Of a stretch of 60,820 nt of DNA, positions 1 through 60,820 are shown one piece after another (position 1 is the stretch's first letter; each line of letters opens with the position of its first letter). The position numbers were made by a program, and so were the translations under genes. The notes beneath the pieces were generated by a model. The model did not search any database. It was given only the letters and a program-made list of their open reading frames with translations, and was not told where the DNA came from. The stretch is taken from the NCBI RefSeq assembly GCF_004010195.1, contig NC_057719.1, positions 43,330,679-43,391,498 of the forward strand, written 5' to 3'. The DNA comes from Chiloscyllium plagiosum. Taxonomy: Eukaryota.

Positions 1-428
1 AACTCCATCTGCCACTTCTCAGCCCATTGGCCCATCTGATCCTGTTGTAATCTGAGGTAACCTTCTTTTCTGTCCACTACACCTCCAATTTTGGTGTCAT
101 CTGCAACTTACTAACGTACCTCTTATGCTCGCATCCAAATCATTTATGTAAATGACAAAACAGAGGACCCAGCACAGATCCTTGTGGCACTCCACTGGTT
201 ACAGGCCTCCAGTCTGAAAAACAACCCTCCACCACCACTCTGTCTTCTACCTATGAGCCAGTTCTATATCAAAATGGCTAGTTCTCTCTGTATTCCGCGA
301 GATCTAACCTTGCTAATCAGTCTCCCATGGGAAACCTTGTCAAACGCCTTACTGAAGTCCATGTAGCTCACATCTACTGCTCCGCCCTCATCAATCCTCT
401 TTGTTACTTCCTTAAAAAACTCAATCAG
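1..428 (-). mobile_element. CR1 LINE reverse transcriptase fragment (runs off window edge)
   Basis: Reverse strand reads YMDFSKAFDKVSHGRL ... ADDTKIGGVVD ... QWAEKWQMEF with frameshifts; typical CR1 ORF2 motifs. Confidence 0.9.
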
Positions 429-870
429 TAAAGGGTTCAGAACAGATTCATAAACACGGATCCTGCATGAGAAGAGATTGAAACTTGCATTATCCTCAGA
501 GAATTAAGAGGAGATTTGATGAAGACATTCAAAATTATGAGGGGTCGGGTCAGAGTAAATGGAGGGAAACATTGCCTGTTTGCAGAAGGATTGAAGACTT
601 GAGGACACTGATTTCAGGTGATTTGCAAAAGCAGCAAATGCAACTTGAAGAAAAACTCAAACTTTGTTTTCTTAACAGTGCAATTTGGATTTAGAAAGCA
701 CAGCCCTGGTATGATTGAAGCAGATTTAAAACAGAACCAGATAAGTATTTGAAGAGAAAGTAATTTCAGGGCTGCATTGAAAAGATTGGGAGTGGGTGGG
801 TAAGGGTTGTGGTACATGGTTTGTTGGTCCACAGACAGCCTCTTTCTGTGCAGTAACCATTCTTATTTTT
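429..870 (+). mobile_element. Degraded CR1 3' end
   Basis: LRGDLMKTFKIMRG-like coding remnant followed by CR1-type 3' UTR and short tandem tail. Confidence 0.65.
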
Positions 871-1460
871 ATTTTTTTCTATTTTTTCAAACCATTCTTA
901 TTTTGCATGCTTGTTAGATATCCACTTTAAATATTTACAAGATTCAACTGTAGGAACTGGCTAATGGAAAACTCTTCTTCCTCTAAAATGTCTTATCACT
1001 GTGTCCACAATTAGTCTAAAAATGTTCCTTGAAAATTCAAAGACATCTTTTCCATACTAGTGGCTTCAAATTGATCCAAAATGTTCTGCAGAATTTGAAG
1101 CAGAAAAGTAGTTACAAATTTCTCTTTATAAATTTTGAAACCTTCAGAGACGTCTTGGGTTTTAAGCTGTAACTAGTGGGATGCCACAGGTTAAAGTCCT
1201 CAGCCCCGATTATTTACAAACTATATTAAATGACTTCTATGTAGGGATGGGATAACTAGGTTGCACAATAGACAAATTTGGAAGTGATACCGAATCTGTG
1301 GGAAATTAAATTGCAATAAAGAAATAAGAGACAAGTAGATATGGATTGGCTAGGTGAATGGATCAAAAATTGGCAGATGGGGGTTTAATGTGGATAAATG
1401 TGAGGCTGAAAATGTGTTGCTGGAAAAGCGCAGGTCAGGCAGCATCCAAGGAACAGGAGA

Positions 1461-1494
1461 ATCGACGTTTCGGGCATACGCCCTTCTTCAGGAA
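1461..1494 (-). ncRNA. Minimal hammerhead ribozyme motif (family A)
   Basis: Minus strand: uuc CUGAAGA A GGGC guau GCCC GAAA CGUC ga. Confidence 0.7.
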
Positions 1495-1576
1495 TGAGGA
1501 AAGTGTGTCCAGCAGGCTAAGATAAAATGTAGGGAGGAGGGACTTGGGGGAGGGGCGTTGGAAATGCGATAGGTAG

Positions 1577-1795
1577 NNNNNNNNNNNNNNNNNNNNNNNN
1601 NNNNNNNNNNNNNNNNNNNNNNNNNNNNNNNNNNNNNNNNNNNNNNNNNNNNNNNNNNNNNNNNNNNNNNNNNNNNNNNNNNNNNNNNNNNNNNNNNNNN
1701 NNNNNNNNNNNNNNNNNNNNNNNNNNNNNNNNNNNNNNNNNNNNNNNNNNNNNNNNNNNNNNNNNNNNNNNNNNNNNNNNNNNNNNNNNNNNNNN
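1577..1795. other. Assembly gap
   Basis: Run of N. Confidence 1.
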
Positions 1796-1929
1796 ACCTC
1801 TCCGCCCCCATCCCACTCCGGCCTATCACCCTCACCTTGACCTCCATCCACCTATCGCATTTCCAACGCCCCTCCCCCAAATCTCTCCTCCCTACCTTTT
1901 ATCTTAGCCTGCTGGACATACTTTCCTCA

Positions 1930-1963
1930 TTCCTGAAGAAGGGCTTATGCCCGAAACGTCGAT
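1930..1963 (+). ncRNA. Minimal hammerhead ribozyme motif (family A)
   Basis: uuc CUGAAGA A GGGC uuau GCCC GAAA CGUC ga; palindromic ACGU helix III, predicted cut after GUC at 1960; helix I only 2 bp. Confidence 0.7.
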
Positions 1964-2139
1964 TCTCCTGTTCCTTGGATGCTGCCTGACCTGCTGCGCT
2001 TTTCCAGCAACACATTTTCAGCTCTGATCTCCAGCATCTGCAGCCCTCACTTTCTCCTCGATAAATGTGAGGCTATCAATTTTAGTCAGAATAATAAAGT
2101 CAATTTAGTTAAATGGAGAAAAACTTAAAAAATTTTGGG

Positions 2140-2275
2140 ACGGATATCTTGTGGCACACACTGGTAGTAACCTTACTCTCAACCGTGGCCACCCAAGTTC
2201 GAGTCCCACCTGCTCCAGAGTGTGTGACAACATCTCTGAACAGGTTTTAAAAAATAGGTTGAATTTTTTAAAAAT
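2140..2275 (+). mobile_element. Short tRNA-derived SINE
   Basis: A-box-like gtggcacacactgg and B-box-like gttcgagtcc, A-rich end, lies inside a CR1. Confidence 0.55.
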
Positions 2276-4362
2276 GCAGTGTAGAGGGATCTGGGTGTTC
2301 TTATGCATGAATTGCAGAAAGATATATGCAGGTGCAGCTGTTATTAATGAGGGCAAATGGAAATCTGGCATTTATTGCTAAAAGAAAATAGAACACAAAA
2401 ATAGGGTAAGCGCTGTTGCAACAGTACAAGACATTGGTAAGACAGCATCTGGAGTAGGAGTACAGTTTTGGTCTCCTTATTTGAGAAAGGAGGTAATTGA
2501 ACTGCTTCTAATGCAGAGAGATTTCACAAGCTTGTTTCCAAAGATAAAAGGCTTGGAGATTTTGACCACTTAAGTCTTCACTCATTCTTCTGAACACAGG
2601 TCTAAAGTGAGCTATACAAAATGCTAAAGGGAATTGACAAAGTAGATGTAGAGCAGATATCTCCCTGGTGGGACATCTATAATGAGGCATCATAGTTTTA
2701 ATTTAAGGGTGACAGATTTAAAAGAGATAGAGGAATTCTTTCAAAAAGAGTTACGAATCTGTGGAATTTATTACCCAAAAGAGCAGTGGATGCCGGTATA
2801 CCGAATAAATATTTGAGGAGATAGACATTTTAAATTAATAATGGGTTCAGAGGAGGAGCAGGAAAGTGCAGTTGGGTTGGAGATGAGATCAGTCATGATT
2901 GTATTAAATGGCAGAGATAGTGAGGGGCTGAATTGCCTACTCTTGATTCCTAATTATGAATGTCTAAATTTTTAAAATTGAGTTGTTACAATATGCAAAT
3001 TGAAAACATTTAAGCTGAAACTATTCTTGGCAGCTTTCACTGAAAACTTTCAAAACAGTATCAAAACAAGTTTGATACCAGATTTTTCTTAAAAAGACTG
3101 CTTATTTGCACTGATTGGGATGATTTTTTAAAAAATACCAACAGCCATTAGGTTAAATGACTACTTTACCATAATTGCTAGTTTTATTTAACAGCATGAT
3201 GGAAGCATTACCTAAATTGAAGGACAGTAGTTTCAGAATACCAACTTAAAATCAAAGATGAAGTTACTAACAAAAGCATGTTTAAAATCCTCTGTACATG
3301 CATTTTTGTGTAATCACCAGCTTTTAACTTGTAATGCAATACTTAAAAATTATTTATGTTATCCTCTAATGCAAATTCTCTCCCAAAGTATCTCAACAAA
3401 GTAGTGGCTAGATGTTACTTCATTCATTCCAGATTGTCCTTGGTCTATATTTTACATTTCAAAATTCAGGAGTCGGGAAGAGAAAATATTTTCCAGTTGA
3501 TCTGGGGATGAAATAAAGTGAGATAAACTTTCAAAATTGGCATTCTATACACTGACCAATCATGTACCAACGGTGAAAGTGGCATTTATTTTTCTGAATA
3601 GCTTTACCGACAGTGAATTCTAGAATGCGGAGTTACCCCCCAAAGGCCAACTTCTTTAGCATGGTAGCATATTCTGCCCATTTCAGAGGTTTCGCATAGA
3701 GGTTTCGCATAAATTGATTGTCCAAATTCATGAACAGGTCTGATGCAAACAAATTGAAAGCTTACGCAGCTCTCAAAAACTACAGACAACTGCCTAATGC
3801 TAGAAGTAACAAAGAGCTTAAAAGATATTTAAAAATACACATTTCTCTTGACTGTAGTCAAAGTACAACAAAACTACCACCACGATCCACATAAGTCCCT
3901 TTATCCTGACGTTGGTAGCTGAATTGAGTAGCTTAACAAAGTTAATCTTCAATAATCAAAAACGTTCTTCACAAAGAATGGGATGAGCCAATGCTTGTAA
4001 TGCTGTACTCATCTCAAAACAAGCTACAGAACAGAAGACATATTAGGGTTAAGATATATTTTATTACTCTGTTACACTTATCCTATTGTTAAGAAAATGG
4101 TGTCAAGACAATGCTTGTTTGGTATAGTAAACATCAGGCAAAAGTAATAAGAAAAGTCAGTTTATGCAAGCATAGGAGTAATGATCATGCTCTAGGCCAA
4201 CATTCAATGCCAGTTTCAAATGCCCTTGAAGTGTGTCAAGTTGCCTTCTTCATTGTGGGTACATCCACAGTGCTATTAGATGGGATCAAACATTTGACAA
4301 GTTTGTGGGCGTTTTTAAAAATGGTGCATCCGTAGCAGTCATGTTGTAAATAGGGTAGAGAG

Positions 4363-4862
4363 NNNNNNNNNNNNNNNNNNNNNNNNNNNNNNNNNNNNNN
4401 NNNNNNNNNNNNNNNNNNNNNNNNNNNNNNNNNNNNNNNNNNNNNNNNNNNNNNNNNNNNNNNNNNNNNNNNNNNNNNNNNNNNNNNNNNNNNNNNNNNN
4501 NNNNNNNNNNNNNNNNNNNNNNNNNNNNNNNNNNNNNNNNNNNNNNNNNNNNNNNNNNNNNNNNNNNNNNNNNNNNNNNNNNNNNNNNNNNNNNNNNNNN
4601 NNNNNNNNNNNNNNNNNNNNNNNNNNNNNNNNNNNNNNNNNNNNNNNNNNNNNNNNNNNNNNNNNNNNNNNNNNNNNNNNNNNNNNNNNNNNNNNNNNNN
4701 NNNNNNNNNNNNNNNNNNNNNNNNNNNNNNNNNNNNNNNNNNNNNNNNNNNNNNNNNNNNNNNNNNNNNNNNNNNNNNNNNNNNNNNNNNNNNNNNNNNN
4801 NNNNNNNNNNNNNNNNNNNNNNNNNNNNNNNNNNNNNNNNNNNNNNNNNNNNNNNNNNNNNN
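4363..4862. other. Assembly gap
   Basis: Run of 500 N. Confidence 1.
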
Positions 4863-5995
4863 TGACAAGTTGCTGCACAGGAGGCTCCTGAGCAAGATAA
4901 GCAACTGTGGTGTTAGAGGCAAGGTGCTGGCATGGATAGAAGCTTGGCTAACTGGCAGAAAGCAGAGAGTGGGGATAAAAGGGTCCTTCTCAGGATGGTA
5001 GCCAGTGACAAGTGGTGTTTTGCAAGGCTATATGTTGGACCACAACTTTTCACTTTATACATTAACAATCTAGATGAAGGAACTGAGTGTGTTCTGGCTA
5101 AGTTTACAGATGACACAAAGGTAGGTGGAGGGACAGGTAGCATTAAGGAGTCAGGGAGGCTGCAGGAAGATTTGGACAGGTTAGGAGAGTGGGTAAAGAA
5201 GTGGCAGATGGAGTACAATGTGGGAAAGTGTGACGTCATGCACTTGGGTAGTATGAATAGAGGCATGGACTATTTTCTAAATGGGGAGAAAATTCAGAAG
5301 TCTGAAGTGCAAAGAGAGTTACAAGTTCTAGTCCAGGATTTTCTCAAGGTAAACTTGCAGGTTGAGTCAGTAGTTAGGAAGGCAAATGCATTGATGGCTT
5401 TTATTTTGAGAGGACTTGAATATGAAAGCAGGGATGTACGTCTGAAGCTCTATCAGGCTGTAGGTAGACCTCATTTAGAGAATTGTGTGCAGTTTTGAGC
5501 CCGAGAGCGTGTTGAGAGGAGGTTCACGAGAATGGTCCCAGGAATGAAAAGCTTAACACATGAGGAATGTTTGAGGACTCTGGGTCTATACTCAATGGAG
5601 GTGATTAGGAAAAACGGGATCTAATTGAAACTTACAGAATATGAATGGCTTGGACAGAGTAGATGTTGGAAAGCTGTTTCTATTAGTAGGAGAGACTAGG
5701 ACCCAAGGGCACAACCTTAGAGTAAAAGGAAGACTTTTAGAACGAAGATAAGGAGAAACTTCTTCAGCCAGAGAGTGGGGAATCTATGGAATTCACTGCC
5801 ACAGAAGGCTGTGGAGGCCAGGTCATTGAGTATATTTAAGACTGAGTTGGATAGGTTGTTGATTATTAAGGGGATCAAGGATTACAGGGAGAAAGCAGGA
5901 GAATGGGCATGAGAAATTTATCAGCCATGTTTGAATGGCAGAGCAGACTCAATGGGCATGGCCTAATTTCTGCTCCTATGTCTTATGGCCTTATG
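4863..5995 (+). mobile_element. CR1 LINE, RT C-terminal half plus 3' UTR
   Basis: ORF 4932-5498: GPQLFTLYINNLD, KFTDDTKVGG, WQMEYNVGKC, RPHLENCVQF; tail tatgtcttatggccttatg. Confidence 0.93.
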
Positions 5996-7192
5996 CATAA
6001 TGCAAAGGCAGGTCACTGAGAGTCAGCACCATCTAAAGTATTCTCTGAGGTGTCAGTATCTCAGCAAGTGATGGATGTAGGAGGCAGCCTTACTGGTATT
6101 CCCTCTGAGTGAACCTTGTCCTCAGAGGTGAAGGAGGGGTTCTGTTACCTGGCTGTCAAGACCATGCAGATTTATTAGTACCTGCAGGAGACAAATGAGA
6201 GAATACACCACGAAAGACAGGGGCATGATAAAAGTACCTTCACAGTGATGATAATGGAGAGAAGAACACAGCAATGCACAATGCATCTTTCATGCTGCTA
6301 GGACATGGACGTTTCAGGGTCACCACTTGAAGGGTTGTGGTACTCACTGGTGAGGGCCATGATTCTTTCCTTGTGGGGGTGAGAGCTAAATGCTGGGCAC
6401 ACCATCACCTGCCCTGGTTCTATGTGCTCTTTTGAAGGCCGCTTTTCTCTTGAAGTGAGACAAAGAGAGGGATTGAGTGAGATGGAAATGACTAGCACAG
6501 CTGGTAGTGCTGGTACAAGTTGGAGAAAGGTGTCGCGGTGCTCTGAGTGAGTGAGCAGGCATCGCAGCAGACATGTGGTGTGGGAGGTTTTGGTGAGATA
6601 TAGTGAGTGGTAGAGCATGAACCTTGCAGTGACAGAGATAGAGTGAATGTGAAGTAGCAGAGGGAAGAGTGTGGCATTTATCTAGGTGGAGTGGAGGAAG
6701 TCATTGACCTTCACGGTTGGGCATTCCTTTGGACTATGTAAACAGGACTGACCTGCATGGCAATTTTAGATGAGGCAGGCAGAGTCTGGTATGTGGTCTC
6801 TTCTGCTGGTCCTGGGGCCCTCTTGCTTAGCACCCCATCCACCAGAACATCCAGGTTCCCGTCTGCTAAGCAAGGGATCAATTTTCCTTTATCTGACATC
6901 TCCAGGGCAATTCTTTGCAGGGCAGCTCCAGATGGCCAACACTTGTCCTGCTTTGGAGAATTGCATTTTAAATATTACACTGGTGCCATGAATAGCAGGA
7001 CACCCCAGGAATGCTTGCACTTCCACCTAGAGAGAGAAGGAGAATAGAATAGAATATGGACACCATAGCAGTGTGTCACACAGATAATGAAGTGAATTTG
7101 GGAAGAGAGTGTGAGAAATCTTGCTAGACGAGAACCCCTCCGTGAAACCCGTTAAAATTGGCAGTTAATGGATATCTGGTGAAATTCAGCCC
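5996..7192 (-). mobile_element. PIF/Harbinger transposon remnant with Myb/SANT-like DNA-binding gene
   Basis: ORF 6899-6711 MSDKGKLIPCLADGNLDVLVDGV...KIAMQVS...RNAQ followed by a KVND remnant resembles the Harbinger Myb/SANT domain; TIR-like gggctgaatttc on minus strand at 7181-7192. Confidence 0.65.
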
Positions 7193-7961
7193 ATGGTTAC
7201 TCTATAAAATGCATTAGCAGGCTTTAGATTGGCTTTACTAAATTCCCAGTGTATTGCTACTCACAGAAGGTGCAGCATCTCCAATTCCAAATGGGAGGCA
7301 AAATTAGAAGGGAGTTACTCTTGAGTTCCTCCTGGTTGCTAAATATGCGAACAATAATAGCAGTCAGACTGCTCCCCCTCCCCCATGCCCTTTTCATAGG
7401 CATCAGGCCAGAAAGATTAACAAGCATTTTTAAAAACTGGAGGAAATTTAGTAAATACTGATTTGGAAAGAAAAGCCCAAGAATTCTATTAATGTTTGGT
7501 TCCAAGAATCCATCAGACTGGGTTTGCAATGCCAGAAAATCACATCCAAATTCATTTCTGCCCTTATGCCAAAGAATGAGACACTTCTTCCATCTGCATC
7601 CCTTCCATTTCAGTGCTAATTTTGGAATGTCATTGAGAGGAATCGAGCCAGTTAAAACTTGCTGTAGAGTCAGTGGTAAGTGCAGACACATGAGATTAAT
7701 GTGTGGGCTCCACAATGTCATTTCTATGGAACAAGGTTTCCAAGGGACTTTGGTTGCCTATGCAGACAAGCTGACAGAATGTTTGAAATTGTTTCGTACC
7801 CTTCATTGACTTTGGATATACCGTTCTGCATCCCCATCCTCTTATTGAATAGCAAAAGTGTCTCGAAAGTATCACCACTACCGTGCGCATTGCTGTCCCC
7901 TCATCGTGTGGTTCTAGATTACTCAGCATCTACCCTGTCAAGCTATCTCAACCTTATCTAT

Positions 7962-8768
7962 CAGCATTAAACTCATACCCCACTGATTACTAGCTTCCCA
8001 AATGTATACAACCAATTAACTTTAAATTAATTTATCTATCACCTATTCCATAATTACATAATTGTTACACTTCAGAAGGAGGCCATTCTGCCCATTATAT
8101 CTAAATCAGCCCTCTGAGCATCTTAACGTAGTATCATTCTCCTGCCTTTCCAGTAACCATACACAAATGTTTTGATTCAAAAAATCCTAATGCCTTGTTG
8201 AATGCTTCAACTCAATTTGTCTCCACCACACTCCCAGGCAGTGCATTTCATATCCTTACTACTTGCTGTGTGAAAGAAAACTGACCTCATTTTGCTTTTG
8301 CTTCTTTTTCTAAAAACATTTTAAAACTGTACCCTTAGGTTCTTGATCCTTTTACAAGCTACGTCCCTATCTGCTCTGACCAGAACTCTCTTGGTTTTGA
8401 AATCTGTTAAATCTCCTTTTAGTCTTCTCCTCCCTAGGGAAAACAGTCCCAGCTTCTCCATTTTTTCCTCATAACCGATGCGTTTCATCCCTGAAACCAT
8501 TCTTGTAAGCCCCTTCTGCCGGCTCTCCAATGCATTCATGTTGTTCCTATAATGTGGTGCCTAACTCTGTATGCAATAATCCAGCTGAGGTCTAACCAGT
8601 CGCATAGGAGAACATAAATGTTTTTGACCTGAGTACAAGTCCACACTTTTAGTGGGAGCTTTATCTCAGCTAATCAAACAGCATTAAACTCATACCTCAC
8701 TGATTACTAGCTTCCCAAATGTATACAACCAATTAACTTTAAATTAATTTATCTATCACCTATTCCAT
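7962..8768 (+). repeat. 90-bp direct repeat pair (7962-8051 and 8679-8768)
   Basis: 89 of 90 positions identical by eye. Confidence 0.9.
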
Positions 8769-8960
8769 TATTCCATTAGATCTCAGTCTTCAAACCATAT
8801 AATGTAGCAACAACCAGTCTCCTATATAAATTCAACATAATCTCCCTGCTCTTGCCCCTATCAACAAAGCCTAGAATACTATGTGTTTGATTAAGAGCTT
8901 TCTCTGCCTGCCCAGCTACTTGTACATGTGCTGTATATATGTTTGTTTCTGTACACCCTT
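8065..8960 (-). mobile_element. Degraded CR1 3' fragment with a 210-bp internal insertion (8602-8811)
   Basis: ORF 8539-8321 MNALES...YEEKMEKLGLFSLGRRRLKGDL; aaccagtc duplicated at 8594-8601 and 8812-8819. Confidence 0.8.
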
Positions 8961-9189
8961 TATTTTATACTGCCTCTCCATTCTCTTTGTACTAAATTAA
9001 TTGAAGTCAGATGCAAGTATAGTTTCTTCTGGAGAAAGGAAATGGAACAGAACATTTTAGGGAGTCTGGGGTCGAAGGCATCAAGCAGAAAACCAGAATT
9101 AAAGCTCCAATCCCCTCAACCATGATCTTATTGATTGGAGAAGGAGACTCAAGTCTGTTCTCAAATTTGGTGACACATTTCATCCTGAG

Positions 9190-10650
9190 ACGAGAAGCAA
9201 CTTCCTGTTCTTACCATCACTAAGATTGCCTATTTCCACCTCCCTAAAATTGCTGGCTTCAACCCTGCCTCAGCTTAACTGCTGCTAAAGCACTTATTCA
9301 TTTCTCTATTTCCTCTAACCTTGACTATTCTAATACATCTCTGGCTGGTCTCCCACACTCTGTCCTCTGTTTATTTGAAATTATCTAAATCTCTGCTGCC
9401 CTTCTCTCAGCGAGCAACAAGTCCTGTTCCCTTATCATCCCTGTGCTTGCTGATCTATATTTGCTCCTGATCTTGAAGTAACATTTCAACCTTGTTTTAA
9501 AATTCCCATGGTCATGACTTTCTCTGTCTTAGTAATTCTCTCCAGTCCACAACCATTTGAGATACCCGTACCTCTCTAATGCTGGTCTTTTATGCATTCC
9601 CATTTTTTATCGTCATGCCCTCAGTTGTCATGGCAGTAAGCTCTGAAATTCTCTCCCTAAAACTCTCAACTTCACTTGCCTCCTGAGTGCGAGAGCGAAC
9701 TGTGAGGACAATATTTCAGTATAGTTTGGACAAGTTCAGTGAGTGTGAATACATAACAGGTGAAATATAATATGGATAAATGTGAGGTTATTTACTCTGG
9801 TAGCAAAAACAGGAGGGCAGATTATTATCCTAATATACTGATCACTGAGAGTAAGCAGGCTGTTGCAAATGATGGTGAAGAAGGCAAATGATATATTGGC
9901 CTCCGTAGAGACTGGAGTAGGGATGTATTGCTGCAATCGTACAGTGAGACCACGCTTGGAGTATTGTGTACAGTTGTGGTCTAGGTTAAGGGGGGAGTGT
10001 AATGAAGGTTTACCAGACTGATTCCTGGGATGGCAGGCCTGAAATATATAGAAAGACTGGAACGGTTAGGAATATATTCACTGGAGTTTGAAGAATCTAA
10101 TTTCATAGAAACCCCTACAAAATTCTAACAGGACTCGACAGGGTAAATGCACGATGTTCCCAATGACCAGGGAGTCCAGAAACAAGGATCACATTCTCAG
10201 CATATGGGGTAAAGCATTTTGGACTGAAACTAGGAGAAATTCCTTCACCCAGACAGTGATCAGCCTGTGGAATTCTCTGCTAAAGAAAGTGGTTGACGAC
10301 AAAATGTTGAATCAAATCAAGTAGAAATTAGGCATAGTTCTTAGGCCACAGAGAACAAAAGTAATGGGGTGGAAGCGGGAACCAGATATGAGTTAGATGA
10401 TCAGCCATGATCATATTGAATTGTGGAGCAGGCTCGAAGGGGCGAAAGGCCTAAGGCTGCTTCAATTTTCTATGTCTCTATGTTAAGATAAACCATAAAA
10501 TCTATCGCTTTGACCAAGCTATTGGTCATTGAATCTAAAACTTGCTTATACAGGTCACTGTCGTACATTATTTTATAATGTTCCTGTGAAGTACTTTGGA
10601 CTTTTCGCTACATTAAAAAAGTTGGTAGAGATATACATTGTTGTTATAAG
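9190..10650 (+). mobile_element. L2-clade LINE 3' fragment split by a CR1 insertion
   Basis: LDYSNTSLAGLP, SAA, IPVLADL and FKI remnants at 9190-9685; resumes at ~10486 with an L2-type tail. Confidence 0.7.
9686..10485 (+). mobile_element. CR1 LINE 3' fragment
   Basis: YNMDKCEVI, VRPRLEYCVQLW, FTRLIPGMAGL remnants; tail ctatgtctctatg. Confidence 0.85.
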
Positions 10651-13600
10651 AGGAGAGAACAAATAATTCTATTGAGGTGTCTCAAAATGTAAGTGAAGTA
10701 CAGCAGCTCCACATACTGAGCGCCAATGGAGGAGACAATGCTGGAAGTTGTCACAAAGGGAGGTCATCAAGAGCAGAGTTGTTTGCTAGATCGGTCTGTG
10801 TGTGAAGGCTGTGAAGGAAACTCCTGTTCAATGCATATTGTGGTTCTTTGGCAGCTGTCTTCTATGAGGTTAGAAATGCTCAGGCACCTGCTGAGTTGCC
10901 TGAATTCCCTTCACTGCTTTTTTTGTGTTTCCCACAGGGTCAGTCACAGCGTGGAAGCAGGATATCAAAACCCAGTCTTTCCGAGCCTCCTTGGTGCCGA
11001 ATATTTTTCTTTTCAATTTTCACCAGTGAAGGCGCACTCATGTCGTCTAAATGAAGTTCAGAACAGGGTAGACTGGGTATGCTGCGCCTCACAGATGGAA
11101 GAAGGTGACACAGTGGGCATCCCCCCCCCCACCCCTCAGAGGATGGAAGACAAATGTTCCACAAGGCAGAGATTCTCAAATATTACAAACAAGGAGAGTC
11201 TTCACAAGGAAAATCAGAGATAGATAAGATCCCGAAAGTCAGAGATCTCAGACCATTGTGAAACCCCGTGCAGATAATGGAGGACTGCAAGAAGTCCATG
11301 TGCTCCTCTATGGCTCTAGGCTTGTCCTCTGTCACTGTCCTGTTTTGTCCTCCTTTAGGCCAGAAGTATGCATCAACTCTACTCACCGTCAGAATCACCT
11401 GCTCCCATCTCATCTTTCACAGATAATGGATAATTTGTTCACTATGCTTTCTCTGCTAACCTCTGCTGCTCAAGCAGCCTCTTGTCCTTCTAAAGAGTCT
11501 GTCTTCTCACAAGTTCACAAATACAAGCCTCTGAACCACGCTGGTGGAAACTCTGTGCCATTGGTTGAGCAGCTGAGATTAAAATCTCCATTTTTTATAT
11601 TAGTTGAACAATGCATCCCTCAGCACTCAGGAGCTGACTTGTCAACAGCTGCACTCTAACATTTCCCAGACCCTCCACTTCCTCCATGCCTTCAGATTGA
11701 AAGGTCAAACTGCTCCTTCAAAGACCGAGTGAGCTGTTAAACAGAGCGTGGGTTGCCAGCAACCCCCACCCTTCCCTTTAAAAATCCTGTTGTATTTTAG
11801 CAGTATCAGAATCTGTGACATCTTCCAGACATTTGGTTTTCAATGCGCTATTGAAAATTAAGACCACTGTGTCCCATCTCAAGCGATAAATCACAATATA
11901 AAATTAACATTTTCTTGCTTGTCAAGATGAAGAATGGCAGCACCGCTGTATTGAAGAGTTTCCACATTTTGTATCCTTTGTTGGTAGCAGGGTATTGCCA
12001 GATTTGGTGGAACCTAGCTTCACAGCACCATTTAAGCCTGTTTTAACAATGTTTTAACAATGTGCATTAACACCCAACAAAGAACAATGTCCTATTATAT
12101 TTCAGTGTGATTTTCCACTTATAATGCAAACCATCTTGTCATTTAATGTGAAATTATGGACAGGTTTTGTGCTGTAACCTTGTATGCATTAGGAATGAGT
12201 TGAGAATGTTAAGCCACTTCCCTATAGGACCCTGAAAGATTGCACAGAAAGAACCACATCAGGAATGGATTTTGACATACATCCCAAAGGATAGTTGAAT
12301 CAATGAAAAATTCTTTCAAACTTTCATCATAACTTTGGAACTAAAACTGCAAAATGCTGTAAAAGAAAGTTTTAATGTGTGAGTACACCTCGACAGTATT
12401 CGTGGTCTATCCTCCCATTTTCCAAACACAGTTTCCATGCAATATATTTAACAGCAGTGAGGAAGGAATCAGTGGTTTTAGCTGGTCTGTTTTTGCAGCT
12501 GTTAATAGCTGAATGGTCAGAAGTGGCAAGGGAAAAACTCATTTGTTTTGATTTTTCCTTCAGTTAAGTTAGCCTACACATGACCAAGAGGGCAGTTGGA
12601 ACAGGAAGCCTCCCAGAACTTTGCTGATAACTGCTCTGCAAACCAGCTATTGTAGAAAGAGTAGCCTATGGTTACTCTGCCCTTAATTTTGTTTTCCACC
12701 CTGCAGTCTCCGCTCAGCCCCTCACTCAAGAAAATCAGGCTGAGTATGATCTGTTGAAACACAATTGCCCATTTTAAACCAATTTCACTCCTTTGATATT
12801 TCACATTTTCTTTAATGTTTTTCAAAGAGTTTTAAAATAAATTTCCAACTAAAGAACCTTTCAAGATTGTACAAAAGTCACTCTGACGACTTTAAACGGC
12901 TCATTAAAAATATATTACAAAGACACATGGAACATATCAGAAAAACTCTAGCTCAGTAAAATCAAAAGATGCATGGATTTAATTTGTTGCTTTGTTGAAC
13001 TACAGCCAGGCAAGCTGGGGTAGGGAGGAGCCCCTTTAACAACCTTGCATGCATGAACAGATCCACGTTTAAAGAACTGAACTGAAATACAGCTTTCAGG
13101 AATATTTTCTTTTCTTGGAATGTTTTTGGAAACTTCTGAATGCTTACTGTAAATCTTTGATGGCATGATCCCCCTGTTAAAAAAGCACACCCATATTTTG
13201 GACTTTGAATTACAGGGAAAACGTTCTACCCATGAGTAGTATGTTCTTTCTGCCCCCACCCCCACACTGCTCTTGGCTTTCATAGGCTTCACAAAGTATT
13301 TGGCCTGATGCCCAACCAAAAGCTACAGAATGGTGTAAAAGTTCAAGACAGTTGGCAGTATGGTCAATGAAGTTGTTGGGGAGCTGTACAAGATGCACAA
13401 AACTTTGGTATAACTTCAGGTGTGATTTGAGAAAAAACAGCGTCCAATTTCCAGGATGTTCGCAATTTTATAACAATGACTACACCGTACACTTCTCCGC
13501 CCTAATTTTGGACAATTTTAAGGGGAAAAGTATGGATGAGTATAGTCTAGGTTTATGCTAATAAGCAAATCTACAAAGAAATAATTTGGAATTCAAAAAT

Positions 13601-14199
13601 TTAGGGAATGCAAAGTAGGTTTGGATGGCACCAAAGTTTTTACGTGTATAGATCCCAAATCTTGATCAGTATAGCATTTGGTGGTAAACCACAGATTTTT
13701 TAACCCATCAACTGATTGAGTTTTTTTTTCTGGCTGAACTCATTTCAGTTTTGTTTTGCCCTGTATCTTTGCTTATGCAGTTAAAACATACTTTAATCCT
13801 GAAAATAGAATCTAAAATTTATTTTAATTACAAGGTGTTTCTGAAACTGAGCATCAAAGATTTATAAATTCTAGTGTGCAAGCGCAAAGCGATTTTGAAC
13901 AAAAATATAGGTCAAATGGTATTTCTAAAGTAAATAATCTTTTATAATTCATACACAATTGATAAGAACCATTCCTGTCCTTGGGTTGCATTCCTTAACT
14001 AATGATATTTTATTTCAAAAGCAATCCAAAAAGAATCCTAATGACTTGCTCTCACCCAAAACCCTGTGATGTGTTGTACCAAACTTTGCTTTCCACATTT
14101 CTGAGTTAATAAGAATATGAATAAAGTGAAGAGGCAGATGGATCTAGGGAGTGAGTAAAGGTTAACAAAGAGAGGCAATATTGAAAAGCAGTGAATGTA

Positions 14200-15045
14200 T
14201 GTTAAATTATATAGAAATTTGGTCAGATTTGGAATATAGTTCAGATCTCCATATGATAAAAATTATATGTAGACACTGGTGAAAGAAATGAAGATAAACC
14301 TGGATGATTCCAGAACTAGAATATGAAAGCAATTGGGAAAGGTTGTACAGACTGTAGTTCTTTCCTCCAGAAAAAGAGAAGCCACAGGGGTAGCCTGATA
14401 GAATTCTAGAGGATCTCACTCATGAATGAAAAATGACCAAGAGGGCATAGGTTCAAACTAATGTGGAAATAAAGCAATGGTGTTGTGAGAAAATCGTTTG
14501 AGCAAATTGTTCAGGTACAGATGGACTGCCTGCAAAGGTGGTGGAGGTAGGTTCAACTGAGACAAATATTCAGGACAGCATTGGATTATGAATTGGATAG
14601 AAATCGTTTGCAAGGTTGTGGGGAAAAGGCAGAAGATTGTCACTGGGCAACAGAACAGACATGGACATGATGGCCTCCTTTGGCAACATAACAATTTTGT
14701 GATTCTGTTTCTGTGATTGATGATCATGAAGAACTTTGAAAAGGTAGATATAGAGATATTTCCACTTATTGGGAAAACCAAAAATAGGGACTCTAAATGT
14801 AAGATGGTCTCTAACAAATCCAATGGGGAATTTATTTTAGAAGCTTCTTGACCCAGACAGTTCTTAGAAGTATGACAAGTAGTTGAGGAGATTAGTCTGG
14901 GTGCATTTAAGAGCAAACTTGACATACACATGAAAATCATGCTGATATTTAGATGAAGAGGGATGGGAGAAGGGTCAACAGAGGTTTGGGATTGGCATAG
15001 CCAAGTTAGGCTGAACAGTTTGATTTTTTCCAAGACTTTCCAAGA
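14200..15045 (+). mobile_element. Several highly decayed CR1 3' fragments
   Basis: LVRSDLEY-like, MIPELE, RLYSFFSS-like remnants and CR1 3' UTR-like stretches. Confidence 0.55.
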
Positions 15046-15049
15046 CATC

Positions 15050-15338
15050 ACAAAGAACAAAGAAAATTTACAGCCTAGGAACAGGCCCTTCGGCCCTCCA
15101 ACGCTGAGCCGATCCAAATCTACTGTCTAAACCTGTCGGTCAATTCCTAAGCATCTGTATCCCTCTGCAGCCCACCTACTCATGCATCTGTCCAGATGTA
15201 TCTTAAATTAATCTACTGTGCCTGCGTCTACCACCTCTGCTGGCAACGCATTCCAAATGCCCACTACCTTCTGTGTAAAGTACTTACCGCGTGTATCCCC
15301 CTTAAACTTTCCACGTCTCACCTTGAAAGCATGACCTG
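15050..15338 (-). mobile_element. Young CR1 3' end
   Basis: FKVRRGKFKGDTRGKYFTQKVVGIWNALPAEVV; (acaaaga)n tail; near-identical to 26445-26650. Confidence 0.9.
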
Positions 15339-16226
15339 CATATTCTATGTAATTCTTTAGGAATGACGTAATGGTTTGTGCTTTAACCATTTTCATTGGA
15401 AAACCATTTCATGATTATAATCTCAAGGAAAGAAACTTTTCATCCTCATGTTTCACTTTTCTAATGGCAATTTGAAGTTGATGATTCTTCAGTGCTGACT
15501 ACAAGGTTCCCCGATTTTAAAATATCCAGTTTATGAATGCTCGTACTTACAAACATACAAGGCTACCATTTTAAAGACCTGACATATGAAAATTTCTTGT
15601 ATTTACAACCAACTCCTGCATTATGTTCCATACAAATCGACTTGCAAACAGACTCCAGAATGGAACCATTCACATCCCAGGGACTCCCAACCAGAAGAAA
15701 TTATATATCCCTATTCATCCAATTCTTAAAACCTTAATTAAATATCCTCCTGTCCTTCACTGATTCAGTGAGGTAATACCTAGGGTAGAAACTACAGTAC
15801 CAAGGCTATTGCTGCAAGAAGACTACGTAAAGATTAGTCCTCTTGAGTCATCAATATATGACCAGTTTGCTCAGTACACCAGTTGCCACAGGGGAAATGT
15901 ACTGTTCCTAAGGAGTATGAAGAGCAGCCATCAAGGAGACATGTATTGGACCCAAGTTAAGTCTGGAAGAGGATTGGAGAAAGAGCAGATCAAGTCTTCA
16001 GCTAGAAATTGCAGAAGGCAAAGCCCCACATTTAGGTAACAAATAATAAATTCATAGAGATTTACTTCTTGACGACTGCCTTCAGCATTTCTGTTAAGTC
16101 TCACTGATTTGGCAATAGGCACCAGGATTTCAATAGCTGTTGTGCGTTGTCATCAGACTCAATCCACATTGGAAAGGCAGTCTGGAACATAGCCATCTGC
16201 ACATGTTACTTGCATCAAATACTTGT

Positions 16227-16537
16227 TTTTTTTTTGTTTTTTTTTATATTTTTTTTACACAGTGAAAGACACAAAGTGCACAAATCTTTATTCAAATTCC
16301 ACCACCAGGAAGACAGGAAAACACCCGGGTGGCCAGTGACAAACACTGCCCTTCACATCAAAGGGCAGTGCTGTGTGATCAAAACAGTGAGGGGGAGGGT
16401 AGGGACTAAATCAAAATAGAGTTGGAGGGAGAAATGATGCACTCCACTCCCTGCGGCGCCCACCTCTCCCTGAACAACTCCAGGGTGTTGGTGGACACCG
16501 CGTGCTCCTTCTCCAAGGACACCCGGGCTCTAACGTA
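16227..16537 (-). mobile_element. 5'-truncated Tx1/L1-clade LINE 3' end with poly(A)
   Basis: Minus strand YVRARVSLEKEHAVSTNTLELFRERWAPQGVECIISPSNSILI*, AATAAA, poly(A); 13-bp TSD atcaaatacttgt at 16214-16226 and 16538-16550. Confidence 0.85.
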
Positions 16538-17049
16538 ATCAAATACTTGTATCTGACAGGCCCTCTATAATTAGTAATGAGGACCCTAATCAGCATGGAA
16601 AACAAAGTACTTCCTGTGCATTTTGCTCATGTGCAATCAATTTAACATATTTTGTAAGCTTTCAACCCATCATGCACTGAAAGCATAGATAGTGATGTCC
16701 AAGCTTGCCTTCTGATTATCAATATTTATCCCAGCATCCTGATAAATATATGTTGTATGCTCTTGATGGTTCTGATGGCCTTTGATTGACCATACAGAAT
16801 TCTTCATTCTGTACCATCTGAGAGCAATTTCTACCTGCCAGCCACCTGCATCTTACCAAAACAGATTTCGAAAATTGGGGTTAGGTGTGGGAGAATTGCA
16901 GAGTGATTAGCCCACAGCAACCATAAGTCCACCTGAATCTTTAATAGCAGCTCTGTAAATGGATGAGTGATCCTCTCACCTGAAACTGGCTATTCCTGGG
17001 CAGCCTCCACAACCATATACTCATCCAAAACATTGCTGTCAAACAGTGT

Positions 17050-17235
17050 TCCCTCCAAGCGTCCTAACTCAACCAAGACCAGGTCACCTTATGCTCATTG
17101 GCCTGAGAAGCAATTGCCTGATTTTAACATTTGGTTTCATATCCCTCCATGGCCTCAATCTCTTTATCTCTGTGACTTCCTCTAGCCTCACTCCTTTCTG
17201 AGATATTTGTGCTCCTCTAATTCTTGAGCATCCCT
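17050..17235 (+). mobile_element. L2 fragment
   Basis: Similar to the L2 3' region at 9400-9600 (tccctccatggcctc...tgagatatttgtgctcctctaattct). Confidence 0.55.
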
Positions 17236-18264
17236 ACATATGTTCCTTGTATTGGATGCTGATAATATTTTTAAATGGTGACCATCTGGTTCACTGTATA
17301 TTCTGAGTGTAAATTGACTCCATTTTTCGAGAGTATTTCCAAGCTTTCAAATGTCAACTTATGTTTATGAGTAATCAGAATATTGATTGAGATTGTTTCT
17401 GGGAAACTTTCCTTATGGAACATTGTCAAATTCTGACATTTGCAAGTTCCACTTGAAAACAGTAAGTAGAACAATGGTTTACAGATTTAATCATACTGCC
17501 ATGGTTAATCTTTTCAGATTATCAGCACATGTAACACAGGAAATGAATTGTAAATGGAGAAACTGATTCACATGTGAAAAAGATGCTTTGAGAGCATACC
17601 TTGTCAGTTTTTTAAAAACCATGAGCAGTCGACTGAAGGGGTTCTGTTAAATGATGGAGCAAGTTATCATAAAACAGATGGAATTGTTGTCCAATACTGG
17701 AGACAAACAACAATAAAGTGCATTGTTTCCTTACCAAAACAAAAATAACTTAATCATCTGCTTATCTTGGGTAATTATTGTCATTTTTTTTTATGAAGGT
17801 TCAGAAACACATGCAGAAACTTTTAGCTGGTCCTTTAAAAAAAAGCAGGCGATGGAAACTACTCTTAGGAAGTCGTATAACGGATGTACAGGCTAAAAGT
17901 CAGTTAGCTGAATCTAACAGAAGAGCACTATATTTAGGCAAGTGATCTTCAAAAGACAAGCTGCTGCAGTCAGACCTCTGCATTGTCTGCAACATGCTCA
18001 GTTGCCTGCTGGACTGCATTAAGGGTGGGTTGCTGTTTTGCCAATAGTTATCAAAGACAACCATCCCATAATTTCTTTCACTCATACCTGTTGCCATTAG
18101 AGATGGAAGCCACATCTCCCAGTCTGAAGGACACAGACACATTAAATACATCATCAAAGCTCTGTTTATCAAAACTGCCGAATAGATCAGCTTCACCTAT
18201 TGTTGATAGCTATTGGCAGCAAAACAAACACACAGGAGCTGGGAATTTGAAGCAGTGACAGTCT

Positions 18265-18830
18265 TTCTTCATGTTCAGGGTATCGTTGACTGTACTCCAT
18301 GGCGATTTCCAGAGAGGAAAGGTGTCATTGTGAGGCTAGATACCCAACATTTAGTTGGAAGAGATTTCTGATTAAAGACAAGGGATGTATGTTTATCGTG
18401 GCGAAAGTCACTGAGGATGTAATTTGTCACTTTGATATTTGCCTTTATTGTACTTTGGAAGAAAAAGAAACTTGATTGGAGGGATTCAGATATAGAATTC
18501 TGGAAGAGACAGGCATGAATCTGGGAGGAAACAGCAGGATCAGGACTTGGAAGGCAAGAGAGGTTGGAGATGGAGCTGAAGTACAGAGGGTCAAGGAGAT
18601 GGTTTTCTAAGGAGACAGTGACAACAGCAGATTTGAATGAGAAAGACAGAATCTGAAGAGAGAATATCTTTAGAAATGTCAGCTAACATGAGAGGCAGGA
18701 AGGGAAGTTGTGTGGTCATTAGTTTAGTGAGGATAGGGCTGAAAACTAGGAAGTGAGTCTCATGGACAAGGTGAGTTTGGAGAGGGAATGGGGGAGATAG
18801 GAGAGAAATTAAAGAAAGATACAAATGAAG
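18265..18830 (-). mobile_element. Decayed L2-clade ORF2 fragment
   Basis: Purine-rich plus strand; minus strand has LPFLPL, ISNLS and D-TLN-like L2 RT remnants. Confidence 0.45.
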
Positions 18831-20253
18831 AGCCAGAGCAAGGGCATCCCTACAGGAAGTTTAATCTGGTGAGCTTGTGGAACAGAGTGATAGTGCAAAG
18901 TGCAAGACTTGATAGTACCGGACTTGATAGTTGCTCAACCCAACTGTGGTATTAAGAGCTAATATCAGTTGCCTGCATAATGCATATTGGTAAGTCTGCA
19001 TACTTTGGATGTATAAGATTAGTGATGAGAACTGGGGAATAGCCTAGTTAACAGAATGGTTTCAATGACTTAATGAAAGTAGTTTTGGCAAGTTTTATTG
19101 AGAGAATTGTAAAGGTGAAGAGGGCTATATTTACATTTGTGTTATTGTTGAATAACTTCTTAAAGTTTAAAGCTTTGTCCTGGGTTATGCTGTTGATGGT
19201 GACTGTCAGCCAGGATAGAGCAGGCCCACTCGATACTGACCCGAGGAATGTCCTGCAGGTCAGAGTCCTGCCCTTACCTTCCCTATATGGAGCTCCACAA
19301 AATCACCTGAAAGCCTAAAGATTGTCCTAAAATGCATTACTATAAAGATAGTTCTTCACAAATAGTGAACAGAAAGTTGGCAACAGGGAATACAACCTTA
19401 ACCTTAAAACCTGCAAACTCAATTTAGACCTTGGGAGGCATCCAGAAGTTGTGCTGTGAAACTTGGCAGACTGCCTGTTAGCCCACACACTGCCAATAGG
19501 CAGGTGCACATTCATTATATTGAAGTTAGGGGGGACTCCCACTCACTCCTTGCCCTTCAGTCTTGAAAATCTCTAAAAACGTCAGAGCTGCAGATCATTG
19601 ATGTCGTTTCAAAAGTGTGCATTGTCAGGTTTCATTCTGATTTACATTTATGGATTTTGTGATAGTGATATATGTAACCATTTGTGTGAAATGTTGCTCT
19701 CATGTGGCAGTTGCTGAGTTTTTCCTTCTTACAGCCCTGCCCACTTACGCATGCCCAATCATCAACCTATTGTTTATAACATCAATAACAAGGTTCAGCT
19801 GGATAGATGCATATGTTCATGGAGTAAAGCAGGTGGAACGTTAGTCACCTTTTTTTAAGCTTAGCTTCCTGCTACCGTAATCAACATTTCACTTAGGCAA
19901 GAGATTTCAGGTGTTTGACAAATAATTACCAATATCAGACAGCTTCCTTTACTTTTAAACTATTTTAGCTTATTTAAAGGCTATGAGCTTGAGGTCTGAA
20001 CCTGACATTACTCAGCATTAGACACGGAAATGATTTAGCAGTTGAATTCCCAGAATGAAGCAAATTCCTAGATGTACTCACTAGACTGCTGGTTCATTCA
20101 GCAGAAGGCTCATCTACACTGACCACACTCATCACTCTTAACTTTCTGCATATATTTACAAGACAATCTGTATTGGCTATTGATCACTTATTCCTAATTA
20201 TCTTTCCTGTTAAGTACAGGCCTGCTGCAGATGGACAGTAGTAGTAAGAATGG

Positions 20254-20365
20254 GGAGAAAGTGAGGACTGCAGATGCTGGAGATCAGAGCTGAAAATGTG
20301 TTGCTGGAAAAGCGCAGTAGGTCAGGCAGCATCCAAGGAACAGGAGAATCGACGTTTCGGGCATA
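20254..20365 (-). mobile_element. PLE family A 3' terminus, truncated inside hammerhead helix II
   Basis: Reverse complement of 1946-2058; includes tail; no TSD seen. Confidence 0.85.
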
Positions 20366-21634
20366 TAGCCTTTATAATGAACTCCAACAATTTCCCTATG
20401 ACAGATGTAAAGCTAACTAGCCTATATTTATCTTTTTAATTCCTTTATCTTATGAAAGTTTGCTACGTCATTAAAGATAAATTATATGTTAGCCAAATAC
20501 TACACTTTCCAAGATTGTATCATTTCAAATCTCTTGACACTACAGAGCAAATCTGAGTTTTCTAAGGAAGATCCTGACATGGCTCAGAAACATGATGAGT
20601 TCTAGTTCATATTTTAAATTAATTCATACTATGTCAGATACTGAACTGATCTCTTTTTATTGCAGCTCTCCTCTGTCTTTGGTTGAATGTTGCCTTGATG
20701 TTAAGGGCAATAATTTGCACCTAACCTCTGGAAAAACAGGCTTTGTCTCCACGGCTTAATGAAGTATGGAACTAAGTGATCTGGTTGAACCAAAACTAAG
20801 AACTAGCAGGTTGGTTTTACTGAATAATTTTACTATTTATGATTTCTTCCATCACTTACTAACAATTCAGAGTAGGCTGACTAATAATTCTGAACTTTAA
20901 CTGAGTTCCATGGTCTGCATGATTGTAAATTTGTCAGTTTTTACGTAGCACATTGGTAAAACTTAGATTTCATAGTAACCACAGTGATGTTTTGTAACGT
21001 TGCACATTCATTAAGCAAAACTCTCTATATAATTGTGACCAGTAATTAATCTTTCAGGGACTGAAATATGAGCAAAATGTTCAAATTCATCCATCAGATA
21101 GACTGCACTCCATTGTTCAGATATGCTGTTCTTATTTCCTATATCAGTTATGTGTACAAAGGCCTTTTAGTCATGTGGCTAGGCAAAAATATACTCATCA
21201 TCCTCAAAGGGAAAATTCTATGTGCAACACCTATGGTTGCAAACTCAAAAGTAAAGAGACACTATTTGGAGGGAGGTTATTAAACTTTAGAGAATAATCT
21301 TGCTTTAGTTGTTTATTAGGTGAGATTTTCTGGAGTTGCAGGTACACAACTTGAACTTTGAACGTACAATATTTTTCAGAGAGGAAGGTAGAGCTGTTTC
21401 ATCTTTTTGCAGGCTATAGCCAACATCTTTCATCTGATAGGCCTCCAGAATGACACTGTGATTACAGAAAGTCATTGTTGTCTTGCAAGATAGTACCTTC
21501 AGTTTAAATAAAAACATTAAGGGTGCAACATCTCCTGACCTGGGCTTTTCACATAAGTTGATTGGTGACCACTTCATGTGTCAGACAACAGCATAGTTTT
21601 AGTTTATTCATTCGCCGAATGGGTGTCATCTTCA

Positions 21635-21760
21635 AACCCAGTACTGAAGAAGAGTTATTCTGAACTCAACACTTCAACAGATGCCGCCAGATTGATGATT
21701 TTTCTCCAGCTTGCATTGGGTTTGTTTCAGGTTTCCAGCATTTGTAGTTTTCTTTTACTT
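21635..21760 (+). mobile_element. Old PLE terminus with decayed hammerhead motif
   Basis: CTGAAGA A GAGTT attctg AACTC then mutated core; downstream cagatgccgccaga...tttccagcatttgtag matches 47190-47250 and 44455-44530. Confidence 0.6.
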
Positions 21761-21769
21761 TTATTGGCA

Positions 21770-23850
21770 TGCCTGTCAGTGTGTTGCATCTAACCCCTAC
21801 AAAACTTATTAAAGGAAAGAAACCAGACAGACTGCCCAGCATCAACCAAGGTAACAGAAGTGATGATGGCACAAACTGTCCTATCGATCTTGCAAAATCC
21901 TCCTTTACTCACATCTTGGTGCTTGTCCCAAAAGTGGCACAGCTATCCCACAGACTAGTCATTCACTACATTGCCTGTAAGTTATGATTTTGTTAAACTG
22001 ACCACATCCCAGCTGTAATCTTCACCATTTGTGAGTAAATCAAGCTCCACTGAAAAGATAGTCTCAGAGATGGCAGCACAGTGGTATACAGTTAGTTGGG
22101 AATTGCCCTGGGAGTCCCCATTCTGATGAATGTACCTCTTGAAGTCTCAAGGCATCAGGTCAAATATAGGAAAGGAAACTTCTTTCCGGTTACCACATAC
22201 TGCTCGATCAGCTGATGAATCAATCCTCTTCCATATTGAACATAACTTGGAGGAAGCACTGAGGGTGGTCAGTGAAGAGTTTACTCTAGGTGTGGGACTT
22301 CAAGGTGCATCACTAAAATTGGCTCAGTAGCATCACTCCTGATAGAGTAGGCCAAGTGCCAATGGACTAAGCTGCTAGAATGTACCTGATGCAGGTAGTG
22401 AAGGAGCCAACGAAAGGGAACAGTGCACTTGACCATGTCCTCCCTAATCTACCCATAGCTGATTCATCTGTCCATGACAGTATCAGTAAGCATGACCACT
22501 GTACAAACCCTGTCGAGACAAAGTTGCACCTTCACATTAAGGATACCCTCAGCTGTGTTGTGTGAGACCACCACCCCTATACTGAATAAATGAACAAAAC
22601 TAACAAAGCAACACTGGCCATCCATGAGGCGCTGTGCATCATCAGTAGCAGCAGGATGAGAACCGACTGCAAACTGTCCCCTTATGACCCAGTATATAGC
22701 TCACTCTATTGTTACCACGATTGTTGGTTCAACGGAGTTCAAAAGGGCATGTCAGCAACAGCAGCAGGCATACCCAAAAATGAGGTGCCACCTGGTGATA
22801 ATACAAGTCTGGACTACTTGCGTGCCAGACAGTAGAAGTTGCATGAGATAAACAAGTTAAGCAATCCTATAACCAATGATTAGATCTTTGCACAGCAGTC
22901 CTGCCACATCCAATTATGATTGGTGGCGGACAATTAAAAAATTCACGAGAGGATAAGGTTTCACAAATAACTCTATCCTCAATGATCGAGGACAGCACAG
23001 CAGTGCAAAGGAAAAGACCAAAACATTTTCAAGCATCTTCAGCCAGGAGTTCCAATCAGTCAATCCATCTCAGCCTTCTCCTAATGACCTCAGTATTGTA
23101 ATTGCCAAATTCCAACCAATTCAATTCACTTTCCTGCAAAAGTCATGGGCCCCGACAACATTTCAGCAATAATACTGAAGATTTGTGATCCAAAAATAGC
23201 TGGGCTCTATCCAGAAAGCTGTGGCAGTACAGATACAACACTAGCATCTACCCAGCAATGTGAAAAAATGACTATGCCCTGTCCAGAAAAAGTAGCAGAA
23301 ACATCACCATGTGCAAATTTCCCTCCGAGTCACATTCCATTCCTGACTTGGAAATATATCATTATTCTTTCATCATCACTGGGTAAAAATCCCTAACAAC
23401 ATTCTACCCCATATGCTCAGCAGCAGTTCAAGAATAGAATCCCTACAGTGTGGAAACAGGCCATTCAGCCTGACAAGTCCACACCAACTCTCTGAAGAGC
23501 ATCCCACTCAGATTCACTCCCCTACCCAATCCCTGTAACATGCATTTCCCATGGCAAATCCATCCAACCTACATATCCCTGGACATTGTGGGCAGTCAAT
23601 CCACTTCACTTGCACATTGTTGGACTATGGGAGGACACTGGAGCATCTGGAGGAATCTCATGCAGGGAGAATGTGCAAACTCCACACAGACAGTCACCTG
23701 AGGCTGGCATTGAGCCTGACTCCCTGGTGCTTTGATGCAGCAGTGCTAACCACTGTGCCACCCCCAGCTGAGTGCATTCTCCAGGGGAATCAGAAATGTG
23801 CAATAAATACTGGCCCAAAGCAACCCCATTCCATCAATGCATTTTTCAAA
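21770..23850 (+). mobile_element. Old CR1/L2-superfamily LINE (AP endonuclease to 3' end, with deletions), interrupted by an HE1-type SINE
   Basis: LEEALRV, GDF-VHH-like, QVVKEPTKGNSALDHVL, MGPDNISAIILKIC remnants. Confidence 0.75.
23434..23765 (-). mobile_element. HE1-type V-SINE
   Basis: tRNA-like head ggtggcacagtggttagcactgctgc, V-domain gtggagtttgcacattctcc, CR1-like tail. Confidence 0.9.
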
Positions 23851-24281
23851 ATGTAAAATGGACTGGCACTCACTGGTGCATCCTCTGAGTGCAGCCGAGG
23901 ATAGTAAACATACAATATCACAATCATGACTGAAATGTGCTGATATAATGCAAAGATATCAATATTGGTTAATTGATGTGCTTGTAACATCTTGCTCATT
24001 TGATCCTGAAACAATATGCTTTCAGAAACAAGTTGGTCCCTAGTCTGGGAAAATTTAAACAGCTCCTTGAAAGATTGCAGCTGGAGCAAAGTTTGTGGAT
24101 GCATTTTGATGGAGGAAAGGAGAAATTTGAAGGCTTCTGTTGTCTACAGGAAAGCAGGAAATAGCAGTTTTGCAGAGATATGGGGACAATATTTGCAATC
24201 TGCAACGTGATAGAGATATACAGAGGAGGAGACAGACAGGCAGCCTGATGGAGAAACTTGGCCCAGTCTCAGAGCTGGAGT

Positions 24282-24342
24282 AAAAGCAAATTACTGCGAA
24301 TGCTGCCAGACCTGCTGAGATTTTCCAGCATTTTCTCTTTTG
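24282..24342. mobile_element. Collapsed remnant of a PLE fold-back insertion
   Basis: Minus-orientation tail fused to plus-orientation arm end; flanked by gtctcagaRctggagt at 24266-24281 and 24343-24358 (15/16). Confidence 0.65.
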
Positions 24343-24627
24343 GTCTCAGAACTGGAGTGATAAGTATAAGGTCAAAAAACAGTCCTATTCCTCAGGGCTC
24401 TGCTGTTACTTTCACCTTTCCTCCAGAGGCTGCAGAGGCTGAGCACCTACAGTCCTTGACTATATGAAAGCACAATGTCCTAAACAGAGAGTGGCTTCCA
24501 AAGAAAGGTGAGGATGGGGATGAAAGTATAGCATCCAGGATTACTCGACCTGTAGTTTCAAATTTCACAACACTTTTCGAGATGGTGGTGTAGAACAAGC
24601 TAAAACATGCATAAGGCAGCAACTTAC

Positions 24628-25219
24628 CTTTGACCTAGATGACCTTAGCAGAGCTGACTGTCACTAGCATGGTGGCATTGATCCAATAATTCAACACAGC
24701 ATCTGAGAAGGTGGATTTGTGAGCATGTTTCATCAACTTGTGTATCTCCGTCCTGTAGGGGAGACTGCAGCATGTTAATGATTAAGCTTTAGTATGCTTG
24801 ACCGATGCCCCTAGCATAACAGCATAGCAGTAGACTTGCAGATGTTTAAAGAGGTGATTGTGTGGCTGGTACCACTCACCAGTATTGGAGTATGCGTGAG
24901 GTTGACGGACAGTGTATGGTGAGTTTTAATTGTGAAGGCGTGCTCTTAAGTGAGAGAGTGCAATGTGATACATTGGTTAGTGAATCTGAGATGGAATGTG
25001 CAGATGTGTTCACTCACTTTGACTACTTGAATGAGCATTAAACATTCCCTGTATATCTTGAGAATGATACTCTGGATTTTAAAACATTTGCCACCTATTC
25101 CCATTGTCTCTGAGACCTATTTATGATAGATTTCTGCCCATCAGTGGAAACATGTCCTCTTTCCTGGCCTCCATCTGTCTGACCAAAGCATCCAGGGTAT
25201 TATCACTAAAGTAAGCCAT
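24628..25219 (-). pseudogene. Second Harbinger-type Myb/SANT gene remnant with retained splice sites
   Basis: MAYFSDNTLDALVRQMEARKEDMFP from 25219, stops and frameshifts, donor gtgagt at 25017, acceptor cctacag at 24753, donor gtaagt at 24627. Confidence 0.55.
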
Positions 25220-26444
25220 TTCCACTGTATGTTGTGGCCTCGTTGTCCTGCAGTGATTCAATCTGATTATCAAGCAGCAAAGCAGCACTGTCGTGATTTC
25301 CTTCAGGGAATCAGGGCTGCATCTTTAAAGAGTGAAGATTTCCTGAATGTGTTTCTCAACCCCCTAGAATATATAAAGGCTGTTAGCAGTTCAACAGTGA
25401 CCAGTTTAGTATGAAAGTCACTCACGGACCACACTAATCACTGAGATGGGTGGTTGCACAAAATTTATCTGGTTTTGAATTGGGTCAAGAATCAAAGACT
25501 TTGAACCTAAAAATGGAGCAAAAAATAATTAAGTGAGATAACCATGGCTCTTTTAGAACTTGCAGACATCTGCTTAACATTAATTCACAGCAATTAATTC
25601 AATGTAAATTCATTGCCATTCTATCCCATGCAACATCTTTGAAATTTGACAAATCCTTCCTAATTTAGAACACAGAAGTAAACAAAATTACACTTGCTGC
25701 AAAGTTGATCACTGTTTAAGGAGCACATTTGTTATATGGGAAACAAGGTGCAAAAATACCCAGGTTTGTTTATGATGCCCTGTCATTTATTATCATTGAT
25801 AGCTTAAGGAAATAAAAATTACAGGTGAGGTGCATACTGATTTATGAAAACAGCCCAGGAGGATAATGGAGTACCTGAGCCAGGTATGGAGACAGAGATT
25901 GCAGATTCGCAAGATATAGGGCTAAGTATTGAAAAGGAGGCTAAAAAGGAAAAGGCTCAGGATAATGTAGAAAGGAAACATCCTGCACCCCTTGTAACTG
26001 CACAGACATGTGGGGGCAAATTGTGAGACTCCATTTCCACTTTAAGAAGATTCCTGTCCCAATATGGACCCACCATTCACCATCATCACTTCCACTTCCC
26101 AGCAGAATTTTGCTCAGGCAAAATTCAATGACCCAGAGTCCTCAACTTCTCCTCACATGACAAGCCCTTCGTCCCTGGGATCTTTGGACTGTCCAACACA
26201 TCCTTCCTCAGGTATGGGGCCCAAAACTACCCACAATATTCCAAATATATTTTAATCCATTTTTAAAAATTTTGGTTTATTGGGATCATAATTCATGAAC
26301 TTATGTCATAATTTGGAACAGTACAGTCTCCTATTTCTATGAAACAAACAACTCATCGTGAAATAGCAAAGTAATGCAAAAATATATTTATTTCTGTCGA
26401 GCTTTACAACCTCCAGAGATGTAACAAACAAATATTTTGAGTTA

Positions 26445-26650
26445 AGAACAAAGAACAAAGAAAATTTACAGCCCAGGAACAGGCCCTTCGGCCCTCCAAG
26501 CCTGAGTCGATCCAAATCTACTGTCTAAACTTGTCACCCAATTCCTAAGCATCTGTATCCCTCTGCTCCCCACCTACTCATGTATCTGTCCAGACGCATC
26601 TTAAATGAATTTACCGTGCCTACCTCTACCACCTCTGCTGGCAACGCGTT
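26445..26650 (-). mobile_element. Young CR1 3' end
   Basis: NALPAEVVEVGTVNSFKMRLDRYM; (acaaaga)n tail. Confidence 0.9.
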
Positions 26651-26934
26651 ATGTCTGGCGATGAAAAGGAATTGGCTGTCTTCTTTAAAACCCCCTCTTG
26701 GTTGGTTGCAACAAATATTTTTTTCATATACTAACACAACTGAAACATAGCTTCTTAGAAATTAAAAGTGTCAATTACCAAGGTTTCCAACCTCAAGAAA
26801 AGTAATAAAATGCAAATATATAAACATAATAAGATTAAAAGGGAGTGTCTGGTACAGACTGGAATAACAATTGATATGAAGTTTAAACATCTCTAGAATC
26901 TTTGAGTTGTTAGATTCTTACCCTGAAACCACAT

Positions 26935-27115
26935 GGGGAGGTCATGGTGTATTGGTGAAGGCACGAGTAACCCAGAACAACAGATTTATGCTCTGGGGGA
27001 CATGGTTGGTAGTAAAATTTGAATTCAATTTAATCTGGAATAAAAAGCTACTCTAACGGCAACCATATTGATTGTTGCATAAGTGCATCGAGTTCACTAA
27101 TATCCTTGAAGCCTG
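26935..27115 (+). mobile_element. SINE fragment (same family as 42285-42570 and 59630-59942)
   Basis: Shared core aatttgaattcaat...tctggaat...gttcactaat. Confidence 0.65.
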
Positions 27116-27234
27116 GCAGCCATTTTTCTTCCCTTTTAAAAATGTTTCAATCCATAAAAGGAGTATAGCAATCGGATGATGGAAGTTAAAATTCAGTAGT
27201 CTATAACTACCACCATCATAACACTGTTTTTATG

Positions 27235-27725
27235 GAGTCATAGAGGCCCTTCAGCCCATCATGCCTGTGCCAGTCATCAAACATCCATCTATTCTAATCC
27301 CATTCTCCAGTACTTGGCCTATTGCCTTGGCTCCCACAGCATTTTAATTGCTTATCAAAATAGTGTTTAAATGTCTGAAGGTTCCCACCTCTACCATCCT
27401 TCCAGGCAGGGAGTTCCAGATTCCCACTACCCTCTAATTAAAAGTAAAATTCTCAAAGCCTTTGGCTCTTTACCTTAATCTATGCCCCCACTAACTACCC
27501 TCCCCCCCGCATCCCAAGTTATTGACCCCTCTACTACAGTCCATCTAGTCTATCTTCATAGCTGAATTATTCCAGCCCATGCAACGTCCTGGTAAATTTC
27601 TTCTCCATCGTCTCTAGTGCAATCACATCCTTTTTGGCTTGTGGTGGAACTGTATACAGTACTGAAGCTGTGGCCTAACTAATGTTACATTTATCTCCAT
27701 CATAGCCTCTTGCCTCTTGCGTTCA
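27235..27725 (-). mobile_element. Degraded CR1 3' fragment
   Basis: ggcccttcagcccatc tail; WNSLPG and RPQLQYC-like remnants. Confidence 0.7.
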
Positions 27726-28399
27726 ATACTTTGATTTATGTGGGGCTAATGCACTCACCATTTCGATACTAACATCTATGGCTAGTTAGTCTGCTTTTCA
27801 CCAGAAAACTGAAAAAGGCCATCGCAATCAGTAAACAGGGCCTCAGAAAATATTACAATACAAAAATGAACTCTTCACCAAGGCAATGTTCCATTGGTGC
27901 CACAATGGACTGTCAGCCAAAAGGTATTATCGTGGGGTTTGAAGTTACACCACAGTGTTCAGAGATAAGAAGTTATCAACTGAGTCAAAGTGGCAATTAG
28001 TACAAGTATTCTGCAAAAACAAAATACAAGGGAAAATTCAGTAATGTATTGTACACGTGATAAACAAATAAAGCTAATCCCCATGTATCAAAAATAATGG
28101 CAAGAAAAATATGGCAAACCTACTCTAGATCCCAGAGGCATGAGTTTTTTTTAAACACCTAAAAACTGGCAATGTGATGTCTAACAATTGGAATTCAAAG
28201 CCTTGTGGCTTTTAGACTAATGCTAAGATTCTTATATTTTGTCCTAGAATGCAACAATTAAATTGCAACTGGTGTTAATCAAAACACCTTCAAAAAATAT
28301 TTTGTAAAACTTCAAGTGTAATTCTCATTAGAAACAATGTGATTTCAATCATTGTGGATTTTGTCACAAAGTTGTCTTCTATCTTCTTATTCTGTACTC

Positions 28400-28640
28400 A
28401 AGGAAATGTTCCTCCCTATCTACGCGGTGTATGGCCCTCAGAACTTTCTGCATTGCAATCAGGTTCCACCCCGATCCCCTCAGCCTTCGCTGGTCCATGG
28501 AAAACAGTCTCAGCCTATCTAGTCTCTCTTCAGAGCTGAGCTGTTCTAGCACAGGCAACTTCCTGGTGAATCTCTTCTCCATCCTCTCCTCTAGAATGTG
28601 GTAATCCGATTGAAGCCGTGGCCCAGATAATGCGACATAT
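28400..28640 (-). mobile_element. CR1 fragment
   Basis: RFTRKLPVLEQLSSEERLDRLRLFSMDQRRLRG. Confidence 0.8.
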
Positions 28641-29234
28641 GCGACAAAAAGCAATTAGTGTTGTCAATACTGAGAATTTTGCTTCCTCCCATCCCCCCTC
28701 CTGCACCTCCTATTTCTGTTAGTTACAAAAAACTTGAGTAGCAATATACTCCACCCATGCAGCGATACTTGTCAGGGTTGCTGCATTAAATCAGGTTGAT
28801 CTTTACAGTATAGAGAAAGGCATAAGATATTAAAAAATATAGATTTCATTCGATGAGATTAGTTGAAATTTCAGCATTAAAGACAAGGTACAATTTCAGA
28901 GGCGACTAAAACTTACAAAAGATTGAAGAGGAAATTAGAAGTGTTGCTAAACAAATGTGTTCCTGTCTGAGGAAGTACAAACTCACCACAGATACTAACC
29001 AAGAATTTAAAAAATGGCAGCTGGCAAAATGAGAGGCAGCCTGCGTGTTTCCTGCAAGAGCAGCAAACAGACTGAATGCAGTAGAGATGTGTGGAGTCAA
29101 CTCTCACCCTGTCTGATAACTGATATATTTCCTTAACGCTAAAATAATTTTTGATTCCACTTGAGTTAGTTCCACCGTTGATTATTACCCAATTATACAC
29201 ACAGTCAGCTCCATTTTTGCATCTTTTAAGATAT

Positions 29235-31272
29235 AGAAGCGTGAGATTGAAGACCCAGTACAGAAAGTACTGAAATGTTGGTCTGAGGCAACAGAAAGGC
29301 TTCTATGGGACTGCTTAGAGTCAGTGGACTGGGCTATATTCAAGAACTTAGCAGCCAACATAAACAAGTATGCCACTACCATCACAGATTCCATTAGTAA
29401 GTACTTGGAAGACTGTGTGCTGAAGAAATTAATCTGAATGTTCCCCAACTGGAAACCATGGATTAAGTCCAGGTCTGAGGTACTCAAGTCGAGCAACTCT
29501 GGCCTATACAGGACATCCAGGAATGGCCTTCGTAAGGGCATCAGACTCGCCAAGAGGCGTTACCAAGCTAAGCTTGAGACCCAGACCAACCATATGGCCA
29601 TGTGTCATTAGTGGCAAGGCTTACATGATCTAATGGGCAACAAAACAAAGTCAAATAGAATTGAGGGCAACTGCACATCCCTACCCGATGATCTCAATGT
29701 ATTTTATGCTCATTTTGGACAGAACGTCAGTGAAATGATTTCTATCCTTACAACTTCAGATGTACCTGTACCCACAGTTCACTACCACAGACATTAGATT
29801 GACCTTCATGACAGCGAACTCATTGACAGTGACAGGCCAAGCTGGAGTCCCTGGCCTTGGACTTAGGTCTTCTGCAGACCAGCTGGCAGGAGTGTTCACA
29901 GACATCTTTAATCTCTCCTTATTATGATCTGAAGTCCCCACCTATATCAAGAAGACCACATCACCCCAATATCAAAGAAACATCATGCAGTGTGCCTCAA
30001 TGATTTCCGACCAGTGGCTCTGACCTCCATAGTTATGAAATGCTTTTAGAGGTTAGTCATGGCTCACATCAACTCCAGCCAACCAGATTGCCTTGATCCT
30101 TTACAATTTGCCTATTGGTGCAACAAGTCCACAACAGATGCCATTTCTCTTGCTTTACGCTTTACGAACATCTGGACAACAAAGATACCTATGTCAGGTT
30201 CCTACTTTTTAACTACCATTCCACTTCAACACTACAATTCCAAACAAATTCATGTCTAAACTCCGAAACCTAGATCTTAGCTCGCTGTCTGTAACTGGAT
30301 CCTCGTCCTCCTGACCCATACATCACAATCAGTAAGAATAGGTGACAACTCCTCCTCAATAGTAATCTTCAACCCCGGTGCGCCCAAGGCTGTGTACTCA
30401 GTCCCCTACTATACTCCTTATACACTCATGACTGTGTGGCCAAATTCTGCCACAAATCCATTTAGAAATTTGCTGACGACACCATCGTTGCCAATCGGAT
30501 CTCAAACAACAATGAGACAGAATACAGGAAAGAGATTGTGTGCTTAGTGGCATGGTGTAAATACAACAATCCCTTTGTCAATGTTAGCAAAATGAAGGAG
30601 CTGGTCATTGATGCCAGAAGGCCCTGTCTGCATCAATGGTACTGAGGTGGAGATGATCAACAGCATCAAGTTCCTGGGAGTGATGATCACCAATAATCTG
30701 CCCCTGTCCAACCACGTTGATGCAATGGTCAAGAAAGCACAACAAGTCCCTATTTCCTCAGGAGGCTAAGGAAATTCAGCATGTCCACAAGGACTCTTAC
30801 CAATTTTTATAGATGTACCACAGAAAGCATCCTATCTGGATGCATCACAGCATGGTTTGGCAACAGCAGTTCCCAAGACTGTAAGAAACTAGAGAGACAT
30901 GAACAGCCCAGTCCATCACCCAAACCAGCCGTCTATCCATTGACTCCATCTATATTTCCCACTGCCTTTGGAAAACAATCAACATAATCTAAGACCCCTC
31001 CCACTACCATTATACCTTCTTCCACCCTCTTCCATTGAGAAGAAGATATAAAAGTCTGAATACACCTACAAATAAATTCAAGAACCGCTTCTTCCCAGCT
31101 GTTATCAGACTTTTGAACAGACCTGTTAAATGTTAATTCTGACCTCTCTCTCTTTATCTGGTCTGTTCTGCTACCCTGATGCACTTGTATGGTACAGTCT
31201 GCCCATGTAGCACTCAAAACAACACTTTTCTCTGTATCTCAGTACATGTGACAACAATAAACCAATCAATCA
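29235..31272 (+). mobile_element. Rex1/Babar-clade LINE, 5'-truncated and decayed
   Basis: [80 protein letters not shown]; tail aataaaccaatcaatc. Confidence 0.9.
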
Positions 31273-31776
31273 ACCATTTTTTTTTAATCATTGGGAATGA
31301 GGTATTAATGGGATGTTCGTATGAGAACAGCCCACTTTCAAACAAAGTTGTGACTTAAAGTCACAACCTCTCTGTGATTAAAATGTACATGTCCTGGTTG
31401 GCTGACTTCATTAGGTCTCAGCCTTCTCAATAGGTGAAAGATCATTCAGTGCTATCATGCTCCAACTCAGAAGAGGAAGAAGGGAGATGTGGTTTACTAT
31501 TATCAGTTACTGAAACCATTTGAATTTGTAAGGATTTTTTTTAACAGAAATTAAGAAGTTTATAGATTCCTTCTTTCTTTCTGTAGTTTTATCAAAAACA
31601 ACTTTTATAAATGCTGAATAAGATTACCAGTCCCATATTTCACATTGTTGTGTTCAGTTTGGTTAATGAAATTTAGGAATGAAAATGCTGTTAGAAAATA
31701 TTGTTTCAGTTTACCCAATATACCAATGATGTACACACAGTGGTCAATTTCTTGCAAGAGATGCGTTGGGTATGTG

Positions 31777-32253
31777 TGATTTGGAGATGCTGGTGTTGGA
31801 CTGGGGTGTACAAAGTTAAAAATCACACAACACCAGGTTCTGCGTGAATCCATGTCAGAGTCTGTTATCTCACTTTTTAGATTAGAATCAATCTAAACAT
31901 TGTGGCACAGACAAGGAACACAGGGGGCTAACACCTTCAACATCTTAACAGCTTATCTGGCTGACACCAATTGTTACAGTTAACCTGAGAATGTAACTTT
32001 TTAAAACGTTTTGTGATTTACACATGAATGCAGTGAAACTATCATGGTCATTCTAACAGATAAGAGACTCAACAAACAATCAAGGTATTTTTCAATGTAT
32101 AATTTCAGTTACATCACACTGTAAACTTTTGCTATAAATTCTGTGTCTTACAATTGTGCACTCCACAACCACCTGATGAAGGAGCAGCGCTCCGAAAGCT
32201 AGTGTTTCCAATTAAACCTGTTGGACTATAACTTGGTGTTGTGTGATTTTTAA
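31777..32253 (+). mobile_element. Penelope-like element family B: 3' region with short inverted 5' terminus
   Basis: ttaaaaatcacacaacaccaggtt near the left end is inverted relative to the right end aacttggtgttgtgtgatttttaa; contains hammerhead motif; homologous to 40462-40727 and 55621-55785. Confidence 0.8.
32170..32204 (+). ncRNA. Minimal hammerhead ribozyme motif (family B), intact
   Basis: CAC CUGAUGA A GGAGC agc GCUCC GAAA GCUA GUG: 3-bp helix I, 5-bp helix II, palindromic AGCU helix III, predicted cut after CUA at 32201. Confidence 0.8.
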
Positions 32254-32729
32254 TATTGGATTTGTGGCCATCCATTTCACCCAGTCTATAATATCAGTGG
32301 CAGAAGAAACTGATTGATTTCCATAATGATTGTTCATTTGAATTTGATCAACAAAATACCAATGGTAATCCAATTGCTTACAAGCAGCTTGCCATTTGCA
32401 ATAACAGCAAATATAATGGGACGATGCTTCCTTATGTTAGGCTCAGGCTTCTAATGGAGCACTGCTGTGAGCTGATGTTGATGCTCACCTTCTTTTTCAC
32501 TATCATCTCTACTCTTTGGTTATGCAATTGTAACTGTACATATTGTTTCTGAGAGGAATCATAAACAAATGTGCAAGTGCTAACCCATTGTGCAGTGTTG
32601 CTGGTGATCATACAAACCAAACTATAAACTACAATAAAATACTGTAATTAACTGTCATGAATCTTTTAGCCTATCTCCCAAGGCCAAAGCAAGAAATCTC
32701 TTTCAAAATAATTGGAGCCTTTATTTATA

Positions 32730-32960
32730 TTCATTCATGAGATGCATTTATTGCCCATCTGTAGTTGCCCTTGAGAAGGTGGTGGGGAGCTGCTTTTTTT
32801 TTGAACCACTGAAGTCTATTTAGTGTAGATACAAACACAATGGAGTCAAGGAGAGAGTTCCAGGATTTTGACCCAAAGACAATGAAGGAACAGTGATATA
32901 TTTCCAAGTCAGAATGGTTAGTGACTTGGAGGAGAACTCTCTGGAAGGTAGTTCTCCAGT
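32730..32960 (-). mobile_element. LINE 3' end (family of 21770-23850)
   Basis: SKSWNSLLDSIV...LQWFKKKAAPHHLLKG and tail gggcaataaatgc. Confidence 0.75.
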
Positions 32961-33081
32961 ATGTTTTGGTAAGGCAAATCAGGGCAGGACTTATATTTTT
33001 AATAGTAAAATTGTGGGAAGTGTTGCTGAACATAGAAACCTTGGTGTGCAGGTTCTTAGTGGGGCGGCACAGGGGGGAGGG

Positions 33082-33410
33082 GGGCGCACAGCGGCTCTGT
33101 GGTTAGCACAGCTGCCTCACAGCACAAGGGACCTGGGTTCAATTCCTGCTTCGGGTGACTGCCTGTGTGGAGCTTGCACATTCTCCCCGTGTCTATGTGG
33201 GTTTCCTCCAGGTGCTCCGGTTTCCTCTCACAATCCAAAGATGTGCAGATGAATTGGCCGTGCTAAATTGCCCATAGTGTTAAATGCTTTAGTAGTCAGC
33301 GGTAAATTTTGGGTAAGGGAATGGGTCTGGTTGGGTTACTCTTCGGAGGGTAGGTGTGGACTTGTTGGGCCAAAGGGCCTGTATACTGTAGGGAATCTAA
33401 TCTAATCTAT
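33082..33410 (+). mobile_element. HE1-type V-SINE inserted in a CR1
   Basis: gtggttagcacagctgcctcacagc, B-box ggttcaattcc, V-domain, (aatct)n tail. Confidence 0.9.
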
Positions 33411-33950
33411 TAGTTCCTTGATAGTGGAGTCAGAAGCAGACAGGATAGTGAAGAAGACATTGGTTAGTGTATTGAATGTAGAAGTTGGGAGGTCATGTTG
33501 TGGCTGTACAGGAAATTGATTTGGTCACTTTTGGAATACTGCATGCAATTCTGTAGGAAGGATATTATGATAAGGTTGTAGAAAAGATTTACAAGTATGT
33601 TGCCAGGGTTAGAGGGTTTGAGCTACAGGGAGAGACTGGGGCTGTTTTCCCTGGAGTGTCAGAGGCTGAGGGGTGACCTTGTAGAGATTTATAAAATCAT
33701 GTGGGGCAGAGATAGGGTAAATAGACAAGGTCTTTTCCCCAGGGTAGGGGAGTCCAAAGCTAGAGGGCTTAGTTTTAAGGTGAGAGGGGAAAGATGTAAA
33801 AGAGACCTAAGGGGTAACTTTGTCACATAGGGGATGGTGTGTGTATGGAAGGAACCGTCAGAGGAAGTGGTGGAGGCTGATACACTTAGAACATTTAAAA
33901 AGACATCTGGATGGGTACATGAATAGGAACAGCTTTGAGAAATATGTAGG
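33411..33950 (+). mobile_element. CR1 3' fragment (begins ~32960, split by the SINE)
   Basis: MLPGLEGLSYRERLGLFSLECQRLRGDLVEIYKIM. Confidence 0.88.
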
Positions 33951-33961
33951 CGAAGTGAGTG

Positions 33962-33973
33962 TTTTTCTTTCTT

Positions 33974-34021
<48 letters not shown>

Positions 34022-34047
34022 TCTTTCTTTCTTTCTTTCTCTCTCTT
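33962..34047 (+). repeat. CT-rich microsatellite (TCTCTCTCTCTT / TCTT units)
   Basis: Direct inspection. Confidence 0.95.
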
Positions 34048-34139
34048 AAGAGAGCAGCCCATGGTGCTCTGGGACTTTGATGATTTTCACCACTATTTTA
34101 CTTATGTAACAAGTACTTGATAGCTAGTGAAGCTATATA

Positions 34140-34810
34140 GTTATGGCAGGGAAATGATTATCAAATTTTCTGAAGGAAAGAATATCTATCAATGCCATGA
34201 TGTCCCAGGTCATTGAGGGCCAGAAGTCACAACTGACTGAATTAAGGGACTGGATTGGTGGCCAGAAATGGGAAAAGATTTAAAACATTATGTCGAGAAT
34301 TGTATCATTTACACCCAGAATAATTCAGACCAGGGTGGCAATAAAGGAGAGTTAAAGCACTGGGCCAGCAGCTAGGACCATGAACTAGCCTTCAAATAGA
34401 CTACACTATCTCCCTATCATCCTGAAGAGGGCACTTAAGGATATTGGGTCAGCATGGACACTTTTTATCGAATAGGCAAAGGACTGTCCACTCTAACACT
34501 GCTGATGTTGCATTGAAGACATCTTTATTAGGAATTTTCATTAGATGGGATCATCCCCACAGTATAAATTTGGACAAGGGAACTTGCTTCACAGTCCAGG
34601 AATGCAGGTATGATGAATATGCTTGGTATCAGACACAAGTTCCACATCGCCTACTATTGCCAATTCAATGGGATTGTCAAGAGGATGAATCACACCTGCA
34701 AAGGGATGCTGCAAAAGATTGTCCAAACAAATAACTGGACCCGGAACATAGTTTTACCCTGTGTCTTCATGCTCTGTAAGGAAATCGCTCTCCAGTTCAA
34801 CTGGATTGCT
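34140..34810 (+). mobile_element. LTR retroelement integrase remnant (HHCC plus catalytic core)
   Basis: HDVPGH, WWPEMGKD, YVENCI, GP*TSLQIDY, IFIRWDHPHSINLDKGTCFT, LGIRHKFHIAYYCQFNGIVKRMNHT. Confidence 0.85.
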
Positions 34811-35101
34811 TAGACCATAGGAGACTGAGGGGGTGACCTTTTGTAGTGGTCGGTAAAATTGAGAGGCATACATAAGGTAGATAGCCAACAGCATTTGCCC
34901 ATGGTAGGGGAGTCTAAAACTTGATGGCATAGGTGTAAGGTGAGAGGGGAGAGATACAAAAGGGTCCAGAGGGCATTCTTTTTTTCACTCCTAGTGTCTG
35001 GAATGGGCTGCCAGATGTTGTGGTGAAAGTGAGTACAATTTCATCATTTTAAGAAACGTTTCGACAGATACATGGATGGGATAGGAATAGAGGGATATGG
35101 A

Positions 35102-35319
35102 GAAAGTGAGGTCTGCAGATGCTGGAGATCAAAGTTGAAACTTTATTGCTGGAACAGCACAGCAGGTCAGGCAGCATCCAGGGAACAGGAGATTCGACAT
35201 TTCGGGCACAGGCCCTTCTTCAGGAGGGCCTGAAGAAGGGCCTGTGCCCGAAACGTCGAATCTCCTGTTCCCTGGATGCTGCCTGACCTGCTGTGCTGTT
35301 CCAGCAATAAAGTTTCAAC
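35102..35319. mobile_element. 218-bp fold-back PLE derivative (family A variant) with back-to-back hammerhead motifs
   Basis: Arms 35134-35224 and 35229-35319 are reverse complements (90/91), 4-nt spacer, ~32-nt tail on the left; duplication atagagggatatgga at 35087-35101 and 35320-35334. Confidence 0.92.
35230..35260 (+). ncRNA. Hammerhead motif (family A variant); mirrored copy on minus strand ~35193-35223
   Basis: CUGAAGA A GGGC cugu GCCC GAAA CGUC gaa; 5' strand of helix I largely lost at the hairpin centre. Confidence 0.6.
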
Positions 35320-35469
35320 ATAGAGGGATATGGACCAAACACTGGCAAATGGGGCTAGATTAATAGTGAAAACTGGTGGCATGGACAAGTTGGGCCAAAG
35401 GCCTGTTTCCATGTTGTAGATCTCTGACTCTAACCTCCATTAAAAGGCAAGGTTTGATCAGGGATAGTC

Positions 35470-36050
35470 TAGTTCTAGAGATCTACAACACAGAGAAAGG
35501 CCCTTCAGCCCATGTTCATGCCAGTCAAAAACAAGTATCAACTATTCTAAACAAAAATTCAAAAGGCCTGCAGATGCTGGAAATCAAACAAAAGCAGAAA
35601 TTGCTGGGGGGTAAAAAAACTCAGCTGGTCTCGCAGCAGGATGTGAAGAAAGGACTCTGGACCAAAAACATTAACCCTTGCTTTCCACAGAGGCTGCGCA
35701 ACTTGCAGAATTTGCCTAACTAATCTGAACCCATTTTCCAGCCCTTAGCTCACAGGCTTGTATGCATTGGCATGACAAGTACATATCTAAATATGTCTTC
35801 AATGTTGAGGTTTTCTGCCTCTACCACCCTTGCAGGCAGAAAGTTCCAGATTCTGTGGATCCAAAAGGTTTTTTTTCTCATTCCCTCTAAATCTCCAGTC
35901 CCATGTCTTGACTCTGTGCTCCAACGGTCTTCTCATCAAGGGGAGAAGTTCATTCCTGACTGCCCTATCTTCGTACCTCCGTTTTATACATCAGTCATGG
36001 CCTTTTTTGATCTCCCTGCTTTAAGGAAAACAACTCCAGTCTGTCCTGGA
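35470..36050 (-). mobile_element. CR1 3' fragment containing an old PLE terminus remnant (~35552-35715)
   Basis: ggcccttcagccc tail and WNFLPARVVEA; insert has ctgcagatgctggaaatc...aaattgctgg and a decayed tgaagaaaggactctggacc motif. Confidence 0.65.
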
Positions 36051-37129
36051 GCTGCAAATATTTTCTACAGAGGTGTTCACTAGATCACTTTGGTGTCCAG
36101 AAGCTGCTACATGCTGCAGCAGCAACACGTCACCTGTTCTGCCATCACTCTCAAATCTTATTTAACTATTTTTAATTACTTTAGTTACCATGCTCTTCAT
36201 TTTATTAAAGTTGTTGATGTAGAGACCCAAAAATAAACCAGACTTCTTTGTTTACTTAAGACTAGAAATATTCACTAATCCTACTGACCAATAAGCTGTT
36301 TTTCCTGTATTTGCCATGCAGTGGTTTGTGATGTCACTCTGCTGATTTTACTGTAGATCAGCCTCTCAATTCACACCTTTATTTTCTCCCACTTGCCCCT
36401 TGTGCTGAAGAGTTTACTTTTAACAGTAAACCCTAGTTAAAGCATCGACAGCCCCTCAATCAAATTATTACTCTGAAACACATTCCTAGCTATCTGCACT
36501 CGCCTTTTATCTAAGTCAGACAGTTTCCAGTCATTAAAGTGACAATGCTGTTGTCACTACTTAGCTGCAATAAGCAGCCCCTCGTTTAGACAAGGTATTT
36601 CAGGTTCTTGAATGCTAACACATTGTCATGCATTTGTTTCCTTTAACTGCAAACACTTAGTACAAGTGTCCCTGTCTCTGCGCCAGATGTTCTGAGATCA
36701 AATCCCACTCCAGAATCTGATGGTCAAGGAAGGTGAGTACATAGGCAGACAAACAGATTGAGCGTTCATTTATAAATCCTTCCAAAATATTCTAATGAAT
36801 GACTGTATGATGGTACAAAAATTGGAGTCTCTACTATAACTATTCATAACTCCAGACAACAGTATGCAAGTAAAAATGCTTGACTATATATTTTTCTTCT
36901 ATGGAATCACTAAGCATAGAATCCAAACTATATTTAAATTTGAAATCTTATGCCAGTGTAAATAATTGTTCATTAACATCAAGATATCTGTTATCCAAAA
37001 ATACAGTCTTCATGGTATATGTAACATACAGGGAATACACAGACCATACCATACAGCTAGGAGTGTCTTACCTCGAATCCACATCCTGGTGGCAAATGAA
37101 GGCAATACAGTCAAAATCCTTCAAACAAT

Positions 37130-37308
37130 AGCAAAGTACTGCAGACACTGGAGGTCTGAAGTAAAAACAGAAAGTGCTGGAGAAGCTCCGAAAGTGACAG
37201 AGATGGCAACATCAGTGGGCTGAAGAAAAAGAGTCAACATTTCAAACTCAATATGACTCTTCTTCAAAATGAAGAACTTCCTCAAGTACTTTCTGGTTTT
37301 GTTTCAGT
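37130..37308 (-). mobile_element. Old PLE terminus with decayed hammerhead and short inverted arm
   Basis: Minus strand tgaagaagagtcatattgagtttgaaatgttgactc; right end tctggttttgtttcag inverted to ctgaagtaaaaacagaa. Confidence 0.6.
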
Positions 37309-37734
37309 CAAATTCTTATTCAAGAAACAAAGAATTAAGAAGTCAATTACTGTGGTATTTATAATGATGACTGCAAAGTTTTGTAGAAGGCCAACTTTAA
37401 ATCAACTTCAGAATAGACAGACGTAAGTGACGTGAAACAATTGACGAATTCAATGCGTCAATTTAAAATTCCAGAAAGTGATTTACTGAAGCTGACTTAT
37501 GGTCATTACTTCCATGTCTATTAATTCCTTTAACAAATGCACGTGCAGACAAACCCAAATGGTATATCATTAATCCACAGTTAGATGATGGATACAAATT
37601 CAAAGTTATTGTTGCAGTCCCCAGTAGCATCTTCAAATGTTTGACTCTGCACCGACTGTTGCAGGCATAAACAGGGCCAATAGCACTCCAAAATCTGTAT
37701 AAAGTGCTGCTTGTCTCAGTCACCAAAACAATGT

Positions 37735-37880
37735 CAAAACTCAAAGTGCTGGAGGAACTCAGCATGTCTGACAGCATCTGTTAAGAAGGAAATAAAGTTA
37801 ATGTTTCAAGTCCGCTATGACTTTTGAGTCCTGCATGATGCGACTATGAAGATATCCACTCTGTTTCTCTCCACCAACCT
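37735..37880 (-). mobile_element. Old PLE terminus remnant
   Basis: gtgctggaggaactcagc...gcatctg...gttaatgtttcaagtcc matches 44500-44570. Confidence 0.55.
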
Positions 37881-38509
37881 TTGCTCAGGGAATTCAAGAT
37901 CTTGGACATGGTCAATTAGCTCCATGGGGCAGTCAGAGTTAGCATCCCCTCCACATAAGGGGTGAGGAGCCAAACATCAGGCAGCTCACTACCATAGCTC
38001 ATTCGGTCCTTTTGAAAGTTGTTCCCTCCTAGTGTCTGAGTTAAAAGGGCAACCCCTAGTTTTAATGTTTTAATCAGCATAACCAGGCAAACATGGCCTC
38101 AGTTCAGTATTCCATGTGCACAACAGAAATGCTTCCAGTTGTTGAGCACAATAGGAAAATTGGTACAAAGTCAACTTTTTAAAACTTAAAATTAAAAGTA
38201 CTGTTTTAGAATATTTTGATTGTCTCAGCTGCTATGGTGGAACTTGTTCCATGTGTCAAAATGTGAGTGGAGTTCTCAGAGCAAGGTTTGGATGTGGACT
38301 AGCCTGAAGCCTCATCAGTGAAGTGGAAGCGCTTAGTAAATATAACATACTTCTATAGATTTGTAAATGACAAAGAAGGAAGAAGCAACAAAAAACATTG
38401 ACATTTGTCTGTGTTGCTAGGCATGGACAGTCTCAAGAAAGAGTGACATAATTATAATGTGTTAACATAGTGGCAGAAGCATGTGAGCATTGCGCACCCT
38501 CTGCACTTG

Positions 38510-38670
38510 TCAAGATTGAAGTCAATCGATTTTTGGATAGTGAGGAATTCAAAGGATATGTGAATAGTGTTGGAAAGTTGTGTCAACTGAAAAGCTTATC
38601 TGCGATCTTCTTGAACGGTGGAATAAGCTCAAAAGGACATTTTGCCTGCTCCTGTTTCTATTTCTTACAT
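38510..38670 (+). mobile_element. CR1 3' tail
   Basis: KIEVNRFLDSEEFKGY plus 3' UTR. Confidence 0.7.
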
Positions 38671-40551
38671 CACATTCTTAAGTGGGTGAAAGAAGCAAAC
38701 ACACGAGGGGCATTACAGCATGAAGACATTCAGAGGCAGAGCAGTCAAAGTCATTGGGGCCTAACCTTCAGGTCCTTTTCAGTAGTTTCTAGAGACCTTA
38801 GTATCATCGTCCATTTAGCTGTACACATGATGGTGAGTTACTGATGCACAGTTTGTATCAACATTTCATTATCATTCTGCTTGAGGCTGACAAGAAGTAA
38901 CAAAGAAACTTGACCTTTGTCTCTGTTGCTGGGTCACTGCAGGTGCAGGGTATCTACATTGAGCACACGTAGCCTTGCGTGATCCCCACCAGGAACCACA
39001 CTGTTTCTCAACAGGAAAGGTTCTGATTAACTCAACGTGCAACTGACTTCTGACCACAGAGAATGAATCATGTAGTTCTGTGCTCAGTTTCCTGGCAGTG
39101 ATGGAAACATTTTCTTACTGCACTAGGCCTTAATACTGAACTGTGTACCAGACAGACTGTTGGTGAATTGCCTTCACTGTCTTGTTCATGTCTTCTGACA
39201 GCAGCCTGGCACAGCCACTGAGGGCCAAGGTATTGAGATCTATGCACCAACAAGAATTCTGGTTGAAATCTTTGGTGTATTGAAATAACTATTTGATGTC
39301 TGCTCAGCATGAGAAAGATCCTTCAGTACAGAACAGATTGAGTCTCAAGATTTGGTATTCTTGGCTTTATCAGTCACAATCTGGCCATCCAAAGAGTAAC
39401 TGAAGTTAATTGAGGAAGAAGAATTGGACAAGAACTATGATGATGGATATAAAGAGTGGGGTAGTACAGAAGCAGAGCACTGTCAAACAGTGTTACAAAT
39501 TTACAACCTGTAAGAAAGCAAAATATTGAGGGATTCACCTAAATAATTTCTTCCTTGGTTACAGCACTGAAAACTCCATCCTTTAATTTGACCCAAATAC
39601 TGATACCCACCATGTCACTGCCATCAAGCTTACAATCAGCAGCTATGTCAAACATTTCAATTTCACCAAACTCCATTCTTCATTTCACAAATGGATATCT
39701 TTGAATCAACATTATGCAAAGGCCTGGGACCTACCTTTGGTACTTCATTGCTTATTCCAGTGCTCCCATGAGATAGCTATCCTAGGACCCTCTGTTTGGA
39801 AGGTGGGAGGCTGCTGTTGGGAATTTGGAGGCTGGGCCATTAACTTGTGAATCTCTAACTCCATTGAATGTCCAATTGAAATATGTTGGAACTGAACTTC
39901 ACATTACCAAACCTGCCATCTGACTGAGTGGCTGTAAGTAAAAGGGTGATGGTAGTGGGTAAGGCAAAGAGGGAGGGAGGGGGGGCAGGCATACTGCAAT
40001 TCTGAAAAGTTAGTACAGGAGCTAATAGTGCCTTTGAAGCATGGCTACACTACAGTTCTGCATGGAAATAGAGTGCAGACATGTTGGAAGACTATGCAGC
40101 TCAATTTGTGTTCTCCTTCAGGAGGAAATATACATGAAGGGTGCTGGATCCCAAAGCCAAGCTGGCTAAGTGTAGGCCATTCACCCCTTCAAACCTATAT
40201 CAGCATTTTAACAGGTGATGGCTGATCTGTACCTACTTATCAGTCTTTAATGCACAACCAGTGACACCTAATGTCATAAAAAGTTTGTAATTGACCCAGC
40301 ATCAATCAAGCTTATTGGAAAAGAATTCCAGATTGTCACACCTTGTATGCGACCTATTTTTAAAATGATATCCTTTCATTCTGATTTCCTCAACCAGAAT
40401 AAATATTCCAAAATAAAAATAATGCAGCTGCTGGAAATCCGAATGGAAATGCTTAGTAAATCATGATGTGAAGGTGCCGGCGTTGGACTGGAGTGGACAA
40501 AGTTAAAAATCACACAACACCAGGTTATAGTCCAACAGGTTTATTTGGAAG

Positions 40552-40586
40552 CACTAGCTTTCGGAGCGCTGCTCCTTCATCAGGTA
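40552..40586 (-). ncRNA. Minimal hammerhead motif (family B), intact
   Basis: Minus strand UAC CUGAUGA A GGAGC agc GCUCC GAAA GCUA GUG. Confidence 0.75.
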
Positions 40587-40641
40587 GCTAGTGGAGCAGG
40601 ATCATAGCAGGATCTGTGTCCTATGATCCTGCTCCACTACC

Positions 40642-40675
40642 TATCTGATGAGGGAGAGCGCTCCGAAAGCTTGTA
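40642..40675 (+). ncRNA. Hammerhead motif (family B), partly mutated
   Basis: UAU CUGAUGA G GGAG agcg CUCC GAAA GCUU GUA. Confidence 0.6.
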
Positions 40676-40954
40676 CTTCCAAATAAGCTTGTTGGACTAT
40701 AACCTGGTGTTGTGTGATTTTTAACTTAGTAAATTAGGCAGCATTAGTAGAGAGGAAAACAAGAATTAGTGTTTCAGGTTGATGACCTTCTGTCACAACT
40801 GATAAAAAAAATTCTCTCTTGTTTTTATCAATTCCTTTTGTCTTTTTAATCATCTCAATTAGTTGACCCCTAAAATCAGGTCTTTCGCAATAGACAAATA
40901 CTGATGAAGGAAAACTATATTGTTTTCTCAGCAACCAAGTGATGCAACTAACAG

Positions 40955-41155
40955 GGTAAGTTAGCTCAGTTGGTTAGAGGCTGGTTAGTGATGTTAACAG
41001 TATATGTTCAATTCCCATGTGAGCTGAGGCCACCAGGAAGGTCTCTCTTTCTTAAGCTTTCTACCCACCAGAAAAGTGATGGCCCTCAAGTTAAACCACC
41101 ACCAGTTGTGTTTCTCTATTGAGAGAGAAGCCCTGTGGTCTGAGATGACTTTACC
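40955..41155 (+). mobile_element. tRNA-derived SINE (related copies at ~41390-41530 and ~57485-57635)
   Basis: A-box tagctcagttgg, B-box gttcaattcc, shared body ccctcaagttaaaccac. Confidence 0.7.
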
Positions 41156-41560
41156 ATTTTATAATCAATATTATTTTTTTCCATCACCCTTGCACAAGCA
41201 GCAAAAAGGATCAGCTCTCCTTGCTAACTGAGGAATTGCTTAAATGTGACAGACAAGCTGATCGCAGTCCCATCTCCCCTCCAGTAAATCATTAAATTAT
41301 CCAGTATGAGTATCCAATTAGCGAGTTGCCAACCTGCCTACAATGTGGTACAGAATAGTTGACAGCACAGGGTACATGCCTTATACTGTTATAGTGGTTC
41401 ATGGAGGCCTATCTCTTTGACTTGCTCCACCTTAATGTGGAGTGGTGCCCCTCTCGATGAATAATCAATTGTCTCTCTCTCTCTCTCTCTGAAGCAGAGA
41501 CATGCCCATGATTCTTGGACTATGGCTAATGATCAATGAAGAGATTGTAACAATGAAAAT

Positions 41561-42071
41561 GGGCTAAATTTGAGTACCATGACCCTGATCCCAACAACAG
41601 GCTGAATGAATTCCAGGTTGGGAACCCAGAAGTCCACATTGTAGAACACCAGAGGAGAATGAGTTGGTGCCTAATTAAGGGTTTACTTGCCAGATACCAA
41701 TCCAATGAGGGATGGTGGCCAGGCTTCACAGCCAAATTGGAGGGACAAATGGAAGCCATGGTGGCCCCCGCTGTGAGAAATAGCTGCTGCTGTTGTAGGT
41801 GGGAGACCAAGTTGGTTACTTGATGGAGGTGCCCTCTGAAAACTTGTAAGCAGTACAAAATAGGTTGTCTCCACAGCTTTCATACCATAATTGCAAATGG
41901 GGAATTGATTGGATGTTTTAATTGTCCAGTGGGTGTGTAGCTGTTAGGCCCCTAAAGCCATTTCTGTGAAAACAGATTGGAGGGAGGCACATGCCAGCAG
42001 ATCAGCACACTGGTCAGAAAGCAAGAAACCACTACCAAACCTACCTCCACCTCAGAACAAAGATTCTGCCT
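41561..42071. mobile_element. Possible non-autonomous Harbinger-like element
   Basis: Degenerate terminal inverted motifs gggctaaattt ... aagattctgcct, resembling the end at 7181-7192. Confidence 0.35.
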
Positions 42072-42284
42072 GCTATGTCACTTTCTCATCTATAACTAAC
42101 CAGGGTGTGATGAGAAAATGCTTCCCTATTGTAAGGAACAGGCACTTATTCTGCCCATTGAATTAGGGAACTATATGCCCCTTGCCCTTATCAAACTATA
42201 CTTGAGGTCAGACATCTCCCATTTGTGGTTAACATGCTGGATTATTATTCTGAGGCTTGAATCTAGAGTCTGCAAGCTAAGAAC

Positions 42285-42570
42285 CACCAGATGGTAATTT
42301 AAAAATTCAAATTTATTTTAAATTAAACTTTGATATTAGTAAACAAGGCTATTAAACGGCTTGAAAGGACTCAAGTTGTCTAAGTGAATGAAAACTGTCC
42401 TCCTCTCTCTGCTTGGTGAATGTATGGTTTAACTGTGTGATTAATGTGTGACTTAACTGTCCTCTGAAATTGCCTAGCAAGCAATTAAGGAAGCTACTTT
42501 TAGGGATGGGCAAAAAATGTCAGCCTTGTCATCAATAAACACACCCTGAGAATTAATTCTTGAAAAAATG
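42285..42570 (+). mobile_element. Decayed SINE (family of 59630-59942)
   Basis: cttaactgtcctctg...gggatgggcaaaaaatg tail. Confidence 0.6.
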
Positions 42571-44451
42571 AAGGACAGCAAATATTAAAACCAAAACTGC
42601 ACAATTCAAATCTTATTGGTCAGTTTCGACTACAGATGTTAGCTGCTCACTCACTGACTATAATTAGAAATTCATGCTAGCCCACTCAGAATAGCATCTG
42701 CCACACACAAGTGGGAGATCGTGTCTTTCTGCATCTTTTGAAATTTACATGCATGCTAGAGATAATAATGAATACATTTAATTAGAACTTGCCAATTATC
42801 TTGTAATACTGAGTTAGAAGAAGTTTTCAAAATAGTTCAGTTAAGGTGATAATTACCTGAATATCATTAAATATAAAACAAAGCTAAATAATCTTTCCAT
42901 CTCATTCACTCTAACAAACAAGAACGTTTTGCACAGCATACTCGTACAGGTCAGCCTTTAGGATGAATAATATCTGGTGCCTGAGGATGTTTCCTTTTTT
43001 GCTTCAAGGTGCAAAACAGAAAGGGAATGTACATAAGCTGCCAATTTATTCTTGTAAATCACTTCAGTTGGTTTAAACATGCACTCTCAAGGAAAACATT
43101 CCCTGGGCAGCTTTAGTGCTGAGTGTCCCCTAAACACTGTACCTTAAACCCAGTCACAGTAGATGTGTAAAACTTATGGTATCACTACCAAAGAATCACT
43201 TCTGTCTTCTTGTTACCTAATTATGTCCATTATTGTATAAGACTCAGTTTGTTTCAAATTGTATTACATCTTCCAGGTAGAAACAAGACAGATACTTCAG
43301 TTACAGTACAAAACGCTTTCGCAAGGATAATGTCCTTTGACTGGGGTGTTAAACCAAAACCCTGGGGCTAAATACAATATCCAAAGGGGAACCAGTTGAA
43401 AACAGTTAATCCTCACCCACTCAATGTAATGCTGACAACGTGCACACTTAATGCTGTCTGTTGTTTTAAATGACTTCAGAATCCAATCAGCACCAATGGT
43501 ACAGCTATCTGACCGAAAGCCTAAATAAGTGTTGGCCCATTCCTTCAGGCCTTGAAGGTGGCCTTTTTTTTGGAGCTATTCCAGTCAGTTATGAACAGGA
43601 GACTAGCAAAGATTTGATGGTGATGAGGCATAGGAGTTGAAATCTTCTGAACATTGCTACTGACATTGAGACAGCTTGCAGCTGCCTCATCCGCGACCTA
43701 TATGGCATCCAAAGTCAAATTAGGGCTTTATTGCGTGGTTACGTTTTTCTTTGAGGTAAATGAACAATTGTTGCTGTGATTGAACGAGCAAGGAACAGGA
43801 AGAGCATGTGAATGACCAAGCAAGACAGAAAGAGAATGTGCATGAGCTGTCTGTAGATTCTCGTAAAACTATTATAGATTTTGTTTTCCTGTTTGCATGT
43901 GTGGGTGGAACAAAAACTGTTGCAATGTGGTCAAGGCAATTTACTGAGCCCTGCCAGTCTAAGCAGGGCGCAGCGAACCAAACAGACTTCCTTCATATTG
44001 TGCATGAAGTCACTCACTCTCACTGGGTGTGGTTATCAGAATAGACAAGATCAAGGAAGTGGAGAAAGCAGAAAGTTAGCAGGAACTCCGCAGGGTTTGC
44101 TATACATGAACAACAGTACAATCACTTTCAATGAAAATGTGCCAGTTGCTATAATTTCAATATTTTACTTGTGGCACTTCTAATAAACATTCTTGATTTG
44201 ATAAATACAATTAAGTGACTGGTCAACCAGAAATATTGCTGAAATACTTCTATCAAACTTCAATAAAGTTTATAGCATTTGAATGCAATTCTCTGCAAAA
44301 TTTCATGTTGACAATAGTTTCAACACTCCCAGCACATCAGCACCATTAAGAATGCAACAATATTCAGCCAAAAATGATAAGTTTCACATGATGATAACCT
44401 TTATGCTTTTCATCAAGGAAAACAGATAGTTATTAATGCATAACATAAATA

Positions 44452-45110
44452 AAACAAATAACTGCAGAAGCTGAAGATCTGAAACAAAAACAGAATTTGC
44501 TGGAGAAACTCAGCAGGTCCGGAAGCATCTGTGGAGAGGAAGCAGAGTTAACATTTAGAGTCAGGGACCCTCGTCAGAACTGTTAACAGCTAGAAAAAAG
44601 TGCTATTTATGTTGATGACAGGATATACAGGATATTTGGGGAGGTGGGGGGTGGGGTGTGGAGGGAGGGAGGAGTGAGCAGAAACATGGAGATGGAGCCC
44701 AGAGAGGGAGAAAGGAATTTAGTTAGTCAAAGGGATGGTTGATAGTAAGCCAGGGAATAATAAAAGTTGATAATGGGGACAATGAGTAGGTGAAACTGGG
44801 TTATCTGAAAGCAGCCTAAATCAAGGCAGGGCCTGGAGTGTTGGAGTCAGTAAAGGACATGGAAGGAGATGATCTGGCTCTAAAATTATTTAGCTTGATA
44901 TTGAGTCCTGAGGGCTGTAGAATCCCAAGTAGAAGCTAAGATGCTGTTCCTCTAGCTTGCGCGGAGCTACATTGGAGCCCAGCAGCAGGCCCTAGACAGA
45001 AATATTGGCCAGGGAACATAGTGGTGTACTGAAGTAGCAAGCAACAGGAAGATCAGTGTCATTTTTATGGACAGAATGTAGATGTTCTGCAAAACGGTCA
45101 CCTAGTTTGT
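44452..45110 (-). mobile_element. Penelope-like element, family C: GIY-YIG endonuclease C-terminus, 3' UTR and decayed hammerhead
   Basis: Minus strand KLGDRFAEHLHSVHKNDTDLPVACYF...RKLEEQHL; CUGACGA GGGUC ccu GACUC uAAA UGUU at 44577-44548. Confidence 0.85.
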
Positions 45111-45359
45111 TACATATGTGATAGTGTTATCCTATACACTTGAGCTATAATTATGTCATTATACATCTCCAGTCAATATTAGTTTTATGGTGAGAGAGCA
45201 GAGTTGATCAAATTACTTGAAAAAGGAAAAAAATCTTTCTGCTGTCTAATTCACCTGATTGGATAATGTGCCACTCTTTAATAACAAAAAAATAGCTGGT
45301 ACCTCTGCCAACACTGGATTTCCACATTATTCTGTTGAAGTGTTTGTTTAGTCTTTTAA

Positions 45360-46300
45360 CTATTCTTGTGTGAGCTGTGGCCATCACTAGCAAGGCCAGC
45401 ATTTGTTGCCTTTCTCTATTTTCCCTTGAAAAAGTAGCAATGGGCTACCTTCTTGAACTACAGCAGTCCATCTAGTCCAAGGACATCCCACAGCACTGTT
45501 AGGAGTTAGGTTCCAATATTTTAATTACAAAGAACAATACAGCACAGGTGCAAGCCTTTCGGCCCTCGTGACAGTAAAGGAAAGTGGTATAGTTCCAAGT
45601 CAGGATGGTGTATAGTTTGTAGGGGATCTTGCAAGTGATGGAAATCCCAAGCCTTTCTCTGTGTTTGTCCTTCTAGGCATTGAGATCATAGGTTTAGAAT
45701 GCACTGTTGATGGAACCTTCTTGTTGCTGCATTGCATCTTGCATGTTTTTAAATTTGGTAGTTGAAGGAAATTCATGACATGCTTCAGGTTGTAGATGGT
45801 GAACAAAGTAAATCAGCTGCTTTGACCTGGATGACATCCAGTCACTTCAGTGTTGTTGGAGATACACTCATCCAGGCAAGAGAGGAACATTCCATCACTC
45901 TACTAACTTGTGTTGTATGTGGTAGACTAACCGGAGTTGACTTGCATGCCACTAAATTCCCAGCTTCCACATTGTCCTGGTAGCCATAGTATTTATAATG
46001 CTGGTTCAGTTCAGTTTCTGGTCAATGGTGGCCCCAGGATTTTGATGGTGGTGGATTGAGTAACGGCAATGTCATTAAACATGAGGGAATGACAGTAAGA
46101 ATCTCTTGTCAGGGATAAGTTATTCTCTGGAAATTGCATGGTGCAAATATTCTTACCACTTATCAAAGCCCAAGGCTCCTTGTGGATGTGTACTGATTCA
46201 GAATCTGAGGAATTGAGGATGTTGCCGAACATTGTATAATCATCAGCAAACATCTCCACTTCCAGCTTATAATGGAGGCAGCTGAAAATAGCTGGACCTG
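45360..46300 (-). mobile_element. CR1/L2-superfamily LINE RT and 3' end (family of 21770-23850)
   Basis: MFADDYTMF, TIKILG, MECSSLAWMS remnants. Confidence 0.75.
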
Positions 46301-47143
46301 TGACAAAGAAATGCAGGTATGAAAAGGTTCATTCTAAATAATTCTTAAAACTTCTTTAAAGAAACAATAATTTTGGCAGATAGCAGTACTGTGATACATG
46401 ATGTAACTTGTGACATCCGTAATTCATTCAGGTTCACAAGAGATTTGTGGCTACAATGAGGCTTCTGAAAGAAAGGAGAAACTAGAAAAATAATTCAACT
46501 AAATTATAGAGAAAAAAAACCAGTGTCAAAAGTACTGGTTTGAATTGAACATCTGTATTCGCACTGTCTCATGAATTGGATATGGTATTTCCGATTGCAA
46601 AGTGTCAAGAAGTAAATATTTAAAATATAATTACTAAATTATTAATATATCATTAGATAAAGTAAATCAGAAATTAAATCATTAAGTAACTTTTGAAAAA
46701 TTGAAAGCGCTGTCTGTGTGCAATAATTGAAAAGGGGAATACAAATACTGAGATGTATGAACAGATATATGAAATGTCAATATAATGAACAATTTATTTA
46801 AAGAACTAAATTTTGAACAGACATTGTAGAAAGTATTTGGAGAAGGTCAAAAAAGAAATTTCATGTTTTTGGATGATTAAACTATGGAGAAATACCAAGA
46901 GAATTTGGTTAATTAGCTGCATCAATCTAAGTTTTGTAGTTACACTGGAATAGCTTGGCTGCGGTATAAGTGGGAGCAGGGTTTTGCTTATGATGATCAT
47001 ACATCATCATATTGAACAGTATTGCAGGCTTGAAATGACCTACTCCTGTTCTGATATTTCTAAGATGGGGATCTTCGGCTGAAACAGACTCATCCAAGTG
47101 CACGGCACAGAAAAAGACATCTCAACACAGGAATTCTGTGCCT

Positions 47144-47183
47144 GAATTCTGAGGAAGAGTCACTCGACCCGAAACGTTAATTC
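47144..47183 (+). ncRNA. Minimal hammerhead motif (family C)
   Basis: GAAUU CUGAGGA A GAGUC acuc GACCC GAAA CGUU AAUUC: 5-bp helix I, helix II with one mismatch, ACGU palindrome, predicted cut after GUU. Confidence 0.7.
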
Positions 47184-47250
47184 TGATTTCTCTCCACAGA
47201 TGGTGCCAGACATGCTGAGCTTTACCAGCAATTTCTGGGTTTGTTTTTGA
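47144..47250 (+). mobile_element. PLE family C terminus beginning at its hammerhead
   Basis: Reverse complement of 44480-44580. Confidence 0.75.
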
Positions 47251-48214
47251 ATTATATGTTGTTTGGTTCAGTTGCAAGCAGGCACAGTTAGTATTAGTCT
47301 CATCTCAGAGTCAGAAAAGTTCAAACTCCATAATAGATTTCAGCAGCAGTAGCTTGCAATACACAAAAGTAAGCAATTTTATAATCAATAGATCAATCAT
47401 TGCTCTGCAATCTTACCAGATTGCTGGATGCAAGTGCTTACATTTTCTGCTGCTTCTTAATACATAAAAAGATCTGGATGATAGTTTTATTGGTCTGTAT
47501 TAAAATGAGTTTATTTTAAAGAATGACTTATAGTAAAGGAAGTGGAAGTAATGAATAATTGACTTTTTTAAAAAAATTAACACATCCAATTGTCACCATG
47601 TAGTTTATTAGGCATTAGGTGAAGGGACGTGGAAGTGCCATAGCTTGACATGGGGTTAGCGGGAGCCATGTAGCATGAGTGTGGTACACAATTTGGTATG
47701 GAAGTTATCAGGGTGGGTTCAAAGGTATTGGTAGGCATGGATAAGACTTTTTGAACTTATCTTTTAAAAGATTCTTTCATCCAGGCCATGATTCATGACA
47801 TTTTTGTGGTCCTATGAACCACAACACTTTAAAAAGCTGACATGACTCCATGAAAGTTGTAAATGATTAGGATATGCCTCTCCTTGTTGTGGAACCAGAC
47901 ATATCAAAGGTACAGAGTGCATTCTACATCGACACAGTCAAAAGTTAGAAACCCTGAGAACCCCAGAATTGGGTCCAAGTTACATTTTCAACCCTCTGTG
48001 GAATCTTCTCCAATTCAATGGAAATCCATTCCGATATTGCCAACATTATTACTCGATGCAAGGACCAGCCCAGATGCACACTCCATTCTGAGTCATTTAT
48101 CATTGCACATGGGAAGAGCCAGAAATAGTGTTTGAAGAAAAAGTGACTACAGCTGAACAGAGGCCTAGTACACCATAATCCTTAATGAATCACTGTCCTG
48201 ACAAAGAAACAAGA

Positions 48215-48645
48215 AGAATATATGAAGAAAGATTGAAAAGAGAAAAGAAAAAAAGGCTTTTCTCATTGGAGTGAAGAAGGATGAGAGGTGACTCGACAGA
48301 GGTGTATAAGATGATGAGAAGCATAGATAGAGTAGATAGCCAGAGACTTTTTCCCAAGGCAGAAATAGCTATCACAAGATAATTTTAAGAAGGTTGGAGG
48401 AGTTTAGGGAAAATGTCAGAGGTAGGTTCTTTACACAGAGAGCGGTGGGTGTGTGGAATGCACTGCCAGCAGTGGTAATAGAGTCAGATATATTAGGGAC
48501 ATTTAAGGACTCTTGGAAAGGCACATGAATGATAATAAAATGAAGAATATGTTGGTTAGTTTGATCTTACTGGAGTGTAAAAGGTCGGTACATTGAGGGC
48601 CGAAGGGCCTGTACCGTGCTATACTATTCTATGTTCTATGTTCTT
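48215..48645 (+). mobile_element. CR1 3' end
   Basis: RMRGDSTEVYKMMRSIDRVDSQRLFP, FFTQRAVGVWNALP; (tatgttc)n tail. Confidence 0.9.
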
Positions 48646-48884
48646 AACAGAAGTCATGTAAGGATATGAGTGGGTTAATACTTAAAATCTATTTGCGCTG
48701 GTTTGTGACTTTATAATGAGAGAGCATAAAGTTAATATTAATAGTAGAAGCATAGAGGAGGAGATTTGAAGGCGTATTATTGTCACTTAGCCTATGGAAG
48801 TTTTTGATACAAATGGCTATTGCAGCTGGGCCAATTACAGCATTTAAAATGGTTATGTGAATAGGTTGAAAGCACAGTTATTTT

Positions 48885-49098
48885 GAACTTCTTTTTTCTT
48901 ATTTTTCTAATTTTTTACGATGATCTGTAAAACTGGACTTTTTATTTCTTTATTTTTCTCAACTTCTCCCGAAGTATTTGTACTTAACAACTGTACATAG
49001 GTACCTTTGTGCCTAAGATGGTGCCATAAGTAGCGACTTGTAAACTTTTCACTTCACTCGTTTGAAGACATGTGACGATAAAGCTAAATTATTCATTC
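48885..49098 (+). mobile_element. Short repeat with Rex1-like 3' tail
   Basis: acttttcact...acatgtgacgataaa resembles the end of the Rex1 copy at 31220-31260. Confidence 0.45.
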
Positions 49099-49644
49099 GA
49101 ATATCAGGTCAATTAGACAAGTACTTATTAAAGGGTACAGGAAAACAGGAAGTGAATTGCTTACTCCGGTTTAGTAATAGCACTGACATAAGCATTCTGT
49201 TCCAAATTGCCTATCTTTGTTGCATCATTTACTTTCTTCTCGTATATATTACATACTAGTGGATTTCAAGATTGTCTGTTCTGCAAACTGCCAGGAAGCA
49301 GCATGTAGGTCATTGGCATCAACAAGGAAGATCTCACATATGAAGCAACTTAGAAAGAGATTCACATTTGTCACTACGTTGTAATGGCTTCCACTTTCAA
49401 GAACCGTGGTCAATTCCAGATTATAGTATCCATAAAAACACAAACTTAAATATAGAATTTCTGGAATGGAGAATGATTCTCTACTAACTGCTAATCTAAT
49501 AATGCAACTGTCTGTGACAAATGCAGACAGTAGTCTCCTAAGGAATCCTACTGCAAGAATAAAATATATCAAAACCAGCAACAGACAAGATTCATTCAAT
49601 CTACAATATGTCGATAATAGAAAGCTGGTGAAGACACATATTTG

Positions 49645-49752
49645 AGCTGAAAATGTGTTGCTGGAAAAGCGCAGCAGATCAGGCAGCAGGAGAATCGACG
49701 TTTCGGGCATGAGCTCTTCATCTCCAGCATCTGCAGTCCTCACTTTCTCCTA
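49645..49752. mobile_element. Internally collapsed family-A PLE hairpin
   Basis: Minus-orientation arm fused to plus-orientation tail; duplication gaagacacatatttg at 49630-49644 and 49753-49767. Confidence 0.88.
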
Positions 49753-50485
49753 GAAGACACATATTTGCACAGCTGCTCTAGACAGAAATGCATTACACAG
49801 GAAACACTCAAAAGCACATTGTACACTAGTATATGTAGGAAGAGCATATTAATCACACTTCATTCCAGGATATATATCTGTTTGCATGCTGCTCACTATC
49901 CTGGTTCTACTTTATTCTCCCAATTTGATTATGGCCTAATTTCTTAAATTTTATTCCCCTTTTCTGCACAAATATTTCAAGAGTGGGTAGATTCTGAAAA
50001 TTTATATGAATTTGTTGCGGATATTAAATTGTCCTTTTTGTCTAAACAAAGTGAGAAATAGTTTGCAAAGAGTTCAATTCCTTGGAAGTGGTATCCACAA
50101 CTTGACAAGCACAAACTCTTACAAGAAAATGTAAGTGAAATACATTTCACTTTTGCCCATTGTCATGTAACACAGGGTACCATCATGTACTCTGTGTACT
50201 ATAATTCCATGGGAAATGGGCAAAGTAAAACTTAAAAATGCTCAACAACTTTGAAAAGTAATTAAGTGACTTTTGATTGATAGTTTTTCTTACCTGGCCA
50301 TATATAATCAAATTGGCCTCCTTCTTCTAGGACCGCAATTTCCCCCCCGACGTGGTCGACGATGCCCTCCACCGCATCTCTTCCACTTCCCGCTCCTCTG
50401 CTCTTGAGCCCCGCCCCTCCAACCGCCACCAGGACAGAACCCCACTGGTCCTCACCTACCACCCCACCAATCTCCATGTACAGCA

Positions 50486-50799
50486 NNNNNNNNNNNNNNN
50501 NNNNNNNNNNNNNNNNNNNNNNNNNNNNNNNNNNNNNNNNNNNNNNNNNNNNNNNNNNNNNNNNNNNNNNNNNNNNNNNNNNNNNNNNNNNNNNNNNNNN
50601 NNNNNNNNNNNNNNNNNNNNNNNNNNNNNNNNNNNNNNNNNNNNNNNNNNNNNNNNNNNNNNNNNNNNNNNNNNNNNNNNNNNNNNNNNNNNNNNNNNNN
50701 NNNNNNNNNNNNNNNNNNNNNNNNNNNNNNNNNNNNNNNNNNNNNNNNNNNNNNNNNNNNNNNNNNNNNNNNNNNNNNNNNNNNNNNNNNNNNNNNNNN
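50486..50799. other. Assembly gap
   Basis: Run of N. Confidence 1.
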
Positions 50800-50808
50800 T
50801 CCTATACT

Positions 50809-50885
50809 TAACCCTAATCCTAACTCTGAACCTCATCCTAACCCTACCCTCATCCCAACCCTAACCTTAATCATAATCCTGACCT
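50809..50885 (+). repeat. Degenerate (TAACCC)n telomere-like hexamer tract
   Basis: taaccc taatcc taactc tgaacc tcatcc taaccc taccc tcatcc caaccc taacct taatca taatcc. Confidence 0.7.
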
Positions 50886-50994
50886 TAAAGCCTAGCCCAC
50901 CTTGACCTCTTTCCACCTATCGCATTTCCGACGCCCCTCCCCCACGTCCCTCCTCCCTACCTTTTATCTTAGCCTGCTGGACACACTTTCCTCA

Positions 50995-51028
50995 TTCCTG
51001 AAGAAGGGCTTATGCCCGAAACATCGAT
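50995..51028 (+). ncRNA. Hammerhead motif (family A), helix III palindrome mutated
   Basis: uuc CUGAAGA A GGGC uuau GCCC GAAA CAUC ga (ACGU to ACAU, CpG-type change). Confidence 0.55.
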
Positions 51029-51979
51029 TCTCCTGTTCCCTGGATGCTGCCTGACCTGCTGCGCTTTTCCAGCAACACATTTTCAGCATATATAATCAAA
51101 TCAGCATGATTAATTTGAGAGACAGGAAGGTCAATTTTCATAGCTGGAGCACTTTACCAGTTCCCAATTTTGATTATTTCAACAGGTAACTCAAACGTTA
51201 TTCATGGCTGGGCCTCATCCATATGTAGCAGACAAGCTGCCAGTGGTCAGTCCACAATTTAGTAGCACAATTTTGATGTCAATGGACGCAGGCTGAAAGA
51301 AGAACCTAAAAGGGAATCCTAAAACCTTCTGATACTAACTTGGATACGAAAAGTCCATAATTGTTTTTAATAAGATTTTCACCATCTATTTGAATTAGTA
51401 TTGGAGATTAAGATGCTCAAATCCAGTGGTCTGGTTTTAGGTGTCTAATAGAGTTGACTTTATTTGGTCTTATTTTTCTAAAATTGGATTGGGTGTGTGA
51501 AGGTTTTCCAGATTGGTTATGAGCTGTTTTTATAATTCCTTTTCTTGGTTGGGCTGCGTCAGAGCCAAGATATTGATTTTCTTCTTTTTAGATTTTGGTT
51601 CTTGCAATAATTAGATTTTGACTAAAACATTGACAATAATTCAAGAGGCCCTTTAATTGGATCTAGGTTGCCTCTGTGTGGTTTTCCAAGAGGGCAGTGT
51701 TCCAACAGCTCAAGGCAAATGACCAAAGACAAGTCTAGGACATAATCAAAGGATTGAAAGAGAAAGCTGAAGAAATCTAACAATATGCTGACTGTCATGA
51801 CATTCAAGGCTTTCTTGAAGCTGCCAGGGTCATTAATATATCAAGATCAAATGGATAAAATCCCTTTGACTTGCTGGATGGTATCTCTTTTCTTAAGGAC
51901 GACAGAACACCATCTGTACATGCTAAAATAAACATGTTCAACAATCCCTCAGCTGGGAATGCAGTGTCAGCTGATGCAT

Positions 51980-52432
51980 GAGTGCAGTTTTTGACCCCTT
52001 ACCTAAGGAAACATATACAGGCATTGGGTGCCTTCCAGAAAAGCTCACAGGTTGGTTCTGTGTATGGAGGGATGGTCGTATGAGGAGAGGTTGAGTACAT
52101 TGAGCCTAACCTCATTGGAATTTAGAAGAATGAGAGGAGAAGTTTTAAAACATATAAGACTCTTCGGGGGTTTGACAGGATGGATCCAGAGGGATTCTTT
52201 TGACTTTGTGGGAGAATCTAGAACCAAAGGGCATATTCTCAGAATAATGGGTTGCCCAATTTCGACAGAGATGAGGAGAAATTTTGTCTCTTAGAGGGTA
52301 GTGATTCTGTGCAATTATGTACTGCAAAAGACTGTTGAGCCTGGGTCATTAAGTGCATTCAAGTCAAAGATAGATAGATTTTTAATCAGTAAAAGGGGAA
52401 AAACAGGAAAGTGGAGTTAAGGCTTATCAGGT
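51980..52432 (+). mobile_element. CR1 3' fragment
   Basis: SYEERLSTLSLTSLEFRRMRGE. Confidence 0.85.
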
Positions 52433-53298
52433 CAGGTGAGTATTTTTCTCCATTCACAAATGCCCAAAAATCGCAGTTCCTTGATCTGACTTTTTGATCA
52501 ATATCAGCTTGCATAGCAATTGTCTCCATATCATCTCCGCTGCTTTATAAGTCCAATAGAATTTGGTAGCTAACTCACCAATGTCTGCTTGAAGGAATAT
52601 ATTTGGGACAAACACGGTGATTTGTTCCATCACATTTGATTCCTGAAACTGCCTGTTGAATACCTCTGTTAACCTCCTTGGGTGCGCTCAAAGGTGTTCT
52701 GGTTGGAACTTTTTGTTTGCCTTTGATTTTATTTCCAGTACATTCTTCAGACTCAGACTCCCATTTTTTAATTGGGAAGAGTACAGAACCAGTTTCAATT
52801 TAAATGCATTCACAGCACTGACCAAATGTGTTAAGTCTTCTTTTCCTGCAATTCACAGTCCAGCTTGTCCAGTTTTGATGTTATGCCTGTAAGGAACCAG
52901 AATCCAAACAACCATGCATTGTTTGACAACTCACTGCACACTTTGTTCCTCGATTTAAAAAAAGAGATGATTACAGGCATCAGATCTAAAAATCTTTAAG
53001 GACCTTCCCATGACTTAACCACCTCACATCAGCATGGAAGATTAGCTCAATGTTGATAGCACTGAGTTTGGCCAGTAAAGGTTTAAATAAGTGGCACTGA
53101 AGGGCTCTTGCTCAAATCAAATTTGCAATCTTTGAGTTGATTTGATTTGATTTATTATTGTCACATTTACCTAGGTACAGTGAAAAGTTCTGTTTTACAT
53201 GCAGTACAGGCAGATCATAACACACAAAGATCAAAGGGTAACTGAACAGAGCGAGGAATACAGGGTTACGGCTGCAAAGAAAGTGCACAAAAAGCAGC

Positions 53299-55785
53299 CA
53301 TGATTTGGAGGAGCCAGTGTTGGACTGGGGTGTACAAAGTTAAAAATCATACAACACCAGGTTACAGTCCAACAGGTTTATAGAACATAGAAAAGTACAG
53401 CACAGAACAGGCCCTTTGGCCCATGATGTTGTGCCGAGGATTAATCCTAGTGTAAAATAAAATAACTTAACCTACGCACTCCTCAATTCATTGCTATCCA
53501 TGTGCATGTCCAGCAGTCCCTTAAATGTCCCTAATGATTCTGCTTCCACTGCTATCGCTGGCGAACGTATTCCATGCATTCACAACTCTCTGCGTAAAGA
53601 ACCTATCTCTGACGTCTCCTCTATACCTTTCTCCTAATATCTTAAAACTGTGACCCCTCATGCCAGTCAACCCTGCCCTGAGGAAAGGTCTCTGACTATT
53701 GACTATATCCATGCCTCTCATTATTTTGTACACCTCGATCAGGTCACCTCTCTTCCTCCTCTCCAGAGAGAAAGGTCCGAGCTTAGCCAACTTCTCTTCA
53801 TAAGGCAAGCCCTCCAGTCCAGGCAACATCCTGGTAAACCTTCTTTGCACCACTCCAAAGCCTCTGTATCTTTCCTATAGTAGCGTGACCAGAACTGGAC
53901 ATAATATTCCAAGTGTGGTCTCACCAGGGACTTCTAGAGCTGTAGCAAAACGTCGCAGCTCTTAAACTTGATCCTCCTGTTAATGAAAGCCAAAACACAG
54001 TATGCTTTCGAAACAACCCTATCCACTTGTGTAGCAACTTTAAGGGATATATGTACTTGAACACCAAGATCCCTCTGTTCCTCCACACTGCAAAGAATCC
54101 TGTCTTTAATCTTATATTCAGCATTCAAGTTCGACCTTCCAAAATGCATCACTTCGCATTTATCCAGGTTGAACTCCATCTGCCATTTCTCAGCCCAGCT
54201 CTGCATCCTGTCTATGTTGCACTGCAGCCCTGCAATAGCCCTCAATACTACCAATGGCACCTCCACCTTTGTGACATCTGCAAATTTACTCACCCACCCT
54301 CAACCTCCTCATCCAAATCATTTATAAAAGCTACAAAGAGTAGAGGCCCAAGAACAGAACCCTGCAGGATCCCACTCGACACTGACCTCTAGGCAGAATA
54401 CTTTCCATCTATAACCACTCTCTGCCTTCTGTGAGCCAACCAATTCTGAATCCAGATAGCCAAATCTCCCTGTATCCCATACTTCCTGACTTTATGAATG
54501 AGGCTACCATGGGGAACCTTATCAAATGCCTTGCTGAAGTCCATATGCAACACATCCACTGCTTGACCTTCGTCAACCTGTCTTGTCACCTCCTCAAAAA
54601 GCTCAATACAATTTGTGAGGCATGACCTGCCCCTCACAAAGCCATGCTGACTGCCTATAATCACGCTATGCTTTTCCAAATAGTCATAAATCCTACCCTT
54701 CAGAATTCTTTCCAAAACTTTGCTGACCACAGACATAAGACTGACTGGTCTGTAATTGCCAGGGATTTCCCTATTACCCTTCTTGAAAAGAGGAACAACA
54801 TTCACCTCCTTCCAAACCTCCGGTACGACTCCCGTGGAGAGTGAGGAGGCAATGATCTTCGCCAGTGGCTTAGCAACCTCTTTTCTCACTTCCCGGAGCA
54901 GCCTAGGATAAATCTGCTCTGGTCCGGTGGGTTTATCAATTTTAATGTTTGCCAACATTTCCAGCACATCAACTTCACCTGTTCCTCAAAGTTTTCATTC
55001 ACAACAAGGTCCCTTTCCTTAGTGAAAACCGAAGCAAAAAACTCATTTAAGGCTTTCCCTATCTGCTCAGACTCCATGCACAAGTTCCCTCTGCTATCCC
55101 TGATCGGCCCTACCTTCTCCCTGATCATTCTCTTACACCCCACGTATGAGTAAAACGCCTTTGGGTTCTCCCTAATCTTTCTTGCCCAGCCTTTTTTGTG
55201 CCCCCTCCTGGATGTCCTCAATCCATTTCTGAGCTGCTTTCTAGCAAGCCTGTAATCTGCTAAAGCTGTGCTGGATCCTTGCTTCCTCCACCTAACGTAA
55301 GCTGCCTTCTTCCCTTTGACGAGAAGCTCCTCTGTTCTCATCATCCAAGATTCCTTAATCTTACCCTTTCTTGCCTGTCTCAGAGGAACAAATTCATGTA
55401 TCACATGGAACAACTGGTCCTTAAACAGTCTCCACATGTCTGCTGTGCCTTTTCTGGTTGCTCCCAGTCTGTGCTTCCCAAATCCTGTCTGATAGTGTCA
55501 TAACTTCCTTTTCCTCAATTAAATATTTTCCCTTGGTAACTGCTCCTTTCCCTCTCCAAGGCTATGATAAATGTGAGGCAGTTGTGATCAGCTGTCACCA
55601 AACTGTTCTCCCACATTCACATTTGGAAGCACTAGCTTTCGGAATGCTGCTCCTTCATGAGGTGGTGTGGAGTATAAGATCGTAGGACACTGAATTTATA
55701 GCAAAAGTTTACAGTGTGATGTAACTGAAATTATATACTGAAAAAGACCTGAATTGTTTGTTAAGTCTCTCATCTTTTAGAATGA
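53299..55785 (-). mobile_element. PLE family B terminus split by a CR1 (pieces 53299-53379 and 55621-55785)
   Basis: aacaggttt|atttggaagcactagc rejoins exactly as in 40534-40558; hammerhead at 55630-55664 has core mutated to CUCAUGA. Confidence 0.85.
53380..55620 (-). mobile_element. Young CR1 LINE, ~2.2 kb, near-complete RT region with frameshifts
   Basis: ORFs 55437-54886, 54967-54389 (PGNYRPVSLMSVVSK, QHGF, MDFSKAFDKVPH), 54293-53934 (KFADVTK), 53853-53521; (ttctatg) tail. Confidence 0.96.
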
Positions 55786-57949
55786 GGCGGGGGAAAAGCT
55801 GTTCTTGAACCAGTTGATATGTGTCTTTGAGCTTTTGTATCTTCTGCCTGACAAAAGAGGTAGAAAAGAATAAGCCTGGAGTGGGAGGGGTCTTTGATGA
55901 TGTTGGGTGCCTTTCCGAGGCAGCAAGAAGTGTAAATGGAGTCAATGGATGGAAGATTGGTTTGCACGATGGTCTGGGTTGTATTTACAACTCTCTATAG
56001 TTTCTTACGGTCCTGAGCAGAGCAGTTGCCGTACCAAGCTACGATGCATCCGGATAGAATGCTTTCCATGATGCATCTATAAAAGTTTGTGAGAGTCCTT
56101 ATGAACATGCCAAATTTTCTTAGCCTTCTGAGGAAGAAGAGGTATTGTTGTGCCTCCTTGACCATTGCATTAACGTGGATGGTCCGGGATAGAATTTTGG
56201 TGATCGTCACTCCTTGCACCTTGATGCTCTCGACCGTCTCCACCTCAGCTCCATTGATGTAGATAAGGCCATGCCCTCCTCCCTTGCTTCCTGAAGTTGA
56301 TGATCAGCTCTTTAATTTTGCTGATGTTGAGGGAGAGGCTGTTATCTTTACATCACATCATGAAGCATTCTATCTCTTTCCTGTATTCTGTCTTGTCATT
56401 GTCTGATATCCAGTCGACAGCAGTGGTGTCATCAGTGAACTTGTAGATAGGATTCAAACAAAATTTAGCCACAGAGTCACGAGTGTATAGGGAGTACAGC
56501 GTGAGGATTTTCATGGAGGAGATGCTGTCGTCTATCCTCATTGATTGTGGTCTATGGATTAGGAAGTTGAGGATCCAATTGCAGAAGGCGGAGCAGCAAC
56601 CGAAGTCTCCGAGTTTGGAAATTAGTTTGGTTGGGATTATACTATCGAAGGTGGAGCTATAGCTAGTAAGTAGAAGCCTGGCATAGGTATCCTTATTATC
56701 CAGATGTTCCAGGAATGTTTCAACAATTTACCAACCTACCAACAACTTTCATTACATGAAAAATGTCTATAACTTTACTCACTAACACTTGCTGGAGGAT
56801 TATACAGTGGTAATTGATACAAGGGAAAACAATCATTTCTGCAAAATGCAAAGGCCATATTTGCACCAAGCATGCTTGATGCACCATCAGTTGTGATAGA
56901 AATCACTTTTTTGATTGGAATGTTTTTCTTAAGCACATATCTTTTGAATTCATCATGAATATCCTCAACCCTAGTTTTGTCTTTAAGGAGAAGATCCTCA
57001 TTACTTATTTCCTTAAAATCATGTGCACAAAAACAATCAACTGGACAGTGTCAGAAATGTTGATGGGCTCATTTTTGTGAGGTCACTCTGTCACTGGTCA
57101 GTCCATGCACCAGATATCTTACATTAATCTAGTCCCATTTGCCAGCATTTGGCCCATATCTCACTAAATTCTTCTTAATCATATACCAATCATACAATAG
57201 GATGGGAGAATGAAAGTCATTTACTGGTTTGCCTCTCAGGCCAATGCCTTGGCTAACCTGCCTGGTTTAACATTTCAACAAAACCTGGCAGTTAAATATC
57301 AATTGTCATTAACTGATGCATTCTCTATGGCGATCCCACAATCAATCAGAGTTCATTTGCCAACCAATCAGCACTCTCTGCTCATACAATATAAATAGTG
57401 GTTTTCCCCTTAAATTGGTACTCTTGCAAAATGGTGTGATGAGTGAAAGGCAAAAATCTTCAACTAAAAGTAATATGTTACAACTGGATTCCAATTCCTG
57501 CGCGGTTTGAATTTCCATGAAGGACTTCTCTCAACCTCTTTGCTTAAGGCATGGTGACCCTCAAGTTAAACCACTACCAGCCGTCTCTCTTTAATGAGTC
57601 AATATGGTCAATAAAACTATGGCAATTTTACCTTCAACCTAGTATTACCCCAAATATTGTTTTGAATGAAAAAACTGAAATTCCAGTATTAGAAGTTTAA
57701 GGCTTAAAAGCACTTGCTTCACAAAGCAAAGCTCTGCAAGCTATTTTTATATAATGATCTAGACTGATGATAAATGAAAGCACAATTCTCCACTCACGAT
57801 GGTGCCCCTTTAAATAATTTGTAAAAATAAATCCTGTAATGATGTCTTTAAAGTTATTAAAAAAGTTAGACCCCAAATCTATAGTTAAGCAATAATCCAG
57901 AAAGGTGATTTTGTGAATGAGGCAATCCTCCAGGTTTTGGCATTGATTC

Positions 57950-58320
57950 GATCTTTTTTATATTCATGAATGTGGCACATTGTAAATGATACACATTGTT
58001 GCCACTGTGCATCAGTGGTGGAAGGAGTGAATGTTGACCATATTAGATGGGTTGTCAGTGCAAAGGGATGTGTTGCCTTGTGTACTGTTTTGAGCTCCTG
58101 AAGTGATGTTGGAGCAGCACCTATCCCAGCAAGTGAAGAATATTCTATCATATTCCTGCCTTGTTCCTTGTCGGTGGTGCATAGGCTTTAAGCAATCAGG
58201 GGTCAGCTATTTACCTTAGAATGCATAGGCTCTTGTAGTAACAGTATTCATACTGTCAGTCTAGGTCAGTTTCTAGTCAAAGGTCACCCCTAGGAAGTTG
58301 ATTGTTAGTAATTCACTGAA
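57950..58320 (-). mobile_element. LINE 3' fragment (family of 45360-46300)
   Basis: MIEYSSLAGIGAAPTSLQEL. Confidence 0.7.
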
Positions 58321-59629
58321 TTCCTCACTATTTCAATTTTAGGATTTGGTAGCATTAATAATGTTAATTAATGAATGTGCAGGTTTGTTGCTTTAAAAAA
58401 ATATAGTCTAAGGCAGCATTTTCGTTTTAGTTCAGTATTCACTTAATATGCAATCTCAAGGAATATTTTATACTAGTAACTAGGTTAATTTAGTTGATGA
58501 AAATGCTGCCATCTACAGGAAAGACTTTAACTGCAGTTAAACTGAACCTTAGATTTATCAGGAAGAATCTTATAGGGGACTGAATGACGTAGGTTGTTGT
58601 AAGATGCAAAATTGGATTAGAAATCAGAGAAGGCTGATCTCAATGTCAACATCATCTCATTCTATCTTTTATGCTTTTCACAGGTGGTGTGGCGAGATTC
58701 TTTCTAGGCTGCAGTGAGTTGCCAATTAAGGGGGACTAGTGCTTTTTAAATGACTTGTTTGAGACATTAAAAAACAGGTTAGATCAAAGGCAGTTTGGTC
58801 ATAGTAACAGCTACAGAATGGAAATTATTTCCCAAATACATAAACGTGCTTAGGTATACAGTATTTAAACTAAATCAATAAATATCAGTTATGGGGTGGA
58901 GGCAATTTTAAAATGATTTATCGTGCTCCCTGTATTATCCATTTCTGTCCCCTCACTTCTGTTCACATTCAAGCAGCCTTTTTTTTTTAAACAAACAGTC
59001 ATTCACAATAGGTGTTTAGCACTAAATTCCTTGACCAGACCCAAGCCATGAAACTACTGAAAGAGACAAAACGTGATTAAAAATAAATCACAATTTAATT
59101 AGATCTGGATTCTGAGCCCTACATTACTAACATTACTAGCATTAACAAGTAATGATTGACCCACAGATATCACTTTAGAAATAATGTGGATTTTCAAAGT
59201 CTTCTGTAACAGAACAAGAAATGTTTTTGTTTCAATTCTATAAGTGGGCTTAGAGTAAATGTCACTTACCTCTTGATAATCATGTGCTTCTACTCCAGCT
59301 CAACAATATTCTTAATACAGGTTTCATAAGGATGACTCAACCTGTTTCAACCTTCAAATTTCTGCCAAGAGTTAGTCAAAACAAGTTCCTAATGCAGGAG
59401 GTATTCATTTAATTGAACTTCTTACTTTGCCTGGTTTAAACTAGATTTGCAGTAGATTATTTATAGCTGCTCAAGGATGAATTTCTTTTTTAAAAATACA
59501 TTGAGAGGAGTTTTCATTGTAAGAAAATAATATAAATATTCAAATTTTATTTGTTTTAATTTGCTATGAACAAACAATGGGGCAGTCAGAAGTCCATTGT
59601 GCACAATTCCTCCACACCATAACTTCATA

Positions 59630-59942
59630 GGGAAGGTAATGGCCTTCTGTATTATTGGTGGACTGTTAATCTAGAAACCCAGATAATGTTCTGCAAAATG
59701 GTTTAAATGGTGGAATTTGAACTCATTAAATATCTGGAATTAAGAATCTAATGATGATTGTGAATCCATTGTTGATGTTTGGTGGAAAATCCATCTGGTT
59801 CATTCAGCCTCTTTAGGAAAGGAAACTGCAATCCTTACCTTGATCTTGTAGAATCTTAACTGCCCTCTGGGCTATTAGGGATGGGCAATAAATGATGACC
59901 TAGCCAGCGAAGTCCTCATCTCATGAATGAATAATAAAAAAA
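59630..59942 (+). mobile_element. SINE with LINE-derived tail
   Basis: ggtggaatttgaac...tctggaattaag...ccatctggttca...cttaactgccctctg...gggcaataaatg; tail shared with the LINE end at 32730-32770. Confidence 0.75.
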
Positions 59943-60024
59943 ACTAGTCTACTTCACCAATTTAATTTTGGAGTATGTATAAATATCCTCTGATCCCTAA
60001 CAGATAGTGAACAGAAAAGAATGT

Positions 60025-60310
60025 TGAACTTACAAAATATCTATATGGATCTCCCCAAAGTACTTCCCAGACAACAAAGTACTTTCAAAATGTAGCTACT
60101 TTTGTAATGTAATGCATTTAGCAAGATTCCATATACAACAGTAAATAATCTGAGAATCTACATTAAAGAAGACAATTGAAGAATTAAATGTTATTCATAA
60201 AATTAAATTCTCTCCAAAAAAATAGCCATGGCATATTTTACATCCATTCAGCATCTTATTCTAATATATTTTTAAAACATGACAATTTGGAAAGTATAGT
60301 ATTATCAGTG
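60025..60310 (-). mobile_element. Decayed SINE with L2-type tail (DeuSINE-like)
   Basis: aagtactttcaaaatgtagctacttttgtaatgt...gcaagattcca...tagccatggcatattttacatcca. Confidence 0.45.
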
Positions 60311-60320
60311 ATGTAGTGAT

Positions 60321-60555
60321 TGTAGCAAGGTCAACCAGGAGGTCTCATAAAGTATGAGTTCCCCGATTGGGGCTGCTAATCTGGTCCAGTCAGGAAGCCC
60401 TGGCTAACAGATATGGACAGGAGTGTCAGAGGTTTTGTTTAATCTGAGAGATGGCTCTGAAGAAGCTAGATCAGTCAAGGACTCTCCATATGTAAATAAA
60501 GAATGACTTGGTCACAGAATAACCGCCTCAGTGGAGTTATTTCAGTGGTGATGAG
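60321..60555 (+). mobile_element. Gypsy-like LTR (TG...CA, 60321-60544) followed by primer-binding-site-like tggtgatgag
   Basis: Begins tgtagc, AATAAA at ~60495, ends tttca, then g-tggtgatgag. Confidence 0.65.
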
Positions 60556-60739
60556 AATGAGATTAATGATGTAACCATGCACAAGTGCCTACTAGCTGAA
60601 GCCCAGCTAAATTTCAAACAGGCATAACTAACTTTATCATTCAAAAACGCAGCAAGTTGAACATATGAATTACAGGGTATTCCAATGGAAGTGGACACCC
60701 TCATCAGTCTGACTGAGTTTGGGGAACACCATTTGACTG

Positions 60740-60820
60740 AATTCTGGATTAGTGGTGCTGGAAGAGCACAGCAGTTCAGGCAGCATCTGAGGACAGGCAA
60801 AATCCGAGGACAGGCAAAAT
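60740..60820 (-). mobile_element. Start of another family-A-related PLE terminus (runs off window)
   Basis: gtgctggaagagcacagcagttcaggcagcatc matches the family-A arm; tandem copy of gaggacaggcaaaat. Confidence 0.65.

Follow-up and report, generated by a model that had tools for sequence, protein, structure and literature searches.

The question raised by a 60,820-nt stretch of the Chiloscyllium plagiosum genome (hereafter the window) is whether its many hammerhead-like motifs form a dense system of working ribozymes, as the original prediction had it, or are remains of mobile elements. We favour the second answer, with a probability of about 0.88: the motifs are minimal type I hammerheads (min-HHRs) in the terminal repeats of at least three families of Penelope-like elements (PLEs), present mostly as 5'-truncated, likely inert tail copies. 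The families, the termini and the high density are thereby upheld; the working system is not supported, in view of CpG decay, the inverted arrangement of neighbours and the lack of any DNA or RNA footprint at the cut site. Since min-HHRs in PLE termini have been known since 2014, the class itself adds nothing new. What is unusual in this genome is the number of motif copies. At least 134,000 exact matches are present, about 240,000 by extrapolation, compared with about 4,000 in coelacanth and about 9,000 in Xenopus (PMC4209133), as counted with different descriptors.

A strict descriptor (CUGANGA, one extra nucleotide, helix II of at least 4 bp, GAAA) detected eight motifs in the window; 50 dinucleotide shuffles gave 0.08 on average and at most 1. 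Their C3 positions are 1933, 32173, 35230, 40645 and 50998 on the plus strand and 1491, 35223 and 40583 on the minus strand. About six worn motifs accompany them. Motifs lie where the original prediction placed them, and the twelve or so loci first said to share the core include worn copies. The proposed density of one motif per 5 kb needs a similar correction: strict motifs occur once per 7.5 kb in the window and once per 15 kb in a 1.22-Mb sample of the genome, and 1 per 4-5 kb is reached only when worn and truncated pieces are counted. An Rfam scan of the window returned no hammerhead match at E up to 1; three sub-threshold matches to miRNA hairpins, located on fold-back units, were rejected. 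Among 20 ORFs of the window no host gene was identified, only two LINE-type RT matches and two sub-threshold ones, and the motif forms no tandem arrays there.

The extra nucleotide is a nearly constant trait. Within 1,218,503 bases, 82 motifs contain exactly one, compared with 1 containing none and 2 containing two; for family A genome-wide the ratio is 112,389 to 47. Its interpretation as a new variant was rejected, because it already belongs to the min-HHR consensus of Cervera and De la Peña (2014, PMC4209133), together with a palindromic helix III slot and the occurrence of several families per genome. Among 226 distinct copies, H17 is not G in 218, and positions outside the descriptor's selection follow the pattern expected of a hammerhead. 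U16.1 is present in 220. Positions 15.2 and 16.2 pair in 82% (C-G in 104, G-C in 60), exceptions being mostly products of CpG decay (CA 33, UG 14); this palindrome without helix III is the arrangement of a min-HHR. Helix I pairs 2.1-1.1 (84%) and 2.2-1.2 (88%) each occur in three Watson-Crick types and the third pair is formed in 51%; the commonest family A types have 2 bp, a U.U and 1 bp, and one subtype has 4 bp. Pair 10.1-11.1, for which the descriptor selected pairing and not letters, is G-C in 185 copies and G-U in 38, and N7 is the variable position of the core. Greater conservation of the core than of its flanks, also expected beforehand, is clear in family A (non-CpG mismatch 3.4% in the core, 8.2% in the tail, median tail site 5.5%) and slight in family B (7.3% against 9.5%), with one tail block as conserved as the core. 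The active fold is predicted to lie 1.0-2.6 kcal/mol above the minimum-energy fold in three of the four motifs tested and 0.3 kcal/mol above it in the fourth, and the palindromic duplex to be worth just -1.7 to -2.5 kcal/mol.

With the published PLE ribozymes (PMC4209133) these motifs share the CUGANGAH core with its extra nucleotide, G10.1-C11.1, GAAAN-palindrome-NUH, a short helix I, several families per genome, mostly single truncated copies and pairs on opposite strands; their CGUC and GCU-H slots occur in the alignment of that study. They differ in a short helix II (4-5 bp) and in the U.U of the main family A types. Cartilaginous fish do not appear in the searched part of its supplement.

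Family A opens the window with two pLTR pieces forming an inverted pair across an assembly gap: 1405..1574 (minus, C3 1491, min-HHR intact) and 1827..2058 (plus, full tail, intact min-HHR at 1933-1960, predicted cut after 1960). A minus-strand copy at 20254..20373 is truncated within the motif and has no CUGANGA. At 35097..35319 two head-to-head arms, with motifs 35223 (minus) and 35230 (plus), make a fold-back unit predicted to form a single long hairpin. Rearranged fragments with an incomplete core (49644..49753), a plus-strand pLTR piece whose palindrome was broken by CpG decay (50894..51087, C3 50998) and a minus-strand tail piece devoid of the motif (60741..60804) complete the family. Family B is represented by a pLTR piece at 31922..32253 (plus; intact min-HHR at 32170-32204, C3 32173, predicted cut after 32201) with an inverted tail piece upstream (31777..31839, minus), a fold-back unit at 40464..40731 with motifs 40583 (minus) and 40645 (plus), a minus-strand tail lacking the motif (53301..53380) and a minus-strand piece at 55623..55785, where C3 is 55661 and CUCAUGA marks the loss of G5. 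A heavily worn motif remnant lies at 40751..40793 (minus).

Family C comprises a minus-strand pLTR piece at 44460..44579 (C3 44577), which lost G12 and reads UAAA instead of GAAA, and a plus-strand copy at 47146..47253 (C3 47149) with intact core, a 5-bp helix I and an A.C mismatch in helix II. Two further copies are C-like: a worn one with U in place of C3 (37138..37267, minus) and a degenerate one at 21644..21700 (plus), in which helix II GAGUU/AACUC pairs and the GAAA box and UH are lost. Helix I pairings CAC/GUG (32170) and GAAUU/AAUUC (47144) are present as proposed. The other structural proposals hold in part: helix II covaries between families, with pairing not kept at 47149; the GAAA core is not shared by 44577 and 21644; and the palindromic helix III slot exists in most motifs, ACGU having been lost by CpG decay at 50998 and 35223.

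Coding remnants located 5' of the motif on the same strand connect these pieces to PLEs, in agreement with the original prediction. The family A remnant at 50310..50483 (plus; RT end and linker, followed by an assembly gap) shares 93% identity with an RT/EN ORF found elsewhere in this genome. For family C the link is weak: a broken GIY-YIG C-terminal remnant (44965..45105, minus) lies about 390 nt upstream of the 44577 motif, with 36% identity and E 8e-4. Family A ORFs, followed on the same strand by the motif at their 3' side, match RT (PF00078) and GIY-YIG (PF01541) domains just below the Pfam cut-offs. Six of the 45 family B loci searched are preceded on the same strand by a second RT-EN lineage, about 30-40% identical to that of family A, whose linker was seen in broken copies alone. 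The linker of family A ORFs between RT and endonuclease, C-x4-C-xx-C, fits the CX2-5CxxC given for the Neptune clade of EN+ PLEs in the accessible part of Craig et al. (2021, PMC8557442). This common motif, rather than a tree, suggests that family A belongs to Neptune; family B is a separate lineage. Among 50 long copies (20 + 30), none was a full-length element in which a 5' pLTR adjoins the ORF. The families are undescribed in the titles and abstract openings searched on hammerheads, Penelope/Neptune and sharks, Repbase and Dfam being outside that scope.

Its more than 10^5 copies make the genome a useful test bed, in which insertion ends can serve as a record of the element's RNA. After removal of copies continuing as another subfamily (9 of A and 4 of B reclassified, and one A copy beside a gap dropped), 5' ends gather at the 5' edge of the ribozyme in 49 of 101 family A and 16 of 41 family B copies. 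The hazard of a 5' end reaches 0.58 (A) and 0.49 (B) in the 10 nt preceding C3; every other 10-nt bin lies within 0.02-0.16. Around the predicted cut no excess of 5' ends exists (6/143 in A, 4/58 in B), and ribozyme-cut RNA was rejected as the template. Both families have two 3' ends about 35 nt apart, matching the PLE tail and the two RT starts of PAc, a Poseidon element of the green anole, whose copies likewise have two genomic 3' ends (Frangieh et al. 2024, PMC11167929, accessible part). As here, no RNA ends were seen at the cut site of PAc and uncut RNA is the likely template; unlike here, that part of the paper reports no pile-up of 5' ends at the ribozyme edge.

Under our preferred reading, the motif is likely kept by selection in a few source elements, where it would cut slowly after H17, either as a dimer through its 4-nt palindrome or with the element's protein, judging from published relatives. 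The two 3' ends are likely due to two start sites of reverse transcription, about 85 and 123 nt downstream of C3. The RT probably copies uncut RNA and very often stops at the 5' edge of the motif, so that units of 90-130 nt or fold-back pairs would be left, and inserted copies then decay neutrally. The copy ends speak against a template of ribozyme-cut RNA and for a fixed 5' boundary at the ribozyme, a finding relevant to the role of PLE hammerheads.

The nature of this boundary can be read in two further ways. The pile-up may result from RT stalling at a protein-bound or folded ribozyme, or from the element's endonuclease cutting its own DNA at the ATT that precedes the core, and would then be uninformative about the start of the RNA; we regard this as a possibility to be taken seriously, if not a probable one. 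The anole enzyme cuts 5'-ATT-3', its own pLTR included (PMC11167929, accessible part), and in family A an ATT stands at -4, overlapped by the AT-rich letters in which several target duplications end. However, family A has another ATT at +29 without a pile-up (6/143), one family B subtype has no ATT at its hot spot, and a stall would be expected before a structure and not after it.

Somewhat more doubtful is a comparison of the pLTR with the R-U5 region of retroviruses. The ribozyme would lie in an LTR-like R region: RNA would start at helix I, the ribozyme's 5' edge, and be polyadenylated at unit length about 30 nt behind the cut, and RT, starting about 85-123 nt from the 5' end of this RNA, would run off it. 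Short copies might then be failed, strong-stop-like cDNA products; to make a long one, either a template jump or read-through RNA would be required. The hazard peak before C3 fits this scheme, and about half of the piled-up ends adjoin an inverted arm, as run-off cDNA snapping back would. The words TCATTC, TCAGTT and TCCACA, found at the piled-up ends, are initiator-like, and the Penelope pLTR has an internal promoter. Moreover, family B has a poly(A) signal that is used 27-30 nt behind the predicted cut, with addition sites at +55 and +58 from C3, before both 3' ends. The copy at 32211..32231 (plus) serves as a sequence example, with AUUAAA, sites 32228 and 32231 and then a GU-rich stretch; the poly(A) reads belong to the family as a whole, and about half of them have AAUAAA. 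A genomic A-run as their origin was rejected (0 exact matches). Against the scheme, no site where many RNA molecules begin was reported in the poly(A) single-cell library, the Penelope element of D. virilis starts about 120 nt upstream of its ribozyme (two published sources combined), and no family A poly(A) end occurs among the six loose ends listed. Independent 5' events in A are also nearer 40 than 49, because about six fold-back units contributed both arms to the count and some four "unique" flanks seem to belong to subfamilies absent from the sample. If the scheme were true, the genome would owe some 10^5 hammerhead-headed mini-copies, along with portable poly(A) signals, to failed cDNA transfers; cleavage would then serve as an off switch removing cap or tail, not as a template-making step. 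Neither the 5' pile-up nor the family B signal was found in the literature searched, with Repbase, Dfam and subscription papers outside its scope.

That the dispersed copies are an active host system, cleaving or regulating many transcripts, is very improbable. The palindrome and UH are kept in about 70% of strict motifs (57/82 in the 1.22-Mb sample), and poly(A) RNA contains family sequence, which makes dimers between separate RNAs conceivable. Yet catalytic positions decay neutrally, the G12 within a CpG being changed in 18% of 91 A copies and 27% of 37 B copies; motif copies have no genome-wide strand bias; and family B read depth is flat across the cut site (2194, 2234, 2240). As monomers, published min-HHRs show no activity, and as dimers they are weak (PMC4209133); the anole one needs its protein, according to the accessible part of PMC11167929. 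Since nine of ten close pairs are inverted and one is same-sense, few copies could dimerise; the fold-back units are predicted to fold into hairpins of -191 and -184 kcal/mol. Chance resemblance within an abundant repeat, in which a single founder copied many times would beat any shuffle control, is refuted by covariation between families. Four families whose flanks differ have the core, the extra nucleotide and U16.1 in common and vary independently in their helix I and III pairs, and their motifs sit where published PLEs carry them (PMC4209133; PMC8557442, accessible part).

Type I hammerheads also occur in the non-coding repeats of non-LTR retrozymes and newt satellite 2, for which an origin from PLEs has been proposed. 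Their units are arranged head to tail in tandem, which permits dimers; here a single one of ten close pairs is same-sense, unlike in retrozymes. Wherever a family B copy lies in sense, its poly(A) signal could end host transcripts. The fourth family of this genome, absent from the window, has an ATG at the start of helix II and resembles PAc more closely than the window families do.

Copy number is the notable feature of the hammerhead ribozyme motifs of this genome, as the kind of element that carries them is already known. Consensus traits of minimal type I hammerheads (an extra nucleotide, a G10.1-C11.1 pair and a palindrome), the coexistence of several families in one genome, isolated truncated copies and pairs on opposite strands are all described by Cervera and De la Peña 2014 (PMC4209133); further literature is found in PMC6155905, PMC6765202, PMC2377424 and PMC10085705. 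Exact patterns of the three motif-bearing repeat families A, B and C have 112,389, 19,830 and 2,122 matches, respectively, in the 3.56-Gb genome, split evenly between both strands, and reversed control patterns have none genome-wide. The family A pattern without the extra A has only 47 matches genome-wide. A sample of 1,218,503 called bases, drawn as 128 10-kb stretches at round coordinates, contains, under a strict motif descriptor, 82 motifs with one extra nucleotide, one with none and two with two; the first 40 stretches hold 28 motifs versus a shuffled mean of 0.4. The sampled density is one motif per 15 kb, against roughly one per 5 kb noted originally for the window, and extrapolates to about 240,000 motifs, compared with about 4,000 in coelacanth and 9,000 in Xenopus reported with different descriptors (PMC4209133). 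One cartilaginous fish is sampled in a retrozyme survey (2026 preprint). A fourth family, whose extra nucleotide is U, is absent from the window and occurs elsewhere in the genome (loci L103 near 3863 on the plus strand, L231 and L247); its helix II starts with ATG, as in the anole Poseidon element.

In the whole window, a strict descriptor finds eight motifs, each with one extra nucleotide after A9 (mean of 50 shuffles, 0.08), and an Rfam scan returned no hammerhead match. The approximately 12 loci of the original prediction include others, which a relaxed scan and site-by-site reading identify as worn copies. Family C copy 47149 keeps the motif core but its helix II contains an A.C mismatch, copy 44577 of the same family has lost G12, and the locus at 21644 is a worn motif without its GAAA box. 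Site-by-site reading also revealed loss of G5 in family B copy 55661. The proposed palindrome in the helix III slot is broken by CpG decay in two of the eight strict copies. About 20 pieces of the three families, including two fold-back units, are present in the window, where one inverted pair spans an assembly gap.

As helix II pairing is imposed by the descriptor, it provides no evidence of structure, and only positions left free by the descriptor were counted as such. The 226 distinct copies compared come from all loci fetched, a mixture of sampled and pattern-selected ones: U16.1 is present in 220, positions 15.2/16.2 are paired as C-G or G-C in 82%, and the first two pairs of helix I (C-G, U-A and A-U) form in 84% and 88%. 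Covariation of helices is thus upheld at positions not chosen by the descriptor, with pair changes that amount to a few events separating source lineages rather than hundreds of independent ones. The core is also more conserved than the tail, clearly in family A and slightly in family B: in family A (91 copies), non-CpG mismatch to the group majority is 3.4% in the core versus 8.2% in the tail, and in family B (37 copies) 7.3% versus 9.5%. G12, which lies within a CpG, differs in 18% and 27% of these copies, respectively. We read these rates as selection acting on source elements, whose copies would decay neutrally. Families A and C have in common a tail block at about +45 to +56 from the first core letter, C3 (window 1978-1989, for example), which is conserved as strongly as the core. 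This block holds an ATG, which in family A begins a short reading frame that crosses the tail without a stop, and might base-pair with a word repeated close to both 3' ends; it is possibly a reverse transcription (RT) start signal or ORF start. Immediately 3' of the ribozyme, family C has a pyrimidine tract closed by CAG (window 47185-47200 and other copies) that looks like a splice acceptor.

The predicted location of motifs 3' of Penelope-like coding sequence on the same strand was borne out for family A, whose motif directly follows an ORF for reverse transcriptase, a C-x4-C-xx-C linker and GIY-YIG endonuclease in long copies; Pfam scores of both domains fall just under the cut-off. The linker is a Neptune-type mark as defined in PMC8557442. 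Window remnant 50310-50483 has thousands of relatives in the genome (31,730 candidates, 150 scored). Of the 45 family B loci searched, six have sequence of a second, more distant RT-endonuclease lineage upstream of the motif and on its strand. For family C, the remnant at 44965-45105 shows a weak match to the endonuclease end. None of 50 long copies showed a 5' terminal repeat joined to the ORF. Locus L257 (2548-5064, plus strand) has a gap-free family A open stretch of 839 codons running through the ribozyme at its end, unlike that of L271, which stops ahead of it; the difference is probably a frameshift in one copy. Of the assembly gaps of the window (1577-1795, 4363-4862 and 50486-50799), two interrupt family A elements. 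Gaps are also present in most of the long family A copies fetched, so that long copies are under-assembled. LINE-type RT remnants at 4870-5500, 53500-55500 and 55990-56730 are unrelated to the motif. Retrovirus-like stretches with gag-, protease-, RNase H- and integrase-like parts were recognized by eye in loci L004, L005 and L106, and family A mini-copies are inserted into those of L004 and L005.

The 3' ends of copies cluster at about +75 to +91 and +119 to +128 from C3 in families A and B alike, as expected of two RT starts. RT of the anole element starts at two internal sites, which define its tail (PMC11167929, Frangieh et al. 2024). At the other end, among copies reaching the 5' edge of the motif, 59 of 102 in family A and 20 of 41 in family B end within the next 10 nt (uncorrected), while 2-16% per 10 nt end elsewhere, and only 6 of 143 (A) and 4 of 58 (B) around the cut site. 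After a flank-by-flank check, which removed copies continuing as another subfamily, the counts are 49 of 101 and 16 of 41. About half or more of these copies adjoin an inverted arm; since both arms were counted in about six fold-back units and a few flanks are doubtful, about 40 independent family A events is a safer count. This distribution suggests that ribozyme-cut RNA does not serve as template and that helix I is where cDNA synthesis tends to stop. In anole, the ribozyme cut site carries no read ends (PMC11167929). The literature searched contained no description of such a pile-up, which may reflect the 5' end of the RNA, a stall or an endonuclease cut.

RNA was examined in one raw poly(A) single-cell run with the species label of the best-matching DNA runs (one sample, about 2% depth). 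The 1,968 family A reads cover both strands, their starts and ends do not pile up, and none of the six loose read ends listed carries poly(A). Family B has 4,046 reads, with sense depth about five times antisense, and a poly(A) run follows 32228 and 32231 in 654 and 786 of them. AUUAAA or AAUAAA, varying among reads, lies 12-15 nt upstream, and a GU-rich stretch follows. A genomic A-run as the source was rejected, as no genomic copy has one there. Family B, including window 32211-32231, thus has a canonical poly(A) signal 27-30 nt downstream of the predicted cut site, and this signal is used in RNA. Read depth across that site is flat (2194, 2234, 2240), which means that many polyadenylated family B RNAs are uncut, although library preparation or mapping may have missed a 30-nt cut product. 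Being of mixed subtypes, the reads are not assignable to window copy 32173. Together with the 5' pile-up, this polyadenylation makes the role of Penelope-like hammerheads more testable.

Published minimal hammerheads have no activity as monomers and low activity as dimers (PMC4209133), and the anole ribozyme needs the protein of its element and is dispensable for insertion in vitro (PMC11167929). Source transcripts may likewise cleave slowly, assisted by dimerization or protein, with reverse transcription starting at internal sites, and dispersed copies would be inert. In fold-back pairs, the motif would be enclosed within a long hairpin. Same-sense neighbours able to dimerise are rare, as they account for one of ten close pairs.
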